A stretch of DNA of 63,860 bases, counting the filler, from Octopus bimaculoides (taxonomy: Eukaryota), in NCBI RefSeq assembly GCF_001194135.2. It is 5 parts of 5 records of this genome, joined end to end, with 100 filler letters (N's around TTAATTAATTAA, not from the genome) between each part and the next. Parts side by side here need not be neighbours in the genome. Positions count along the whole stretch, not along the records: positions 1 to 22,451 come from NC_068988.1; positions 22,552 to 53,145 come from NC_068998.1; positions 53,246 to 57,134 come from NW_026420056.1; positions 57,235 to 60,852 come from NC_069007.1; 1 more part is not named here. One strand, written 5' to 3'. The translations under genes and the position numbers were made by a program. The notes below the pieces were generated by a model. The model did not search any database. It saw only the letters and a program-made list of their open reading frames with translations, and was not told the origin of the DNA. Below are positions 1 through 63,860 of the stretch, one piece after another. Within the stretch, counting starts at the first letter, position 1, and each line of letters begins with the position of its first letter.

Positions 1-13
1 TATATATATATAT

Positions 14-44
<31 letters not shown>

Positions 45-762
45 GTTTAACATCTGCTTCCCATGCTAGCATGGGTTGGACGATTTGACTGAAGACTGGT
101 GAAACCAGATGGCTACACCAGACTCCAATCTGATCTGGCAGAGTTTCTACAGTTGGTTGCCCTTCCTCTGACAGTGCAGTTGGTGCTTTTACTTGCCACC
201 GGCACGACAGCCAGTCACACGGTACTGGCAACGACCACGCTCAAAATGGTGCTTTTTACATACCACCTGTACAGGTGCCAGTCCAGCAGCACTGGCAATG
301 ACCTCGCTCGAATGATTTTCTAACGTGCCATTGGCACACAAAAATGGGACAAGAACGCAAAACATCCAGACACTTAGGTGATACAAAAAAGGGACAACAA
401 AGCATCCAGACACACAATACCATCTGTGCAACATCTATATTCCTCCCTGTGCCTGTCAAATCTTATGTCCCTGCCGTAAGTCTTTACTTCCACACACGCC
501 AGCTTAATTTAATTCATCCTTAGTCGAAAGACACCTGTTATTAACGTTCTGTTATTTGCATTTGTATTTGTGTAACATTTCTCCATTTTTATCCGTCCTT
601 GTTTTCATATACATTCGCTGCTTTCTTCCAAGGAATCTAATGTTGTTAGCTTAGTTTTTCCTTCGGGCTGGCCAGATTGGAGCAATCTCGAGTATAACCA
701 GCCGAAATTGCAAAGATAATCTGGAACTCAATTGTAGATGAATCTATATGTATACTCTTTTA

Positions 763-1145
763 CTTGTTTCAGTCATTTGACTGTGGCCATGTTGGAGCAC
801 CGCCTTTAGTCAAGCAAATCGACCCCAGGACTTATTCTTTGTAAGCCTAGTACTTATTCTATCGGTCTCTTTTGCCAAACCGCTAAGTTACAGGGACGTA
901 AACACACCAGCATCGGTTGTCAAGCAATGGGGAGGGGGGCAAACACAGAGACACAAACATATACACACACATAAATATATATATACATATATACGATGGG
1001 CTTCTTTCAGATTCCGTCTACCAAATCCACTCACAAGGCTTTGGTCGGCCCGAGGCTATAGTAGAAGACACTTGCCCAAGGTGCCATGCAGTGGGACTGA
1101 ACCCAGAACCATGTGATTGGTAGGCAAGCTACTTACCACACAGCT
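763..1145 (-). mobile_element. SINE family B (tRNA-like head, central microsatellite)
   Basis: Same consensus recurs at about 20103-20473(+), 20828-21030(-), 23555-23790(+), 31970-32200(-), 32525-32660(-), 41868-42030(+), 42506-42960(+), 44020-44522(-), 50425-50818(+), 55340-55495(-), 60263-60592(+). Confidence 0.8.
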
Positions 1146-1495
1146 ACTTCTATTATATATATATATATATATATATAAACAAACAGAGAGATATACGTGT
1201 TTGTGTGTAACTAGCTTTCTAGTTTCCATCTACCATCCACTCACAAAGCTTTATCTGATCCAGGGCTATAGTAGAAGACACTTATACACACAAATAGGAA
1301 AGAGAGGGGAGAGAGAAAGAGGCGTGGCTAAGCAGAGACTAAATCACTGATAGTTATTCAATTGACAGAGATAAACAGATAGCCAGACAAACACAATTAG
1401 ACAAATGAAGAATGTACAGAGGTAGATAGAAGTAGATAAACAAAGAAAGAAAAAGAGAATGTGTAGAAAAGAGAGAATAAGAGGGGAGAAAGAGA

Positions 1496-1538
<43 letters not shown>

Positions 1539-1999
1539 GAAGAGACAGAGTGAAGGAAACAGGCAGCCAGATACACAGACAGATACAGAGATATATGTTG
1601 AGACACAAAAACAAAACCCCTCCACACCTAAACTCAGGCATGCAGAGGTTTAGAGTTTCTACCTTGAATCCAATAGTTATACAGGACTTGATANNNNNNN
1701 NNNNNNNNNNNNNNNNNNNNNNNNNNNNNNNNNNNNNNNNNNNNNNNNNNNNNNNNNNNNNNNNNNNNNNNNNNNNNNNNNNNNNNNNNNNNNNNNNNNN
1801 NNNNNNNNNNNNNNNNNNNNNNNNNNNNNNNNNNNNNNNNNNNNNNNNNNNNNNNNNNNNNNNNNNNNNNNNNNNNNNNNNNNNNNNNNNNNNNNNNNNN
1901 NNNNNNNNNNNNNNNNNNNNNNNNNNNNNNNNNNNNNNNNNNNNNNNNNNNNNNNNNNNNNNNNNNNNNNNNNNNNNNNNNNNNNNNNNNNNNNNNNNA

Positions 2000-2269
2000 T
2001 CGTTGCCAGTGCCCCCGGACTGGCTTGTGCGGGTGGCACATAAAAGACACCATTTCGAGCGTGGCGGTTTTCGTGCGGGTGACACGTAAAAGCACCCACT
2101 ACACTCTCTGAGTGGTTGGCGTTAGGAAGGGCATCCAGCTGTAGAAACTCTGCCAAATTAGATTGGAGCCTGGTGTTGCCATCCGGTTTCACCAGTCCTC
2201 AGTCAAATCGTCCAACCCATGCTAGCATGGAAAGCGGACGTTAAACGATGATGATGATGATGATGATGA
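2000..2269 (+). mobile_element. Repeat family C with (TGA)n tail, sharing its 3' end with RTE LINEs
   Basis: 3' end CCAACCCATGCTAGCATGGAAAGCGGACGTTAAACGATGATG recurs at about 17-466(-), 6965-7262, 10130-10432, 11125-11960(-, split), 13892-14205(-), 14612-14942, 19519-19612(-), 25921-26095(-), 32222-32460(-), 33760-34200(-), 36362-36532, 47745-48019, 48432-49085(-). Confidence 0.8.
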
Positions 2270-2548
2270 TATATATATCTCACTATCATTTAATGTCCAC
2301 TTTCCGTGCATGCATACATACATGTGTGTGTGTATGCACATATATATATACATGTATGTATGTATATGTATATAGATATATATAAAGTTAGAAACTCAAT
2401 GTATATATACAGATGCATATACACACACTCACACACATCATATGCACATATTTGGCATATATTGGTATGTGTAAGTTTGTACAACAGAAAAAAGAGCAGC
2501 AAAATGTCAGTGTAAAATGTTATGAGGTCAACATTAAATACTTTCTCT

Positions 2549-2585
<37 letters not shown>

Positions 2586-2668
2586 CAATTCTATTTATTA
2601 TCTATGAAATAGCACAAAGGCACCCATTAACAAACAGTTTGGACAATTCAATGACGAATCCTCTATGT

Positions 2669-2947
2669 CAGTGATTCCCAAAGTAGGCGGTATCACCCCC
2701 ACCCCACATACACCTGAGGACAGTGGGAAGATCCGTTGGGGGGGGGCTTGAAGAAACATGAGGCGATAATAGGGTGACAAAAACAGGGCAATGGATGTCA
2801 AAAGAACAAACAAAACAAAGGGTTAATTAGGTTAAGTTTTATTTGTGAAATACCCTTGTTTTGAATTTGCTATGTTTGTGATGCTGAGTGGGGGGAGGGG
2901 ACTTAGAGCCAAGGGGGTGGCAGCCTGAATAAGTTTATGAACCACTG
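2669..2947. mobile_element. hAT (Charlie-like) MITE
   Basis: Termini CAGTGATTCCCAAAGT / AGTTTATGAACCACTG; perfect 8-bp TSD CTCTATGT at 2661-2668 and 2948-2955. Confidence 0.85.
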
Positions 2948-3236
2948 CTCTATGTAAATATATTTTGAAGAATTGGAAAATTCTGCCTATTCCTGACTGG
3001 CTTTATATCTTTCCAGCCTTATCATTTAAGGTCTACCTTTTCACTTTTTATTTTTTACATTTTAGTTTTTTTTGTTTTTCATTTTCCATTTTAGGTTTTT
3101 TTGGGTTTTTTCTGTGTTTTCTACATGCTGCCTTCTCAGTTTTTTCGCGTTTCTCCTATTATTCAATATTTTTTAGTTCATTATGTTATATGTGGTTTGT
3201 GCCTGAAGAATATGTATTCCTCAACACATGAAACTA

Positions 3237-3464
3237 TAGGGTTGTCCGGAAAGTTCGCGCCAATTTTTAAAGGAAAGAAAAAGGTCAATAAATACTTGCC
3301 ATTACATTTTAAATTAACCAGCTACGAACCATTTTGTTGCACAATGCGTCTCCAACTTTCCTCTAACTTGAAAATACCCTCTTCCCAGAATTGGGGTGGT
3401 TTCATGACAAATAAGTCGAAAGGTAAGCTACTATAAATCAGCACGAACTTTCCGGACAACCCAA
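3237..3464 (-). mobile_element. Internally deleted mariner element
   Basis: TIRs T(A/T)GGGTTGTCCGGAAAGTTCG(C/T)GC, TA TSD; minus strand encodes transposase C-terminus KPPQFWEEGIFKLEESWRRIVQQNG. Confidence 0.85.
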
Positions 3465-3633
3465 TATTAGTAGTGCTTAAATACATGTATTGTGCCCTTA
3501 AAATAAATATTACACACACACACACATATATATATATACTGGAGTAAGCACATAAATGTGAAACAAGGTGGAAAAAAGAGTACTAAAATACCAGAGGTAG
3601 AGTAATATGCTTTATTTAAAAGCAGCAGAAATA

Positions 3634-3689
3634 TAACAAAAGCTGTTACTCAGAGTTTCAAGTTCTTGTTCGTCGGACAGGTTTTGTTA
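3634..3689 (-). ncRNA. Type I hammerhead ribozyme motif, variant core (CCGACGA)
   Basis: Minus strand TAACAAAA-C-CTGT CCGACGA ACAAGAACTT GAAA CTC-T-GAG TA ACAG-C-TTTTGTTA: stem I 4+8 bp, palindromic stem III, GUA site. Confidence 0.65.
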
Positions 3690-3894
3690 AAATAGAACAG
3701 AAATAACGATATAATCAAAACTAGTTAAAGGATACACTTTTAAAAATGGATTTGTTTCATTGGTCCTTTCTATTAGCGGTCTTAAACATGCAATGAACAG
3801 AATAAACAAAATAAATGAATTCAATATAAATTCATCCAATTATAAAATCAAAGAAAACCTTAAATCGAAGAATGGATTCAAAATACATATTGTA

Positions 3895-5935
3895 AATAAT
3901 TATATACAAAATATAATTCAATTAATACATTAAAAGTAAAATTTAAAATTTTCACGCTGCATTACATATTTTACAACAGTATATACCCATCCTAGACCAT
4001 CTATAATATACATATATACACCAAAATACACAGATGCATGCACACACTACATACATATACAGGCATATATATGTAAGACATAAATATACGCACAATTACA
4101 CATATACACATGTACATATATGCACGCAACCATGCCCGCATACGAAAATCTCTTGGTGTATACATATAGAAGTTATAACAGACAAGATAGATGGGAAGTA
4201 TATCTTAAACGTAGGGAGCGGGAAAGAAAAGGGAAAAGGAAGGATCCTAAGTGTAACAGCTAGTGAAGGAAAGAGGTAAGTAGGGGGGTGAGAAGGGGAA
4301 CGCATCGTTAAAGGACTCTATCAAAGTAATGAATAGGGAAAGAAAGGATACTTCACATATAAAGAAAGAAAAAAAAAGAAAGAAAAATAGGTGGCAGAAT
4401 ATGTGTAACACAAAATAATATTACATATATATGTGTATACAAAAGTGTTTATTAGCATAAATACACATATAAGATCACATATATAAATATATGGAAATAT
4501 GCACATAAATACACATCCACATAAATATAAGTGCATACATGCATACATATACATTCATGTATGTATGTGCACAAGTATAAACATACACGCTTGCCTACAC
4601 ATATACATAGACGCACACATATGAATACATATGCAAGCTAACAATACAGACATCCACATAAAAACATATCTAGGTCCTGATGTATATATACAAACAACTT
4701 ATGAAAACAATTGCTGAGTGTATAATAATAAAATCGAATAAAAGAGATATTAAAAAGAACACCATATATTGAACTATCTATAAAATTTAACGATTAAATG
4801 GGTTTGTAAAGTACAATAAAATGAAATAAAAATAACAATAAAAAAAACAAAATCTTAAACATGAAAATAATATATACATATAACAGTCGAAGGTTTTCTT
4901 AAGAAATATGTCGAAATATATACAATATCTTTGCAATGCGAAATAAACCATGCATTACAAGACACAAATTCAACAATGTGATTGAAAACTAGTACAAGAT
5001 TAAAAAAATATATGTACTATCCATATGGTAAACTGTTAGCTGACATTTTAAATTTTGTTGCGTGTCTGCAGCAATTCAAGAGTTCACATCTTTGATTCAA
5101 AGCACTATTGTCATGGAAAAAAATATAGAATTTTTCCAAAAGACATAAATCACATTTGATGGGTCTTTTATGCACACTTGGGTCAAAAAGGGTGAGGACT
5201 CTCTTTTCGATGTACCGATGGGGGCATATGATGGGGATGAGTTATGGTGCTCATAGGAGCTTATATTTTGCACAATCTAAAGCTAGAATTCTCGTTTATA
5301 GACAAAGGATTATATAGGGATGACAGCTTTATATAGTCACCCTTACAGACACGGTGCACATAAAAGACCCATCAAATGTGATTTATGTCATTTGGAAAAA
5401 TTCTATATTTTATTCCAGGACAATAGCGCTTTGAATCAAAGATGCAAACTCTTGAATTCCTGCAGACATGCAACAAAATTTAAAATGTCAGCTAACAATA
5501 TACCCAGGTACCTGGGTCAAAGAGTGAGGATTCTCTTTTCAATGTACTGATGGGGGCATACGATGGGGATGAGTTATGTGTGCTCATAGGAGCTTATATT
5601 TTGCACACTCTAACGCTACATTTAAGATATACTTCCCATCTATCTTGTCTGTTATAACTTCTATATGTATACACCAAGAGATTTTCGTATGCGGGCATGG
5701 TTGCGTGCATATATGTACATGTGTATATGCGAATTTTTGCATATATTTATGTCCTACATATATATGCCTGTATATGTATGTAATGTGTGCATGCATCTGT
5801 GTATTTTGATGTATATATGTATATTATAGATGGTCTAGGATGGGTATATACTGTTGTAAAATATTCATGTAATGCAGCGTGAAATTTTAAATTTTAATTT
5901 TAATGTATTAATTGAATTATATTTTGTATAAAGAA
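3895..5935. mobile_element. Rearranged Penelope-like retroelement remnant
   Basis: Plus-strand RT core TWVKKGEDSLFDVPMGAYDGDEL...IGAYILH...GLYRDD at 5176-5333 (one frameshift), second partial copy 5511-5610; inverted duplications about 3895-4214/5606-5935 and 5034-5175/5354-5497. Confidence 0.75.
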
Positions 5936-5949
5936 GTGTATAAAGAATT

Positions 5950-6150
5950 ATATTTTGTATGAAGAAGCTATATAAAGAAGTGTTGGTTACTGAAAGTGAA
6001 TGGCACCTGTGGAAGAGGGAAACCCAGGAAGACATGGGATGAAGATGAGAGGACTGATCTCAGGATGTTGGGACTCACTGGACCAAGATGTTTAGCAATA
6101 TGAGGTTCTAGAGAAGACTCGCCCACATCAGTGAACCTAAGCTCCAGAAG
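5950..6150 (+). mobile_element. RTE-clade LINE 3' fragment
   Basis: Translates to GTCGRGKPRKTWDEDERTDLRMLGLT, like the RTE ORF C-terminus; a related reverse copy occurs at about 48700-49085. Confidence 0.6.
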
Positions 6151-7668
6151 CATCGTGTCTCACCCACACATAACAACAAAACTTTCAAACACCCTACCCC
6201 AAAAAAAAAAANNNNNNNNNNNNNNNNNNNNNNNNNNNNNNNTCACCCCCCCCTTCCCTTCCCAAATTGTCTCTTCTCTTCCTCACATTTCCTCTTCATA
6301 CATTATCATTATCTCCCACTCCCCAATCTAGTCCTTGCTTCCATGCTCATCCCCTCCCCTTCTATACACCCAGATTCTCACCAATCACTGCATTCCTCTA
6401 CCCCCACTTCCGACTCATGACTCCTTGGCAATATCCTGCCAGCACCTGCCAGTGCCAGGGTAGACTTCCTTGCAAGTATACCCTGGCACTTGCCGCCATC
6501 CCTCTCCTGCTCTTGCTGTCTCCTTTCTCTCTCTCTTTTATCTCTTGCTCTCCCCTCTGGCTGAGCAATCATGCATCTCCTCTACAGCAACAAACTTGTT
6601 TCTGCTCTCATTCTAGATCACACTCTCGCCTTCCTTCCCTTGCTCTTACCTCTGGCTAGATAACTATGGATCTCCTTTACAGCAGCACACCTCTTTCTTG
6701 TTAACTCCCACACTCTTCCTAGATAACTGTTTCTGCTCTCATTCTTGTTAACGCTTGCTCTCTTTCTTGCCTTCTATTTCCCTCTTTCTTCCTCTCTCTC
6801 ACTCTCCCTCTCACTGGCAGGGTAACCATGGACCTCCTCTACAGCAAGACATGTTTCTGCCTCACTGTCACACACTAATCTTTCATCATCTGACACATGA
6901 ATCACCTCCTCCAATGTCCCCTCCCCTCTTAAAGACTTTGTCTTGCAAAGTCTCTTGGTAACCCAGCCAGTGCAGGTGCCACTTGAAAAGCACCCAGTCT
7001 ACACTGTAAAGTGGTTGGCATTTAGAAGGGCATCTAGCTGTAAAAACCACACCAAAACTGACCTCACCTGTGCGAGTGCCATGTAAAAAGCACTCCGTCT
7101 ACTCTATGGAGCGGTTGGTGTTAGGAAGGGCATCCAGCTGTGAAAACCATGCCAAAACAGACACAGAAGCATGGCGCAGGTTCCTGCCTGGCCAACTCCT
7201 GTCAAACTGTCCAACCCATGCCAGCATGGAAGGAAGATGTTAAACAATGATGATGATGACATCATTCTGACCATAAAAATCCTGAATGACATGTAATATA
7301 GCTTTGCACTCAGAAAAAAAGCAGTGACATAAAAATCAATAAAAAAGTATAAACATTCAAATAAAAAGACATATTAAACTGGTCGTATTCAGTTCATACA
7401 ATTTTGAATACTACCATGTTTATGCAACAAAAGGTAACAAAAATATTTGCAAATATACATACATTAATATATCATCATTGTCATTATTTAATATCCTTTC
7501 TTACTTAGGCTGTCTGTTTATCTCAGTCAGTTGAATGCCTATCAGTGATTTCTGTCTTTGTCAATTTAACTATCTTTTTCTTTCTCTCTCTCTATCTATC
7601 TGTCTATCTCTTTCATTCTCTCTTCCTCTGTGTGTGTGTGTGTGTGCATAAAAATATATGTATATATA

Positions 7669-8400
7669 CAGGGGTTGGACAAAATAATGGAAACACCTAG
7701 CATCATAGCATCATAATTTTGAAATATCTATAAAACCGTCAAAAGCTTGTTTATTATTGTTTTTTTTTTTATTTATTATTAGTGTTGGTTAATATGTTTT
7801 GCTAAAATTGCTGTTTCTTTTCAGATATCATCAGAAAAGGTAATTAAAATTCATTAAAATGATAGATCTATCAGACTTTCAAAGAGATCGAATTGTTGAT
7901 GCTCGTATGGCAGGCACTAGCATAACGAAAACAGCCAAAATGTTTGGTGTATCAAGAAGTACTGTCTCGAAAGTAATGACAGCCTTTGAGAAAGAGGGAA
8001 AAATCTCCTCGTCGAAACAAAACTCTGGAAGATAACCAAAACTTTCAGATAGAGACCGTCAGACTCTTATATGTGAATTGTTAGAAAGGATCACAAAAGT
8101 ACAGCTCCCAAAATTACTGCAGAGCTTAATGACCACCTCAAGAACCTGGTTTCCACAAAAACTGTTCGCTGGGAGCTGCACAAAGCCAGATTTCACAGGA
8201 GGGCTGCAATCAGAAAGCCACTACTTTCAAAAACAAACACTGCAAAACATTTAGAGTGGAGTAAAAACCTACAGAATTGGTCCCTAAAGGAGTGGAAGAA
8301 TGTTATTTTCACAGACAAGTCATCCGTTACCTTATTTCCGACCACCGGTCAAATATAGGTGTGGAGACAGTCAAAAGAAGCATTTGACTCAGCCTGCCTT
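7669..8400 (+). mobile_element. Tc1-like transposon, 3'-truncated, defective transposase
   Basis: TA|CAGGGGTTGGACAAAATAATGGAAACACC left TIR; from 7859 MIDLSDFQRDRIVDARMAGTSITKTAKMFGVSRSTVSKV...W..VIFTDKS with stops and a frameshift. Confidence 0.85.
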
Positions 8401-8497
8401 CGCTCAATAAACACTCACAACACCCGGTCTGGGAATCGAAACCGCGATCCTATGACCGCGAGTCCGCTGCCCTAACCAATGGGCCATTGCGCCTCCA
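8401..8497 (-). mobile_element. tRNA-head fragment of SINE family A
   Basis: Reverse complement TGGAGGCGCAATGGCCCATTGGTTAGGGCAGCGGACTC...GGTTTCGATTCCCAGACC with A and B boxes. Confidence 0.8.
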
Positions 8498-8511
8498 CAT
8501 ATATATATCTA

Positions 8512-8720
8512 CAAGGGTGGGGCTGAAAAGTTCCTGGTTTAAGGCTATCATGAAAGGCCTGGTTGGACTCCCAAGTACTTTTACAGGGCTTTGAAAAACT
8601 GAAGGGTCACTCCAATAACTGTGTGAATCTGAGAGGGGAATATGTCGAATAAAATCATAATTAACCAATCCTTCTGCATTTTCTTTTACTCAATGCCAGA
8701 ATCTTTTCAGCACCCTTTCA
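8512..8720 (+). mobile_element. Non-autonomous mariner-like element
   Basis: TA|CAAGGGTGGGGCTGAAAAGTTCC and degenerate right TIR CTTTTCAGCACCCT; internal sequence shared with 18346-18480. Confidence 0.6.
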
Positions 8721-9777
8721 TATCTCTATCTTTCTCTCTCTCTCTTTCTGAATTACTTAATCTCTAAGCAAATTTATTATTCACAGCTTAAGTATAGACT
8801 TAGGACTTGGCAACAAACTTCTCACATCAACTCATTTAGTACAACATGCTAACCTGATACACACATTCGACCCAAACCACTTCTTCAAGGTTATCTATTT
8901 TCACACACGCATGTATCTCAAAATAAAAACTTTTTTCATGAAATGTTTTTTATTTACTTTTTGCTTTTTCCTAATTTGTTTAACCCTCATTCTGAAGAAA
9001 CGGTGTCAAAGACCATTTTACCCAATTATAGCAACGAAGGGGAAAAACAGAATATAATGTGCATGCTCATGCATACACACACAATCATACACATATGCAT
9101 GCATTCACACAAACACACATATAGACAAATAGACACACACACATGCATACACATACATACACACAAGCATACACATATGCATGCGCACACACATGCACAT
9201 TTATGCACACACACACACAAAGAATAGTGTCCTCTTGCCATTGAAGAGGAATTAATATCAAAAAGGTTAAATTGCATATCGCTGCAGATATGTCAAATTT
9301 ATCAGAACTGATAGCAGGTTGCTTCACACACACACACACACACATACATACATGCACACAAACAATATATTTTTAAAAAAGGCATTTTTTTTCTTTTTCT
9401 TTTTTTTCATTTTGTAGCTCTAGTGTACAAACATCTCTTAAAATGTTCCCAGACAACGCAAAGATTATGTTTCAAGACATAATAAAGACATTTAAATAAT
9501 CTGAGACTTAACAGATTATTTAGATTAATGTTGTTGTTGTCATCGTCATCCACCCCTAGATCTACCCTAATCAAACAGGACTATGATCAAAGGTTGCAAT
9601 GTACACATCAGTCATTTTTATGGATGTTTTCTATTTTTTTTTTCTTTTTGCAGGCTTGGTTGTGTGGTTAAGAAGTTCAGTTTGCAGCCACATGGTTTTA
9701 GTTTCAATCCCACTGTATGACACCTTAGGCAAGTGGTTGACCAATGCCTTATAAGTAAATTAAGTAGACAGAAACTG

Positions 9778-10015
9778 AGTGGCGAGCTGGTAGAATCGTT
9801 AGCACACTGGGAGAAATGCTTAGCGGTATTTCGTCTGCCGTTACATTCTGAGTTCAAATTCCACCGAGGTCGACTTTGCCTTTCATCCTTTCATGGTCGA
9901 TAAATTAAGTACCAGTTACGCACTGGGGTCGATGTAATCGACTTAATCCCTTTGTCTGTCCTTGTTTGTCCCCTCTATGTTTAGCCCCTTGTGGGCAATT
10001 AAGAAATAAGAAACT
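9778..10015 (+). mobile_element. SINE family D
   Basis: GGCGAGCTGGTAGAATCGTTAGCAC...GAGTTCAAATTCC...GCCTTTCATCCTTT...GATAAATTAAGTACC; recurs at about 36991-37195, 39985-40190, 40330-40535 and 43450-43690(-). Confidence 0.75.
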
Positions 10016-11202
10016 GAGTGGAAGCCCAACACACACACACAAAGGATCTACAGATGTTAGGACCCCCGGAGGGGATGACAGGGGACCCCTGGTGGTTTGC
10101 TGTGCTTGAAAATACACATCAAGCTAAGTAAAAACATGGTTGTCTTTTGACACTGGCATGTCCCCTGCATCCCTCTCCAGCTAAGCATTCCCAACCTTGC
10201 AGGCTCATGGGTGCTGGTGCCATATAAAAAGCATCCATGCCAGTGCCACGTAAACACACTCATGCCAGTGCTGCATAAAAGCACCCACTACATTCTCTAA
10301 AGTGATTGGCATTAGGAAGGGCATCCAGCCATAGAAACCATGCCAAAACAGACATGGAGCCTGAGCAGCTCTTCAGCTGGCCAGCTCCTGCCAGCATGAA
10401 AAATAGACATCAAATGATGATGATGATGATGATAGAGGCAATTATGCAGATAAACAAATTAAATATAACAGCTTTGGTATAAAATACAAAATACATATAT
10501 ATGTATACATGCAAAACGAGAGAAAGCAAAGAGTGGAGGCTTTCAGACAATGGATATAAGTATAAATATATAGATATTTATATTAATAGATCCAACTTAC
10601 ACAGAGTACAAAGGACAGAGAAAATTAAAAGGGAGGAAGTAAGGTGTTATAAATCCAAAAGCTGTTTCTGGGGGCTCAGAGATCCATCATAATGTTGATG
10701 ATTTAGAGCAGAGTTGGCAACAGTTTTTGAACATGTTTTGATAGGGTCAAATGTTATGCTTAGCACCCACTAACTGCTGTATTCAAGCAAGTTCTGCCAC
10801 TAATGAGCAGATGAGGCCACTAGGTTTAATGACCCACAAACTTTTTCCTCAACCTAACAGTAATATGAGATAACCCATTCATCTGTTTTTATTATATTTT
10901 TATGCCATGCCTAAGCTTCCTTTCATCGTTGAGTAATTTTGGATACAACTGGAATTGTGGATTACCAAACAACAGTGAACTTCACTCACTGATGCATCCT
11001 GTGCTAAGATGATGGATTATTCAACTGTCTCACATCATTCTGTCTAGCTAATTTGTTGCACGTTTCACTTTGATATGCCTTGATTCTTTACAGGTCCCCT
11101 GTAATTTAAACTATATATATCATCATCATTATTATTATTATTTAGCATCTGCTTTCCATGCTGGCATGAATTAGACAATTTGACTGGAACTGGTAAGCCA
11201 GA

Positions 11203-11749
11203 GGATCTTTTTTAAAACGGGGGCCACATTTTTCATTAATGTTTTACGTAGTGTTTTTGGTACCGAAAGACTTTCAAACTTCGTATACTTATCTATTTTG
11301 TGTTATAGAACAGAAAAATATTTTTGTATTTGAATTTATTTCATATAAAAAATTGTCTTATTTCGATAATTTCAACCAATCACTGACGTCCATTCAGTCG
11401 ATATACATTAAGTGCCGACTACATAAACAAATGATTCTTCGTTTTATTTGCTTTTTTCATTTTAAATTTGCTTTAACCCTAACCCTACGGTTAGGGTTAG
11501 GGTTAGGATTAATTGTTTCAGAATCATTTGTTTATGTAGTCGGCACTTAATGTATATCGGCTGAATGGACGTCAGTGATTGGTTGAAATTACAGAAATAC
11601 GACAACTTTAACATGGAATAATTTATGGATTTCTTTTTTTTTAAAGAAGACTAAGAGAAAAAGATGTTTTATATGACCCATTCTACCAGTGTTCCAAGTT
11701 TCAAAGTGTTTCGTTAATGAAAAATGTGGCCCCCGTTTTAAAAAAGATC
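11203..11749. mobile_element. TIR MITE with GGATC termini and internal TAACCC/TTAGGG arrays
   Basis: TIRs GGATCTTTTTTAAAACGGGG(G)CCACATTTTTCATTAA; perfect 8-bp TSD AAGCCAGA; inserted into a SINE. Confidence 0.85.
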
Positions 11750-13690
11750 CAAGCCAGACAGCAGCACCAGGCTCCAGTCTGATTTGACATGGTTTCTCCT
11801 GCTGGATGCCCTTCCTAACGCCAACCACTTTGAGAGTGTAATGGATGCTTTTACATGACACCAGTAACGGCCACAACAACAATTTCACAGGTGCCATTTA
11901 CATGACACTGGCAATGGTCATGACTACAGTTTCACTTGGCTTACGAGTCTTCTCAAGATGCGTGTGTGTGTGTTTGCCTTTGTGTTTATCCCCCACTACT
12001 AGTTCACAACTGGTGTTGGGTTCGTTACATCCCCCATAACTTAGTAGTTCACCAAAAGAGACAGATAGAATAAGTAACAGACTTGAAAAGAAAGTACTGG
12101 GGTCAATCAGTTCAACAAAACCCCTTCACAGTGGTGCTCCAGTATGGCCACAGTCTAATGACTGAAAAAGTAAAAGATAAAAGGTACAAGATGAGTAATT
12201 CATCTAGGACTACATCTACCAACACGTCTTTCCCTTTTTTAAGATTGTAAGATGTGATTTCAGGAAGATTTGGCTGCTATTTCAAGAAGGTTGAGCAACT
12301 ACCCTTTCAGCACCACCACCCCCTTCTCACTATTTTTGGTTCATCTTAACAGATATGAAGGTGGTAGTGGTGGTGGTGACTTGTGGTGGTTGTAGTGGAG
12401 AGGGTGATGATGAGTAGTGGTAGTAGTGGTGCTGGTCGTGATTGTGGTGGTGATGATGACAATGATGGTAGGGATGGTGGTGGTGGTGGTGGTCTCCATG
12501 CAGTGGCTAACAAAACTCTGCTTATATTTAATCATCTGCCAAACAAATGGCAGACTGCAAGATTAAATGCTTTAACAATATCATATTTAATTCTCTCATG
12601 GTTTATAAAGCTTAAATCAGGCTGGTGGCAGAGTGGTTAAAAAGCTTACTTCACAACTACACGGTACTGGGTTCAACACCACTACACAGCATCTGCAGCA
12701 AAGTGTGTTCTATCCTAGCATTGAGTTGATCAATGGGAGATGGAAACTGTGTAGAAGCCTTCCATACACACACATATTTNNNNNNNNNNNNNNNNNNNNN
12801 NNNNNNNNNNNNNNNNNNNNNNNNNNNNNNNNNNNNNNNNNNNNNNNNNNNNNNNNNNNNNNNNNNNNNNNNNNNNNNNNNNNNNNNNNNNNNNNNNNNN
12901 NNNNNNNNNNNNNNNNNNNNNNNNNNNNNNNNNNNNNNNNNNNNNNNNNNNNNNNNNNNNNNNNNNNNNNNNNNNNNNNNNNNNNNNNNNNNNNNNNNNN
13001 NNNNNNNNNNNNNNNNNNNNNNNNNNNNNNNNNNNNNNNNNNNNNNNNNNNNNNNNNNNNNNNNNNNNNNNNNNNNNNNNNNNNNNNNNNNNNNNNNNNN
13101 NNNNNNNNNNNNNNNNNNNNNNNNNNNNNNNNNNNNNNNNNNNNNNNNNNNNNNNNNNNNNNNNNNNNNNNNNNNNNNNNNNNNNNNNNNNNNNNNNNNN
13201 NNNNNNNNNNNNNNNNNNNNNNNNNNNNNNNNNNNNNNNNNNNNNNNNNNNNNNNNNNNNNNNNNNNNNNNNNNNNNNNNNNNNNNNNNNNNNNNNNNNN
13301 NNNNNNNNNNNNNNNNNNNNNNNNNNNNNNNNNNNNNNNNNNNNNNNNNNNNNNNNNNNNNNNNNNNNNNNNNNNNNNNNNNNNNNNNNNNNNNNNNNNN
13401 NNNNNNNNNNNNNNNNNNNNNNNNNNNNNNNNNNNNNNNNNNNNNNNNNNNNNNNNNNNNNNNNNNNNNNNNNNNNNNNNNNNNNNNNNCATGATGGTAG
13501 TGTGTCATTTCAGAAAGGTAAAAAAAGTTGGGGGATAGAAATTTGGCTGCTAATTCTTGCAAATCAAGTAACTATGTAACTACTTATCATTTCAAACACA
13601 GCAAGTAAAGAGAAAGAATGCTATTTCACAGATGGTCTGATTATTAAAGATAACAGTTAAGAGATAAAGATGAAATTTCCAGACACTTAC

Positions 13691-13783
13691 TGCATGGCCT
13701 TCCTTTTAGCGATGTTTTTCATGTCTGTCTGCTTGGATTTCTGGTTCATTTCCTTCTTCTCGTGGTATACTGGCAGAAGAATG
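13691..13783 (-). CDS. RPP38: RPP38-like exon 3 (ILLPVYHEKKEMNQKSKQTDMKNIAKRKAM)
   Basis: Acceptor TTTATTCTCAG, donor GTAAGT, 93 nt, phase 2 to 2, open in frame; Lys-rich linker like that preceding the L7Ae domain. Confidence 0.5.
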
Positions 13784-14981
13784 CTGAGAATAAAGAATTT
13801 GGGGCAATTAGAAATAATAGAGAAAGAAAGAAAAAAAGAAAATGAAAAACAACATCCATTTTAATTAAAGTCATCCATTATTATAATTATTCATCATCAT
13901 CAACAACATCGTTTAACGTCCTCCTTCTATGCTGGCATGGGTTGGATGGTTTGACAGGAGCCAGCCAGGCAGAAACCTGTACCAGACTACTGTGACTGTT
14001 TCAGCAGGATTTTTACAGGTGGATGTTCTTCCTAACACCAACCACCCAACAGAGTGGACTTAGTGCTTTTTACATGGCACAAGCAGAGGTAAGGTCAGTT
14101 TTGGCAAGGTTTTTACAGCTGGATGCCCTTCCAAATGCTGACCATTTTACAGTGTGGACTGGGTGCTTTTTAAGTAGCACCTGCACTGACAGGGTTATCA
14201 AGTAACTTATAAAAGAAAATCTTTTGAGAGGGGAGGGGCATTGGAGGAAGTGATCTTGTGGCAGTTGATGAAAGGTTATAATGAGAGAGAAGGTCCAAGG
14301 TTACTCAGCCAAAGAGGGAGAGAGAGAGATCAGGAATGAAGACAGAAACAGGTGTGCTGCCATAAAGGAGAAACATGGTTACTCAACTTGAGGGAAGTGC
14401 AGGAGAAGTAGAGAGAGTAGGAGACAGCAGGATAGAGATGGTGGCAAAGTGCCAGGCATACTCACAAGGGACGGGGATCAGAATATAAATGGTGGCAAAT
14501 GCCTGGTGCTTTGCTATACTCGAGAAGACCTGTACTCTGCAGCAAAAATGTTAAGACCAGCCCCCTTAGTGGTGAGGATTGACCTGCAAGAGTCCATGCT
14601 GGTGCCTGGTGAAAAACACTTGTTGCAGTGCCACATAAAAGCACCCATGCAGCACCATGTGAAAGTGCCCATGCAGCACCACGTGAAAGCACCTGTGCAG
14701 TGCCACATAAAAGCCCCTGTATGGTTCCACATAAACATGCCCATGCAGCACCTCATAAAAGCACCCATGTGGTGCCATGTAAAAGCGCCTGTGCAGTGCC
14801 ACATATAAGTGCCCAGCACACTCTGTAAAGTGCTCACAGCTAGGAAGAGCATCCAGCTGTAGAAACTGTGCCAAATCAGATTGGTGCAGCTCCCCAGCTC
14901 TGGCCAAACCATCCAACCCATGCCAACATCATGATGATGATAATATATATATGTATATATATACATCTGTATATATGTATA

Positions 14982-15019
<38 letters not shown>

Positions 15020-16995
15020 TGTATATATTTTTGTGTGCATGTGTGTGTTTGTGTTTCCTTGTCTTCACACAGTGTGATAGTCGTAAATGAGTGTCACTGT
15101 CCTACAAGCAGTGTCGTTCATTTCCAATATTCTGTGAGAATATGTCTGACCAAGAGGAAATATTACCTTGCCAGGAAACAGGTGGGGGTTGGCAACAGGA
15201 AAGGCATCCAGCTGCAGAAAATCTATTTCAATAAACTCCAGCCAACCCATGCACACATAGAACAGTGGATATTAAATGATGATGATTGTTGTTGCTATTG
15301 ACAGAGTCATTAGAGCATTAGATAGAGTACTTTAAACTATTCGTTCCAGCTCTTTGTGCTCTGATTTCAAATCCTACTGGAGACATCTTTGCCTTACATC
15401 TTTTTTTCTAACTTTTTGCATTTGGAGTTCAAATCCCAGCAAGATCATCTTTACCTCTTATCCTTCCAGAGTTGATAAAATAAAGTGCTGGTCAAACACT
15501 GGGGTCAATATTATAGACTGTTCTCTTCCCTAAAAAAATTTCTGGTCTTATGCCTATGAACAAAATTATTATAAGTAGCAGCAGTAGTAGTAGAAGCTTA
15601 TTTAGCCCCTGGTCTGCCTGAACCATCAAGCCAATCAGATGTGACCAGGAGGTGACAACCATTCTATTGCTTTGTATATCTAGAATTACATTGTCCAAAG
15701 CTTCCTTCTTTTAATTTTTTTAAGATATGATTGCAAGACGGTTTAGTTACTATTTTTAGCAAATCAAGCAACCACATAGCAGGTCCATCATTAAACTCGA
15801 TGTAGATCTTGGATACAACAGCATAGGTGACATAGTTACATCGCCATAATGACCAGACCATCGGATATTGTTATACACCACTCATCACAATGCACTTTCC
15901 TGTATTGCTGTAGCTTTCAAATGATGCCACTCTACTGGCTACACAGGTAGATGAATGGGATATATGCGACCAAGATCACAACACTGTCCCTGAATGGAAA
16001 ACCAGGATTGCTCATTCACAGCTGAGTGGACCAGAACAACATGAAATGAAATGTCTTGCCCAAGAATACAACAAATTTTCTGGTCCAGGAATCGAAACCA
16101 TGATCTTGCAGTCATGAGTGCAACACCTTAACCACCAAGCCATTGCACCTTCACTACAAAGTTACATAGTAAACCTGAACAGACCATCATTAATCAGTTA
16201 CCATGGTGATAGTGCAGCCCTAGTTTCTCCCTCTGGCTTCTAAAGTAATTAACTGCAAAATTTAATAGCCAGCATCATAATTGGCTCAGCTTCGGGGCTT
16301 CAGCTTCTCACATATCTGAGAGAAATAAAGTTTAGATGAGCATGGAAAGAAAAATATGAAAAAAAATGATGAGGAGAGCAGGCAGAATCTTTCCAGGAGA
16401 GTTTTGGTTTTTTTTTTTGTTTGTTTTTACATTTATTTTGTTTGTTTTTTTTTGTTTTTTTGTTTGTTTTTTTGTTGTTTTTTTTCAGATTGTGAGTTAA
16501 GTAGGTAGTGTTGAAAGTGTCAGATTAAATAGTCTGCATTGGAGGCGGTGTTGTTGAGAAGAGCAGTCAGTGACTGATTGCCCAGTTAACTCATAATAAC
16601 GTCCCTGCTTACCATTCTTTTTCTCTCCCATGTTCCTGCAGACACACATGAACACACACACACACACATGCACATACACACATACATTCAGAATCACAAA
16701 CATACAAGCATACACATATGCACATACACTCACGAACACATATACACACATGCAGACACATGCACACTACATACACACACACATATGCACACACTACACA
16801 CACACACACACACAGAGAAGCACACAAACCAATACAGACACACACAAGCTCATACATACAAGCCATAATTACATTCAGAATGCCTGCAATTTATCTAAGT
16901 AGATCTCAGACTCCCTCTTACAATACAGTCCACTTCCTGCATCAACTTCCCTTATATAGTGTGTGTGTGTGTGTGTGTGTGTGTGNNNNNNNNNN

Positions 16996-17067
<72 letters not shown>

Positions 17068-17821
17068 ACGCACATGCACACACACATTTCGTTTTGTAAA
17101 TCAGCTAGTTTTCTTGTGGCTGCTGTTTGTTTATTTTGTTTATAGTCGGGGGGGTAGGAGAGGGGCATGGGGCAAAGCTCATGGCATTTGCAGACACTCA
17201 CAGATTAGTGAGGTCCATGGAGGTTGATGACAAAGTCTTCATAACTATGGATCGATGCTTATAAGGAAAACATATGCAAGCATGACAGAGACAAGAGGCA
17301 ATTTTAGAGAAATAGACGGCAGGAGCCAATCCTAAACATAAAAGTTTAGGCAAAGTGCTCTGTGGTGGTGGTGCCCCAGCATGGCCATAGCTCACAGGCT
17401 GAAGCAAGTAGAAGTGTGAAAGAGTAGGACTTTTGGTGATGGACATAGTACAAGATGACAGAAGAAAGAGAAGTCTACATGCTGTACACACACACAAACA
17501 TACACAAAAATATATATATACATAGAAATAACAGGTCGCGGTCTCAAAGTGACGGAAATATTTTGGCAAATTAGATTTAAATGTTGAAGTGAATCTAACG
17601 GCTTTTGTGTGTTTCTTAAATGGCATATAAACACCTTCCATGCTGCAATTGTTTTGATATATATATATCATCATCATCATCATCAACGTTTAACATCTGC
17701 TTTCCATGCTGGCCTTACAATAATAACTATGATCGCTGCTATTTCTAGCATGCTAAACAAGATAGTTCTTAATGAGCTTTCATTTATATATAATATGTGA
17801 CTGAAAAAGAAAATTTAGCAG

Positions 17822-18345
17822 TAAAGGCACAACGGCAGAGAGAAAGACGGGCAACTGAATCAGATGAAACCAGGGCAAAGCGACTGAAGCAGATGCCTGA
17901 ATATGCACGGAGGCATAGACATGATTCTGTTTCCACTGCACACGACCAACTGGTTAGGGCATCTTGAGAGGAGAATATTCTACTTCAAAATAATGGTGTC
18001 AGATCACAAATTGTTGATTCAACACTAAAGAGATCTTTTCTTTGCGATCATGTGGAAGTAGTGGAGTTGACAACCTATCTAAGACTTCTTACAGAAGGTC
18101 ATTCTGATGAGAAAGAGTTTGCTAATTACCTTCTTGATGGAGGAAATGGTAACATTTCTATTGAACAAAGCCTAAGTGAATTCAAAATCAAACTACCCAG
18201 TGACCCTTGCCTTGAAAAGAGTACCCTTTTAGGTTTATATGATTTTGTATATGCTGACCTCAATAATAACTTCACAAACCCTGTGTGGCTTGCAAATAGA
18301 ACCATCGTTACTCCAACAAATGAAGCAGCACAATTTGTGAATGAC
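17822..18345 (+). mobile_element. Helitron Rep/Hel fragment (Pif1-like helicase portion)
   Basis: 18052 onward VELTTYLRL...EFANYLLDGGNG...IKLP...DFVYADL...WLANRTIVTPTNEAAQFVN resembles the Helitron helicase 'L..NMR...FA..LL.IG.G...RAIL.P.N' segment. Confidence 0.7.
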
Positions 18346-19123
18346 AGCTGCTACAGAGGCCTGGTTGGAGGGCCAGCCTTCAGAGATCTTTCTACAGGGC
18401 TTAGAAAAACTGAGAGACTGCTGCAATAAGTGTGTGAATCTGAGAGGGGAATATATTGAATAAAATCATAAGTATTTTCTTTTACCCAAAGCCATGAACT
18501 TTGCAGCATCTCCTCACATGTGTGTATGTATATATATATATTTGATGATTGCCACTTCTTTACAGAAGGATGCCATCTCTTCAAATAGTAAAGCTGACAT
18601 GAGATGTCATGACTAACCCACCCCAGATGAATGCTGCCACAAGTACAAGTAACCCTAACCCTAAGTACAATACCTCCAGCTAAGCATCAATAGGTAAACA
18701 GAAAATCCACCAACAGGACATATAAAAAAAATGGGTATCTATACTTCAAGGGAGATAATTTTTCAGTCCCAAAGAAGATTTATTTGAATGAACAAATGAG
18801 TGAACGAACGAATGAATGAATGAATGAATGAATGAATGAATGAATATGCTCACTCTTATGGTTGAAGGTCGACTTCCAGAACCAATCATCACTCTTCATC
18901 ATGTTGCAGTCTCGTGTTACTGGGGTCTTCCCCATCCAGTCCTTGATATCACTACTCTAGTTTTATCACTGTTGCCCAAAACCAGTTTTCTGTCTGCCCA
19001 GGACAGGATGCAAGAACACGTTTTGGGCCCTGACAACATGGCCAAAATATTGTCACTTACACCATATGTCCATCGTCACCAACTTTTGTTCTGCTCCCAT
19101 CTTATATCTCCCATTTAACTCTG

Positions 19124-19208
19124 ATAAAACTAGTTACAATAGGTTAACTTGCAAATACAGTACAAATAAAACTAGTTAGAATAAGTTAACTTGTAAATAC
19201 AGTACAAA
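19124..19208 (+). repeat. 42-bp tandem duplication
   Basis: ATAAAACTAGTTA(C/G)AATA(G/A)GTTAACTTG(C/T)AAATACAGTACAA twice. Confidence 0.8.
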
Positions 19209-19789
19209 TCTGGAGCATGGCTGTAACTATGTCACATAGGAAGCATAAGCAGTACAGATATAGTATAAATGATAACTTGTTGTTGTTTAGTCCCTGGTCA
19301 ACCCTTCTAGCATAGACCAATGATGAAAGGTATTCCAATCCAACAGTGAATAAATCTGTTTGTTCAAATATATCTAAGACTACATTATTTAATGTCCTTA
19401 GGGATAAGTGCAGTCAATTGTATCAATCCCATCCATTATCTGACTTAAAATTTATTTTATAAGAACAAAGGATCTGAACTCAGAATGTAAAGAAGTGTAA
19501 CATACATGCATGTATTTCATCACCATCATCATCATCGTTTAACGTCCGCTTTCCATGCTAGCATGGGTTGGACGATTTGACTGAGGACTGGTGAACCAGA
19601 TGGCTACACCAGATGTATTTAAATAAGAATGTATGTATGGTTGGGAAGCAAGCTTCTTAATTACACAGGTAAGAATTGGCAACAGGAAGGGCATCTTGCC
19701 ATAAAACACCACCTCAAGTAAGTCCCAGTCTAACCCATACTAGCATGGAAAAATGGATGTTGAATGAATAAATAGCGTTTAGGGTTTAC

Positions 19790-19840
19790 CTCGTCAGATC
19801 GTCCAGAATCTTCTGTTGATCTTCAACTGGAATTTTAGGC
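19790..19840 (-). CDS. RPP38: RPP38-like exon 2 (W-PKIPVEDQQKILDDLT)
   Basis: Acceptor TATTTGGCAG, donor GTAAAC, 51 nt, phase 2 to 2; completes the 'WP......Q..IL..L' motif in frame with exon 1. Confidence 0.65.
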
Positions 19841-21222
19841 CTGCCAAATAAAATATCATTTTAATATAAATATTTTGAAGAATGTAAAGAATGGTGATAA
19901 ATGCCAACACATTAGTACGAGGGAGTAACTTTGTCTCTGGAAGAGATAACTTTGCTGGAATAAAAATTCCTAGTGAAAAAAATAGTCTAATTTATTTTAT
20001 TTATTTTTTTATTGATTTAGATCTTTGGGCGCTGTGGGATTGCCGTCTGGGGGGATTTCAGTCAGTTATGTCAACCCCAGTAATTCGTCTGGTATTAAAA
20101 AAAGTGGTAAGTAGCTTGCTTACCAACCACATGGTCCCGGGTTCAGTCCCACAGCGTGGCATCTTGGGCAAGTGTCTTCTACTATAGCCTTGGGCCGACC
20201 AAAGCCTTGTGAGTGGATTTGGTAGACGGAAACTGAAAGAAGCCTGTCGTATATATGTATATATATATATGTATGTGTGTATGTGTTTGTCCCCCCAACA
20301 TCGCTTGACAACCGATGCTGGTGTGTTTACGTCCCCGTAACTTAACGGTTCGGCAAAAGAGACCGATAGAATAAGTACTAGGCTTCCAAAGGATAAGTCC
20401 TGGGGTCGATTTGCTTGACTAAAGGCGGTGCTCCAGCATAGCCACAGTCAAAAGACTGAAACAAGTAAAAGAGTAAGAGAGTGCGACTTTTTTTTTGTTG
20501 TTTTTTGTTTTACAGTTAAAAGGGAGATAACTCTCACAGCATTACTATTTCATGGCGTAAAAATGGCTAAGTTATTCGCTTCCCCAACTACGTTGTTTCA
20601 AGTTCAGTCCCACTGCGTAGCAAATTAGTCAACTATTTTCTACTATAACCTCAGGCCGATCTAAGCCTTGTGAGCGGATCTGGTTGAAGGAGGCTGAAAG
20701 AAGTCACATCTTTGCTCTATCAGTGCTGAGTTTGTTGTTAAATATATAAAACACAACAGAATGGCCACAACACTATGCATCCACTTAACACTGCTTGTGT
20801 ATATCGGATTCCCTTTTGATATCTTTTATCTTTTACTTGTTTCAGTCATTTAACTGAGGCCATGCTTCGGCACCGCCTTAAAAGGCTTTAGCCGAACATA
20901 TCGACCCCTTTTTTTAAAGCCTAATAGTTATTCTATCAGTCACTTTTGCCAAACCGTTAAGTTACGGAGACGTAAACACACCAACACCGGTTGTCAAGCG
21001 GTGGTTGGGGACAAACACACACACACATAGATACATATATCAGCTCCGTTGAACCTTGTGGTGTGCGACCAATTGAGATGCTTGGTATTGAATTGTTTTT
21101 CTTCTTTCTTCCTCTTCTTTTGTCTTTTCTTTTTCTTTCTTCGCTTATGTTTGTGCTTTGTTCGATTTTGGATTTGTATTTTATTGTGGTCTTGTATTAT
21201 ATATGTATCATATACATGTATT

Positions 21223-21591
21223 GTGGAGGCGCAATGGCTCAGTGGTTAGGGCAACGGACTCGCGGTCATAGGATCGCGGTTTCGATTCCCAGACCGAGCG
21301 TTGTGTGTGTTTATTGAGCGAAAACACCTAAAGCTGCACGAGGCTCCGGCAGGTGATGGTGGAGAACCCTGCTGTACACAACTTTCTCTCACTCTCTCTT
21401 CCTCTTGTGCCTGTAATTCAAAGGGTCAGCCTTGTAACACTGTGTCACGCTGAATATCCACGAGAACTACGTTAAGGGTACACGTTTCTGTGGAGTGCTC
21501 AGCCACTTGCACGTTCATTTCACGAGCAGGCTGTTCCGTTGATCGGATCAACTGTGTACCCTCGACGTCGTAAGCGATGGAGTGCCAACAA
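21223..21591 (+). mobile_element. Full-length tRNA-derived SINE, family A
   Basis: A box TGGCTCAGTGG, B box GGTTTCGATTCC, (ACA) tail, TSD-like ATACATGT(A/G)TT; highly similar to 34436-34820. Confidence 0.85.
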
Positions 21592-22001
21592 CATACATGT
21601 GTTATATATGTAATAAAATAAATGTTACCATGACATTGCCCCCGTACAAACGAAATTTCGTTTAATAAAGAAAATAAAAATTAGTTTATTAAAAAATAAT
21701 TGTAATGCATTCTATCCAACTATCGGCCAAGATGCTTTTCATTCATAGACTGACTCGATCGGGGCTGTTGAGGGACCGAACAATAGCAAAATCTTTACAA
21801 CTCTTACAGGTACAAGAATGTAGAGAGTGGAGAGTTGGGGGCAGACTGATATTTAATGGGTATCAAGTTTTTCTAGGGATAAAGCCGAATGAACAGATAA
21901 CACACAGAAACATGTGGGTTTAAGACTGTAGTAAACAATATAGTAATGATTCATTAATACATACATAAATTAGTTGGACAGTGCAAGGAGTGTTGACCTA
22001 C

Positions 22002-22111
22002 CATTGTGTCTTGAAAGGGGTTATCAAAACAGATTTCACAGCCTTCTTCTTTTGCCGTATTGCTGCCTGTTGTAAAGATTGCTTTTGCTCATGTTTTGTT
22101 AAGGTAGCCAT
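22002..22111 (-). CDS. RPP38: Probable RNase P/MRP subunit p38 (Pop3-like), first coding exon (MATLTKHEQKQSLQQAAIRQKKKAVKSVLITPFKTQ)
   Basis: ATG at 22111, donor GTAGGT, phase 2; K..VK..L..PF...W resembles the RPP38/Pop3 N-terminal motif (recalled, not searched). A possible acceptor at 22140 suggests an upstream non-coding exon. Confidence 0.6.
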
Positions 22112-22451
22112 TTTCTGTCTTTTAACAACTTCCTGTTTTCTGATATCAAACACGCAAGATCAAGGTAGAGTTGTTTCCCCTGCAAGTGGTTACTATTTGG
22201 TGAACAGTCATTTCTTATCCAACAGGCCTTGGGTTCACAGTCGATAGGCACAGCTACAGTTCAGCAAAGCCCCTGCTTTGCATTGTTTTTCTTTTCGTCT
22301 CATTTTTTTTTTAGTCACGGTAATGCTGAGACACTGCCTCGAAGGATTTTTAGTCAAGCGAATTGACCACAATACTTTTAATCCCTGGTATTATTCTATC
22401 AGACAGTTGTGTCGAACGACTGTTACGGAAATGTGAACAAACCAGCACCAG

Positions 22452-22551
22452 NNNNNNNNNNNNNNNNNNNNNNNNNNNNNNNNNNNNNNNNNNNNTTAAT
22501 TAATTAANNNNNNNNNNNNNNNNNNNNNNNNNNNNNNNNNNNNNNNNNNNN
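22452..22551. other. Assembly join with artificial linker N44-TTAATTAATTAA-N44
   Basis: Identical 100-bp construct at 22452-22551, 53146-53245, 57135-57234 and 60853-60952. Confidence 0.9.
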
Positions 22552-22586
<35 letters not shown>

Positions 22587-23459
22587 GATGTATCTATTTA
22601 CCTCGGCTATGATTTTAAACTGCATCTGGTAGTGGAGGTCCTGGTCTGGGAGTTCCAGGGTTTGTTTTGGAATGTGGAACTACCTCTTAGTTACTGTTGT
22701 TTCTAGATATACTCTGATCTGGTGTTGAGCACCTATTAAGGTCCTAGCTATGGTTTAATTTGCATATTATGGAAGAAGCTCCAAGCAAAAATCCTCACTG
22801 TCATGTGAGTACCTTGGGAAAAGAAAAGGCTTGGCGAATCTATTTTGACAGCAAATCAAATAGTGGTCCAGTGCACTTTTTGACATCCTTCCAGCAGATT
22901 TAGGACAGGTGGAGCTCTCCAACCCTGTAAAGCAATTATCCTGGGAGAAGGCTGCTCCAATGTAAAACCTACAGCTTACTGGTCACTGTAGTGGCCTTAG
23001 CCTGTTTAGCCAATGTGGTCAGACTTCCAAATCTACAGAGTGGGATTGGATTGCAAGGACTGACTCACTTCAAAACTTACTAAATGCAGGCAAGTAGAAA
23101 AGCCCTGTCGTGCCAAGTATCAGTTTACATTCGCACCTGAGGGTGTGCCACTCTTTCTCATGATCTTTGGAGGTGTAAACATCGTTGTGTGGTAAGAAGA
23201 TTGCTTCCCANNNNNNNNNNNNNNNNNNNNNNNNNNNNNNNNNNNNNNNNNNNNNNNNNNNNNNNNNNNNNNNNNNNNNNNNNNNNNNNNNNNNNNNNNN
23301 NNNNNNNNNNNNNNNNNNNNNNNNNNNNNNNNNNNNNNNNNNNNNNNNNNNNNNNNNNNNNNNNNNNNNNNNNNNNNNNNNNNNNNNNNNNNNNNNNNNN
23401 NNNNNNNNNNNNNNNNNNNNNNNNNNNNNNNNNNNNNNNNNNNNNNNNNNNNNNNNNNN

Positions 23460-23495
<36 letters not shown>

Positions 23496-23786
23496 ATATA
23501 TATATATGTATACATATATGTGTGTATGTGTGTAGATATGTATATATGTATGTATATATTCATTTGTGTGCATCTTTGTGTTTGTGCTTATCTTCCACCA
23601 CCACTTTTGAGCTGGTCTTGGTGTGTTCATGCCTCTGTAACTTAACAGTTTGGCAGAAAGGGACCAATAGAATAAGTACCAGTCTTAGTAAAATAGGCAC
23701 TGGGGTCAATTTGTTTGACTAAACCCTTTAAGACAGTGCCCCAGCATGACTGCAGTCCAATAACTGAAACAAGTAACAGATATGAG

Positions 23787-23824
<38 letters not shown>

Positions 23825-24268
23825 ATACATGTATGTATTTTTACATGCACATATACTATTTCAAGAGAAGTGGTGACAGTGACTTAGTAGTTTCAGTCTG
23901 ATGAAAGCTAGGAGGCTGAAACGCCAAAGCCACTTTCCTCACTCTACACACCATTTAGGCGCATAAAGTTCATATGATCCTCTGGTATTAGATTTTAATC
24001 AAACATTCCAGGCACTCTAGAAAGAATTTTAATTAATTCAATATAGGTAATGTGCCCTCAGACATGAAATCAGTTTGGTAAGTGTCATGCATGAAACTCT
24101 TGACCCTTGAATCACTTTTGTAACTTTCTGTCTATTAAAATTATAAGCATATACTCAGGTAGTGAATGTAATTTCTCCATTTTTTTTTACATATAAACCT
24201 ATATAAATATGCATACATACCAACATATCTCACCCAAATATATGAAACAACAGATGAATAATGTGTTA

Positions 24269-24588
24269 ATTCACTACAGCTGTTTCCAATGAATTTTTAA
24301 TTGATTAATACAGACATTACATCATTAGAAAAAACTGTTTCCATCAGGTGAATACATGAACCACAACATTCAAAATGCAATGGGATGTGCATCTTCATGA
24401 TTCTATAACCCTTGCTAATCATTGAATTATGAGTAAGGGTTCAGAATCATGAAGATGCACATCTCATTGGATTTTGAATATTTTTGAATGTTGTGGCTCA
24501 TATATTCACCTGATGAAAACAGTTTTCTCTAATGATGTAATGTCTCCATTACTCAATTAAAAATTCATTGGAAACAGCTGCAGTGAAT
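24269..24588. repeat. About 320-bp imperfect fold-back
   Basis: Left and right arms of about 150 bp are reverse complements around a short loop near 24418-24430. Confidence 0.9.
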
Positions 24589-24729
24589 GTTATTTATTCA
24601 TTTATTATTCTCCTCTCTTGGAACCTGCCCCTTGTGTAGATCCACAGTTAGTTATTTCAATCATCACAGAGTCTGCCATGATGATTCAAATTACTAATGC
24701 ATAAAATATCTAAGGGTATATTCTTCCCA

Positions 24730-24804
24730 CCTCTGAAGAGATTAAGCTCAGGAATATAATTTTAACACTTATTTTCATTGAGCTTAATTGAAACAGCTGT
24801 AAGG
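24730..24804 (+). ncRNA. Type I hammerhead ribozyme motif
   Basis: CCT CTGAAGA GATTAAGCTCA..28 nt..TGAGCTTAATT GAAA CAGCTG TA AGG: intact core, 11-bp stem II, palindromic stem III, GUA site, short stem I. Confidence 0.75.
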
Positions 24805-25040
24805 GATAATGATTGATTTTTGCTGATAATAAACTCTTATTAACTTCAATATCTCTATTTTCTTATTATTCATTTATATATATATTCATATATTTATAGA
24901 ACTCTGATACATTGGATCTTATACTCCCCACACCAAGTTCACTGTACTCTTTGCAGTTCTATTAATAAAGCATATTACTCTACTTGCAGTATTCGAGTAC
25001 AGTTTTTTCCACCTTGTTTCATATTTATGAGCTTACTCTC

Positions 25041-25071
<31 letters not shown>

Positions 25072-26102
25072 NNNNNNNNNNNNNNNNNNNNNNNNNNNNN
25101 NNNNNNNNNNNNNNNNNNNNNNNNNNNNNNNNNNNNNNNNNNNNNNNNNNNNNNNNNNNNNNNNNNNNNNNNNNNNNNNNNNNNNNNNNNNNNNNNNNNN
25201 NNNNNNNNNNNNNNNNNNNNNNNNNNNNNNNNNNNNNNNNNNNNNNNNNNNNNNNNNNNNNNNNNNNNNNNNNNNNNNNNNNNNNNNNNNNNNNNNNNNN
25301 NNNNNNNNNNNNNNNNNNNNNNNNNNNNNNNNNNNNNNNNNNNNNNNNNNNNNNNNNNNNNNNNNNNNNNNNNNNNNNNNNNNNNNNNNNNNNNNNNNNN
25401 NNNNNNNNNNNNNNNNNNNNNNNNNNNNNNNNNNNNNNNNNNNNNNNNNNNNNNNNNNNNNNNNNNNNNNNNNNNNNNNNNNNNNNNNNNNNNNNNNNNN
25501 NNNNNNNNNNNNNNNNNNNNNNNNNNNNNNNNNNNNNNNNNNNNNNNNNNNNNNNNNNNNNNNNNNNNNNNNNNNNNNNNNNNNNNNNNNNNNNNNNNNN
25601 NNNNNNNNNNNNNNNNNNNNNNNNNNNNNNNNNNNNNNNNNNNNNNNNNNNNNNNNNNNNNNNNNNNNNNNNNNNNNNNNNNNNNNNNNNNNNNNNNNNN
25701 NNNNNNNNNNNNNNNNNNNNNNNNNNNNNNNNNNNNNNNNNNNNNNNNNNNNNNNNNNNNNNNNNNNNNNNNNNNNNNNNNNNNNNNNNNNNNNNNNNNN
25801 NNNNNNNNNNNNNNNNNNNNNNNNNNNNNNNNNNNNNNNNNNNNNNNNNNNNNNNNNNNNNNNNNNNNNNNNNNNNNNNNNNNNNNNNNNNNNNNNNNNN
25901 NNNNNNNNNNNNNNNNNTATATCATCATCGTTTAACGTCTGCTTTCCATGCTAGCATGGGTTGGACGATTTGACTGAGGACTGGTGGATCAGGGGGCGAC
26001 ACCAGGCTCCAATCTGATTTGGCAGAGTTTCTACAGCTGGATGCCCTTCCTAACGCCAACCACTCTGAGAGTGTAGTGGGTGTTTTACGTGCCACATACT
26101 TT

Positions 26103-26256
26103 GAAGGTTGTTTGTTATGGCTGGTCAGAGACTGACCATTGGTTTCACACCTATATAGCACTTAGCTGCATAGGGGATGAGTTGCCTATTCAGCTGAGCA
26201 CTTTATAGCTGCAGGACCAATGGTGACTTTCTGACTGGCAATAACAAACAACCTTC
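26103..26256. repeat. Small fold-back with about 40-bp imperfect arms
   Basis: GAAGGTTGTTTGTTAT..GGTCAGA...CCATTGGT versus ACCAATGG...TCTGACT..ATAACAAACAACCTTC. Confidence 0.6.
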
Positions 26257-26325
26257 TAAAGATGCTACTACTCTATTGTTTTAGAGTGTGCTTCTTTTTC
26301 AGATATATGAACTACTGACATATAC

Positions 26326-26360
<35 letters not shown>

Positions 26361-27439
26361 AATATATGCTCACACATATATGCATATATATATATGTATG
26401 TATCTATGTATGCATATACAAATATGACAATCAGAATTTGACCAGTAAGCCGTAAATGAACACCTCCCTATTTTGGTAAGGAGTATATATGCTCTTTTTA
26501 TGTAAACATTTGATGAATGCAAACTTTCTGATAATAAAAGTGATCTAAACCCATTAGCAGTGAAACTGGCCACATCTGGCAAAAATATTCTACCTCTTTC
26601 ATGTTCATATGGGCCAGATCCACCTGTAGTTTCTTGATAGGGCAAAGCTTCTCTGATGTTTATTTCATCAATATATATATATATATATACATACCCTGCA
26701 ATGTCATTCTAAAAAGAAAGAATCAAATCATTAAAATGTCAAGTCTATGAGATAATGTATGATTAATTCATAACAATGTGAATAAATAAGCATTACATTT
26801 GACAGAGTAATCTGAATGCTAAAGGGGTAAAACAAAAATTACACAACAAAATCAGAGTAATCAATAGGAAGATAAACATGCTCCGAAGTAAGAATTGTGA
26901 TGAAGCACATTATTATGAACCAATCAGACATAAGTAATGCCAAAATCAATCTAACCAAAAGATATAAAACATAGGGTGAGCCTTCAACGATGCATAAAAA
27001 AAGGAATAAATGTGCAGAGTCATTTTGGTTCTTGCCTAATGATTCTGGTAGCATGAAAACTTTAGAGAGGAATTCAGTTTGGTTTGTGTGTGTGTGTGTG
27101 CACTATTTCCTGCAGAATATTGGACTGGAACTTAAACAATTGAAGAAAACCACCAAGGAGATTGCCCTGGCAGCTAACACAAGCTCAAGGTGGCTATGGT
27201 TGATAAGAGACTGCAAGTGAACCCTTCTGCAAATGAAAACTAATTCAGTCTTTGCTGCCCCACCCAAGAAAGGAAGACAGGCTAAGGAGTAAAATGCTTG
27301 TGATAACTCCACAAGACACCTGGTGATGTTATGGAATGGTTTCCAATATTGTGACAGACTTAGAAGAAGAGCTTGCAACACCTCTGAGTTGTACCTAAAG
27401 TTTCTTCATAGGGCAAAGCTTCGCTGATATTTATTTCAT

Positions 27440-27478
<39 letters not shown>

Positions 27479-27570
27479 TATATCTGTATATGTATGTATA
27501 TATCCTCTGTGTGTGTATCTATGTATATCTATATTTATCTCTCTCTCTCTCTCTCTCTATCTATCTACCT

Positions 27571-27601
<31 letters not shown>

Positions 27602-27739
27602 TATATGTAATGGAACTCTGATTTATGTATGTTTCTCATTATGAACAAATCAGTTCATAATCAATTTTTTTAACATAAAACATCTCAGGTGAAGAACGGC
27701 CTTCAGGAAGAAATTAAATTTGTAAACCAAGGTTCCACT

Positions 27740-27772
<33 letters not shown>

Positions 27773-27878
27773 TATGTATGTATTTATATATGTGTGTGCA
27801 CGTGTATGTGTATGTGTGTGAGTGTACGTTTGTCTGAGTATGTGTATGTATTTGTCTTTGAGTGTGTGCATGTATATG

Positions 27879-27912
<34 letters not shown>

Positions 27913-28274
27913 TTTTATGATTGCTATAAGACATCAGCAACCAATTGTTAAAATTCATTTTACTTATATTTTATATCATTAGTGAAGACTAGTGATGGAA
28001 AGGGGTGATTTATTATGAACTTCTCCACTCTGGACTCTTATATGAACCAACAGGTCAGTACAGAGTGTACTATTGATTAATAAATGAATGACAAAAAAAT
28101 AGGAGTTATGTAACTACTTCCATTTGTTTACAGTTGTTTCTGCTTTAAGGAATAATGTTCCCAGTGTTCAGTGCACATGCAACATCTTATAGCTTCCTTA
28201 GAACCATTTGAATATATACACACAGAGAGGCACACACACATATATATGTGCATGCATGTGTGTATATGTGTGTG

Positions 28275-28338
<64 letters not shown>

Positions 28339-29167
28339 NNNNNNNNNNNNNNNNNNNNNNNNNNNNNNNNNNNNNNNNNNNNNNNNNNNNNNNNNNNNNN
28401 NNNNNNNNNNNNNNNNNNNNNNNNNNNNNNNNNNNNNNNNNNNNNNNNNNNNNNNNNNNNNNNNNNNNNNNNNNNNNNNNNNNNNNNNNNNNNNNNNNNN
28501 NNNNNNNNNNNNNNNNNNNNNNNNNNNNNNNNNNNNNNNNNNNNNNNNNNNNNNNNNNNNNNNNNNNNNNNNNNNNNNNNNNNNNNNNNNNNNNNNNNNN
28601 NNNNNNNNNNNNNNNNNNNNNNNNNNNNNNNNNNNNNNNNNNNNNNNNNNNNNNNNNNNNNNNNNNNNNNNNNNNNNNNNNNNNNNNNNNNNNNNNNNNN
28701 NNNNNNNNNNNNNNNNNNNNNNNNNNNNNNNNNNNNNNNNNNNNNNNNNNNNNNNNNNNNNNNNNNNNNNNNNNNNNNNNNNNNNNNNNNNNNNNNNNNN
28801 NNNNNNNNNNNNNNNNNNNNNNATATATATATGTACATACATACATACATATATGTGTGTGTGTGTGTATGTTTGAAATAATAGCAGAAGACAAACAACA
28901 CAAGTCATATTTTGGATATTCATTTCTTACAGAGTTATTGAAAATAATGTAGGATACAGATATTTGAAATATCACCAATATCATTTGTCTTCTCTTATTC
29001 TTGCACTCTGCATCCACTCTAGGGAGTTCCTCATAATATGCAACCTTCTGCACATTAGTGCACTGATTTCCGATGTTCACAGTTTCATGTAATGTAATGC
29101 ATTGAGCTCTAAAGTTAATGGTTGTTCCTTGTGTTTAAGTACTAAGTCGGAAAGCTGTGCACACATG

Positions 29168-29205
<38 letters not shown>

Positions 29206-29390
29206 TATATATATACACACATATATATATATATATACACATATATGTGTGTATATATATATATATATGGATATATATGCAAACACATATACATACATAT
29301 ATATTGTTGTTTAACGTCCGCTTTCCACGCTAGCATGGGTTATGTATGTATGTATTTATGTATGTGTGTGTATATATATATATGTATATA

Positions 29391-29431
<41 letters not shown>

Positions 29432-30167
29432 NNNNNNNNNNNNNNNNNNNNNNNNNNNNNNNNNNNNNNNNNNNNNNNNNNNNNNNNNNNNNNNNNNNNN
29501 NNNNNNNNNNNNNNNNNNNNNNNNNNNNNNNNNNNNNNNNNNNNNNNNNNNNNNNNNNNNNNNNNNNNNNNNNNNNNNNNNNNNNNNNNNNNNNNNNNNN
29601 NNNNNNNNNNNNNNNNNNNNNNNNNNNNNNNNNNNNNNNNNNNNNNNNNNNNNNNNNNNNNNNNNNNNNNNNNNNNNNNNNNNNNNNNNNNNNNNNNNNN
29701 NNNNNNNNNNNNNNNNNNNNNNNNNNNNNNNNNNNNNNNNNNNNNNNNNNNNNNNNNNNNNNNNNNNNNNNNNNNNNNNNNNNNNNNNNNNNNNNNNNNN
29801 NNNNNNNNNNNNNNNNNNNNNNNNNNNNNNNNNNNNNNNNNNNNNNNNNNNNNNNNNNNNNNNNNNNNNNNNNNNNNNNNNNNNNNNNNNNNNNNNNNNN
29901 NNNNNNNNNNNNNNNNNNNNNNNNNNNNNNNNNNNNNNNNNNNNNNNNNNNNNNNNNNNNNNNNNNNNNNNNNNNNNNNNNNNNNNNNNNNNNNNNNNNN
30001 NNNNNNNNNNNNNNNNNNNNNNNNNNNNNNGATATATATACAGACACATACATATATATACATAAATAAATATATATATGTATTTATATATATTTGTATA
30101 CATGTATACATACATATATATATACACACACACATATATATATATATACACACACACATATATATAT

Positions 30168-30198
<31 letters not shown>

Positions 30199-30232
30199 CA
30201 TATACATAAATATATACATACATACATACATG

Positions 30233-30264
<32 letters not shown>

Positions 30265-30703
30265 CTTACATACATACACATGTACATATATAACCTATAT
30301 GAACTCATTTCTTATAAAAATGTTTCTAAACTTCTATTGAAAATAGCAAATTTACAGATGATTCCTATGGTAAATTTACAAGTTCTTCTCTCAAGACCAA
30401 CATCGTATTCCAAATAGTTATTGAAACCATTAAAATGATTGGATGTTTTTCTTTTTTTTTTTTTGCAGGAAGCATCTTAGAAAATATTTTCTCACATAAT
30501 TTTTCAAAATTGTGACAGGAAAAAAAAAAAAAGGAAATGCAAGATTATAATAAAGTATATAATGCAACAAAAAAAATAATAATTGTAAAAATTGACCACA
30601 ATGTTTTTCTCTTTTTTTTTTGATAATTATTATTGTTGATATGTTATTATAGAATTTTCTTTTCATGGTCTGTTTGTGTAATTGACCAATCACTCTGGCA
30701 CGT

Positions 30704-30850
30704 TTATATTGCCTGATGGTCCAACCAATCAGATACTCTCTTATAGTTCTCATCCATCAATTTAATGTTCGATTTAATGTATGAAATAACCTCTTCATAC
30801 TGATCTCTGTATTTATTGACATATTGGTCTTTTGTCATCCAATATTTCAC
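30704..30850 (-). CDS. Aminopeptidase N-like last coding exon (VKYWMTKDQYVNKYRDQYEEVISYIKSNIKLMDENYKRVSDWLDHQAI*)
   Basis: Acceptor ATTCTACAG, phase 0, in-frame stop; 'NI..M..N...V..WL' C-terminal APN motif. The ten exons total 1177 nt = 1 + 392 codons with no internal stop. Confidence 0.9.
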   Translation of the reverse strand: MKYWMTKDQYVNKYRDQYEEVISYIKSNIKLMDENYKRVSDWLDHQAI

Positions 30851-31284
30851 CTGTAGAATAAAAATAAATAAATAGATAAATAAATAAAAGGGAATCAAAA
30901 AGTAAAAAAAAAAAAAAATCAACAATCAAAGTAGAGATAAAGTTTTTAAAATAGATCATAAAATTTGAAAGGTTGCTTTGGTCCAATGGTAGAAAGCCTG
31001 TCATTGCTACAGAAGATGTGGATTTCAGTCCCATGAGCAGCCTTTCTATCCAAAGGTGTTTTTGAACCTAATATTTACATAATATTGTACTGTGTAACAG
31101 AAGTTTTATATTTTTTTTTTGCCTTTGGTCAGTAAGTGTTATTTCCTATTTGCTTCTACCTAGAAATCAAAGGAAACGACTACTATTCCCTTCTAACTTT
31201 GCTTTTGCGACCTAGACATCAATGTTTTGAAACTGACCTATTTTCATTACATTTCAGATAGCTTCACTGCTGAGTTGCTGAAGC

Positions 31285-31364
31285 AGAATTTTCTAGAACT
31301 TTCTAGAAATTTCAAGAACTTTTGAGAAGTTTCTAAAAAGTTTCAAGAATTTCTAGAACATTCT
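31285..31364. promoter_or_regulatory. Heat-shock-element-like array (alternating nGAAn/nTTCn)
   Basis: Ten in-phase pentamers at 31285-31334 (nine perfect) plus further units after small phase shifts; function unproven. Confidence 0.45.
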
Positions 31365-31809
31365 GGCAACATAGATGACAGAATAAATACAGGGATCAAA
31401 AGCCCAACAATTCAGTTTACTGCTAACTGTCCAAGGGGAGATAAGTTTGAGGAACGTAAAGATTGAAGGAGATATTAGCCATTTTTCATTCTTTCTAGGG
31501 ATAAGCAATAGGAAATAACACTGTGTTATTTGTAGCTTTACATGTGCAGCTTTTTTAATTCCATATGTCTGACACTCGTGGACATGCTCACAAAATCAAA
31601 AAACAACACAACACCCATGACACACACACACACACACACATGTACACGCACACACACACATATATATATAGGCAGTTCATGAGCATTAGTCAATCAACTG
31701 TAAAATGGCATACACATTTGTTTGAACACATATTAATAAAGAAAAATAAATAGAAGATTCTCCTCAGGAAAGATTTAAAAAAAAAACACCCTGAAATAAA
31801 TCTTTTTAC

Positions 31810-31888
31810 CTCTTTTAATCCAAATTCATCATTAAACTTTTTTGATATTCCACGGAATGTAGACCAGGGCAAGTTTTGATCTGCAAAC
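31810..31888 (-). CDS. Aminopeptidase N-like penultimate exon (FADQNLPWSTFRGISKKFNDEFGLKE)
   Basis: Acceptor CTATTACAG, donor GTAAAA, 79 nt, phase 2 to 0; keeps the frame into the last exon. Confidence 0.85.
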
Positions 31889-33095
31889 CTGTAATAGTAA
31901 TAAAAAAGAAAGAAATTAAAAAAAAAGCAAATTAGAATTTTTGTACATCTTTAGTCTTTATCTTTTAATCTTTTATTTTGTACTTGTTTCAGTCATTAGA
32001 CTGTTGCCATGCTGGGGCACCGCCTTGAATAATTTTTAGTCAAATGAACCGATTCCAAGATTTTTTTTAAAGCCTGATACTTAATCTATTGTTTTGTTTT
32101 TTTTGCTGAGCTTCTACATTATGGGGACGTAAACAAACCAACACTTGTTAAGCTGTAGTGTGGGACAAACACAGGCGCAAAGACATACACAGACACAAAG
32201 ACATACATTCATTGATATCCTCCTCATCATCATCATTTAATGTCTGTTTTCCCTGCTGGCATGGGTTGGACAGTTTAACAGATGCCTCGGCTCCGTATCC
32301 CTTTTTGGCATGGTTTCTACAGTTAGATGCTCTTCTCAATGCCAACCACTTCACAGCATGTACTGGATGTTTTTACATCCAGTGCAACACCAGCATGGGT
32401 GCTTTTTATGTAGCACTGGTATGGGTGCTTTTTACATGGCACCAGCACTCATGACTTGCAAGATTAGGAATGCTCAGCTGAAGAGGAACACAAGGACCAA
32501 AGGGGGATGCAGGAACTGACGATAGGTTTCCTTCAGTTTCCGTCTATCAAATCCACTCACAAGGCTTTGGTTGGCTCGAGGCTATAGTAGAAGACATTTG
32601 CCCAAGGTGCAATGCAATGGGACTGAACCTGGAACCATGTAGTTAGGAAGCAAGCCTTTTATCACATGGCCATACCTGAATGTTAATGTCATTTTTTCTT
32701 TTATATTGTTAGGTTGGAAATTGGGAAAGTCTTTAAGGAGTCAGATGAAACAGTTTGCAGTATTAATGTGGATGGATGGAGTGAGGAGAGCTTTGGTGGT
32801 TATAGGTGTTTGAGTGAGAAAGGCAACAGAGTTTATCAATGATAGATAAGCTTGGAGAGTGTTTGTGGATGGATGAGTGAATTTGATGTTGCTCTAAGGG
32901 GTATGGAACCAGCATGATGTGGTGGGGGTAAACCAGCATATGCTGTTGGGCCCCGCTGCTGATATTGGGGGTTGCATTCTATACCTTGACCTGAGCATAG
33001 AACGGGGCTCACCTCTTTGAGCTGGGAAATGAATGGACTGCCTGGTATGTGTCTTGTGGCTACCCCCTCCTAAAAAAATGGGGAATAGGCCTGGG

Positions 33096-33129
<34 letters not shown>

Positions 33130-33455
33130 GAAGTGTCCTGCATTTTGAGTTCAAATTCTGTGTAGGTCAACTTTACTTTTCATAAATAATACTGCATTGT
33201 TAAAATAGTGTTAATACTGAAAGGTAATGTTTATCTCCACTCTAAAAGAATATCCACATTTAAGTGGGGGGAAAAATTACCCCTCATTGTACTGTTCATG
33301 AGATACAAATCATTAACTCAGCATTTGGCAGATTAAAATCTTGAAAAATCAGCCAGCTTTTGTTCATGCAAAATAGTTACCTTGCAACAATAGCAGCTGA
33401 AACATTTCAGTTAATAAAATAGTTCTGCGAGGAAAAAAACAAACAAAATTCTTAC

Positions 33456-33596
33456 TTTGTAGCAAGTTCATCCCAGTTTGATCGAATAAAATCCCAGACA
33501 ATCTTTTCTCCAATAGGATTACTTGATATACCACTTAAAACAGTGCTGACATCTTGGTAACGAATTTTTTCTGGATTCATTGAGATTTTCAAATAC
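33456..33596 (-). CDS. Aminopeptidase N-like exon (YLKISMNPEKIRYQDVSTVLSGISSNPIGEKIVWDFIRSNWDELAT)
   Basis: Acceptor CAACCACAG, donor GTAAGA, 141 nt, phase 2 to 2; 'IR.QD.......I..N..G....W.F...NW' motif. Confidence 0.95.
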
Positions 33597-34435
33597 CTGT
33601 GGTTGTAAAAGAAATGCCAAGGTGATAAACAATAACTAAACTAACGAACAAAAAAAAATTTAAAAAGGCAAATATACTGCTTCAGTGATTTAATTAATGT
33701 TCACAAAATACTATGGTCTACATCAATAATTTCAAAAGCCTATAAAGTTGGTTCATCATAATCGTCATCAACATTTAATGTCTGTTTTCCATGCTGGCAT
33801 GGGTTGGATGACTTGATAGGAACTGGCAAAGCCAAGGGCCACTCCAGGTTGTGTAGTCTGTTTTGACACTGGATTTTTATGGCTGGGTTCCCTTTCTAAT
33901 ACCAGCCACTTTACAGAGTGTACTGGGTGCTTTTTACATGGCACCATCACTAGAGCTTTGTACATGGTCCCAACACCAGTGCTTTTTGTATGGTACTAGC
34001 ACCAGTGCTTTTTTTATGTGGCACCAGCACCAGTCCTTTATACGTGGCATCAGCACCCACACCAATGCATTTTAAGTGGCACTTTGGTTTTAGGATCTCA
34101 ATTCTGTGGTGGTGGGCAGGTCTTTTCAAGTACAACAATGCACAACATATCCCAGTCCTCTGTCATCTTCTTTGTAGGGCTTAGCGTTCTGAGGTTGGGT
34201 ATATGAAAATTGTTTGGAGGTCTGTTGGATGTATTGTATTTTCAGTTCAGAGATCCAGCCTTGCCTGAACAGACTGTCACTCTGATTCAACTTCAGAGTT
34301 ACATTAACCCTTTTGATACCAGATGTTCAAGACACTCTTAGTTCTATGTTGCAAACTTCATGTTTTAAAGTGCTCTAAATCATAACCTACCATAAAAATT
34401 TCATGTTGATTTATATTCTATACACCACTCCATAA

Positions 34436-34820
34436 GTGGAGGCGCAATGGCCCAGTGGTTAGGGCAGCGGACTCGTGGTCATAGGATCGCGGTTTCGATT
34501 CCCAGACCGGGCGTTGTGAGTGTTTATTGAGCGAAAACACCTAAAGCTCCACGAGGCTCCGGCAGGGGATGGTGGCGAACCCTGCTGTACTCTTCCACCA
34601 CAACTTTCTCTCACTCTTTCTTCCTATTTCTGTTGTACCTGTAATTCAAAGGGCCCGCCTTGTCACACTGTGTCACGCTGAATATCCCCGAGAACTATGT
34701 TAAGGGTACACATGACTGTGGAGTGCTCAGCCACTTGCACGTTAATTTCACGAGCAGGCTGTTCCGTTGATCGGATCAACTGGAACCCTCGTTGTCGTAA
34801 GCAACGGAGACCCAACAACA
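34436..34820 (+). mobile_element. Full-length tRNA-derived SINE, family A
   Basis: Same consensus as 21223-21591; TSD-like ACCAC(T/C)CCATAAG; a 3' fragment lies reversed at about 42178-42385. Confidence 0.85.
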
Positions 34821-35201
34821 ACCACCCCATAAGTTAGTAAATTTTACACTATTTTCAAAATCAAATGAAAAAAAAAAAATGGCGAAACAGAAATATAACA
34901 AAACAAAAATATGATAACAAAAGAATTCCGAGTACAGGTGACTGTGGAATACTTGACCATTTACATGCTAATTCAATGAGCAGGTAATTCAGCTTGTTGG
35001 ACAATTGAATACTCATCATCAGAACTGACAGAGATCCATTTACATTATTCTGTTCTCTTTGCCGGTTGTGGTGGAAGGGGAAGTAACTATGGCCTTCAAG
35101 ACTTGTGCAGTGTGTGTGTGTGTGTGTGTAAGTGAGCAATGTCATTAATGTTCTTGGGCCATTGCAAATTAACACCAGCAGGAAAGACTCAAACAGGGAA
35201 G

Positions 35202-36054
35202 GGATCTTTGGGGTTTGACGGGCAACATTTTTTATGTAGTGTTTTTGGTACCAAAACACTTTCAAACTTTGTATACTTGTATATTTTGTGGTATAGAACA
35301 GATAAAAAATTTTGTATTCGAGGTTATTTCACGTTAAAAATTGTCTTATTTCGATAATTTCAACTAATCACTGACATCTATTCAGTTGAAAACAGTTAGC
35401 GCTGTAACGGTGTATATCGTATTAATCCCCGTTAGTTCTGACATTTCCGATTAACTAGACTGTTCGTAAACAAAGGGGAAAAAGCCATCAAAATACTTGA
35501 ATATTGCCTGCACTTGTTATTGGAGCTACCAGAATTATTAATGCACCTCCAAGTGCTTCATTTCCTAGAAATAGCAGCCAAATCTTCTTTAAAACAAACT
35601 CTAGTTTAGGGCTAGGGTTCGGGTTTTAGAGTTAGGGTTGGGGTTATGAGTGAAGTTATGGCAAAAATAATCATAACCCTAACTGTAACCCTAAAACTAA
35701 CCCTAACTCTAGAATCCAAACTCTAAAATTGTTACACACACAGATACGCACAGAGTAATTTATTATATAAACGATATATGCGTATAAATTATGATTAAAC
35801 TGGATGAAACATGTCACAGGGAATAACATTTTTATGACCGGCCAGCAGTAACTGTTTTCAGCTGAATAGACATCAGTGATTGGTTGAAATTACAGAAATA
35901 CGACAACTTTAACATGAAATAACTTGCGATGTACAAAATTTTGTTAAGAAGGTTAAGAGAAGAAGTTGTTTTATATGACACATTCTATTAGTGTCCCAAG
36001 TTTGAAAGTGTTTCGTTAAGAAAACAAATGTTGCCCGTCAAACCCCAAAGATCC
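35202..36054. mobile_element. Longer member of the GGATC-TIR MITE family
   Basis: TIRs GGATCTTTGGGGTTTGACGGGCAACATTT; perfect 8-bp TSD CAGGGAAG; subterminal sequence shared with 11203-11749; degenerate TTAGGG/TAACCC arrays. Confidence 0.85.
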
Positions 36055-36496
36055 CAGGGAAGAATTTCCAAAGGCTGAGGTTCTATGAAACAAAGGAAAA
36101 ACTGGTCATAGTGGTAAGTGTAGTACGTGGAGATTGGACACAACAATGGTGATGAGATAAGGGGAGACAAGTAAGGCTGGAATGTCTGAGTGGAGTTGGC
36201 ATTATTAACCTAGCTAAGTTTGAGGAGCTGAGAAGATTATAGTAGCAAGAGAAAAAAGGCAAGGAGAGGGGACAGTATGCTGGTGAGTCAAAGGCTGGAA
36301 TGTGTCTGGGTGATTTTGCACTGATTAGAAGGTGGATTTTTTTCTGGATGTCATTTAGGATATCTGTTGGTATTAGGAAGGGCATCCAGCTGTAGAAACT
36401 CTGCCAAATCAGATTGGAACCTGGTGTAACCATCTGGTTCACCAGTCCTCAATCAAATTGTCCAACCCATGCTAGCATGGAAAGCGGACATTAAAC

Positions 36497-36533
<37 letters not shown>

Positions 36534-36540
36534 TATGCAC

Positions 36541-36903
36541 AGCAACCACACTCAGAATTGCTAAAGCATGGAATAAATTGCCCTCATCAGTTGTTAACTA
36601 ATGGAACACAACATCCTTCCTGAAGTTTGCCAACAGTACACATAATGCCCCCAGCCCTGTTTTTTTTTAATGAATTATTCACTGTTCACGTCTGGTGCAT
36701 ATTTTATATATTGTTCATGCAGTTTTGGTTATACTTTCTGATGAGTTGTAGTGTATCTGAGCACTATACACTATAAATTCATTATTATTATTATTATTAT
36801 TACTATTATTATTATTACTATTATTATTATTACCATTATTATTATTATCATTATTATTATTATCATTATTATTATTATCATTATTATTATTATCATTATT
36901 ATT

Positions 36904-36980
<77 letters not shown>
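36541..36980 (+). mobile_element. CR1/L2-like LINE 3' end with (ATT)n tail
   Basis: RIAKAWNKLPSSVVN resembles the CR1/L2 'RV...WN.LP..VV' motif, followed by a terminal stem-loop and about 200 bp of (ATT)n. Confidence 0.55.
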
Positions 36981-36981
<1 letters not shown>

Positions 36982-38053
36982 TTTTTTTTAAGGCGGTAAG
37001 CTGGCAGAACTGTTAACATGCCGGGCAAAATGCTTTGCAGCATTTAGCTTGTCTTTACATTCTGAGTTCAAATTCCGCCAAGGTCGACTTTGCCTTTCGT
37101 CCTTTTTGGGTCAATAAAATAATTACCAGTTGAGTACTGGGGTCAATGTATTTGATTCATCTCCTCCTCCAAAATTGCTGGCCTTGTGCGAAAATTTGAA
37201 ATCATCATCATCATCATCATTGTTGTTGTTATTGTTATCATCCCAGATGTGAGAGCAATACTTCACTGTGGATCTCACATATAAGTAATTGGGCTAGGTG
37301 TCCTGTCTGAGTATAACTTTATATCCTGATTCACTGTTTTCTACAGTAGCAATCCATATCTTGTAGTTTCAATCCCCCTTTACCTCCTGACCTGTCTTAG
37401 AGACCCTGGGGAAAAGGTTATGGAGAGGTACTGTCCTATTGCTACCACAAGGTTCAGTTCTTATTGCAGTGTTGTGGCTTGGGTGCCTCAGTAATTCTAA
37501 GAACTATGTTAGCAGAGAACAAACTCAGGTCAAAGGGTAGAAGCCAGAATAATATAGACCACTTCTTCTCAGAGATAAAAAAGAGTTTGCATAGGGTCAA
37601 CATCCCTACTTAGAAAAATGTAAAGTTATAGAAACATCGATGACAATTCAGAGCCAACAATACCTGGGAGGGGAAGGTCTTCCCTTAGGGAAATACATGA
37701 TGCATTGCAGCAAAATTCAAAAGGAAGCTACAAGGTTGCTTCCCATCACCTTTCTCACCACCAGGAGAACCCACAAGGGAGACAAAAGAGAGGACGTCCT
37801 AAAAATAGCTGGATGTGGGATACTGAAGCAAAGTTTAAAAAGTAGGGATCTCACTGGAGAGAAGATTAGACAACTCAAAGTCAAGAACAATGATGAAAAG
37901 TCATCGATAGCCTTTTCTCCATAGAGAGCAAAGGTTTAAGTAAGTTAGTCAACCCATCTGTCTTGGAGGCCCTCAGGAAAAAGTTATGAAGTGGCACCAT
38001 TCTGTTGCCTTATCTTCTGTAACTAAACCAAAGGTAGAGTAATATTGACTTAC

Positions 38054-38221
38054 TTGTTGAGTAGCCATGGATGTCTGGTACAGGAAAGTGCATTTAAGAT
38101 TGATGATTTTTCAATGACCACTGTAGATGTTTTGTATTTGTTATAAACAAAATTCCATTCATCTTCGTCTCCATAACGGACACCGATGCAGTAAATTATA
38201 GAATTCAGTTCAAGTTCCAAA
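38054..38221 (-). CDS. Aminopeptidase N-like exon (LELELNSIIYCIGVRYGDEDEWNFVYNKYKTSTVVIEKSSILNALSCTRHPWLLN)
   Basis: Acceptor TTTTTCTAG, donor GTAAGT, 168 nt, phase 2 to 2; 'YC.....G...EW.F....Y.......EK...L.AL.C....W.L' motif. Confidence 0.95.
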
Positions 38222-38359
38222 CTAGAAAAATTAATAGGAACAGAAATTATATTTTACCATTTTATTTAATTTCCATTTAGTGCAATGAATTAATACATAC
38301 ACACATATACATATTCTTACATGCAGTATATAGATACATTAATATGATTATCATCATGG

Positions 38360-39060
38360 CCAGGTTCCAAACCAGGCTGCAGCAACAAATTCCACCTGCT
38401 ATAATTCTTGGTCCAATATCACTGCCTCGATGTCCTGGACACATTCCGGGCTAGTGTCTTTGATCAAATTGTCAATGTAAGTGTGACAACATTTTCCTCT
38501 TCTTACATCACCATGAAGTGGGTTCTACAAGACTAATTTGGATGCTTCCAGTTCAGGGTGGCACAGGCAGTGACCAGATTGTCACAGCCATCTTTGCCTG
38601 ATCTTCTCACTAATTTTTGGCAGGTCTTGATAAAGGCATTTGTTTGTCATATGTTGCTGCCATTTCATATTTAGATACATGCACACATCAAAAACAAAAA
38701 GTATCAAAGGTCTTTCCAGTGCCATAGGCTTGTAGCAGAATTGAAACTGAATTGCTGGATAGCTGTATGGATACTACGTTTAGATCACAGTTGTTTCACA
38801 TAATTGGCCAGTTCACTGACCAATCAGTGTCCAGCTATCATGTGATTCAGTTTTGTAGAACCTTCTAATGAGCTTTATAAAAAAGGTGGATTTTTGGCAG
38901 TAACTTCAGAATGCTGAGACGATTACTGTAATGAGTAATGACTCCTCTTTCATTCAGATCCATCTTTCATGCAGATCTAAGGTACAGATTTGCATCATGA
39001 ATTTATTGCAATCATTTTCCCAGTTGTGACAGGCTTGTGACAGTTTCATATGTATCAGCT
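38360..39060 (-). mobile_element. Degenerate RTE-clade LINE fragment
   Basis: Minus-strand pieces KWQQHMTNKCLYQDLPKISEKIRQR...SGHC and TYIDNLIKDT match the RTE C-terminal region. Confidence 0.6.
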
Positions 39061-40630
39061 ATTTTGTTGTAGGCCTCAATAGTATGTAACTAGCAGTGTG
39101 TATAAACTGTTGCTTTTATTTTTGATTGAAAGACCAACACAGAAAACACTATGTACAGTAAATAAAGCTTATGTTCGTGAGAGTTGTAAATGTTTTTTAC
39201 ATGCAGCCCTTAGGATACATTTTCATTTTTCACCAACATCATTGTGTAACCAAACAATACAACATATGAAAGGTTAATAAGTTTAGTTTCCCAGATTCTG
39301 TGGCATATATATATATATATATATATAGTCAGTTGGGGGCATAGTGTCCTCTTTAGGGGTTATAAAATCCAGAGATCAACTGGTATTATCGATGATATAT
39401 AGGGAGAATTCTCTCAATATATAGGGATAAACAGTCTAATATACAATTATTACTATAAGAAAAAGGAGAAAAAAATATTTCAGATACTTGGTGGTGCACC
39501 AGCATGACCCCAGCCACTTGGCTGAAACACATAAAATATGCACACTCATACACACACACACATACAATCAAACGTTGTTGTCATTATCACCATCACAGTT
39601 TTCTATGTCGGCATGCATTATTATAAGTTTGATCTGGCATAGTGCCACATCTGTTAGCAAGTTAGTAAATTAATTAACTAATTAATTAATTATGTTTAAT
39701 GCATTGTGCTTTGAATAATCTGCAATTTAATGTAGACATACCTAAAACTTGTAAATTATAAACATGTGTTGCTCATAATTATTCATTTTAATTACCAATG
39801 AATGCATATATATGCAAATTAAATTGGCCGTTTTAGCTGATTACTGGTCTATGATTCAAAGCTATAGTTAAATAATGAAGGCATATGTACTTCCATGAAT
39901 TTCCAGACAGATAATCACCAGAATAAGCACAATACTTTTCTGTCTACAAAGAAATATAAACGTCTGCCCGCAATATTCTGTGAGGTTTATAAGGCAGCGA
40001 GGTGGTAGAAATGTTAGCACGCCGGACGAAATGCTTAGCAGTCTGTCTTTACATTCTGAGTTCAAATTAGCCTTTCATCCTTTCGGGATTGATAAATTAA
40101 GTACCAATTACATACTGAGGTCGATCTAATCGACTGGTCCCCACTACCCCAAAATTTTGGGCCTTGTTCCTAGAGCAGAAAAGAATATTCTGTGANNNNN
40201 NNNNNNNNNNNNNNNNNNNNNNNNNNNNNNNNNNNNNNNNNNNNNNNNNNNNNNNNNNNNNNNNNNNNNNNNNNNNNNNNNNNNNNNNNNNNNNNNNNNN
40301 NNNNNNNNCAATATTCTGTGAGGTTTATAAGGCAGCGAGGTGGTAGAAATGTTAGCACGCCGGACGAAATGCTTAGCGGTATTTCGTCTGTCTTTACGTT
40401 CTGAGTTCAAATTAGCCTTTCATCCTTTCGGGATTGATAAATTAAGTACCAATTACGTACTGAGGTCAATCTAGTTGACTGGTCCCCACTACCCCAAAAT
40501 TTCGGGCCTTGTTCCTAGAGCAGAAAAGAATATTCAGTGAGGCTTATAATTTAAAAGTTGTTAAACTTCAAACTCCTACAGATATAGGTAGGTACACACA
40601 CAAATACATACATGCATGCAAGTATATTTA

Positions 40631-40849
40631 CGGAGATGTACTTGCATAGCAAGTGACTTGATCTGAGATCGTGTGTTGAAGCAAAAACAAGTGCAGTGTG
40701 GAAGGTGTTTATAAGCCATTTAAAAACACACAAAAATCGTTAGATTCACTTTGAAATTTAATTTGTCAAAATATTTTCGTCGTTTTGAAACCGCAACAAT
40801 TTTGACAAAATTCCGGGCTGCATCTGAGAAAGTAACAGTTAGTTCATGG

Positions 40850-40883
<34 letters not shown>

Positions 40884-41440
40884 TGTGTGTGTATGTGTGT
40901 ATGCATATGTATACAAGCGTATGCATGGGTGCACACCTATACGCATGTATGTACGTATGTATGTATGTACTTATGTATGTGAGTATATATATATATATAT
41001 ATTATATATATGTCCCTCTCATCACCGTCTAACGGTAAATGGATACAATGTCTTGGATACATACATGCAAATATAAACCTACCTATATATATGTACAAGC
41101 ACACACAATCATATAAACACGCATATACACTCACATATTTACGTATAATCTTAAAGTATACACTTATCAATCTACACATACATGCATGCATACATACCTA
41201 CATATATATATCATGAGCTAACTGTTACTTTCTCAGATGCAGCACAAAATTTTGTCAGTGAACAGGTCGCGGTCTCAAAGCAACAAAAATATTTTGACAA
41301 ATTAAATTTAAATGTTGAAGTGAATCTAACGGTTTTTGTGTGTTTTTAAATGGCTTATATAAACACCTTCCACACTGCAATTGTTTTCGTTCCAGCACAC
41401 GATCTCAGATCAGGTCACTTGCTATGCAAGTACATCTCCG
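40631..41440. mobile_element. MITE-like element with about 220-bp inverted arms around a microsatellite core
   Basis: 40631-40848 is the reverse complement of about 41214-41440 (termini CGGAGATGTACTTGCATAGCAAG); a partial third arm at about 17528-17660. Confidence 0.75.
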
Positions 41441-41681
41441 CAATATATATATATATATAAATGTATGTATATGCTCAAACTGAATCCTGCAAACCATGCA
41501 TGTGTAAAGAGTTCATAGGATTTATTTCTAAGTAAAAATAGCAATGAAGAGACATAGTAAATCTAACAAAGAAACATCATTGACAAGGTACTTGTTAAAT
41601 AAATAAATAAATAATTAAATAAAGAAATACATAAGCGCACAAATAAAGCGAAGACGAAACAGTTTTGGAAGAGTTATCTAC

Positions 41682-41789
41682 CCAATATTTCCTGTGTCTA
41701 CCCATTGTTGAAAATAGGAAAGAGCTGCATCTTTACATTCCTTTAGTTCATTATCACAAGCCATGGCGACGATAAGTAAGCGAAGTGAC
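41682..41789 (-). CDS. Aminopeptidase N-like exon (SLRLLIVAMACDNELKECKDAALSYFQQWVDTGNI)
   Basis: Acceptor TATTTCAG, donor GTAGAT, 108 nt, phase 2 to 2; 'AC......C...A...F..W' motif. Confidence 0.9.
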
Positions 41790-42101
41790 CTGAAATAATA
41801 TAATGGAATAGAATATAATATAGTGAATGATATGATATATAATATAATGTAATATAATATTATGTACAGGTGCAGGCGTGGCTGTGTGGTAAGAAACTTG
41901 CTTCCCAACCACATGGTTCCGGTCTCAGTCCCACTGCATGGCACTTTGGGCAGGTGTCTTCTACTTTAGCTTTGGGCTGACCAAAGCCTTGTGAGTGGAT
42001 TTGGTAGATGAAAACTGGAAGAAGCCTGTCATATATATATACAGATGTATATGTAATATGTACACATATATATACACATATATACATGCATACATATATT
42101 T

Positions 42102-42132
<31 letters not shown>

Positions 42133-42416
42133 CATTACATACATATATACATATACATACATATATACATACACAAGGGTGCCAGCTGTTACGAACAATA
42201 GAACAGCTTGCTCGTGAAATTAACGTGAAAGTGGCTGAGCACTCCACAGACACGTGTACCCTTAACGTAGTTCTCAGGGATGTTCAGTGTGACACAAAGT
42301 TTGACAAGGCTGGCCCTTTGAAATGCAAGTACTACTCATTTATGCCAGCTGAGTGGACTGGAGCAACGTGAAATAAAGTGTCTTGCTGAAGGATACGTGT
42401 ACACATATAGATATAC

Positions 42417-42452
<36 letters not shown>

Positions 42453-42466
42453 NNNNNNNNNNNNNN

Positions 42467-42507
<41 letters not shown>

Positions 42508-42702
42508 TGCAGGTGTGGCTGTGTGGTACGAAACTTGGTTCCAAAGCACATGGTCCTGGGTTCAGTCCCACTGTGTGGTAACTTGGCATGTGTCTTCTGC
42601 TATTCTTCTGCTATTCTTCTGCTATAGTCTCAGAACAACCAAAGCCTTGTAAGACGATTTGGTAAATGGAAACTGAAAGAAGCTTGTCTGCATGTGTTTG
42701 TT

Positions 42703-42744
<42 letters not shown>

Positions 42745-43021
42745 TGTGTTTGTGTTTGTCTCCTGCCATTGCTTGACAACTGGTGTTGGTATGTTTACAT
42801 CCCCTTAAATTAGCAGTTCAGAAGAAGACACCAATAGAATAAGTTCGAGGCTTAAAAAGGGAGAAAAGTGCTGATGTCAGTTCATTTGACTAAAAATTCT
42901 TCAAGGTAGTGCCCCAGCATGGCACACAGTCTAATGCCTGAAACATGTAAAAGATAAAAGACAAAAGGTGCTTTTATAGTTGGTTGTCATTGTTTAGAAA
43001 TGCAATCCATGTTATACCTAC

Positions 43022-43104
43022 TGGTTATGATTATTGTTATTGCTTTGTGTATTATTCCAGCCAAGGTCTTTGTATAAATCCTTTACAAGGTTCCGAATAA
43101 ATCT
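43022..43104 (-). CDS. Aminopeptidase N-like exon (RFIRNLVKDLYKDLGWNNTQSNNNNHN)
   Basis: Acceptor TCTTTACAG, donor GTAGGT, 83 nt, phase 0 to 2; 'LY..LGW' motif. Confidence 0.9.
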
Positions 43105-43806
43105 CTGTAAAGACAAATGACAGAAAATATAAGACTTTTTTTTTTCAGAAATTAAACATTGATAATTAAGAAAAGTTAAAATAACGATAATGATAGCTAT
43201 CATAGTATAAGCTGAACAAAATAAGCTGTATTTATTAAAACTGGAACCTGAAATCCTTGTATATGGTCTGCGTGACCATTTCTGTATATTATTTTAGATA
43301 GAACAAGTCACCAAGAGAAAGCTCTGTGATCATTCTACCAGTTACAAATAGCAGCTCAAATTGACCTCAAATCCATACCCTGGTGTCTTAAAAAATAAAT
43401 GTGATGGTTAAGGGTGGAACGCCTTTTATTGTAGGTCTATTCCCTTAGGATTCATCTATGACTAAATATTGGTTTCAAATTTTGGCACAAGGCCAGTAAT
43501 TCCGGGGGAGGGGTAAGTTGATTACATTGACCCAGAACTCAACTGGTACTTATATTATCGGCCCTGAAAGGGTGAAAGGCAAAGGTGATCTTTGTGGAAT
43601 TTGAATGCAGAATGTAACGACAGACACAACGCCACTAAGCATTTTGCCCACCGCAGCAAAAAATTCTGCCAGTTTGTCACCTTTTCTGTGATTAAACATA
43701 AACAATAGTAACAACAACAACAACATTAGCAACTGCTAAAGGACAATAAACATAATTGGCAAATGAACAAGCAAAGAAGAAAAAAAAGGAAGAAATAATA
43801 AGATAC

Positions 43807-43954
43807 CTGGAAATCACCATATCTTGGTGTTTTGTATAGCATTCTTTTCAGTAGCGATAATCCATTGCGAGCTGTTGACCACACTAAGTAAGCTTTCTCC
43901 TTTTTCAGATATTCCAGTGTACGAAGAGCTATAAGTGTATCGAGGTGTCCGGAA
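43807..43954 (-). CDS. Aminopeptidase N-like exon (SGHLDTLIALRTLEYLKKEKAYLVWSTARNGLSLLKRMLYKTPRYGDFQ)
   Basis: Acceptor TTACTTTCAG, donor GTATCT, 148 nt, phase 2 to 0; ERAP1_C-type 'AL....YL..E..Y..W' motif. Confidence 0.95.
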
Positions 43955-45994
43955 CTGAAAGTAATACAACAGAAATGAGTGAGTATTTATTAAGGCCCTG
44001 TTAATAAAACAAACCACATACTCTCTTTTACTCTTTTACTTGTTTCAGTCATTTGACTGCGGCCATGCTGGGGCACTGCCTTTAGTCGAGCAACTCGACC
44101 TCAGGACTTATTCTTTGTAAGCCTAGTACTTATGCTATTGGTCTCTTTTTGCCGAACTGCCAGGGGACGTGAGCACACCAGCATCAGTCGTCAAGCGAAG
44201 CTGGGGGGACAAACACAGACACACAAACATATACACACACATACATATATATATANNNNNNNNNNNNNNNNNNNNNNNNNNNNNNNNNNNNNNNNNNNNN
44301 NNNNNNNNNNNNNNNNNNNNNNNNNNNNNNNNNNNNNNNNNNNNNNNNNNNNNATATATATGACGGGCTTCTTTCAGTTTCCGTCTACCAAATCCACTCA
44401 CAAGGCTTTGGTCGGCCCGAGGCTATAGCAGAAGACACTTGCCCAAGGTGCCACGCAGTGGGACTGAACCCAGAACCATGTGGTTGGTAAGCAAGCTACT
44501 TACCACACAGCCACTCCTGCGCCTGAACTCAACTGGTACTTATATTATTGGCCCTGAAAGGGTGAAAGGCAAATATTATTTAGCTTAGTATATGTTAGAT
44601 GGGTTGTTGTTCTTGTTGTTTAGGTCCAGGTTGGTCCTGGTTGTGTAGACCTATGATCAAAAGCATTCCAGCCATGACCATATCATCAGGGATTTTTTTT
44701 TTATTCGAGTATTTATTACACATCTAATAGTACATCATCTAATGAATGCTTAGATATCACAAGGCTTTGGTTAAATTGGGGCAATAGTAGAAGATGCTTG
44801 CTGAAAATGCTGCGCAGTGGGATCGAATCCAAAACCACACAAGGTACACTTGTACCCGAAACTTTATTTCATCACATCAACTTAATTATTGCAATAAAAA
44901 AATCTAAGGGAAATTTGACTGCTATTTCTAGCAGACTTAGTGACTACATAGCAGCTCTCTTGAATAGTGGTGGTTGTGGTGTTGTATGCTGAAATGGAGT
45001 GGGTAGTGATATGTCAAAATTAGTTTCATATTATGAAGGACTGGGTAATAATTTAAGTCAATTTTGGTTTCACAATCCACTTTCCCTATTCTTGAGGAAT
45101 GATGGAATTAATATTGTCTGTTAAAGACAATTCATTGATCATTTCTGCAATCCATTCCAGTTGATTGGAGAAACCTAAACCAATATTCACTAACTAAAAC
45201 TAACAAATCAATACTTATTAAATCAGTTAAAATGCCTTGTCTGAAAACTCAATGCAATAGAATTTGGAGGCTGATCATTTGTTTTATAAGGCTTGTTGGA
45301 TATATGGACTCCGTGAAGGAGGTCCAGCATGCTAATCAATTGCTATAGTCTGGGAATCAACTGACGACAACCACCACCACCACCACCACCACAACCACCA
45401 CCACCACCATCACCACCACCACCACCACCACCACCACCGAACCACCACCACCACCNNNNNNNNNNNNNNNNNNNNNNNNNNNNNNNNNNNNNNNNNNNNN
45501 NNNNNNNNNNNNNNNNNNNNNNNNNNNNNNNNNNNNNNNNNNNNNNNNNNNNNNNNNNNNNNNNNNNNNNNNNNNNNNNNNNNNNNNNNNNNNNNNNNNN
45601 NNNNNNNNNNNNNNNNNNNNNNNNNNNNNNNNNNNNNNNNNNNNNNNNNNNNNNNNNNNNNNNNNNNNNACCACCACCACCACCACCACCACCACTACCA
45701 CCGTCATCATTCTTGTTGTTGTTGTCACTGCCACTGCCACTACTTCCAGCACCTCTACCACCACAATACATATATAGATACACATATATATGACAGGTTT
45801 CTCTCTCTCTCTTTCCATCTACAAATCCACTCTCAAGGTTTTGGCTGGCCCGGGGCAATAGTAGAAGACACTTGTGCAAAGTACTGTGCAGTGGGATTGA
45901 ACCCAAGACCAACATGGTTGGCGTGCAAACTTCTTAACCACACAGCTATGCCTGTATCTGAAACTTTAATTCATCACATCAACTTAGTTATTAT

Positions 45995-46282
45995 AAAGTT
46001 AAAGAAGTGATTTTAAATTCTCAATCGCAGAATAATCCTAATAATATAGCCTGAACAGGATAAACTATCCCTATTTTGCAGAGAAAAGTGTAGGTGGCTA
46101 GCTGTGGACACGAACTCATATCCCCGTGATTACATGTCACGATGCTTTGACCGATTAAGCTAAACTACCCACTACAAATTCCTCTGCAAATTAAGATATA
46201 TAAATCTCGCTTTATGATGAGAATTTAAAATCACTTCTTTAACTTTCTAAAAGACATCTCAACGCTTCTAAAAGCAAACTTC
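45995..46282 (-). mobile_element. Repeat with internal tRNA-Thr-like segment and inverted termini
   Basis: Cloverleaf-like 46093-46170 on minus strand (loop CATGTAA); 29-bp inverted repeat AAAGTTAAAGAAGTGATTTTAAATTCTCA at both ends; second copy at 51551-51814. Confidence 0.65.
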
Positions 46283-46369
46283 GTTTGTTTATTTACGTTT
46301 GTCATAATTAGAATTTAGTTATTATAATTAAAAAAAAGTGGTCCCTATATTTGAAACGAGCATACATAC

Positions 46370-46425
46370 TTTGCTAAGGCCCATGAATCCCAAAATATCT
46401 GGATACGGTTGGATATATGAATGAC
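46370..46425 (-). CDS. Aminopeptidase N-like 56-nt exon (VIHISNRIQIFWDSWALA)
   Basis: Acceptor TTATTTCCAG, donor GTATGT, phase 0 to 2; equivalent to the short 'I..NRAQ..D.FNLA' exon of M1 peptidases. Confidence 0.9.
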
Positions 46426-47361
46426 CTGGAAATAAGCAATGTCTCGATTATTTGAAAGTCAACAGATCATATGTAGCAGTTGCATGAAATAAATTATTTA
46501 AATAAAATTCAACTTTACTTTTTATTTCATTTTTCAAACATAATAATATTTTCTTTTTTACAACAGCTGCAAGAATGAAATGGAATGTTATGATGTGCAT
46601 GCCTTTTTTCAGTAGCAATTAGTGCACAATCGAAATGAAACAGCATTAACTGCGTCATAGTCTTGACTCATTAGAATATCGCTATGGTGAATTGCAGAAT
46701 AAAGAAATNNNNNNNNNNNNNNNNNNNNNNNNNNNNNNNNNNNNNNNNNNNNNNNNNNNNNNNNNNNNNNNNNNNNNNNNNNNNNNNNNNNNNNNNNNNN
46801 NNNNNNNNNNNNNNNNNNNNNNNNNNNNNNNNNNNNNNNNNNNNNNNNNNNNNNNNNNNNNNNNNNNNNNNNNNNNNNNNNNNNNNNNNNNNNNNNNNNN
46901 NNNNNNNNNNNNNNNNNNNNNNNNNNNNNNNNNNNNNNNNNNNNNNNNNNNNNNNNNNNNNNNNNNNNNNNNNNNNNNNNNNNNNNNNNNNNNNNNNNNN
47001 NNNNNNNNNNNNNNNNNNNNNNNNNNNNNNNNNNNNNNNNNNNNNNNNNNNNNNNNNNNNNNNNNNNNNNNNNNNNNNNNNNNNNNNNNNNNNNNNNNNN
47101 NNNNNNNNNNNNNNNNNNNNNNNNNNNNNNNNNNNNNNNNNNNNNNNNNNNNNNNNNNNNNNNNNNNNNNNNNNNNNNNNNNNNNNNNNNNNNNNNNNNN
47201 NNNNNNNNNNNNNNNNNNNNNNNNNNNNNNNNNNNNNNNNNNNNNNNNNNNNNNNNNNNNNNNNNNNNNNNNNNNNNNNNNNNNNNNNNNNNNNNNNNNN
47301 NNNNNNNNNNNNNNNNNNNNNNNNNNNNNNNNNNNNNNNNNNNNNNNNNNNNNNNNNNNNN

Positions 47362-47396
<35 letters not shown>

Positions 47397-47452
47397 TAAA
47401 AGTGAAATACTTTACATTTTCATATAGAGAAGAGTTTAAAAATTCAACATAC

Positions 47453-47598
47453 TGTGTGGTCTCTCTTCAGTTGCTCGATAATCGCCATCCAATTATCATT
47501 GTCATAGGTCACTCGATAATAATTTATAAGCCTTATATTACCAATAACCCAGTCTGTTGAATTATGTTTCCTAGGTAGCACAGATGAGGAAATTTGGA
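47453..47598 (-). CDS. Aminopeptidase N-like exon (QISSSVLPRKHNSTDWVIGNIRLINYYRVTYDNDNWMAIIEQLKRDHT)
   Basis: Acceptor CATCTTGCAG, donor GTATGT, 146 nt, phase 1 to 0; matches APN WxxxN...YYRVxYD..NW..I..QL motif. Confidence 0.95.
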
Positions 47599-49178
47599 CT
47601 GCAAGATGAAAATAATTGAATACTTCAACAATTAACATCTGTTGACCCCTATACAAATACAAACCACATTGTCTCACATTATTCATATATATCTTGACTC
47701 ATTTCTGGAATGTTTTTGACTATTGTCCCAATAAATCAGTGATACATAAAAGGCACCCATGCCAGTGACATGTAATAGGCACCTCTGCTGGTGACACGTA
47801 AAAGGCATTTGTGCCAGTGATACATAAAAGGCACACACTACACTCTGTGGATTGGTTGACATTAGGAAGGGTATCCAGTCATAGAAACTAAGCCAAAACA
47901 GACTGGAGCCTGCTGTAGCTGACTGGTTTACCAAATCCCATCAAACTGTCTAACCTAAGCCAGCATGGAAAACAAATCCTAAATGATGATGATGAAGATG
48001 ATGAAGATGATGATGATGAAAAACAACAGCTCCTCCTACATCACTGCCCTATTTTGGTGTATTGTAGATATGCATTTTCATTGTCTTTCTTAAGATTTCT
48101 GCTTTTTCAAATTGATTGCATAATTCTCCTATATAAGCCAAACACCAAATACATGCTTCTCTCACCACCCTCACAATTTCTTACTTCTCCAAACTGAGTA
48201 TCAAATACGTAGAATGCAACTATTTTTCGGCAGTTCATCGTTATATGCTTCTATTAACTGTCAATAATTCATTATCAAAATTTAGCCTATATAACTTTTA
48301 CCTCATTTACCCTGATTCCCATTTTAGGAAGGCATGAAACGGTTGCTGCAACACCATTTCTCAAGAAAATAAATAAAAAGAAACCCATAAAACTAATATA
48401 ATTTTGTGTAGTAACTTGCCTGATAAATTACCATCATCATCATCAAAATTTAACGTCCATTTTCCATGCTGGCATGAGTTAGACAGGAACTGGCAAGGCC
48501 AAGGGCTGCATAAAGTTCCATAGTCTGTTTTGGCTTGGTTTCTATGGCTGGATATGCCCTTCCTAACACCAATCACTCCACAAAGTGTTCTGGGTGCTTT
48601 TTACGTGGTACCATCACTGGTGCTTTTTTACATGACACCATCACTAGTGCTTTTCATGTGGCACCAGCACCCACACCAAAGTTTTCTATGTGGCACCCTG
48701 GTTTTAGGATCTCAATTCTGTTGTGGTGGGCAGGTCTTATCAAGTACAGCAAAGTGTCACATATCTCAGTTCTTTTTCATCTCCTTCATAAGGTTCAGCA
48801 TTTTGAGATCAGCCTTCAATATTCATTCCATGTCTCCTTGGGTCTCCCTCTTCCACAACTTCCCTCCACTTTAAGTGATCAGCATTTCTTTATTCAACTG
48901 TCCTCATCCATCCATCTAACATGACCAAACCAGCACAATCTCCTTTCTTGCACACTGCATCTAATTCCTCTTCTTCTCTCTTAATACTCCAATACTCTGT
49001 GGCACATGCACACTGACATTGCACATCCATACTAGCTTTGTTCTTCTCCAGCCTTCGCATGTCTTCCACAGTCAGGGCCTACATCTCAGTTTGGAGTGGA
49101 AATTAAAACAAAAAGAGTTCCCAAAATACCTCCAAAACAAAAAAACAAACAAACAAAAAAAAAGGACAAAATTCGTAC

Positions 49179-49279
49179 CTTCTGATTCGTTTTTGTGAAT
49201 CCAATGTATATCTTTGTTAGTCTTATTGAAATTCATCTCTCTACTGGTAGTAAATGTAAATGGAATCTCCCACTTGTAA
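49179..49279 (-). CDS. M1 aminopeptidase N-like gene, first exon visible in window (YKWEIPFTFTTSREMNFNKTNKDIHWIHKNESE)
   Basis: Acceptor TTTGCTATAG, donor GTACGA, 101 nt, phase 2 to 1; YxWxIPxT motif typical of aminopeptidase N domain III. Confidence 0.9.
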
Positions 49280-49582
49280 CTATAGCAAAGGAAAATAAAT
49301 TTAGAGAGAGTCTGAAAGTGGAATAAATTAGTTTACTTTGAGAAGTCTGAAATTATGGGCAGGATTTTTTCTCAGAGAGAAATATAAGAAATTTTCTTCT
49401 TCATTTGACCAATTTGTTCTACTTTGATTTCACTCTTTGCTGACACGAATCATCATCAGTTCCTTTAGATCCTATTGGTTACTTAAATATTTAGAAAAGG
49501 TTAATTGACACATGCATAAAACATGCTTGTAAACATGATGTATGTAAGTATACATTACATACTTATGTGTTATATTCATACA

Positions 49583-49624
<42 letters not shown>

Positions 49625-50141
49625 TATAAAACACAATTAAGTCACATGATAAATGTTTGTGGGATTTGCTTCCATCATGGAACTGAAGCAAGCTGTTGTA
49701 TAGTGCCTGTGCATAAAGAAATCTGGGTAGATATTCCAACCAAGCGATATAAGAAGTCAGCCAATGAAATCACTTCCCACCCTTCTCTGCATAAATCAAT
49801 TGTTACACACAGACAAAACGATCTGTTAATTCATCACTGAACATTCACTGCAAGTAATTACTTGGCAGTAAAAATTTGTAATTTTACCATCTGATGAGTT
49901 CATTACAAGGTAATTACATAGTGAGCCAATACATCATTCATAAATCTATCATTATGAATGACCTGTAGGGACACCGTATTTCGTTATGCAATCGTAATAC
50001 ACTACAAAGTATAGTAAACGTTTTTATAAGTCAATACTGTGTTCTACTGTTTTAGCAGTACTTTTTACACCATCTAGTATATCCAACAACATTACACTGC
50101 TATATTTAGTGGCTATTTAAACAATGTGTTTATGGATGGTT

Positions 50142-50211
50142 AATGGGTTGGATGGGTGCTGATGAAGGAAGGAAAACTCCTGAAATATCGTATATATACT
50201 CAAGACCCATT
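50142..50211 (+). ncRNA. Type I hammerhead ribozyme motif with extended stem I
   Basis: AATGGGT-TGGA-TGGGTG CTGATGA AGGA-AGGAAAAC-TCCT GAAA TAT-CGT-ATA TA TACTCA-AG-ACCCATT: intact core, all three stems, AUA site. Confidence 0.75.
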
Positions 50212-51550
50212 TTTCATCTTTAATCTCATTTTTGTTTTAGATCAGGCGTCTCGAATATGAAATGTCATAACAAGATCAGTACTGGCTATAATTCCTATAC
50301 AAAAATCTGCAGAGATAGCCTTTACAAGCGATCTATCATTATGATTTTATCCACAGAGTAAATACATCACTAAATATTAATTACTGTTTTTATTTGTGGA
50401 GTAAATATGTAATGGGTACATGTGTATGGTAAGAAGCTTGCTTCTCAACCACATAGTTTTGGGTTCAGTCCCACTGTGTGACACCTTGGGCAAGTGTTTC
50501 TACTATAGCATTGGGCCAATCAAAGCCTTGTGAGTGGATTTGGTGGACGGAAACTGGAAGAAGCCCGTCGTATATATGTATATATATGTGTGTATGTGTG
50601 TGTATATGTTTTTCTGTCTTCTGTTTGTCCCCTCAACATCGCTTGACAACCAATGCTGGTGTGTTTACGTCTCCGTAAATTAGCGGTTCGGCAAAAGGGA
50701 CCGATAGAATAAGTACTAGGCTTACAAAGCATAAGTCCTGGGGTCGATTTGCTCGTCTAAAGGCGGTGCTCCAGCATGGCCGCAGTCAAATGACTGAAAC
50801 AAGTAAAAGAGTAAAAGAGAGAGTATGTATGCATGCCTGCGTGTACTATGTGTGTATTTAAACGTATGCATATCTATAAATATACGAATACGTACTATAT
50901 TCACAAATTGCCATCCTTTGGTTTTTAACTTTTTAAAGATTTATTTTTATTTACTTTTTAGTTAATTTATGTTTTGTTAGGAACAATAAATTTCCGATAT
51001 CCATCGACATTTCAAGCAAGAAAATGTTTCTATTAATATATCTTCTATGACCAATGTTCTACTTCTGGTTAATTCTATATAAGAAAGCTGTGTTATCAAC
51101 TAATGATTTTCTATCCAGCTTTGTTTTCTTATGCAATGTAAAGTGTTGCTATGGCTCCTTGTAGATACAAGGTCAGTCGACTATAAAATATAGTATAGAC
51201 AAAAGACGAATGCACACAAAAAATATCAATTTACAAACTAACATCAATTTCATAAAAATTTATAAAAATAACTCTTCAATCAAATGGTTAGCTTAACAAA
51301 TTAATTATTGCTTCAAATATACAAAATGTAATTATTACACTCTAACACTTCGAAGGAGAATTCAACATACCGTACCTTATCACCATAGATCNNNNNNNNN
51401 NNNNNNNNNNNNNNNNNNNNNNNNNNNNNNNNNNNNNNNNNNNNNNNNNNNNNNNNNNNNNNNNNNNNNNNNNNNNNNNNNNNNNNNNNNNATATATATA
51501 TATATATATATATATGTATGCATATATATGTATATGTATATGCATATAAT

Positions 51551-51814
51551 GAAGTTTGCTTTTATAAGCGTTGAGATGTCTTAGAAAGTTAAAGAAGTGA
51601 TTTTAAATTCTCAAACGCAGGATAATGCTAATAATATAGCCTGAACAGGATAAGATACCCCTATTTTGCAGAAAAAAGTGTAGGCAGCCAGCTATGAGAC
51701 ATGAACTCACACCTCCGTGATTACTCGTCGCGGTGCTCTTAGACCGATTAAGCTTAACTGCCCCACCACAAGTTTTTCTGCAAATTTAAGATGTATAGAA
51801 ATCTCGCTTTATGA
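51551..51814 (-). mobile_element. Second copy of the tRNA-Thr-like repeat
   Basis: Cloverleaf-like about 51683-51762 on minus strand (loop CGAGTAA); flanks homologous to 45995-46282. Confidence 0.65.
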
Positions 51815-52241
51815 GATGCAATCATATGTTAAATTCAAATTACCCATTAAATGGGTAACATTACAATAGACTGGTGTTTTGTTCACGGGTAATGCTGGCT
51901 CTGCCCATCTAGCCAGTGGGGTAGCATCACTTGAGAGCTAAAATGATATGAGGAAGCACATTGTGACCAGCAGGGACTTTTCTTTTTTCTTTGTGATGTA
52001 ATCTTGGGATTGAAAATGTTTGTGGCTGAAGATAGCTTTAAACCATCTTTTCTATCAATTATATACTCATATAATGATGCAACGACTGTTTGTGTATAAA
52101 GCTTGAAACACGTGTACCGCAGAATCCTTTGTGTTCTGTTTTCATTTTATGTTTTAATATATTCTTTCACCTCGGCCACTATCTGGCATATACAGGTGCT
52201 TACACTTATCAAGTATTACCTCCAAAATTTACAATACCTAT

Positions 52242-52296
<55 letters not shown>

Positions 52297-52559
52297 ACAC
52301 ACGTAAAAGAGATTAATAAATCCAGGCAGATATCAATAATGCACTCAGTGTTAAATGAATTTCGTTAGCTGTATCCATCAATCAGATACCAATAAATACA
52401 AGTAGAATAACCATCCAAGGTAATTCTTCATGCCTGACAAGTAAATCCAAATATTGGTCAGAAGAATTTCATGAAATTCTGAGTTTAAGACACCAAGAAT
52501 AAGTTAGAAAATTACTATTTTTTAATCTCACAACGTGAGATATTCAGCAACAGTACTTT

Positions 52560-52772
52560 GTAGTGAAGATTGTTTGCCAACATAACATGGCAGTCCTGGT
52601 TTAGGACTAATGTTGCTGTAATTTAGCCTCAAGAGACATTGTCTCCAGCTGGCTCTACAACACAGATTGTGTTGTATAGCCAGCTGGAGACGATGTCTCC
52701 TGGGGCTAAATTACAGCAACATTAGTCCTAAGCCAGGACTGCCATGTTATGTTGGCAAACAATCTTTACTAC
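52560..52772. repeat. 213-bp near-perfect palindrome in an aminopeptidase intron or upstream region
   Basis: Arms of about 105 bp with few mismatches; centre TACAACACA-GAT-TGTGTTGTA. Confidence 0.9.
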
Positions 52773-52789
52773 CAAGAATAAGAATGGAG

Positions 52790-53078
52790 AAAATCACATC
52801 TTTAATTGGGTATTACACCATACATTATCGACAATCATTTGTATTGTGCCAGCATATTTAGATACAGAAAAAGGTAGAAAATAACAGCCAAATTGGTATA
52901 TCTGAAAACAGATGCTAACACAATGTTATCAAGGCAATTCAATGTTGTGTTAGCATATATTTTAGAATATATTAATTTGACTGATATTTTATGCATTTTT
53001 CTGTTTCTAAATATGCTTGCACAATAGAAACGTTCATTGATAATATATGGTGTAATCATCAATTAAAGATGTGATTTT
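52790..53078. repeat. MITE-like unit with about 42-bp terminal inverted repeats
   Basis: AAAATCACATCTTTAATTG..TATTACACCATA.ATTATC at both ends; internal hairpin GCTAACACAA...TTGTGTTAGC. Confidence 0.7.
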
Positions 53079-53095
53079 GTCTATTCTTATACTTG

Positions 53096-53145
<50 letters not shown>

Positions 53146-53245
53146 NNNNNNNNNNNNNNNNNNNNNNNNNNNNNNNNNNNNNNNNNNNNTTAATTAATTA
53201 ANNNNNNNNNNNNNNNNNNNNNNNNNNNNNNNNNNNNNNNNNNNN

Positions 53246-53300
<55 letters not shown>

Positions 53301-54833
53301 AAGCTAATGAATAAGGTCTCTACATGGTAGCTAGAAATGTTTCCCTTTCGCCACTACTTGACAACCGGTGTTGGTGTGTCTACGTCCCCGTAAGACTGAC
53401 GGAATAAGCAACAGGCTTACAAAAAGCATTTTAATTAAGTACAGGCGTCGATTCATTCGGCAGGAAATTGTTCAACGCGGTGCTCCAGCATGGTTGCGGT
53501 CTAACGATCGAAACAAGCAAAAGACTAGACATTAAAAGTTAAGACTCCAGGATCACTGCTAATAAAACCGGGTCTAAAACAACACTCACACATACATACA
53601 TACATACATACATACGCCTCAACAAAAACCTGGAAAAATTAGGGTTCTCAAAACCTGAAAGAAAAAGGCTGATTAGAAGACTACAGATTCAAGCCATCAA
53701 TGGAACTGTAAAGATATGTAAAACTTTCCAAAAATTTAGCACATGAATACATATGCATGCATCTAAAACGCATCCATAAAACAAAGATACAAATCTGCGC
53801 ATACACTAACACCAAATANNNNNNNNNNNNNNNNNNNNNNNNNNNNNNNNNNNNNNNNNNNNNNNNNNNNNNNNNNNNNNNNNNNNNNNNNNNNNNNNNN
53901 NNNNNNNNNNNNNNNNNNNNNNNNNNNNNNNNNNNNNNNNNNNNNNNNNNNNNNNNNNNNNNNNNNNNNNNNNNNNNNNNNNNNNNNNNNNNNNNNNNNN
54001 NNNNNNNNNNNNNNNNNNNNNNNNNNNNNNNNNNNNNNNNNNNNNNNNNNNNNNNNNNNNNNNNNNNNNNNNNNNNNNNNNNNNNNNNNNNNNNNNNNNN
54101 NNNNNNNNNNNNNNNNNNNNNNNNNNNNNNNNNNNNNNNNNNNNNNNNNNNNNNNNNNNNNNNNNNNNNNNNNNNNNNNNNNNNNNNNNNNNNNNNNNNN
54201 NNNNNNNNNNNNNNNNNNNNNNNNNNNNNNNNNNNNNNNNNNNNNNNNNNNNNNNNNNNNNNNNNNNNNNNNNNNNNNNNNNNNNNNNNNNNNNNNNNNN
54301 NNNNNNNNNNNNNNNNNNNNNNNNNNNNNNNNNNNNNNNNNNNNNNNNNNNNNNNNNNNNNNNNNNNNNNNNNNNNNNNNNNNNNNNNNNNNNNNNNNNN
54401 NNNNNNNNNNNNNNNNNNNNNNNNNNNNNNNNNNNNNNNNNNNNNNNNNNNNNNNNNNNNNNNNNNNNNNNNNNNNNNNNNNNNNNNNNNNNNNNNNNNN
54501 NNNNNNNNNNNNNNNNNNNNNNNNNNNNNNNNNNNNNNNNNNNNNNNNNNNNNNNNNNNNNNNNNNNNNNNNNNNNNNNNNNNNNNNNNNNNNNNNNNNN
54601 NNNNNNNNNNNNNNNNNNNNNNNNNNNNNNNNNNNNNNNNNNNNNNNNNNNNNNNNNNNNNNNNNNNNNNNNNNNNNNNNNNNNNNNNNNNNNNNNNNNN
54701 NNNNNNNNNNNNNNNNNNNNNNNNNNNNNNNNNNNNNNNNNNNNNNNNNNNNNNNNNNNNNNNNNNNNNNNNNNNNNNNNNNNNNNNNNNNNNNNNNNNN
54801 NNNNNNNNNNNNNNNCACCACCATACACACACG

Positions 54834-54870
<37 letters not shown>

Positions 54871-57307
54871 ATACAAACACACACGCACACATGCATCAAC
54901 CAAACCGTTTAACTCCCGCGTGCTGGGCACGTGCTTGATCGTTCACCCTCACTCGTAGAGTAGGGAGTGCGCGGCGGGTGGGTGCGGGTTGAGGAAGAGG
55001 GTCGTACGAGGGTAGGAGAAGGGGGCTAGGCAGAGATGAGAAGGGGACGCGTGTCTGTCAGTGCGAGTGTGTCTGCGTCTGTAAGCGTGTATGTGTGTCT
55101 GTTGATGTAGATGTGTGTATGTATATGCCTTTATGAGTATACATTTTGTGTGTGTGTATGTGTGTATTTGCATGTTGATGTATGTATGCATGTGTACGTT
55201 TATGCATTTCTTAGCAAAAGGGTGTGTACGTCGTTTTGTGTGTTTGTGAGTTGATGTATGTGTGTCAGGGTGTGTGTGCATATCCGTGTGTTTAACTTTC
55301 TGTCTGTACATACATACATATACACCGCACATACATACATATATATATACGACGAATTTCTGTCTACCAAATCCACTCACAAGGCTTTGGTCATCCCGAG
55401 GCTATAGCAGAAGACACCTGCGCAAGGTGGCACGCAGTGGGACTGAACCCGGAACCATGTGGTTGGGAAGCAAGATTCTTAACACACAACCACGCCTACA
55501 TACTCAAACATACACATAAACGAATGCACACGATACATATGCGTATATTCACACACGTTCTAACGTACATAGTTATACATATAAACACATACATACATAC
55601 ATACACACACGTCTGCAATTACGCATATAGTAGATACCCACATATTTTAATAACTAGNNNNNNNNNNNNNNNNNNNNNNNNNNNNNNNNNNNNNNNNNNN
55701 NNNNNNNNNNNNNNNNNNNNNNNNNNNNNNNNNNNNNNNNNNNNNNNNNNNNNNNNNNNNNNNNNNNNNNNNNNNNNNNNNNNNNNNNNNNNNNNNNNNN
55801 NNNNNNNNNNNNNNNNNNNNNNNNNNNNNNNNNNNNNNNNNNNNNNNNNNNNNNNNNNNNNNNNNNNNNNNNNNNNNNNNNNNNNNNNNNNNNNNNNNNN
55901 NNNNNNNNNNNNNNNNNNNNNNNNNNNNNNNNNNNNNNNNNNNNNNNNNNNNNNNNNNNNNNNNNNNNNNNNNNNNNNNNNNNNNNNNNNNNNNNNNNNN
56001 NNNNNNNNNNNNNNNNNNNNNNNNNNNNNNNNNNNNNNNNNNNNNNNNNNNNNNNNNNNNNNNNNNNNNNNNNNNNNNNNNNNNNNNNNNNNNNNNNNNN
56101 NNNNNNNNNNNNNNNNNNNNNNNNNNNNNNNNNNNNNNNNNNNNNNNNNNNNNNNNNNNNNNNNNNNNNNNNNNNNNNNNNNNNNNNNNNNNNNNNNNNN
56201 NNNNNNNNNNNNNNNNNNNNNNNNNNNNNNNNNNNNNNNNNNNNNNNNNNNNNNNNNNNNNNNNNNNNNNNNNNNNNNNNNNNNNNNNNNNNNNNNNNNN
56301 NNNNNNNNNNNNNNNNNNNNNNNNNNNNNNNNNNNNNNNNNNNNNNNNNNNNNNNNNNNNNNNNNNNNNNNNNNNNNNNNNNNNNNNNNNNNNNNNNNNN
56401 NNNNNNNNNNNNNNNNNNNNNNNNNNNNNNNNNNNNNNNNNNNNNNNNNNNNNNNNNNNNNNNNNNNNNNNNNNNNNNNNNNNNNNNNNNNNNNNNNNNN
56501 NNNNNNNNNNNNNNNNNNNNNNNNNNNNNNNNNNNNNNNNNNNNNNNNNGTTCATATATATATATATATATATATACATAATTATTATATTAGTGTGGTA
56601 CATATACATTGTGCACATTTAAGAGCGTATATCCATGCATTAGTGCTTGAGTACGAGCATATGTGTGTGTATTACAGGGTTTGTGTGTTCCTTTATATGT
56701 AAGCATGGATATGTATGTATATATATATATATATATGTATATATATGTATTTCTGGATGTCGAGGTATATGTGCAAATATGTGTATAAGTCTATATGTAT
56801 TGTGTATGTATGTATGTATGGATGGATGGATGGATGGATGTAAGAAAATCATATGTAACGCAAACGTTATGTTCCGACAGTGAAAAGTCTTGCCTCATGA
56901 CTCGTATTTCGGAATTCTGTAACGTGAAGTTATTTTCCGTAAGCTGAGTTATTGGCTTATAATATATGGAAATCACATGCCGCGTTTCAGAATTCTAGGA
57001 ACGCAACACTTCCGTAACGCAGAAAAAACTCTGTGTGTGTGTGTGTGTGTGGCTGTATGCATATATAGACACATACATATATAAGTATATGCAAGTATAT
57101 ACACATATACACATCTATATATATATATATATATNNNNNNNNNNNNNNNNNNNNNNNNNNNNNNNNNNNNNNNNNNNNTTAATTAATTAANNNNNNNNNN
57201 NNNNNNNNNNNNNNNNNNNNNNNNNNNNNNNNNNACGTCTTCCTCACGTGGTATTGATGTTCACATGGTCAAAATTAACGTGAGTTATTTAGACATTAAC
57301 AAATTTA

Positions 57308-57383
57308 TTAGAATATTTAGCTGAAGATCAGAATAGAGTATTCTTTACTCTTAACCGTGAAACGATCGTACTAAATTAACTAA
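57308..57383 (+). ncRNA. Type I hammerhead ribozyme motif
   Basis: TTAG-AAT-ATTTAG CTGAAGA ..domain II.. GAAA CGATCG TA CTAAAT-TAA-CTAA: 6-bp perfect stem I, palindromic stem III, GUA site; base of stem II mismatched. Confidence 0.7.
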
Positions 57384-57497
57384 AGGCAAGTGTTTTTTTA
57401 CTCTTCTCTACTGTTTTTTGTTCTGTGTGTATCAAAAATATCGCTATCAATCTAGAGTAATAATTTGTAGTTTTGAAATCAGTAGTTCTTTGACTGC

Positions 57498-57498
<1 letters not shown>

Positions 57499-57548
<50 letters not shown>

Positions 57549-57860
57549 CTAGATAGATAGATAGATAGTGATATTCCAGTTTGATCGGTGATATTTCCAA
57601 CTAAATACGGTATTATCTATCCCAGGTTAACTAAAGGCATGTCCAACGTTCCAGATTAAGTAGTGATACGTGCAACTACAATACTGTGTTATCTCAGATT
57701 AACTAATGACGTGGGTTAGTGCAGGGTCTGACTGGCAGTGATGGTGGTAGTGGTGATGGGGGTGGTGATGGGGGTGAACACCGAAAGGGTGGCAGGTAGA
57801 GGAGTGGGGAAGTGAAGCAGGAGAGAGTATCTAGGTGGACGATCTGGTTATAAACAACAA

Positions 57861-57937
<77 letters not shown>

Positions 57938-59377
57938 TTGTTTCTGCGGCTACTACGGCCACCTGTTCCACATATCCTCTTGTCCCCGTGTTCCAAGCAC
58001 TCCGCCCTCTCTCTCTCTCTNNNNNNNNNNNNNNNNNNNNNNNNNNNNNNNNNNNNNNNNNNNNNNNNNNNNNNNNNNNNNNNNNNNNNNNNNNNNNNNN
58101 NNNNNNNNNNNNNNNNNNNNNNNNNNNNNNNNNNNNNNNNNNNNNNNNNNNNNNNNNNNNNNNNNNNNNNNNNNNNNNNNNNNNNNNNNNNNNNNNNNNN
58201 NNNNNNNNNNNNNNNNNNNNNNNNNNNNNNNNNNNNNNNNNNNNNNNNNNNNNNNNNNNNNNNNNNNNNNNNNNNNNNNNNNNNNNNNNNNNNNNNNNNN
58301 NNNNNNNNNNNNNNNNNNNNNNNNNNNNNNNNNNNNNNNNNNNNNNNNNNNNNNNNNNNNNNNNNNNNNNNNNNNNNNNNNNNNNNNNNNNNNNNNNNNN
58401 NNNNNNNNNNNNNNNNNNNNNNNNNNNNNNNNNNNNNNNNNNNNNNNNNNNNNNNNNNNNNNNNNNNNNNNNNNNNNNNNNNNNNNNNNNNNNNNNNNNN
58501 NNNNNNNNNNNNNNNNNNNNNNNNNNNNNNNNNNNNNNNNNNNNNNNNNNNNNNNNNNNNNNNNNNNNNNNNNNNNNNNNNNNNNNNNNNNNNNNNNNNN
58601 NNNNNNNNNNNNNNNNNNNNNNNNNNNNNNNNNNNNNNNNNNNNNNNNNNNNNNNNNNNNNNNNNNNNNNNNNNNNNAGACACAGACACACAAACACACA
58701 CACACTCACAGACACACACACACAGACACACAAACACACACAGACACTCAGACACAGACGTACAGACACACACACACACTCGCAGACACACACACAGACA
58801 CCCAGACACCCAGACACAGACATACATACAGACACACACAGACACACACACACACACACACTCACAGACACACACAGACACACATACACAGACACACAAA
58901 CACACACAGACACCCAGACACAGACGTACAGACACACACACAGACACACATACACAGACACACAAACACACACAGACACACAGACACAGACGTACAGACA
59001 CAGACACACACAAACACCTACCCCCCCCCATTTCCAGCGTGGTTGTCCTGTATATTTAGCGGCGACTGATTATGGCCAGTTGATGCTGGCATATTGATTC
59101 AGCTGTACACCTGTGCCATCATTATGTAGGGAGGGAGGGAGAGAAGGGAGAGGCAGGAGGAGGAGGATGGAGGGATGGAAGGAGAAGGGTGAGGTAGAGG
59201 TAGGTGAGAGGGGGAGGGAGTGGTAGAAGTAATGAATAGTGTAAACCGGTGAACACTAGTTGAACGCATATCGATCACGGATACGTATATATTGATCGGC
59301 GCTGGACCAGTAGTGGAGGTGGTGATGTCGATGATGATGATGATGGTGACGTCGATGATGATGATGATCGCGATGAC

Positions 59378-59413
<36 letters not shown>

Positions 59414-59545
59414 CGTCATCATGATGGTGGTGGTGGAGGCGATGACGACGACGGCGACAACGACGACGACGGCGACAACGACGACGACGACGATGATGAT
59501 GGTATTGGTGGCGATGATGATGATGATGATAATGATGATGATGTT
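57499..59545. repeat. Microsatellite cluster: (GATA)n, (TAC)n, (CT)n, complex (CACAGA)n, (GAT/GAC)n
   Basis: Direct reading; similar (TA)n, (CA)n, (ACC)n and (ATT)n tracts border most gaps in the window. Confidence 0.9.
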
Positions 59546-59634
59546 GAAGACCATAATTTTTCTACAACAAACAGTGTCTCAAGGCTAGATAATTAGAGGA
59601 GGGTCAGTCGACTGAGTTGACCTCAGCATTTGAC

Positions 59635-59820
59635 TTCACCATTCTGCAGAACATCTGGGCTTCCAGACAAATTACCATAAAAGCTAAATAGCATATTATC
59701 ATCTCTAATATGAAGTCCATTCCTTCTCTGTGGACGGAGACATGGAGAAGGACTAAAAAGACACTACAAGCGATAACTGCTTTCACCAATCACTGTCTGA
59801 GGTGTGTTCTTCAAATTCGA
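59635..59820 (+). mobile_element. RTE-clade LINE RT fragment
   Basis: FTILQNIWASRQITIKAK*HIIISNMKSIPSLWTETWRRTKKTLQAITAFTNHCLRCVLQIR matches RTE 'F..L.NIW.S...TK.RIFNSNVKSVLLYG.ETW......F.N.CLR.IL.I'. Confidence 0.7.
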
Positions 59821-60015
59821 GGTAATATTTATTCCTACTTATACGTGGATGTTCTGTTAGAATAAGCTATACTGCGGTTGATACCATGAGAGAACCTCTA
59901 ATGTTGACTTTTGGTGCTAAGTGCACTCTTATTTGAACCAAAAGCTAATATGAGAGTTCTCTCATGGTTCCAACAGTACATCCACGTTTAATTGGAAATA
60001 AATATTAACTCTCGG
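59816..60015. repeat. Imperfect fold-back, MITE-like
   Basis: CGAG..TAATATTTATT...ACGTGGATGT and CCATGAGAGAAC / GTTCTCTCATGG inverted pairs. Confidence 0.65.
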
Positions 60016-60955
60016 TATTAAATCTGCCTCTGTTGCTTTAACAAACTAAATGGCTAATCGCGACACCAGCTCCTGCTTTTATAGGTAGTTTTTCTCGTCC
60101 CCCTTCGACTTTTAGTTCATGCAATTGAAAATACCGCATTATTTATGGGATGACCCAATATATATACAGAGGTGCAGGCGTGGCTCTGTGGTCAGAAGTT
60201 TGCTTCTCAAGCACATATTCCTGGTTTAGTACCCCCCACCCCCCACCCCACACAGAGGCACTTGTGTGGGTCTGTGGCAAGAAGCTTGCTTACCAACCAC
60301 ATGGTTCCTGGTTCAGTCCCACTGCGTGGCACCTTAGGCAAGTGTCGTCTACTACAGCCTCTAGCCGACCAAAGCCTTGTGAATGGATTTGGTAGACAGA
60401 AACTGAAAGAAGCCCGTCGTATAAATATAAACGATGCTGGTTATATATATAACCAACGAACTCAGCGGTTTGGCAGAAGAAACCGATAGTATAAGTATCA
60501 GGGTTACAAAGAATAAGACCAGGGGTCAATTTGTTCGACTAAAAGGTGGTGCTCCAGCATGGCCCCAGTCAAATGATTGAAGCAAATAAAAGAACACGAA
60601 CGCGTGCACACACACAAACACACACATATGTACATATATATATATATATATATATATGGCTCGTGTGTTCTCGTCTACGTTTGTGTGCAATGTCCTGTAC
60701 CCAGATATGCACCTATACATACAGGTGGATGTCGGTATGCACATACCTGTACGTATATATGCATATACTCATTTACTTTTGTTTTTACATGATTGAACGC
60801 AGCGTCTCACAAAAATTGTAAGTAGTTCGTAAACTTATCCTCCGACGCTACTNNNNNNNNNNNNNNNNNNNNNNNNNNNNNNNNNNNNNNNNNNNNTTAA
60901 TTAATTAANNNNNNNNNNNNNNNNNNNNNNNNNNNNNNNNNNNNNNNNNNNNATA

Positions 60956-62208
60956 TCAGGTCATTAAGAATGAAATCTCCGATTTTCTTATGTACCGAGT
61001 TTGACAGCCATTAACTCTGTTTTACTCTGCAATTTTTTGTTTTACAACATTGAAGAGTTACATCATCACTTTTCGAAAAACAATTCATGGTTTCTGATTA
61101 TATTGTGAGTTTTCTCACGTAAATCAATTTTTGTGAACCCATGGATAGATAAAAAAATTCGTGTTGTTTATGAATATGAGTTCCGTCGTGGAACCAATGC
61201 ATCCCAGGCAACTCGAAACATCAACGAGGTGTTTGGCGAAGATGTGACAAATGAGCGCACTGTACGTCGATGGTTTAAGAAGTTCCAGTCTGGTGACTTT
61301 ACTTTTGAAAATCAGCCCCTTGATAGAGTTGAGACCAGGGTGGGTAAAGATGAGCTGGAAACAGTAGCAGAAGCGGATACAAACTACGCGTGAATTAGCA
61401 GCAAGGTTTAATGGACCATCTGGAGCAAATCGGCAAGGTAAAGAAGCTGGACAAGTGGGTACCACACGAACTGAACGAGCATCAAATGACACGTCATCTT
61501 GAAATTTTCTGTTCTTTGCTGTCACGGCATAAAAGGGAATCATTTTTGCATCGTATTGTTACGTGTGATGAAAAGTGGATTCTTTTCAACAATAACAAGC
61601 ACCCTGCATGGTGGTTAGATAGATAAGAAGTGCTAAAACATAATCCAAACAAGAATACTCACCAAAAGAAACAAAAAAAGCTCAAAAGGTGTCTGTTTGG
61701 TGATCTAGCGATGGTGTCATCCATTACAGCTTCATGAAACCTGGTAAGTCAATTACAGCGGATGTATACATCAACCAAATGGATGAAATGATGAGTGAAC
61801 TTACAATTAAACAACCGAGATTTAGCAATAAAGACCGGGCAATTCTCTTGCAAGACAATGCTCGACCACATGTTGCACAAAGAACGCTACTCAAGCTCCA
61901 GGAACTGAACTTGGAAGTACTTTGTCATCCACCATATTCCCCAGACCGTGCACCAACTGACTATCACGTTTTCCAGGCATTAGACAACTTTTGCAAGGAA
62001 AAAACTTCAAATCTGAAGAAGATGCAAAAACAGACTTTCGTGATTTCATTACCTCTTGCTCTCCAGAAGTTTTCGCTGCCGGCATAAATAAGCTACCAAT
62101 AAAATGGCAAAACTGTGTTGATAATATAGGTGCATACATTAACTGCATTGCTTTTTGTTAAAATAAATTTTCAGTTCAAAATCGGACATTTCCTTCTTAA
62201 TGACCTGA
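60956..62208 (+). mobile_element. Near full-length mariner element, transposase pseudogene (D,D34D)
   Basis: TIRs TCAGGTCATTAAGAA, TA TSD, 1253 bp; HTH, WVPHEL, TCDEKW, DNARPH and YSPDRAPTDY motifs spread over several frames with stops. Confidence 0.95.
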
Positions 62209-63796
62209 TATATATATATATATAATAATATTAGGGACAAAATCCAAAATTACAGGTAAAAAACTCAATTAAAATCAATTTATAAAAAATTAAAATTAAA
62301 TTGAGCCTTATAGATAAAGTATATATAAAATATATAGTTTTAGGGAAAATAACCAAATTTTCAAGAACTCATCGATGAAAATCCACTATCACATATAGAA
62401 AAATTAGTAATTAAAAGCACAATAAATGAGTATAATATAAAGTAAAGTAAATATCATAAGATAAATATAATAAAAAGATTACACGTGNNNNNNNNNNNNN
62501 NNNNNNNNNNNNNNNNNNNNNNNNNNNNNNNNNNNNNNNNNNNNNNNNNNNNNNNNNNNNNNNNNNNNNNNNNNNNNNNNNNNNNNNNNNNNNNNNNNNN
62601 NNNNNNNNNNNNNNNNNNNNNNNNNNNNNNNNNNNNNNNNNNNNNNNNNNNNNNNNNNNNNNNNNNNNNNNNNNNNNNNNNNNNNNNNNNNNNNNNNNNN
62701 NNNNNNNNNNNNNNNNNNNNNNNNNNNNNNNNNNNNNNNNNNNNNNNNNNNNNNNNNNNNNNNNNNNNNNNNNNNNNNNNNNNNNNNNNNNNNNNNNNNN
62801 NNNNNNNNNNNNNNNNNNNNNNNNNNNNNNNNNNNNNNNNNNNNNNNNNNNNNNNNNNNNNNNNNNNNNNNNNNNNNNNNNNNNNNNNNNNNNNNNNNNN
62901 NNNNNNNNNNNNNNNNNNNNNNNNNNNNNNNNNNNNNNNNNNNNNNNNNNNNNNNNNNNNNNNNNNNNNNNNNNNNNNNNNNNNNNNNNNNNNNNNNNNN
63001 NNNNNNNNNNNNNNNNNNNNNNNNNNNNNNNNNNNNNNNNNNNNNNNNNNNNNNNNNNNNNNNNNNNNNNNNNNNNNNNNNNNNNNNNNNNNNNNNNNNN
63101 NNNNNNNNNNNNNNNNNNNNNNNNNNNNNNNNNNNNNNNNNNNNNNNNNNNNNNNNNNNNNNNNNNNNNNNNNNNNNNNNNNNNNNNNNNNNNNNNNNNN
63201 NNNNNNNNNNNNNNNNNNNNNNNNNNNNNNNNNNNNNNNNNNNNNNNNNNNNNNNNNNNNNNNNTATATATATATATATATATATATGCGTTTGTATATA
63301 TGTGTGCGGGTGTAGCTGTACTTCTAATCTGTAGTTTCCATCACCATATATTACAAATATTACAACTTAGTATTCTGATTTTACAATCTTTCTGTCTTGA
63401 TGTAAAAGATAAGTAAAACGTTGACGCAGTAGTAATTCCGGAGACCGTATGCATCATTATGAATCTGCATGTTGGATTACAAAATTGATCTTGAGTAGAT
63501 AATAAATATATTTGGTTAACAAGTTTGGAGTTTACTAACTTCTAATCTAATTTCTATACTTTCCATTCTGCAAACGCTTTAATTGTTATATTCTGCGACT
63601 AATGACCATACAATATAGCAAAGATTAGTGAAACTTGTCTCTGAAGTAATTTGATGTATAACACAGACTCGAAAATCTGTTAGTGGCTCTGATATATTTG
63701 ATTAAGAGAAGTTATGCAAATAAATATTGACATTATCTAGAGCATGTACATGTGTCTCACTGTCTCTGTTCTCATGTATACACACACACACACACA

Positions 63797-63860
<64 letters not shown>

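What the first reader, a model, noticed from the sequence alone, without database searches (positions are those of the whole stretch)
3199..57383. Window-level: a dispersed set of sequence-unrelated type I hammerhead ribozymes
Seen: four contiguous motifs (3634, 24730, 50142, 57308), one split motif (3199-3476) and two degenerate ones (24269-24588). All follow stem I - CUGANGA (one CCGACGA) - stem II - GAAA - stem III - NUH - stem I'. Their stems share no sequence, yet several have self-complementary stem III segments (ACTC-T-GAGT, ACTA-T-TAGT, ACAGCTGT, ACGATCGT). Established: minimal type I hammerheads with palindromic stem III occur in Penelope-like elements and retrozymes and can cleave as dimers. 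Inference: this genome hosts several families of ribozyme-bearing retroelements, some without nearby ORFs and so possibly non-autonomous or circRNA-forming. I cannot tell whether these families are already described.
Basis: partly seen in the sequence, partly recalled or inferred. Interest (0 to 1): 0.75.

Follow-up and report, generated by a model that had tools for sequence, protein, structure and literature searches.

The report
Penelope hammerhead tails and hitchhiking retrozymes
The scattered hammerhead (self-cutting RNA) motifs are real and mark the tail ends of seven common jumping repeats in what is likely an octopus genome: four are Penelope-type retrotransposons, two are short gene-less units that likely borrow the Penelope enzymes, and one is unassigned; this kind of system is known, and cutting is untested here.

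Summary
The motifs are at the stated places, and one more lies at 52026. A strict scan finds 5 against a mean of 0.027 in 300 shuffles. They are not one system: each is the 3' end of a different high-copy repeat. Copies are 5'-truncated, end in (TA)n and often have an inverted partner, as Penelope-like elements (PLEs) do. Four families (3199, 3634, 24269-24588, 52026) join a Hydra-clade RT/GIY-YIG frame in the same sense (24269-24588 rests on one locus). Their hammerheads match the published Hydra-clade ones. Two families (57308, 574 bp; 50142, about 410 bp) are gene-less head-to-tail units, that is retrozyme-like. The 57308 clade covaries in all three stems. 24730 is unassigned. The 3199 motif is split by a mariner-like insert. 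RNA reads show no pile-up at the cut site. This is a known kind, and earlier notes of this scan found it on other DNA of this genome. The families themselves look undescribed.

The parts
2955..3512 (+). 5'-truncated 3' end of a Hydra-clade PLE (family 3199); hammerhead 3199-3476 with core CTGAAGA at 3203-3209, split in loop III
   Evidence: Uninterrupted copies read GAAACTATTAGTA; a Hydra-type endonuclease end lies about 240 nt upstream, same strand, in 7 of 25 loci
3237..3464 (.). 228-bp mariner-like miniature insert with terminal inverted repeats, flanked by a duplicated TA (3235-3236 and 3465-3466); it splits the hammerhead
   Evidence: Inverted ends; 89-92% identical copies at unrelated loci L326 and L130; 'mariner-like' is inferred from the TA duplication and inverted ends
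3535..5177 (-). 3' part of a Hydra-clade PLE (family 3634): endonuclease C-terminus about 5177-5020, about 1.45-kb 3' UTR, hammerhead 3634-3689 (core CCGACGA 3676-3670, predicted cut between 3647 and 3646), end at (TA)n
   Evidence: Collinear with L057 at 88% over 1665 bp; tblastn to Hydra-type proteins; 348-aa frame in L152
5176..5930 (+). Inverted, rearranged pieces of the same PLE: RT motif fragments (5176-5333, 5509-5618), endonuclease end (5341-5504), 3' UTR (5616-5930)
24246..24374 (-). Inverted arm of family 24500; decayed hammerhead, core CTGATGG at 24347-24341
24443..24643 (+). Main arm of family 24500 (likely a Hydra-clade PLE end); core at 24510-24516, cleavage triplet mutated to GCA
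   Evidence: Family alignment; endonuclease end abuts the family's upstream sequence in L362
24671..24875 (+). 3' end of family 24730; core 24733-24739, predicted cut after 24801; clade unassigned
49953..50065 (-). Inverted tail piece of the 50142 element
50075..50326 (+). Truncated copy of an old gene-less unit of about 410 bp (family 50142); core 50159-50165, predicted cut after 50196
   Evidence: Tail before head in 26 of 30 loci; period 394-415 bp in 10 of 25 loci
51979..52244 (+).
57235..57499 (+). Truncated copy of a young gene-less 574-575-bp head-to-tail unit (family 57308); core 57321-57327, predicted cut after 57370; followed by (TAGA)n

Best explanation
The motifs are minimal type I hammerheads at the 3' ends of seven unrelated repeat families: four are Hydra-clade Penelope-like retrotransposons, two are gene-less head-to-tail units (retrozymes) that are likely copied in trans by Penelope enzymes, and one is unassigned. 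Shown: the families, the ORF links, the unit structure, the insertion footprints and the stem covariation. Inferred mechanism: a PLE RT-endonuclease nicks (TA)n DNA and starts reverse transcription at fixed sites downstream of the hammerhead. It usually stops early and often adds an inverted piece, leaving short hammerhead-bearing stumps. The template would be RNA that is intact across the cut site and, for the gene-less units, longer than one unit. An uncut tandem transcript is the likelier template (about 0.6); a religated circle is the alternative. The hammerheads would cut only as dimers through the palindromic stem III, or with protein help, and most genomic copies are likely dead.
For: ORF links. 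Family 3634: window and L057 are collinear from the endonuclease end to the hammerhead; L152 has a 348-aa frame with 44 relatives of 621-934 aa at 33-48% identity, and sister copies carry the CxCX5C linker. Family 3199: 7 of 25 loci in sense, 4 more inverted. Family 52026: 3 of 20 loci (L141 sense endonuclease, L147 the same inverted, L144 RT with DKT). Family 24500: 1 locus, L362. Hammerhead form. File S2 of PMC8557442 lists the same stems for Hydra-clade elements: CTGT/ACAG with ACTC-N-GAGT, ACTA-T-TAGT, and U flanking stem II. Gene-less units. The 57308 head is preceded by its own tail in 27 of 30 loci (25 of 28 places); contiguous units of 574 bp occur; the longest ATG frame is 67 aa. For 50142 the count is 26 of 30. 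Footprints in the 57308 family. An inverted partner occurs in 13 of 30 loci. Of 60 loci, the 3' end runs into TA-like repeats in 24, into a gap in 19 and into other sequence in 17, clustered about 195 and 300 nt past the cut site. Of 20 readable 5' ends in the sister subfamily, 10 run through the cut site and at most 1 stops there. Selection. 98.1% of cells pair and 5 pairs change on both sides, with 0 of 500 shuffles as high. Stem III is self-complementary in 29 of 30 unselected matches, and the sister subfamily swaps pairs in stems I and II.
Against: No cleavage was tested. No sequence link between the gene-less units and an autonomous partner was found, so 'copied by Penelope enzymes' rests on footprints alone. 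No full-length intact PLE was traced end to end, and no tree was built. Only 4 of 30 endonuclease loci had a strict hammerhead downstream within 1.5 kb (6 with a looser look); gaps, truncation and long UTRs may explain this. Family 24500 rests on one locus and 24730 on none. The covariation control ignores relatedness, and the CGATCG to CAATTG change could arise by CpG decay in one master copy. Family 3634 carries C4 in 88 of the first 100 listed matches (counted by hand), a change reported to lower activity considerably in vitro (PMC3088659).
Confidence: 0.88

Rival explanations
1. The 574-nt unit is an active circular-RNA retrozyme: tandem transcripts are cut by hammerhead dimers, the monomer is ligated to a circle, and the circle is the template that is reverse transcribed.
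For: Permuted, longer-than-unit insertions. 5' ends do not stop at the cut site. Stems are under selection in a gene-less element. The monomer folds at -143 kcal/mol as a circle against -112 +/- 6 for 60 doublet shuffles. Circles are shown for coral, mussel and axolotl retrozymes (PMC7229834).
Against: Uncut tandem transcripts give the same footprints. In three RNA-seq runs (about 6 in 100 of each read) coverage is 3'-biased like the deep contig run X16, lowest on the head, with no read starts or ends at the cut site; the libraries are unstranded and may lose circles. A PLE protein used uncut RNA in vitro (PMC11167929). Only 1 of 9 Xenopus dimers cleaved (bioRxiv 10.64898/2026.07.22.740005).
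Confidence: 0.3
2. All seven families are merely truncated ends of autonomous PLEs, and the tail-before-head arrangement is the ordinary PLE tail or pseudo-LTR.
For: PLE tails can occur at either end of an insertion (PMC8557442). The assembly is gappy around these repeats.
Against: The junction sits at one fixed position in 27 of 30 and 26 of 30 loci. No head-bearing copy leads into an ORF, and units follow one another without an ORF. The sister subfamily has the same read-through.
Confidence: 0.06
3. The motifs are host-adopted ribozymes that process transcripts of neighbouring genes.
For: Reads cover the 57308 unit in RNA-seq.
Against: Each motif sits in a repeat with hundreds of copies. Several window copies are decayed or split. 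No cut ends appear in reads.
Confidence: 0.02
4. The motifs are chance matches in AT-rich DNA.
For: The core is short, and most monomers do not fold better than shuffles (z from +0.7 to -4.0).
Against: 5 hits against 0.027; 214 and 696 genomic matches against 0; covariation; fixed position at element 3' ends.
Confidence: 0.01

Closest known systems
Hydra-clade PLEs and their hammerheads (Craig et al. 2021, PMC8557442; sections 6 and 11, File S1 Hydra sheet and File S2 read), including Hydra-1_Obim from an octopus
   Same: C-terminal GIY-YIG, CxCX5C linker, DKT motif, CxxC and CxH motifs, (TA)n targets, inverted 5'-truncated partners, and a sense hammerhead near the 3' end with a 4-bp palindromic stem III. 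Hydra-2_aMil has the same stems I and III as family 3634; Penelope-1_HM has the same stem III as family 3199.
   Different: None of the window hammerheads is that of Hydra-1_Obim (its core-stem II motif is absent from the window and from the 355 loci then held). Families 3634 and 24500 have 3' UTRs above 1 kb, so 3634 would exceed the usual 3 kb. Family 3634 has a C4 core.
Minimal hammerheads of metazoan PLEs (Cervera and de la Pena 2014, PMC4209133; abstract, results and discussion read)
   Same: Thousands of dispersed single motifs in many sequence families, pairs on opposite strands 100-700 bp apart, an extra nucleotide between A9 and stem II, palindromic stem III, predicted dimer activity.
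   Different: The part of the text read names no cephalopod; its supplements were not read. Stem II here can be long (up to 72 nt) and branched.
Non-LTR retrozymes (Cervera and de la Pena 2020, PMC7229834, passages read; Li et al. 2026, bioRxiv 10.64898/2026.07.22.740005, main text read, supplements closed)
   Same: Non-coding units of a few hundred bases, one type I hammerhead per unit, head-to-tail copies, PLE origin proposed.
   Different: The units here carry the minimal PLE-type hammerhead, not the canonical one with loop contacts. They are almost all dispersed sub-monomers with PLE insertion footprints, not arrays. Circles and cleavage are not shown.
PAc, Poseidon PLE of Anolis (Frangieh et al. 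2024, PMC11167929; main text read)
   Same: Discrete internal reverse-transcription starts downstream of the hammerhead, AT-rich targets, no RNA-seq ends at the cut site.
   Different: Different clade; its hammerhead overlaps the ORF start and needs the protein. The two main 3' ends of 57308 are about 105 nt apart rather than 30-40.

Membership tests
Type I minimal (PLE-type) hammerhead | Core C3-A9 box, GAAA and NUH in order, closed by stem I | tested here: met
   family masters. Family 3634 has C at position 4; window copies 24347 and 24510 carry core or triplet mutations.
Type I minimal (PLE-type) hammerhead | Short palindromic stem III allowing a dimer | tested here: met
   29 of 30 self-complementary at free positions in family 57308; four variants CGATCG, CAATTG, CGTCG, CGGCCG plus CGATTCG in the sister subfamily
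Type I minimal (PLE-type) hammerhead | Compensatory changes in stems | tested here: met
   57308 clade; stem I GCGC/GCGC versus GTGC/GCAC in family 3199. Not counted for the other five families.
Type I minimal (PLE-type) hammerhead | Self-cleavage at NUH | not testable with these tools
   No read pile-up at the site, which is weak evidence either way
Hydra-clade PLE | RT followed by C-terminal GIY-YIG endonuclease, hammerhead downstream on the same strand | tested here: met
   Families 3634, 3199, 52026 and 24500 (one locus)
Hydra-clade PLE | CxCX5C linker, CxxC and CxH motifs, no CCHH | tested here: met
   CNCKDGTSC, CDLC and CRH in family 3634; CNCVTTSTC in family 52026; read by eye
Hydra-clade PLE | DKT and RWK motifs in the N-terminal part | tested here: inconclusive
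   DKT and RWR in L144 (family 52026); this part was not recovered for the other three families
Hydra-clade PLE | Insertion into (TA)n, 5' truncation, inverted partner | tested here: met
Hydra-clade PLE | Placement in the clade by RT tree | not tested
   Assignment rests on motifs compared with the paper's text and supplement
Hydra-clade PLE (family 24730) | Linked RT/endonuclease frame upstream in sense | tested here: inconclusive
   Upstream sequence runs into simple repeats and gaps; Hydra-type RT pieces abut 2 of 20 loci examined but inverted and 3' of the arm
Non-LTR retrozyme (families 57308, 50142) | Non-coding unit of a few hundred bases with one hammerhead | tested here: met
   574-575 bp, longest ATG frame 67 aa; about 410 bp (its ORFs were not scanned separately)
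Non-LTR retrozyme (families 57308, 50142) | Head-to-tail repeats, at least two units with hammerheads | tested here: met
   57308: contiguous repeats in L247 and L262; the second hammerhead is seen only across a 10-N gap in L247. 50142: junctions in 26 of 30 loci, no clean dimer seen.
Non-LTR retrozyme, narrow sense of PMC7229834 | Canonical hammerhead with loop 1-loop 2 contacts | tested here: not met
   The motifs are of the minimal PLE type; the 2026 preprint's wider definition admits minimal models
Non-LTR retrozyme (families 57308, 50142) | Monomeric linear and circular RNA in vivo | tested here: inconclusive

The most novel reading that the evidence does not exclude
The 57308 clade is a young, recently mobile retrozyme whose 574-nt RNA circle is reverse transcribed by a Hydra-clade Penelope enzyme. 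Its insertions (fixed internal starts, (TA)n targets, inversions, longer-than-unit permuted copies) would be direct genomic proof that animal retrozymes hijack PLE machinery through circles. The same genome also holds a PLE family that spread to about 700 or more copies with a weakened C4 core.
Probability: 0.3. Interest if true: 0.5.

Novelty: new member of a known kind. Interest (0 to 1): 0.3.

Why it matters
PLE hammerheads and retrozymes are known, so this mainly adds families. Two details are useful for the open question of what PLE hammerheads do. A gene-less clade keeps all three stems by compensatory change across subfamilies, so the fold matters for copying. Yet its insertions run through the cut site, and a protein-coding family spread widely with a C4 core, so efficient cutting does not look necessary. 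The young 574-bp unit is a compact test substrate for trans-mobilisation by a PLE protein, a link that the 2026 preprint infers from co-occurrence and sequence similarity.

Tried and rejected
Rfam scan of the window: only microsatellite-driven miRNA hits among the 150 rows shown. Pfam gave nothing useful for the Hydra-type fragments or five full-length relatives. Run search with the 57308 unit: no RNA holder listed; this blank is no evidence. The 'goes back 557' joints in RNA reads are not circle junctions: the reference was a permuted copy, and the same joint stands in contig runs. The 573-bp pair L397/L398 is a duplicate across an assembly gap, not a dimer. The Poseidon-type RT piece in L016 lies about 1.1 kb away behind unrelated sequence and a gap and was rejected as a partner. 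Hydra-type pieces in L021, L039, L047, L088 and L383 were rejected as neighbours, since they lie downstream or behind the unit's own tail. No autonomous partner of 57308 or 50142 was found among 30 endonuclease loci, nor a Hydra-type frame in 30 sister-subfamily loci. A shared signal among the seven families was sought by blastn; only simple repeats and a few hits of 35 nt or less appeared. Walking upstream in family 24730 ended in simple repeats and gaps. An excess of T>C changes in RNA reads is partly present in genomic copies too, so editing is not shown. The paper on dimer cleavage of PLE hammerheads (Lunse et al.) is not held; I know it only through a review (PMC6765202, passages).
Full report
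Observation. The window is a pack of five stretches. The motifs lie in stretches 1, 2 and 4, on scaffolds C8, C18 and C27 of a 2.34-Gb genome. The host looks like an octopus; that rests on recalled repeat types and on earlier notes of this scan, not on a test. All named motifs are present, and another lies at 52026. A strict descriptor finds 5 motifs, against a mean of 0.027 and a maximum of 1 in 300 local dinucleotide shuffles. The descriptor was written after seeing the motifs. Rfam shows no hammerhead among the 150 of 217 rows displayed.

Each motif belongs to a repeat. Searches of the own genome returned 1394 (57308), 1357 (50142), 1768 (3634), 711 (24730), 482 (24269-24588), 1429 (52026) and 531 (3199) first-look candidates, of which 40 were scored each time. 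These are not copy numbers. Exact patterns give whole counts of 214 for one 57308 form and 696 for the 3634 form, with 0 in the controls. The best copies are 95-100% identical for 57308, 88-95% for 3634, 90-97% for 52026 and about 80% for 50142, so the families differ in age. They share no sequence beyond simple repeats and a few hits of 35 nt or less. Copies share 3' ends that run into (TA)n, vary at the 5' end and often have an inverted partner.

Four families are PLE ends. In the window the 3634 element runs 1.5 kb upstream on the minus strand into an endonuclease C-terminus, and inverted RT and endonuclease pieces follow at 5176-5930. L057 is collinear over 1665 bp. L152 holds a 348-aa frame with 44 relatives of 621-934 aa. 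The motifs (CxCX5C linker, CxxC, CxH, no CCHH) are those given for the Hydra clade (PMC8557442). For family 3199 a Hydra-type endonuclease end lies about 240 nt upstream in sense in 7 of 25 loci, and inverted in 4 more. For 52026, 3 of 20 loci link it: L141, L147 and L144. For 24269-24588 the non-coding sequence extends more than 1 kb upstream and meets an endonuclease end in one locus, L362, which extends 1 of 30 fetched loci. The window pair is the usual inverted arrangement. Hydra-type endonucleases are abundant here: 15,141 candidates, 150 scored. Only 4 of 30 such loci had a strict hammerhead within 1.5 kb downstream, 6 on a looser look. File S2 of PMC8557442 lists hammerheads of the same build, some with identical stems I and III. 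The published octopus family Hydra-1_Obim has a different hammerhead, absent from the window and the loci then held. Family 24730 stays unassigned.

The split motif. Uninterrupted 3199 copies read GAAACTATTAGTA. In the window a 228-bp element with inverted ends sits between two TA dinucleotides in loop III. It has 89-92% identical copies elsewhere. The motif is therefore a dead insertion target, not a designed split ribozyme.

Two families are gene-less units. With the 5'-most 109 bp of 57308 as query, the head is preceded by the family's own tail in 27 of 30 loci (25 of 28 places), and none leads into an ORF. Contiguous repeats give a period of 574 bp, and the longest ATG frame is 67 aa. For 50142 the tail precedes the head in 26 of 30 loci, counting matches of 35 nt or more; the period is 394-415 bp in 10 of 25 loci. 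A sister subfamily of 57308 (160 pattern matches) shows the same read-through. No autonomous partner was found.

Selection on the fold. Among 28 distinct 57308 hammerheads, 98.1% of cells pair and 5 pairs change on both sides; 0 of 500 shuffles reach this. That control ignores relatedness. Stem III is self-complementary in 29 of 30 unselected matches. The commonest swap, CGATCG to CAATTG, could be CpG decay in one master. The G-C swaps in stems I and II of other subfamilies cannot. Against strong activity, family 3634 has C4 in 88 of the first 100 listed matches (hand count). U4C is reported to lower activity considerably in vitro while allowing viroid infectivity (PMC3088659, passage).

Mechanism. 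Established for PLEs: the RT-endonuclease nicks AT-rich DNA and starts at internal sites; in one PLE, hammerhead cutting needed the protein and was not required for insertion (PMC11167929). Minimal hammerheads cut weakly and as dimers (PMC4209133). Seen here: 57308 3' ends cluster about 195 and 300 nt past the cut site (60 loci, some counted twice: 24 TA-like, 19 gaps, 17 other). In the sister subfamily, 10 of 20 readable 5' ends run through the cut site; 1 maps to it, and that looks like a chance match to an inverted piece. Inferred: the template is intact across the cut site and can exceed one unit, either an uncut tandem transcript or a circle. Three unstranded RNA-seq runs cover the unit with a 3' bias like that of the deep contig run X16, with no ends at the cut site. 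This fits read-through of many copies; such libraries may miss circles.

Novelty. Seven literature searches found the kind described. They also found an octopus Hydra family and 235 Rfam hammerheads in the giant squid (PMC6962438, passage), but no description of these families or of cephalopod retrozymes. Repbase and Dfam could not be searched, and the supplements of PMC4209133, PMC7229834 and the 2026 preprint were not seen, so the families may already be catalogued as repeats. Earlier notes of this scan report the same kinds on other DNA of this genome. Verdict: real, well explained, new members of a known kind; interest 0.3.

Noticed in passing
L024:1467-2026, RNA runs X21-X23: Some reads over the 57308 tail carry runs of T>C changes (8 in 39 letters), which is A>G on the hammerhead strand and looks like A-to-I hyper-editing of inverted copies. 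Genomic copies also show a T>C excess against this reference but no such dense runs in 53 loci.
   Followed up: partly
window 3670-3676 (-) and genome-wide: Family 3634 has C instead of U at core position 4 in 88 of the first 100 of 696 matches; the U4 copies look like CpG decay.
   Followed up: partly
L206, L214, L220, L221, L226, L227, L232: Further hammerhead families not in the window lie near Hydra-type endonuclease fragments.
   Followed up: no
L401, L403-L405, L407, L411, L413: A sister subfamily of the 57308 unit has swapped pairs in stems I and II and a 1-nt loop III; its tail region is covered far more deeply than the rest in contig run X16.
   Followed up: partly
window 24964-25071 (+): A short 3'-terminal stump of family 3634 without the hammerhead, ending in (TA)n.
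   Followed up: no
window 61704-62087 (+): Fragment of a mariner-type transposase (Pfam PF01359, E 5e-9); no link to the insert at 3237-3464 was seen.
   Followed up: partly
window 17968-18429 (+): PIF1-like helicase fragment (Pfam PF05970, E 5e-6), possibly a Helitron remnant (inference).
   Followed up: partly
L016:200-430 (-): Poseidon-type PLE RT fragment, so other PLE clades are present in the genome.
   Followed up: partly
runs X17 (organism B) and X19 (organism C): Contigs of two other coded organisms cover the 57308 unit, one across the tail-head junction; the nature of these runs is not on record.
   Followed up: no
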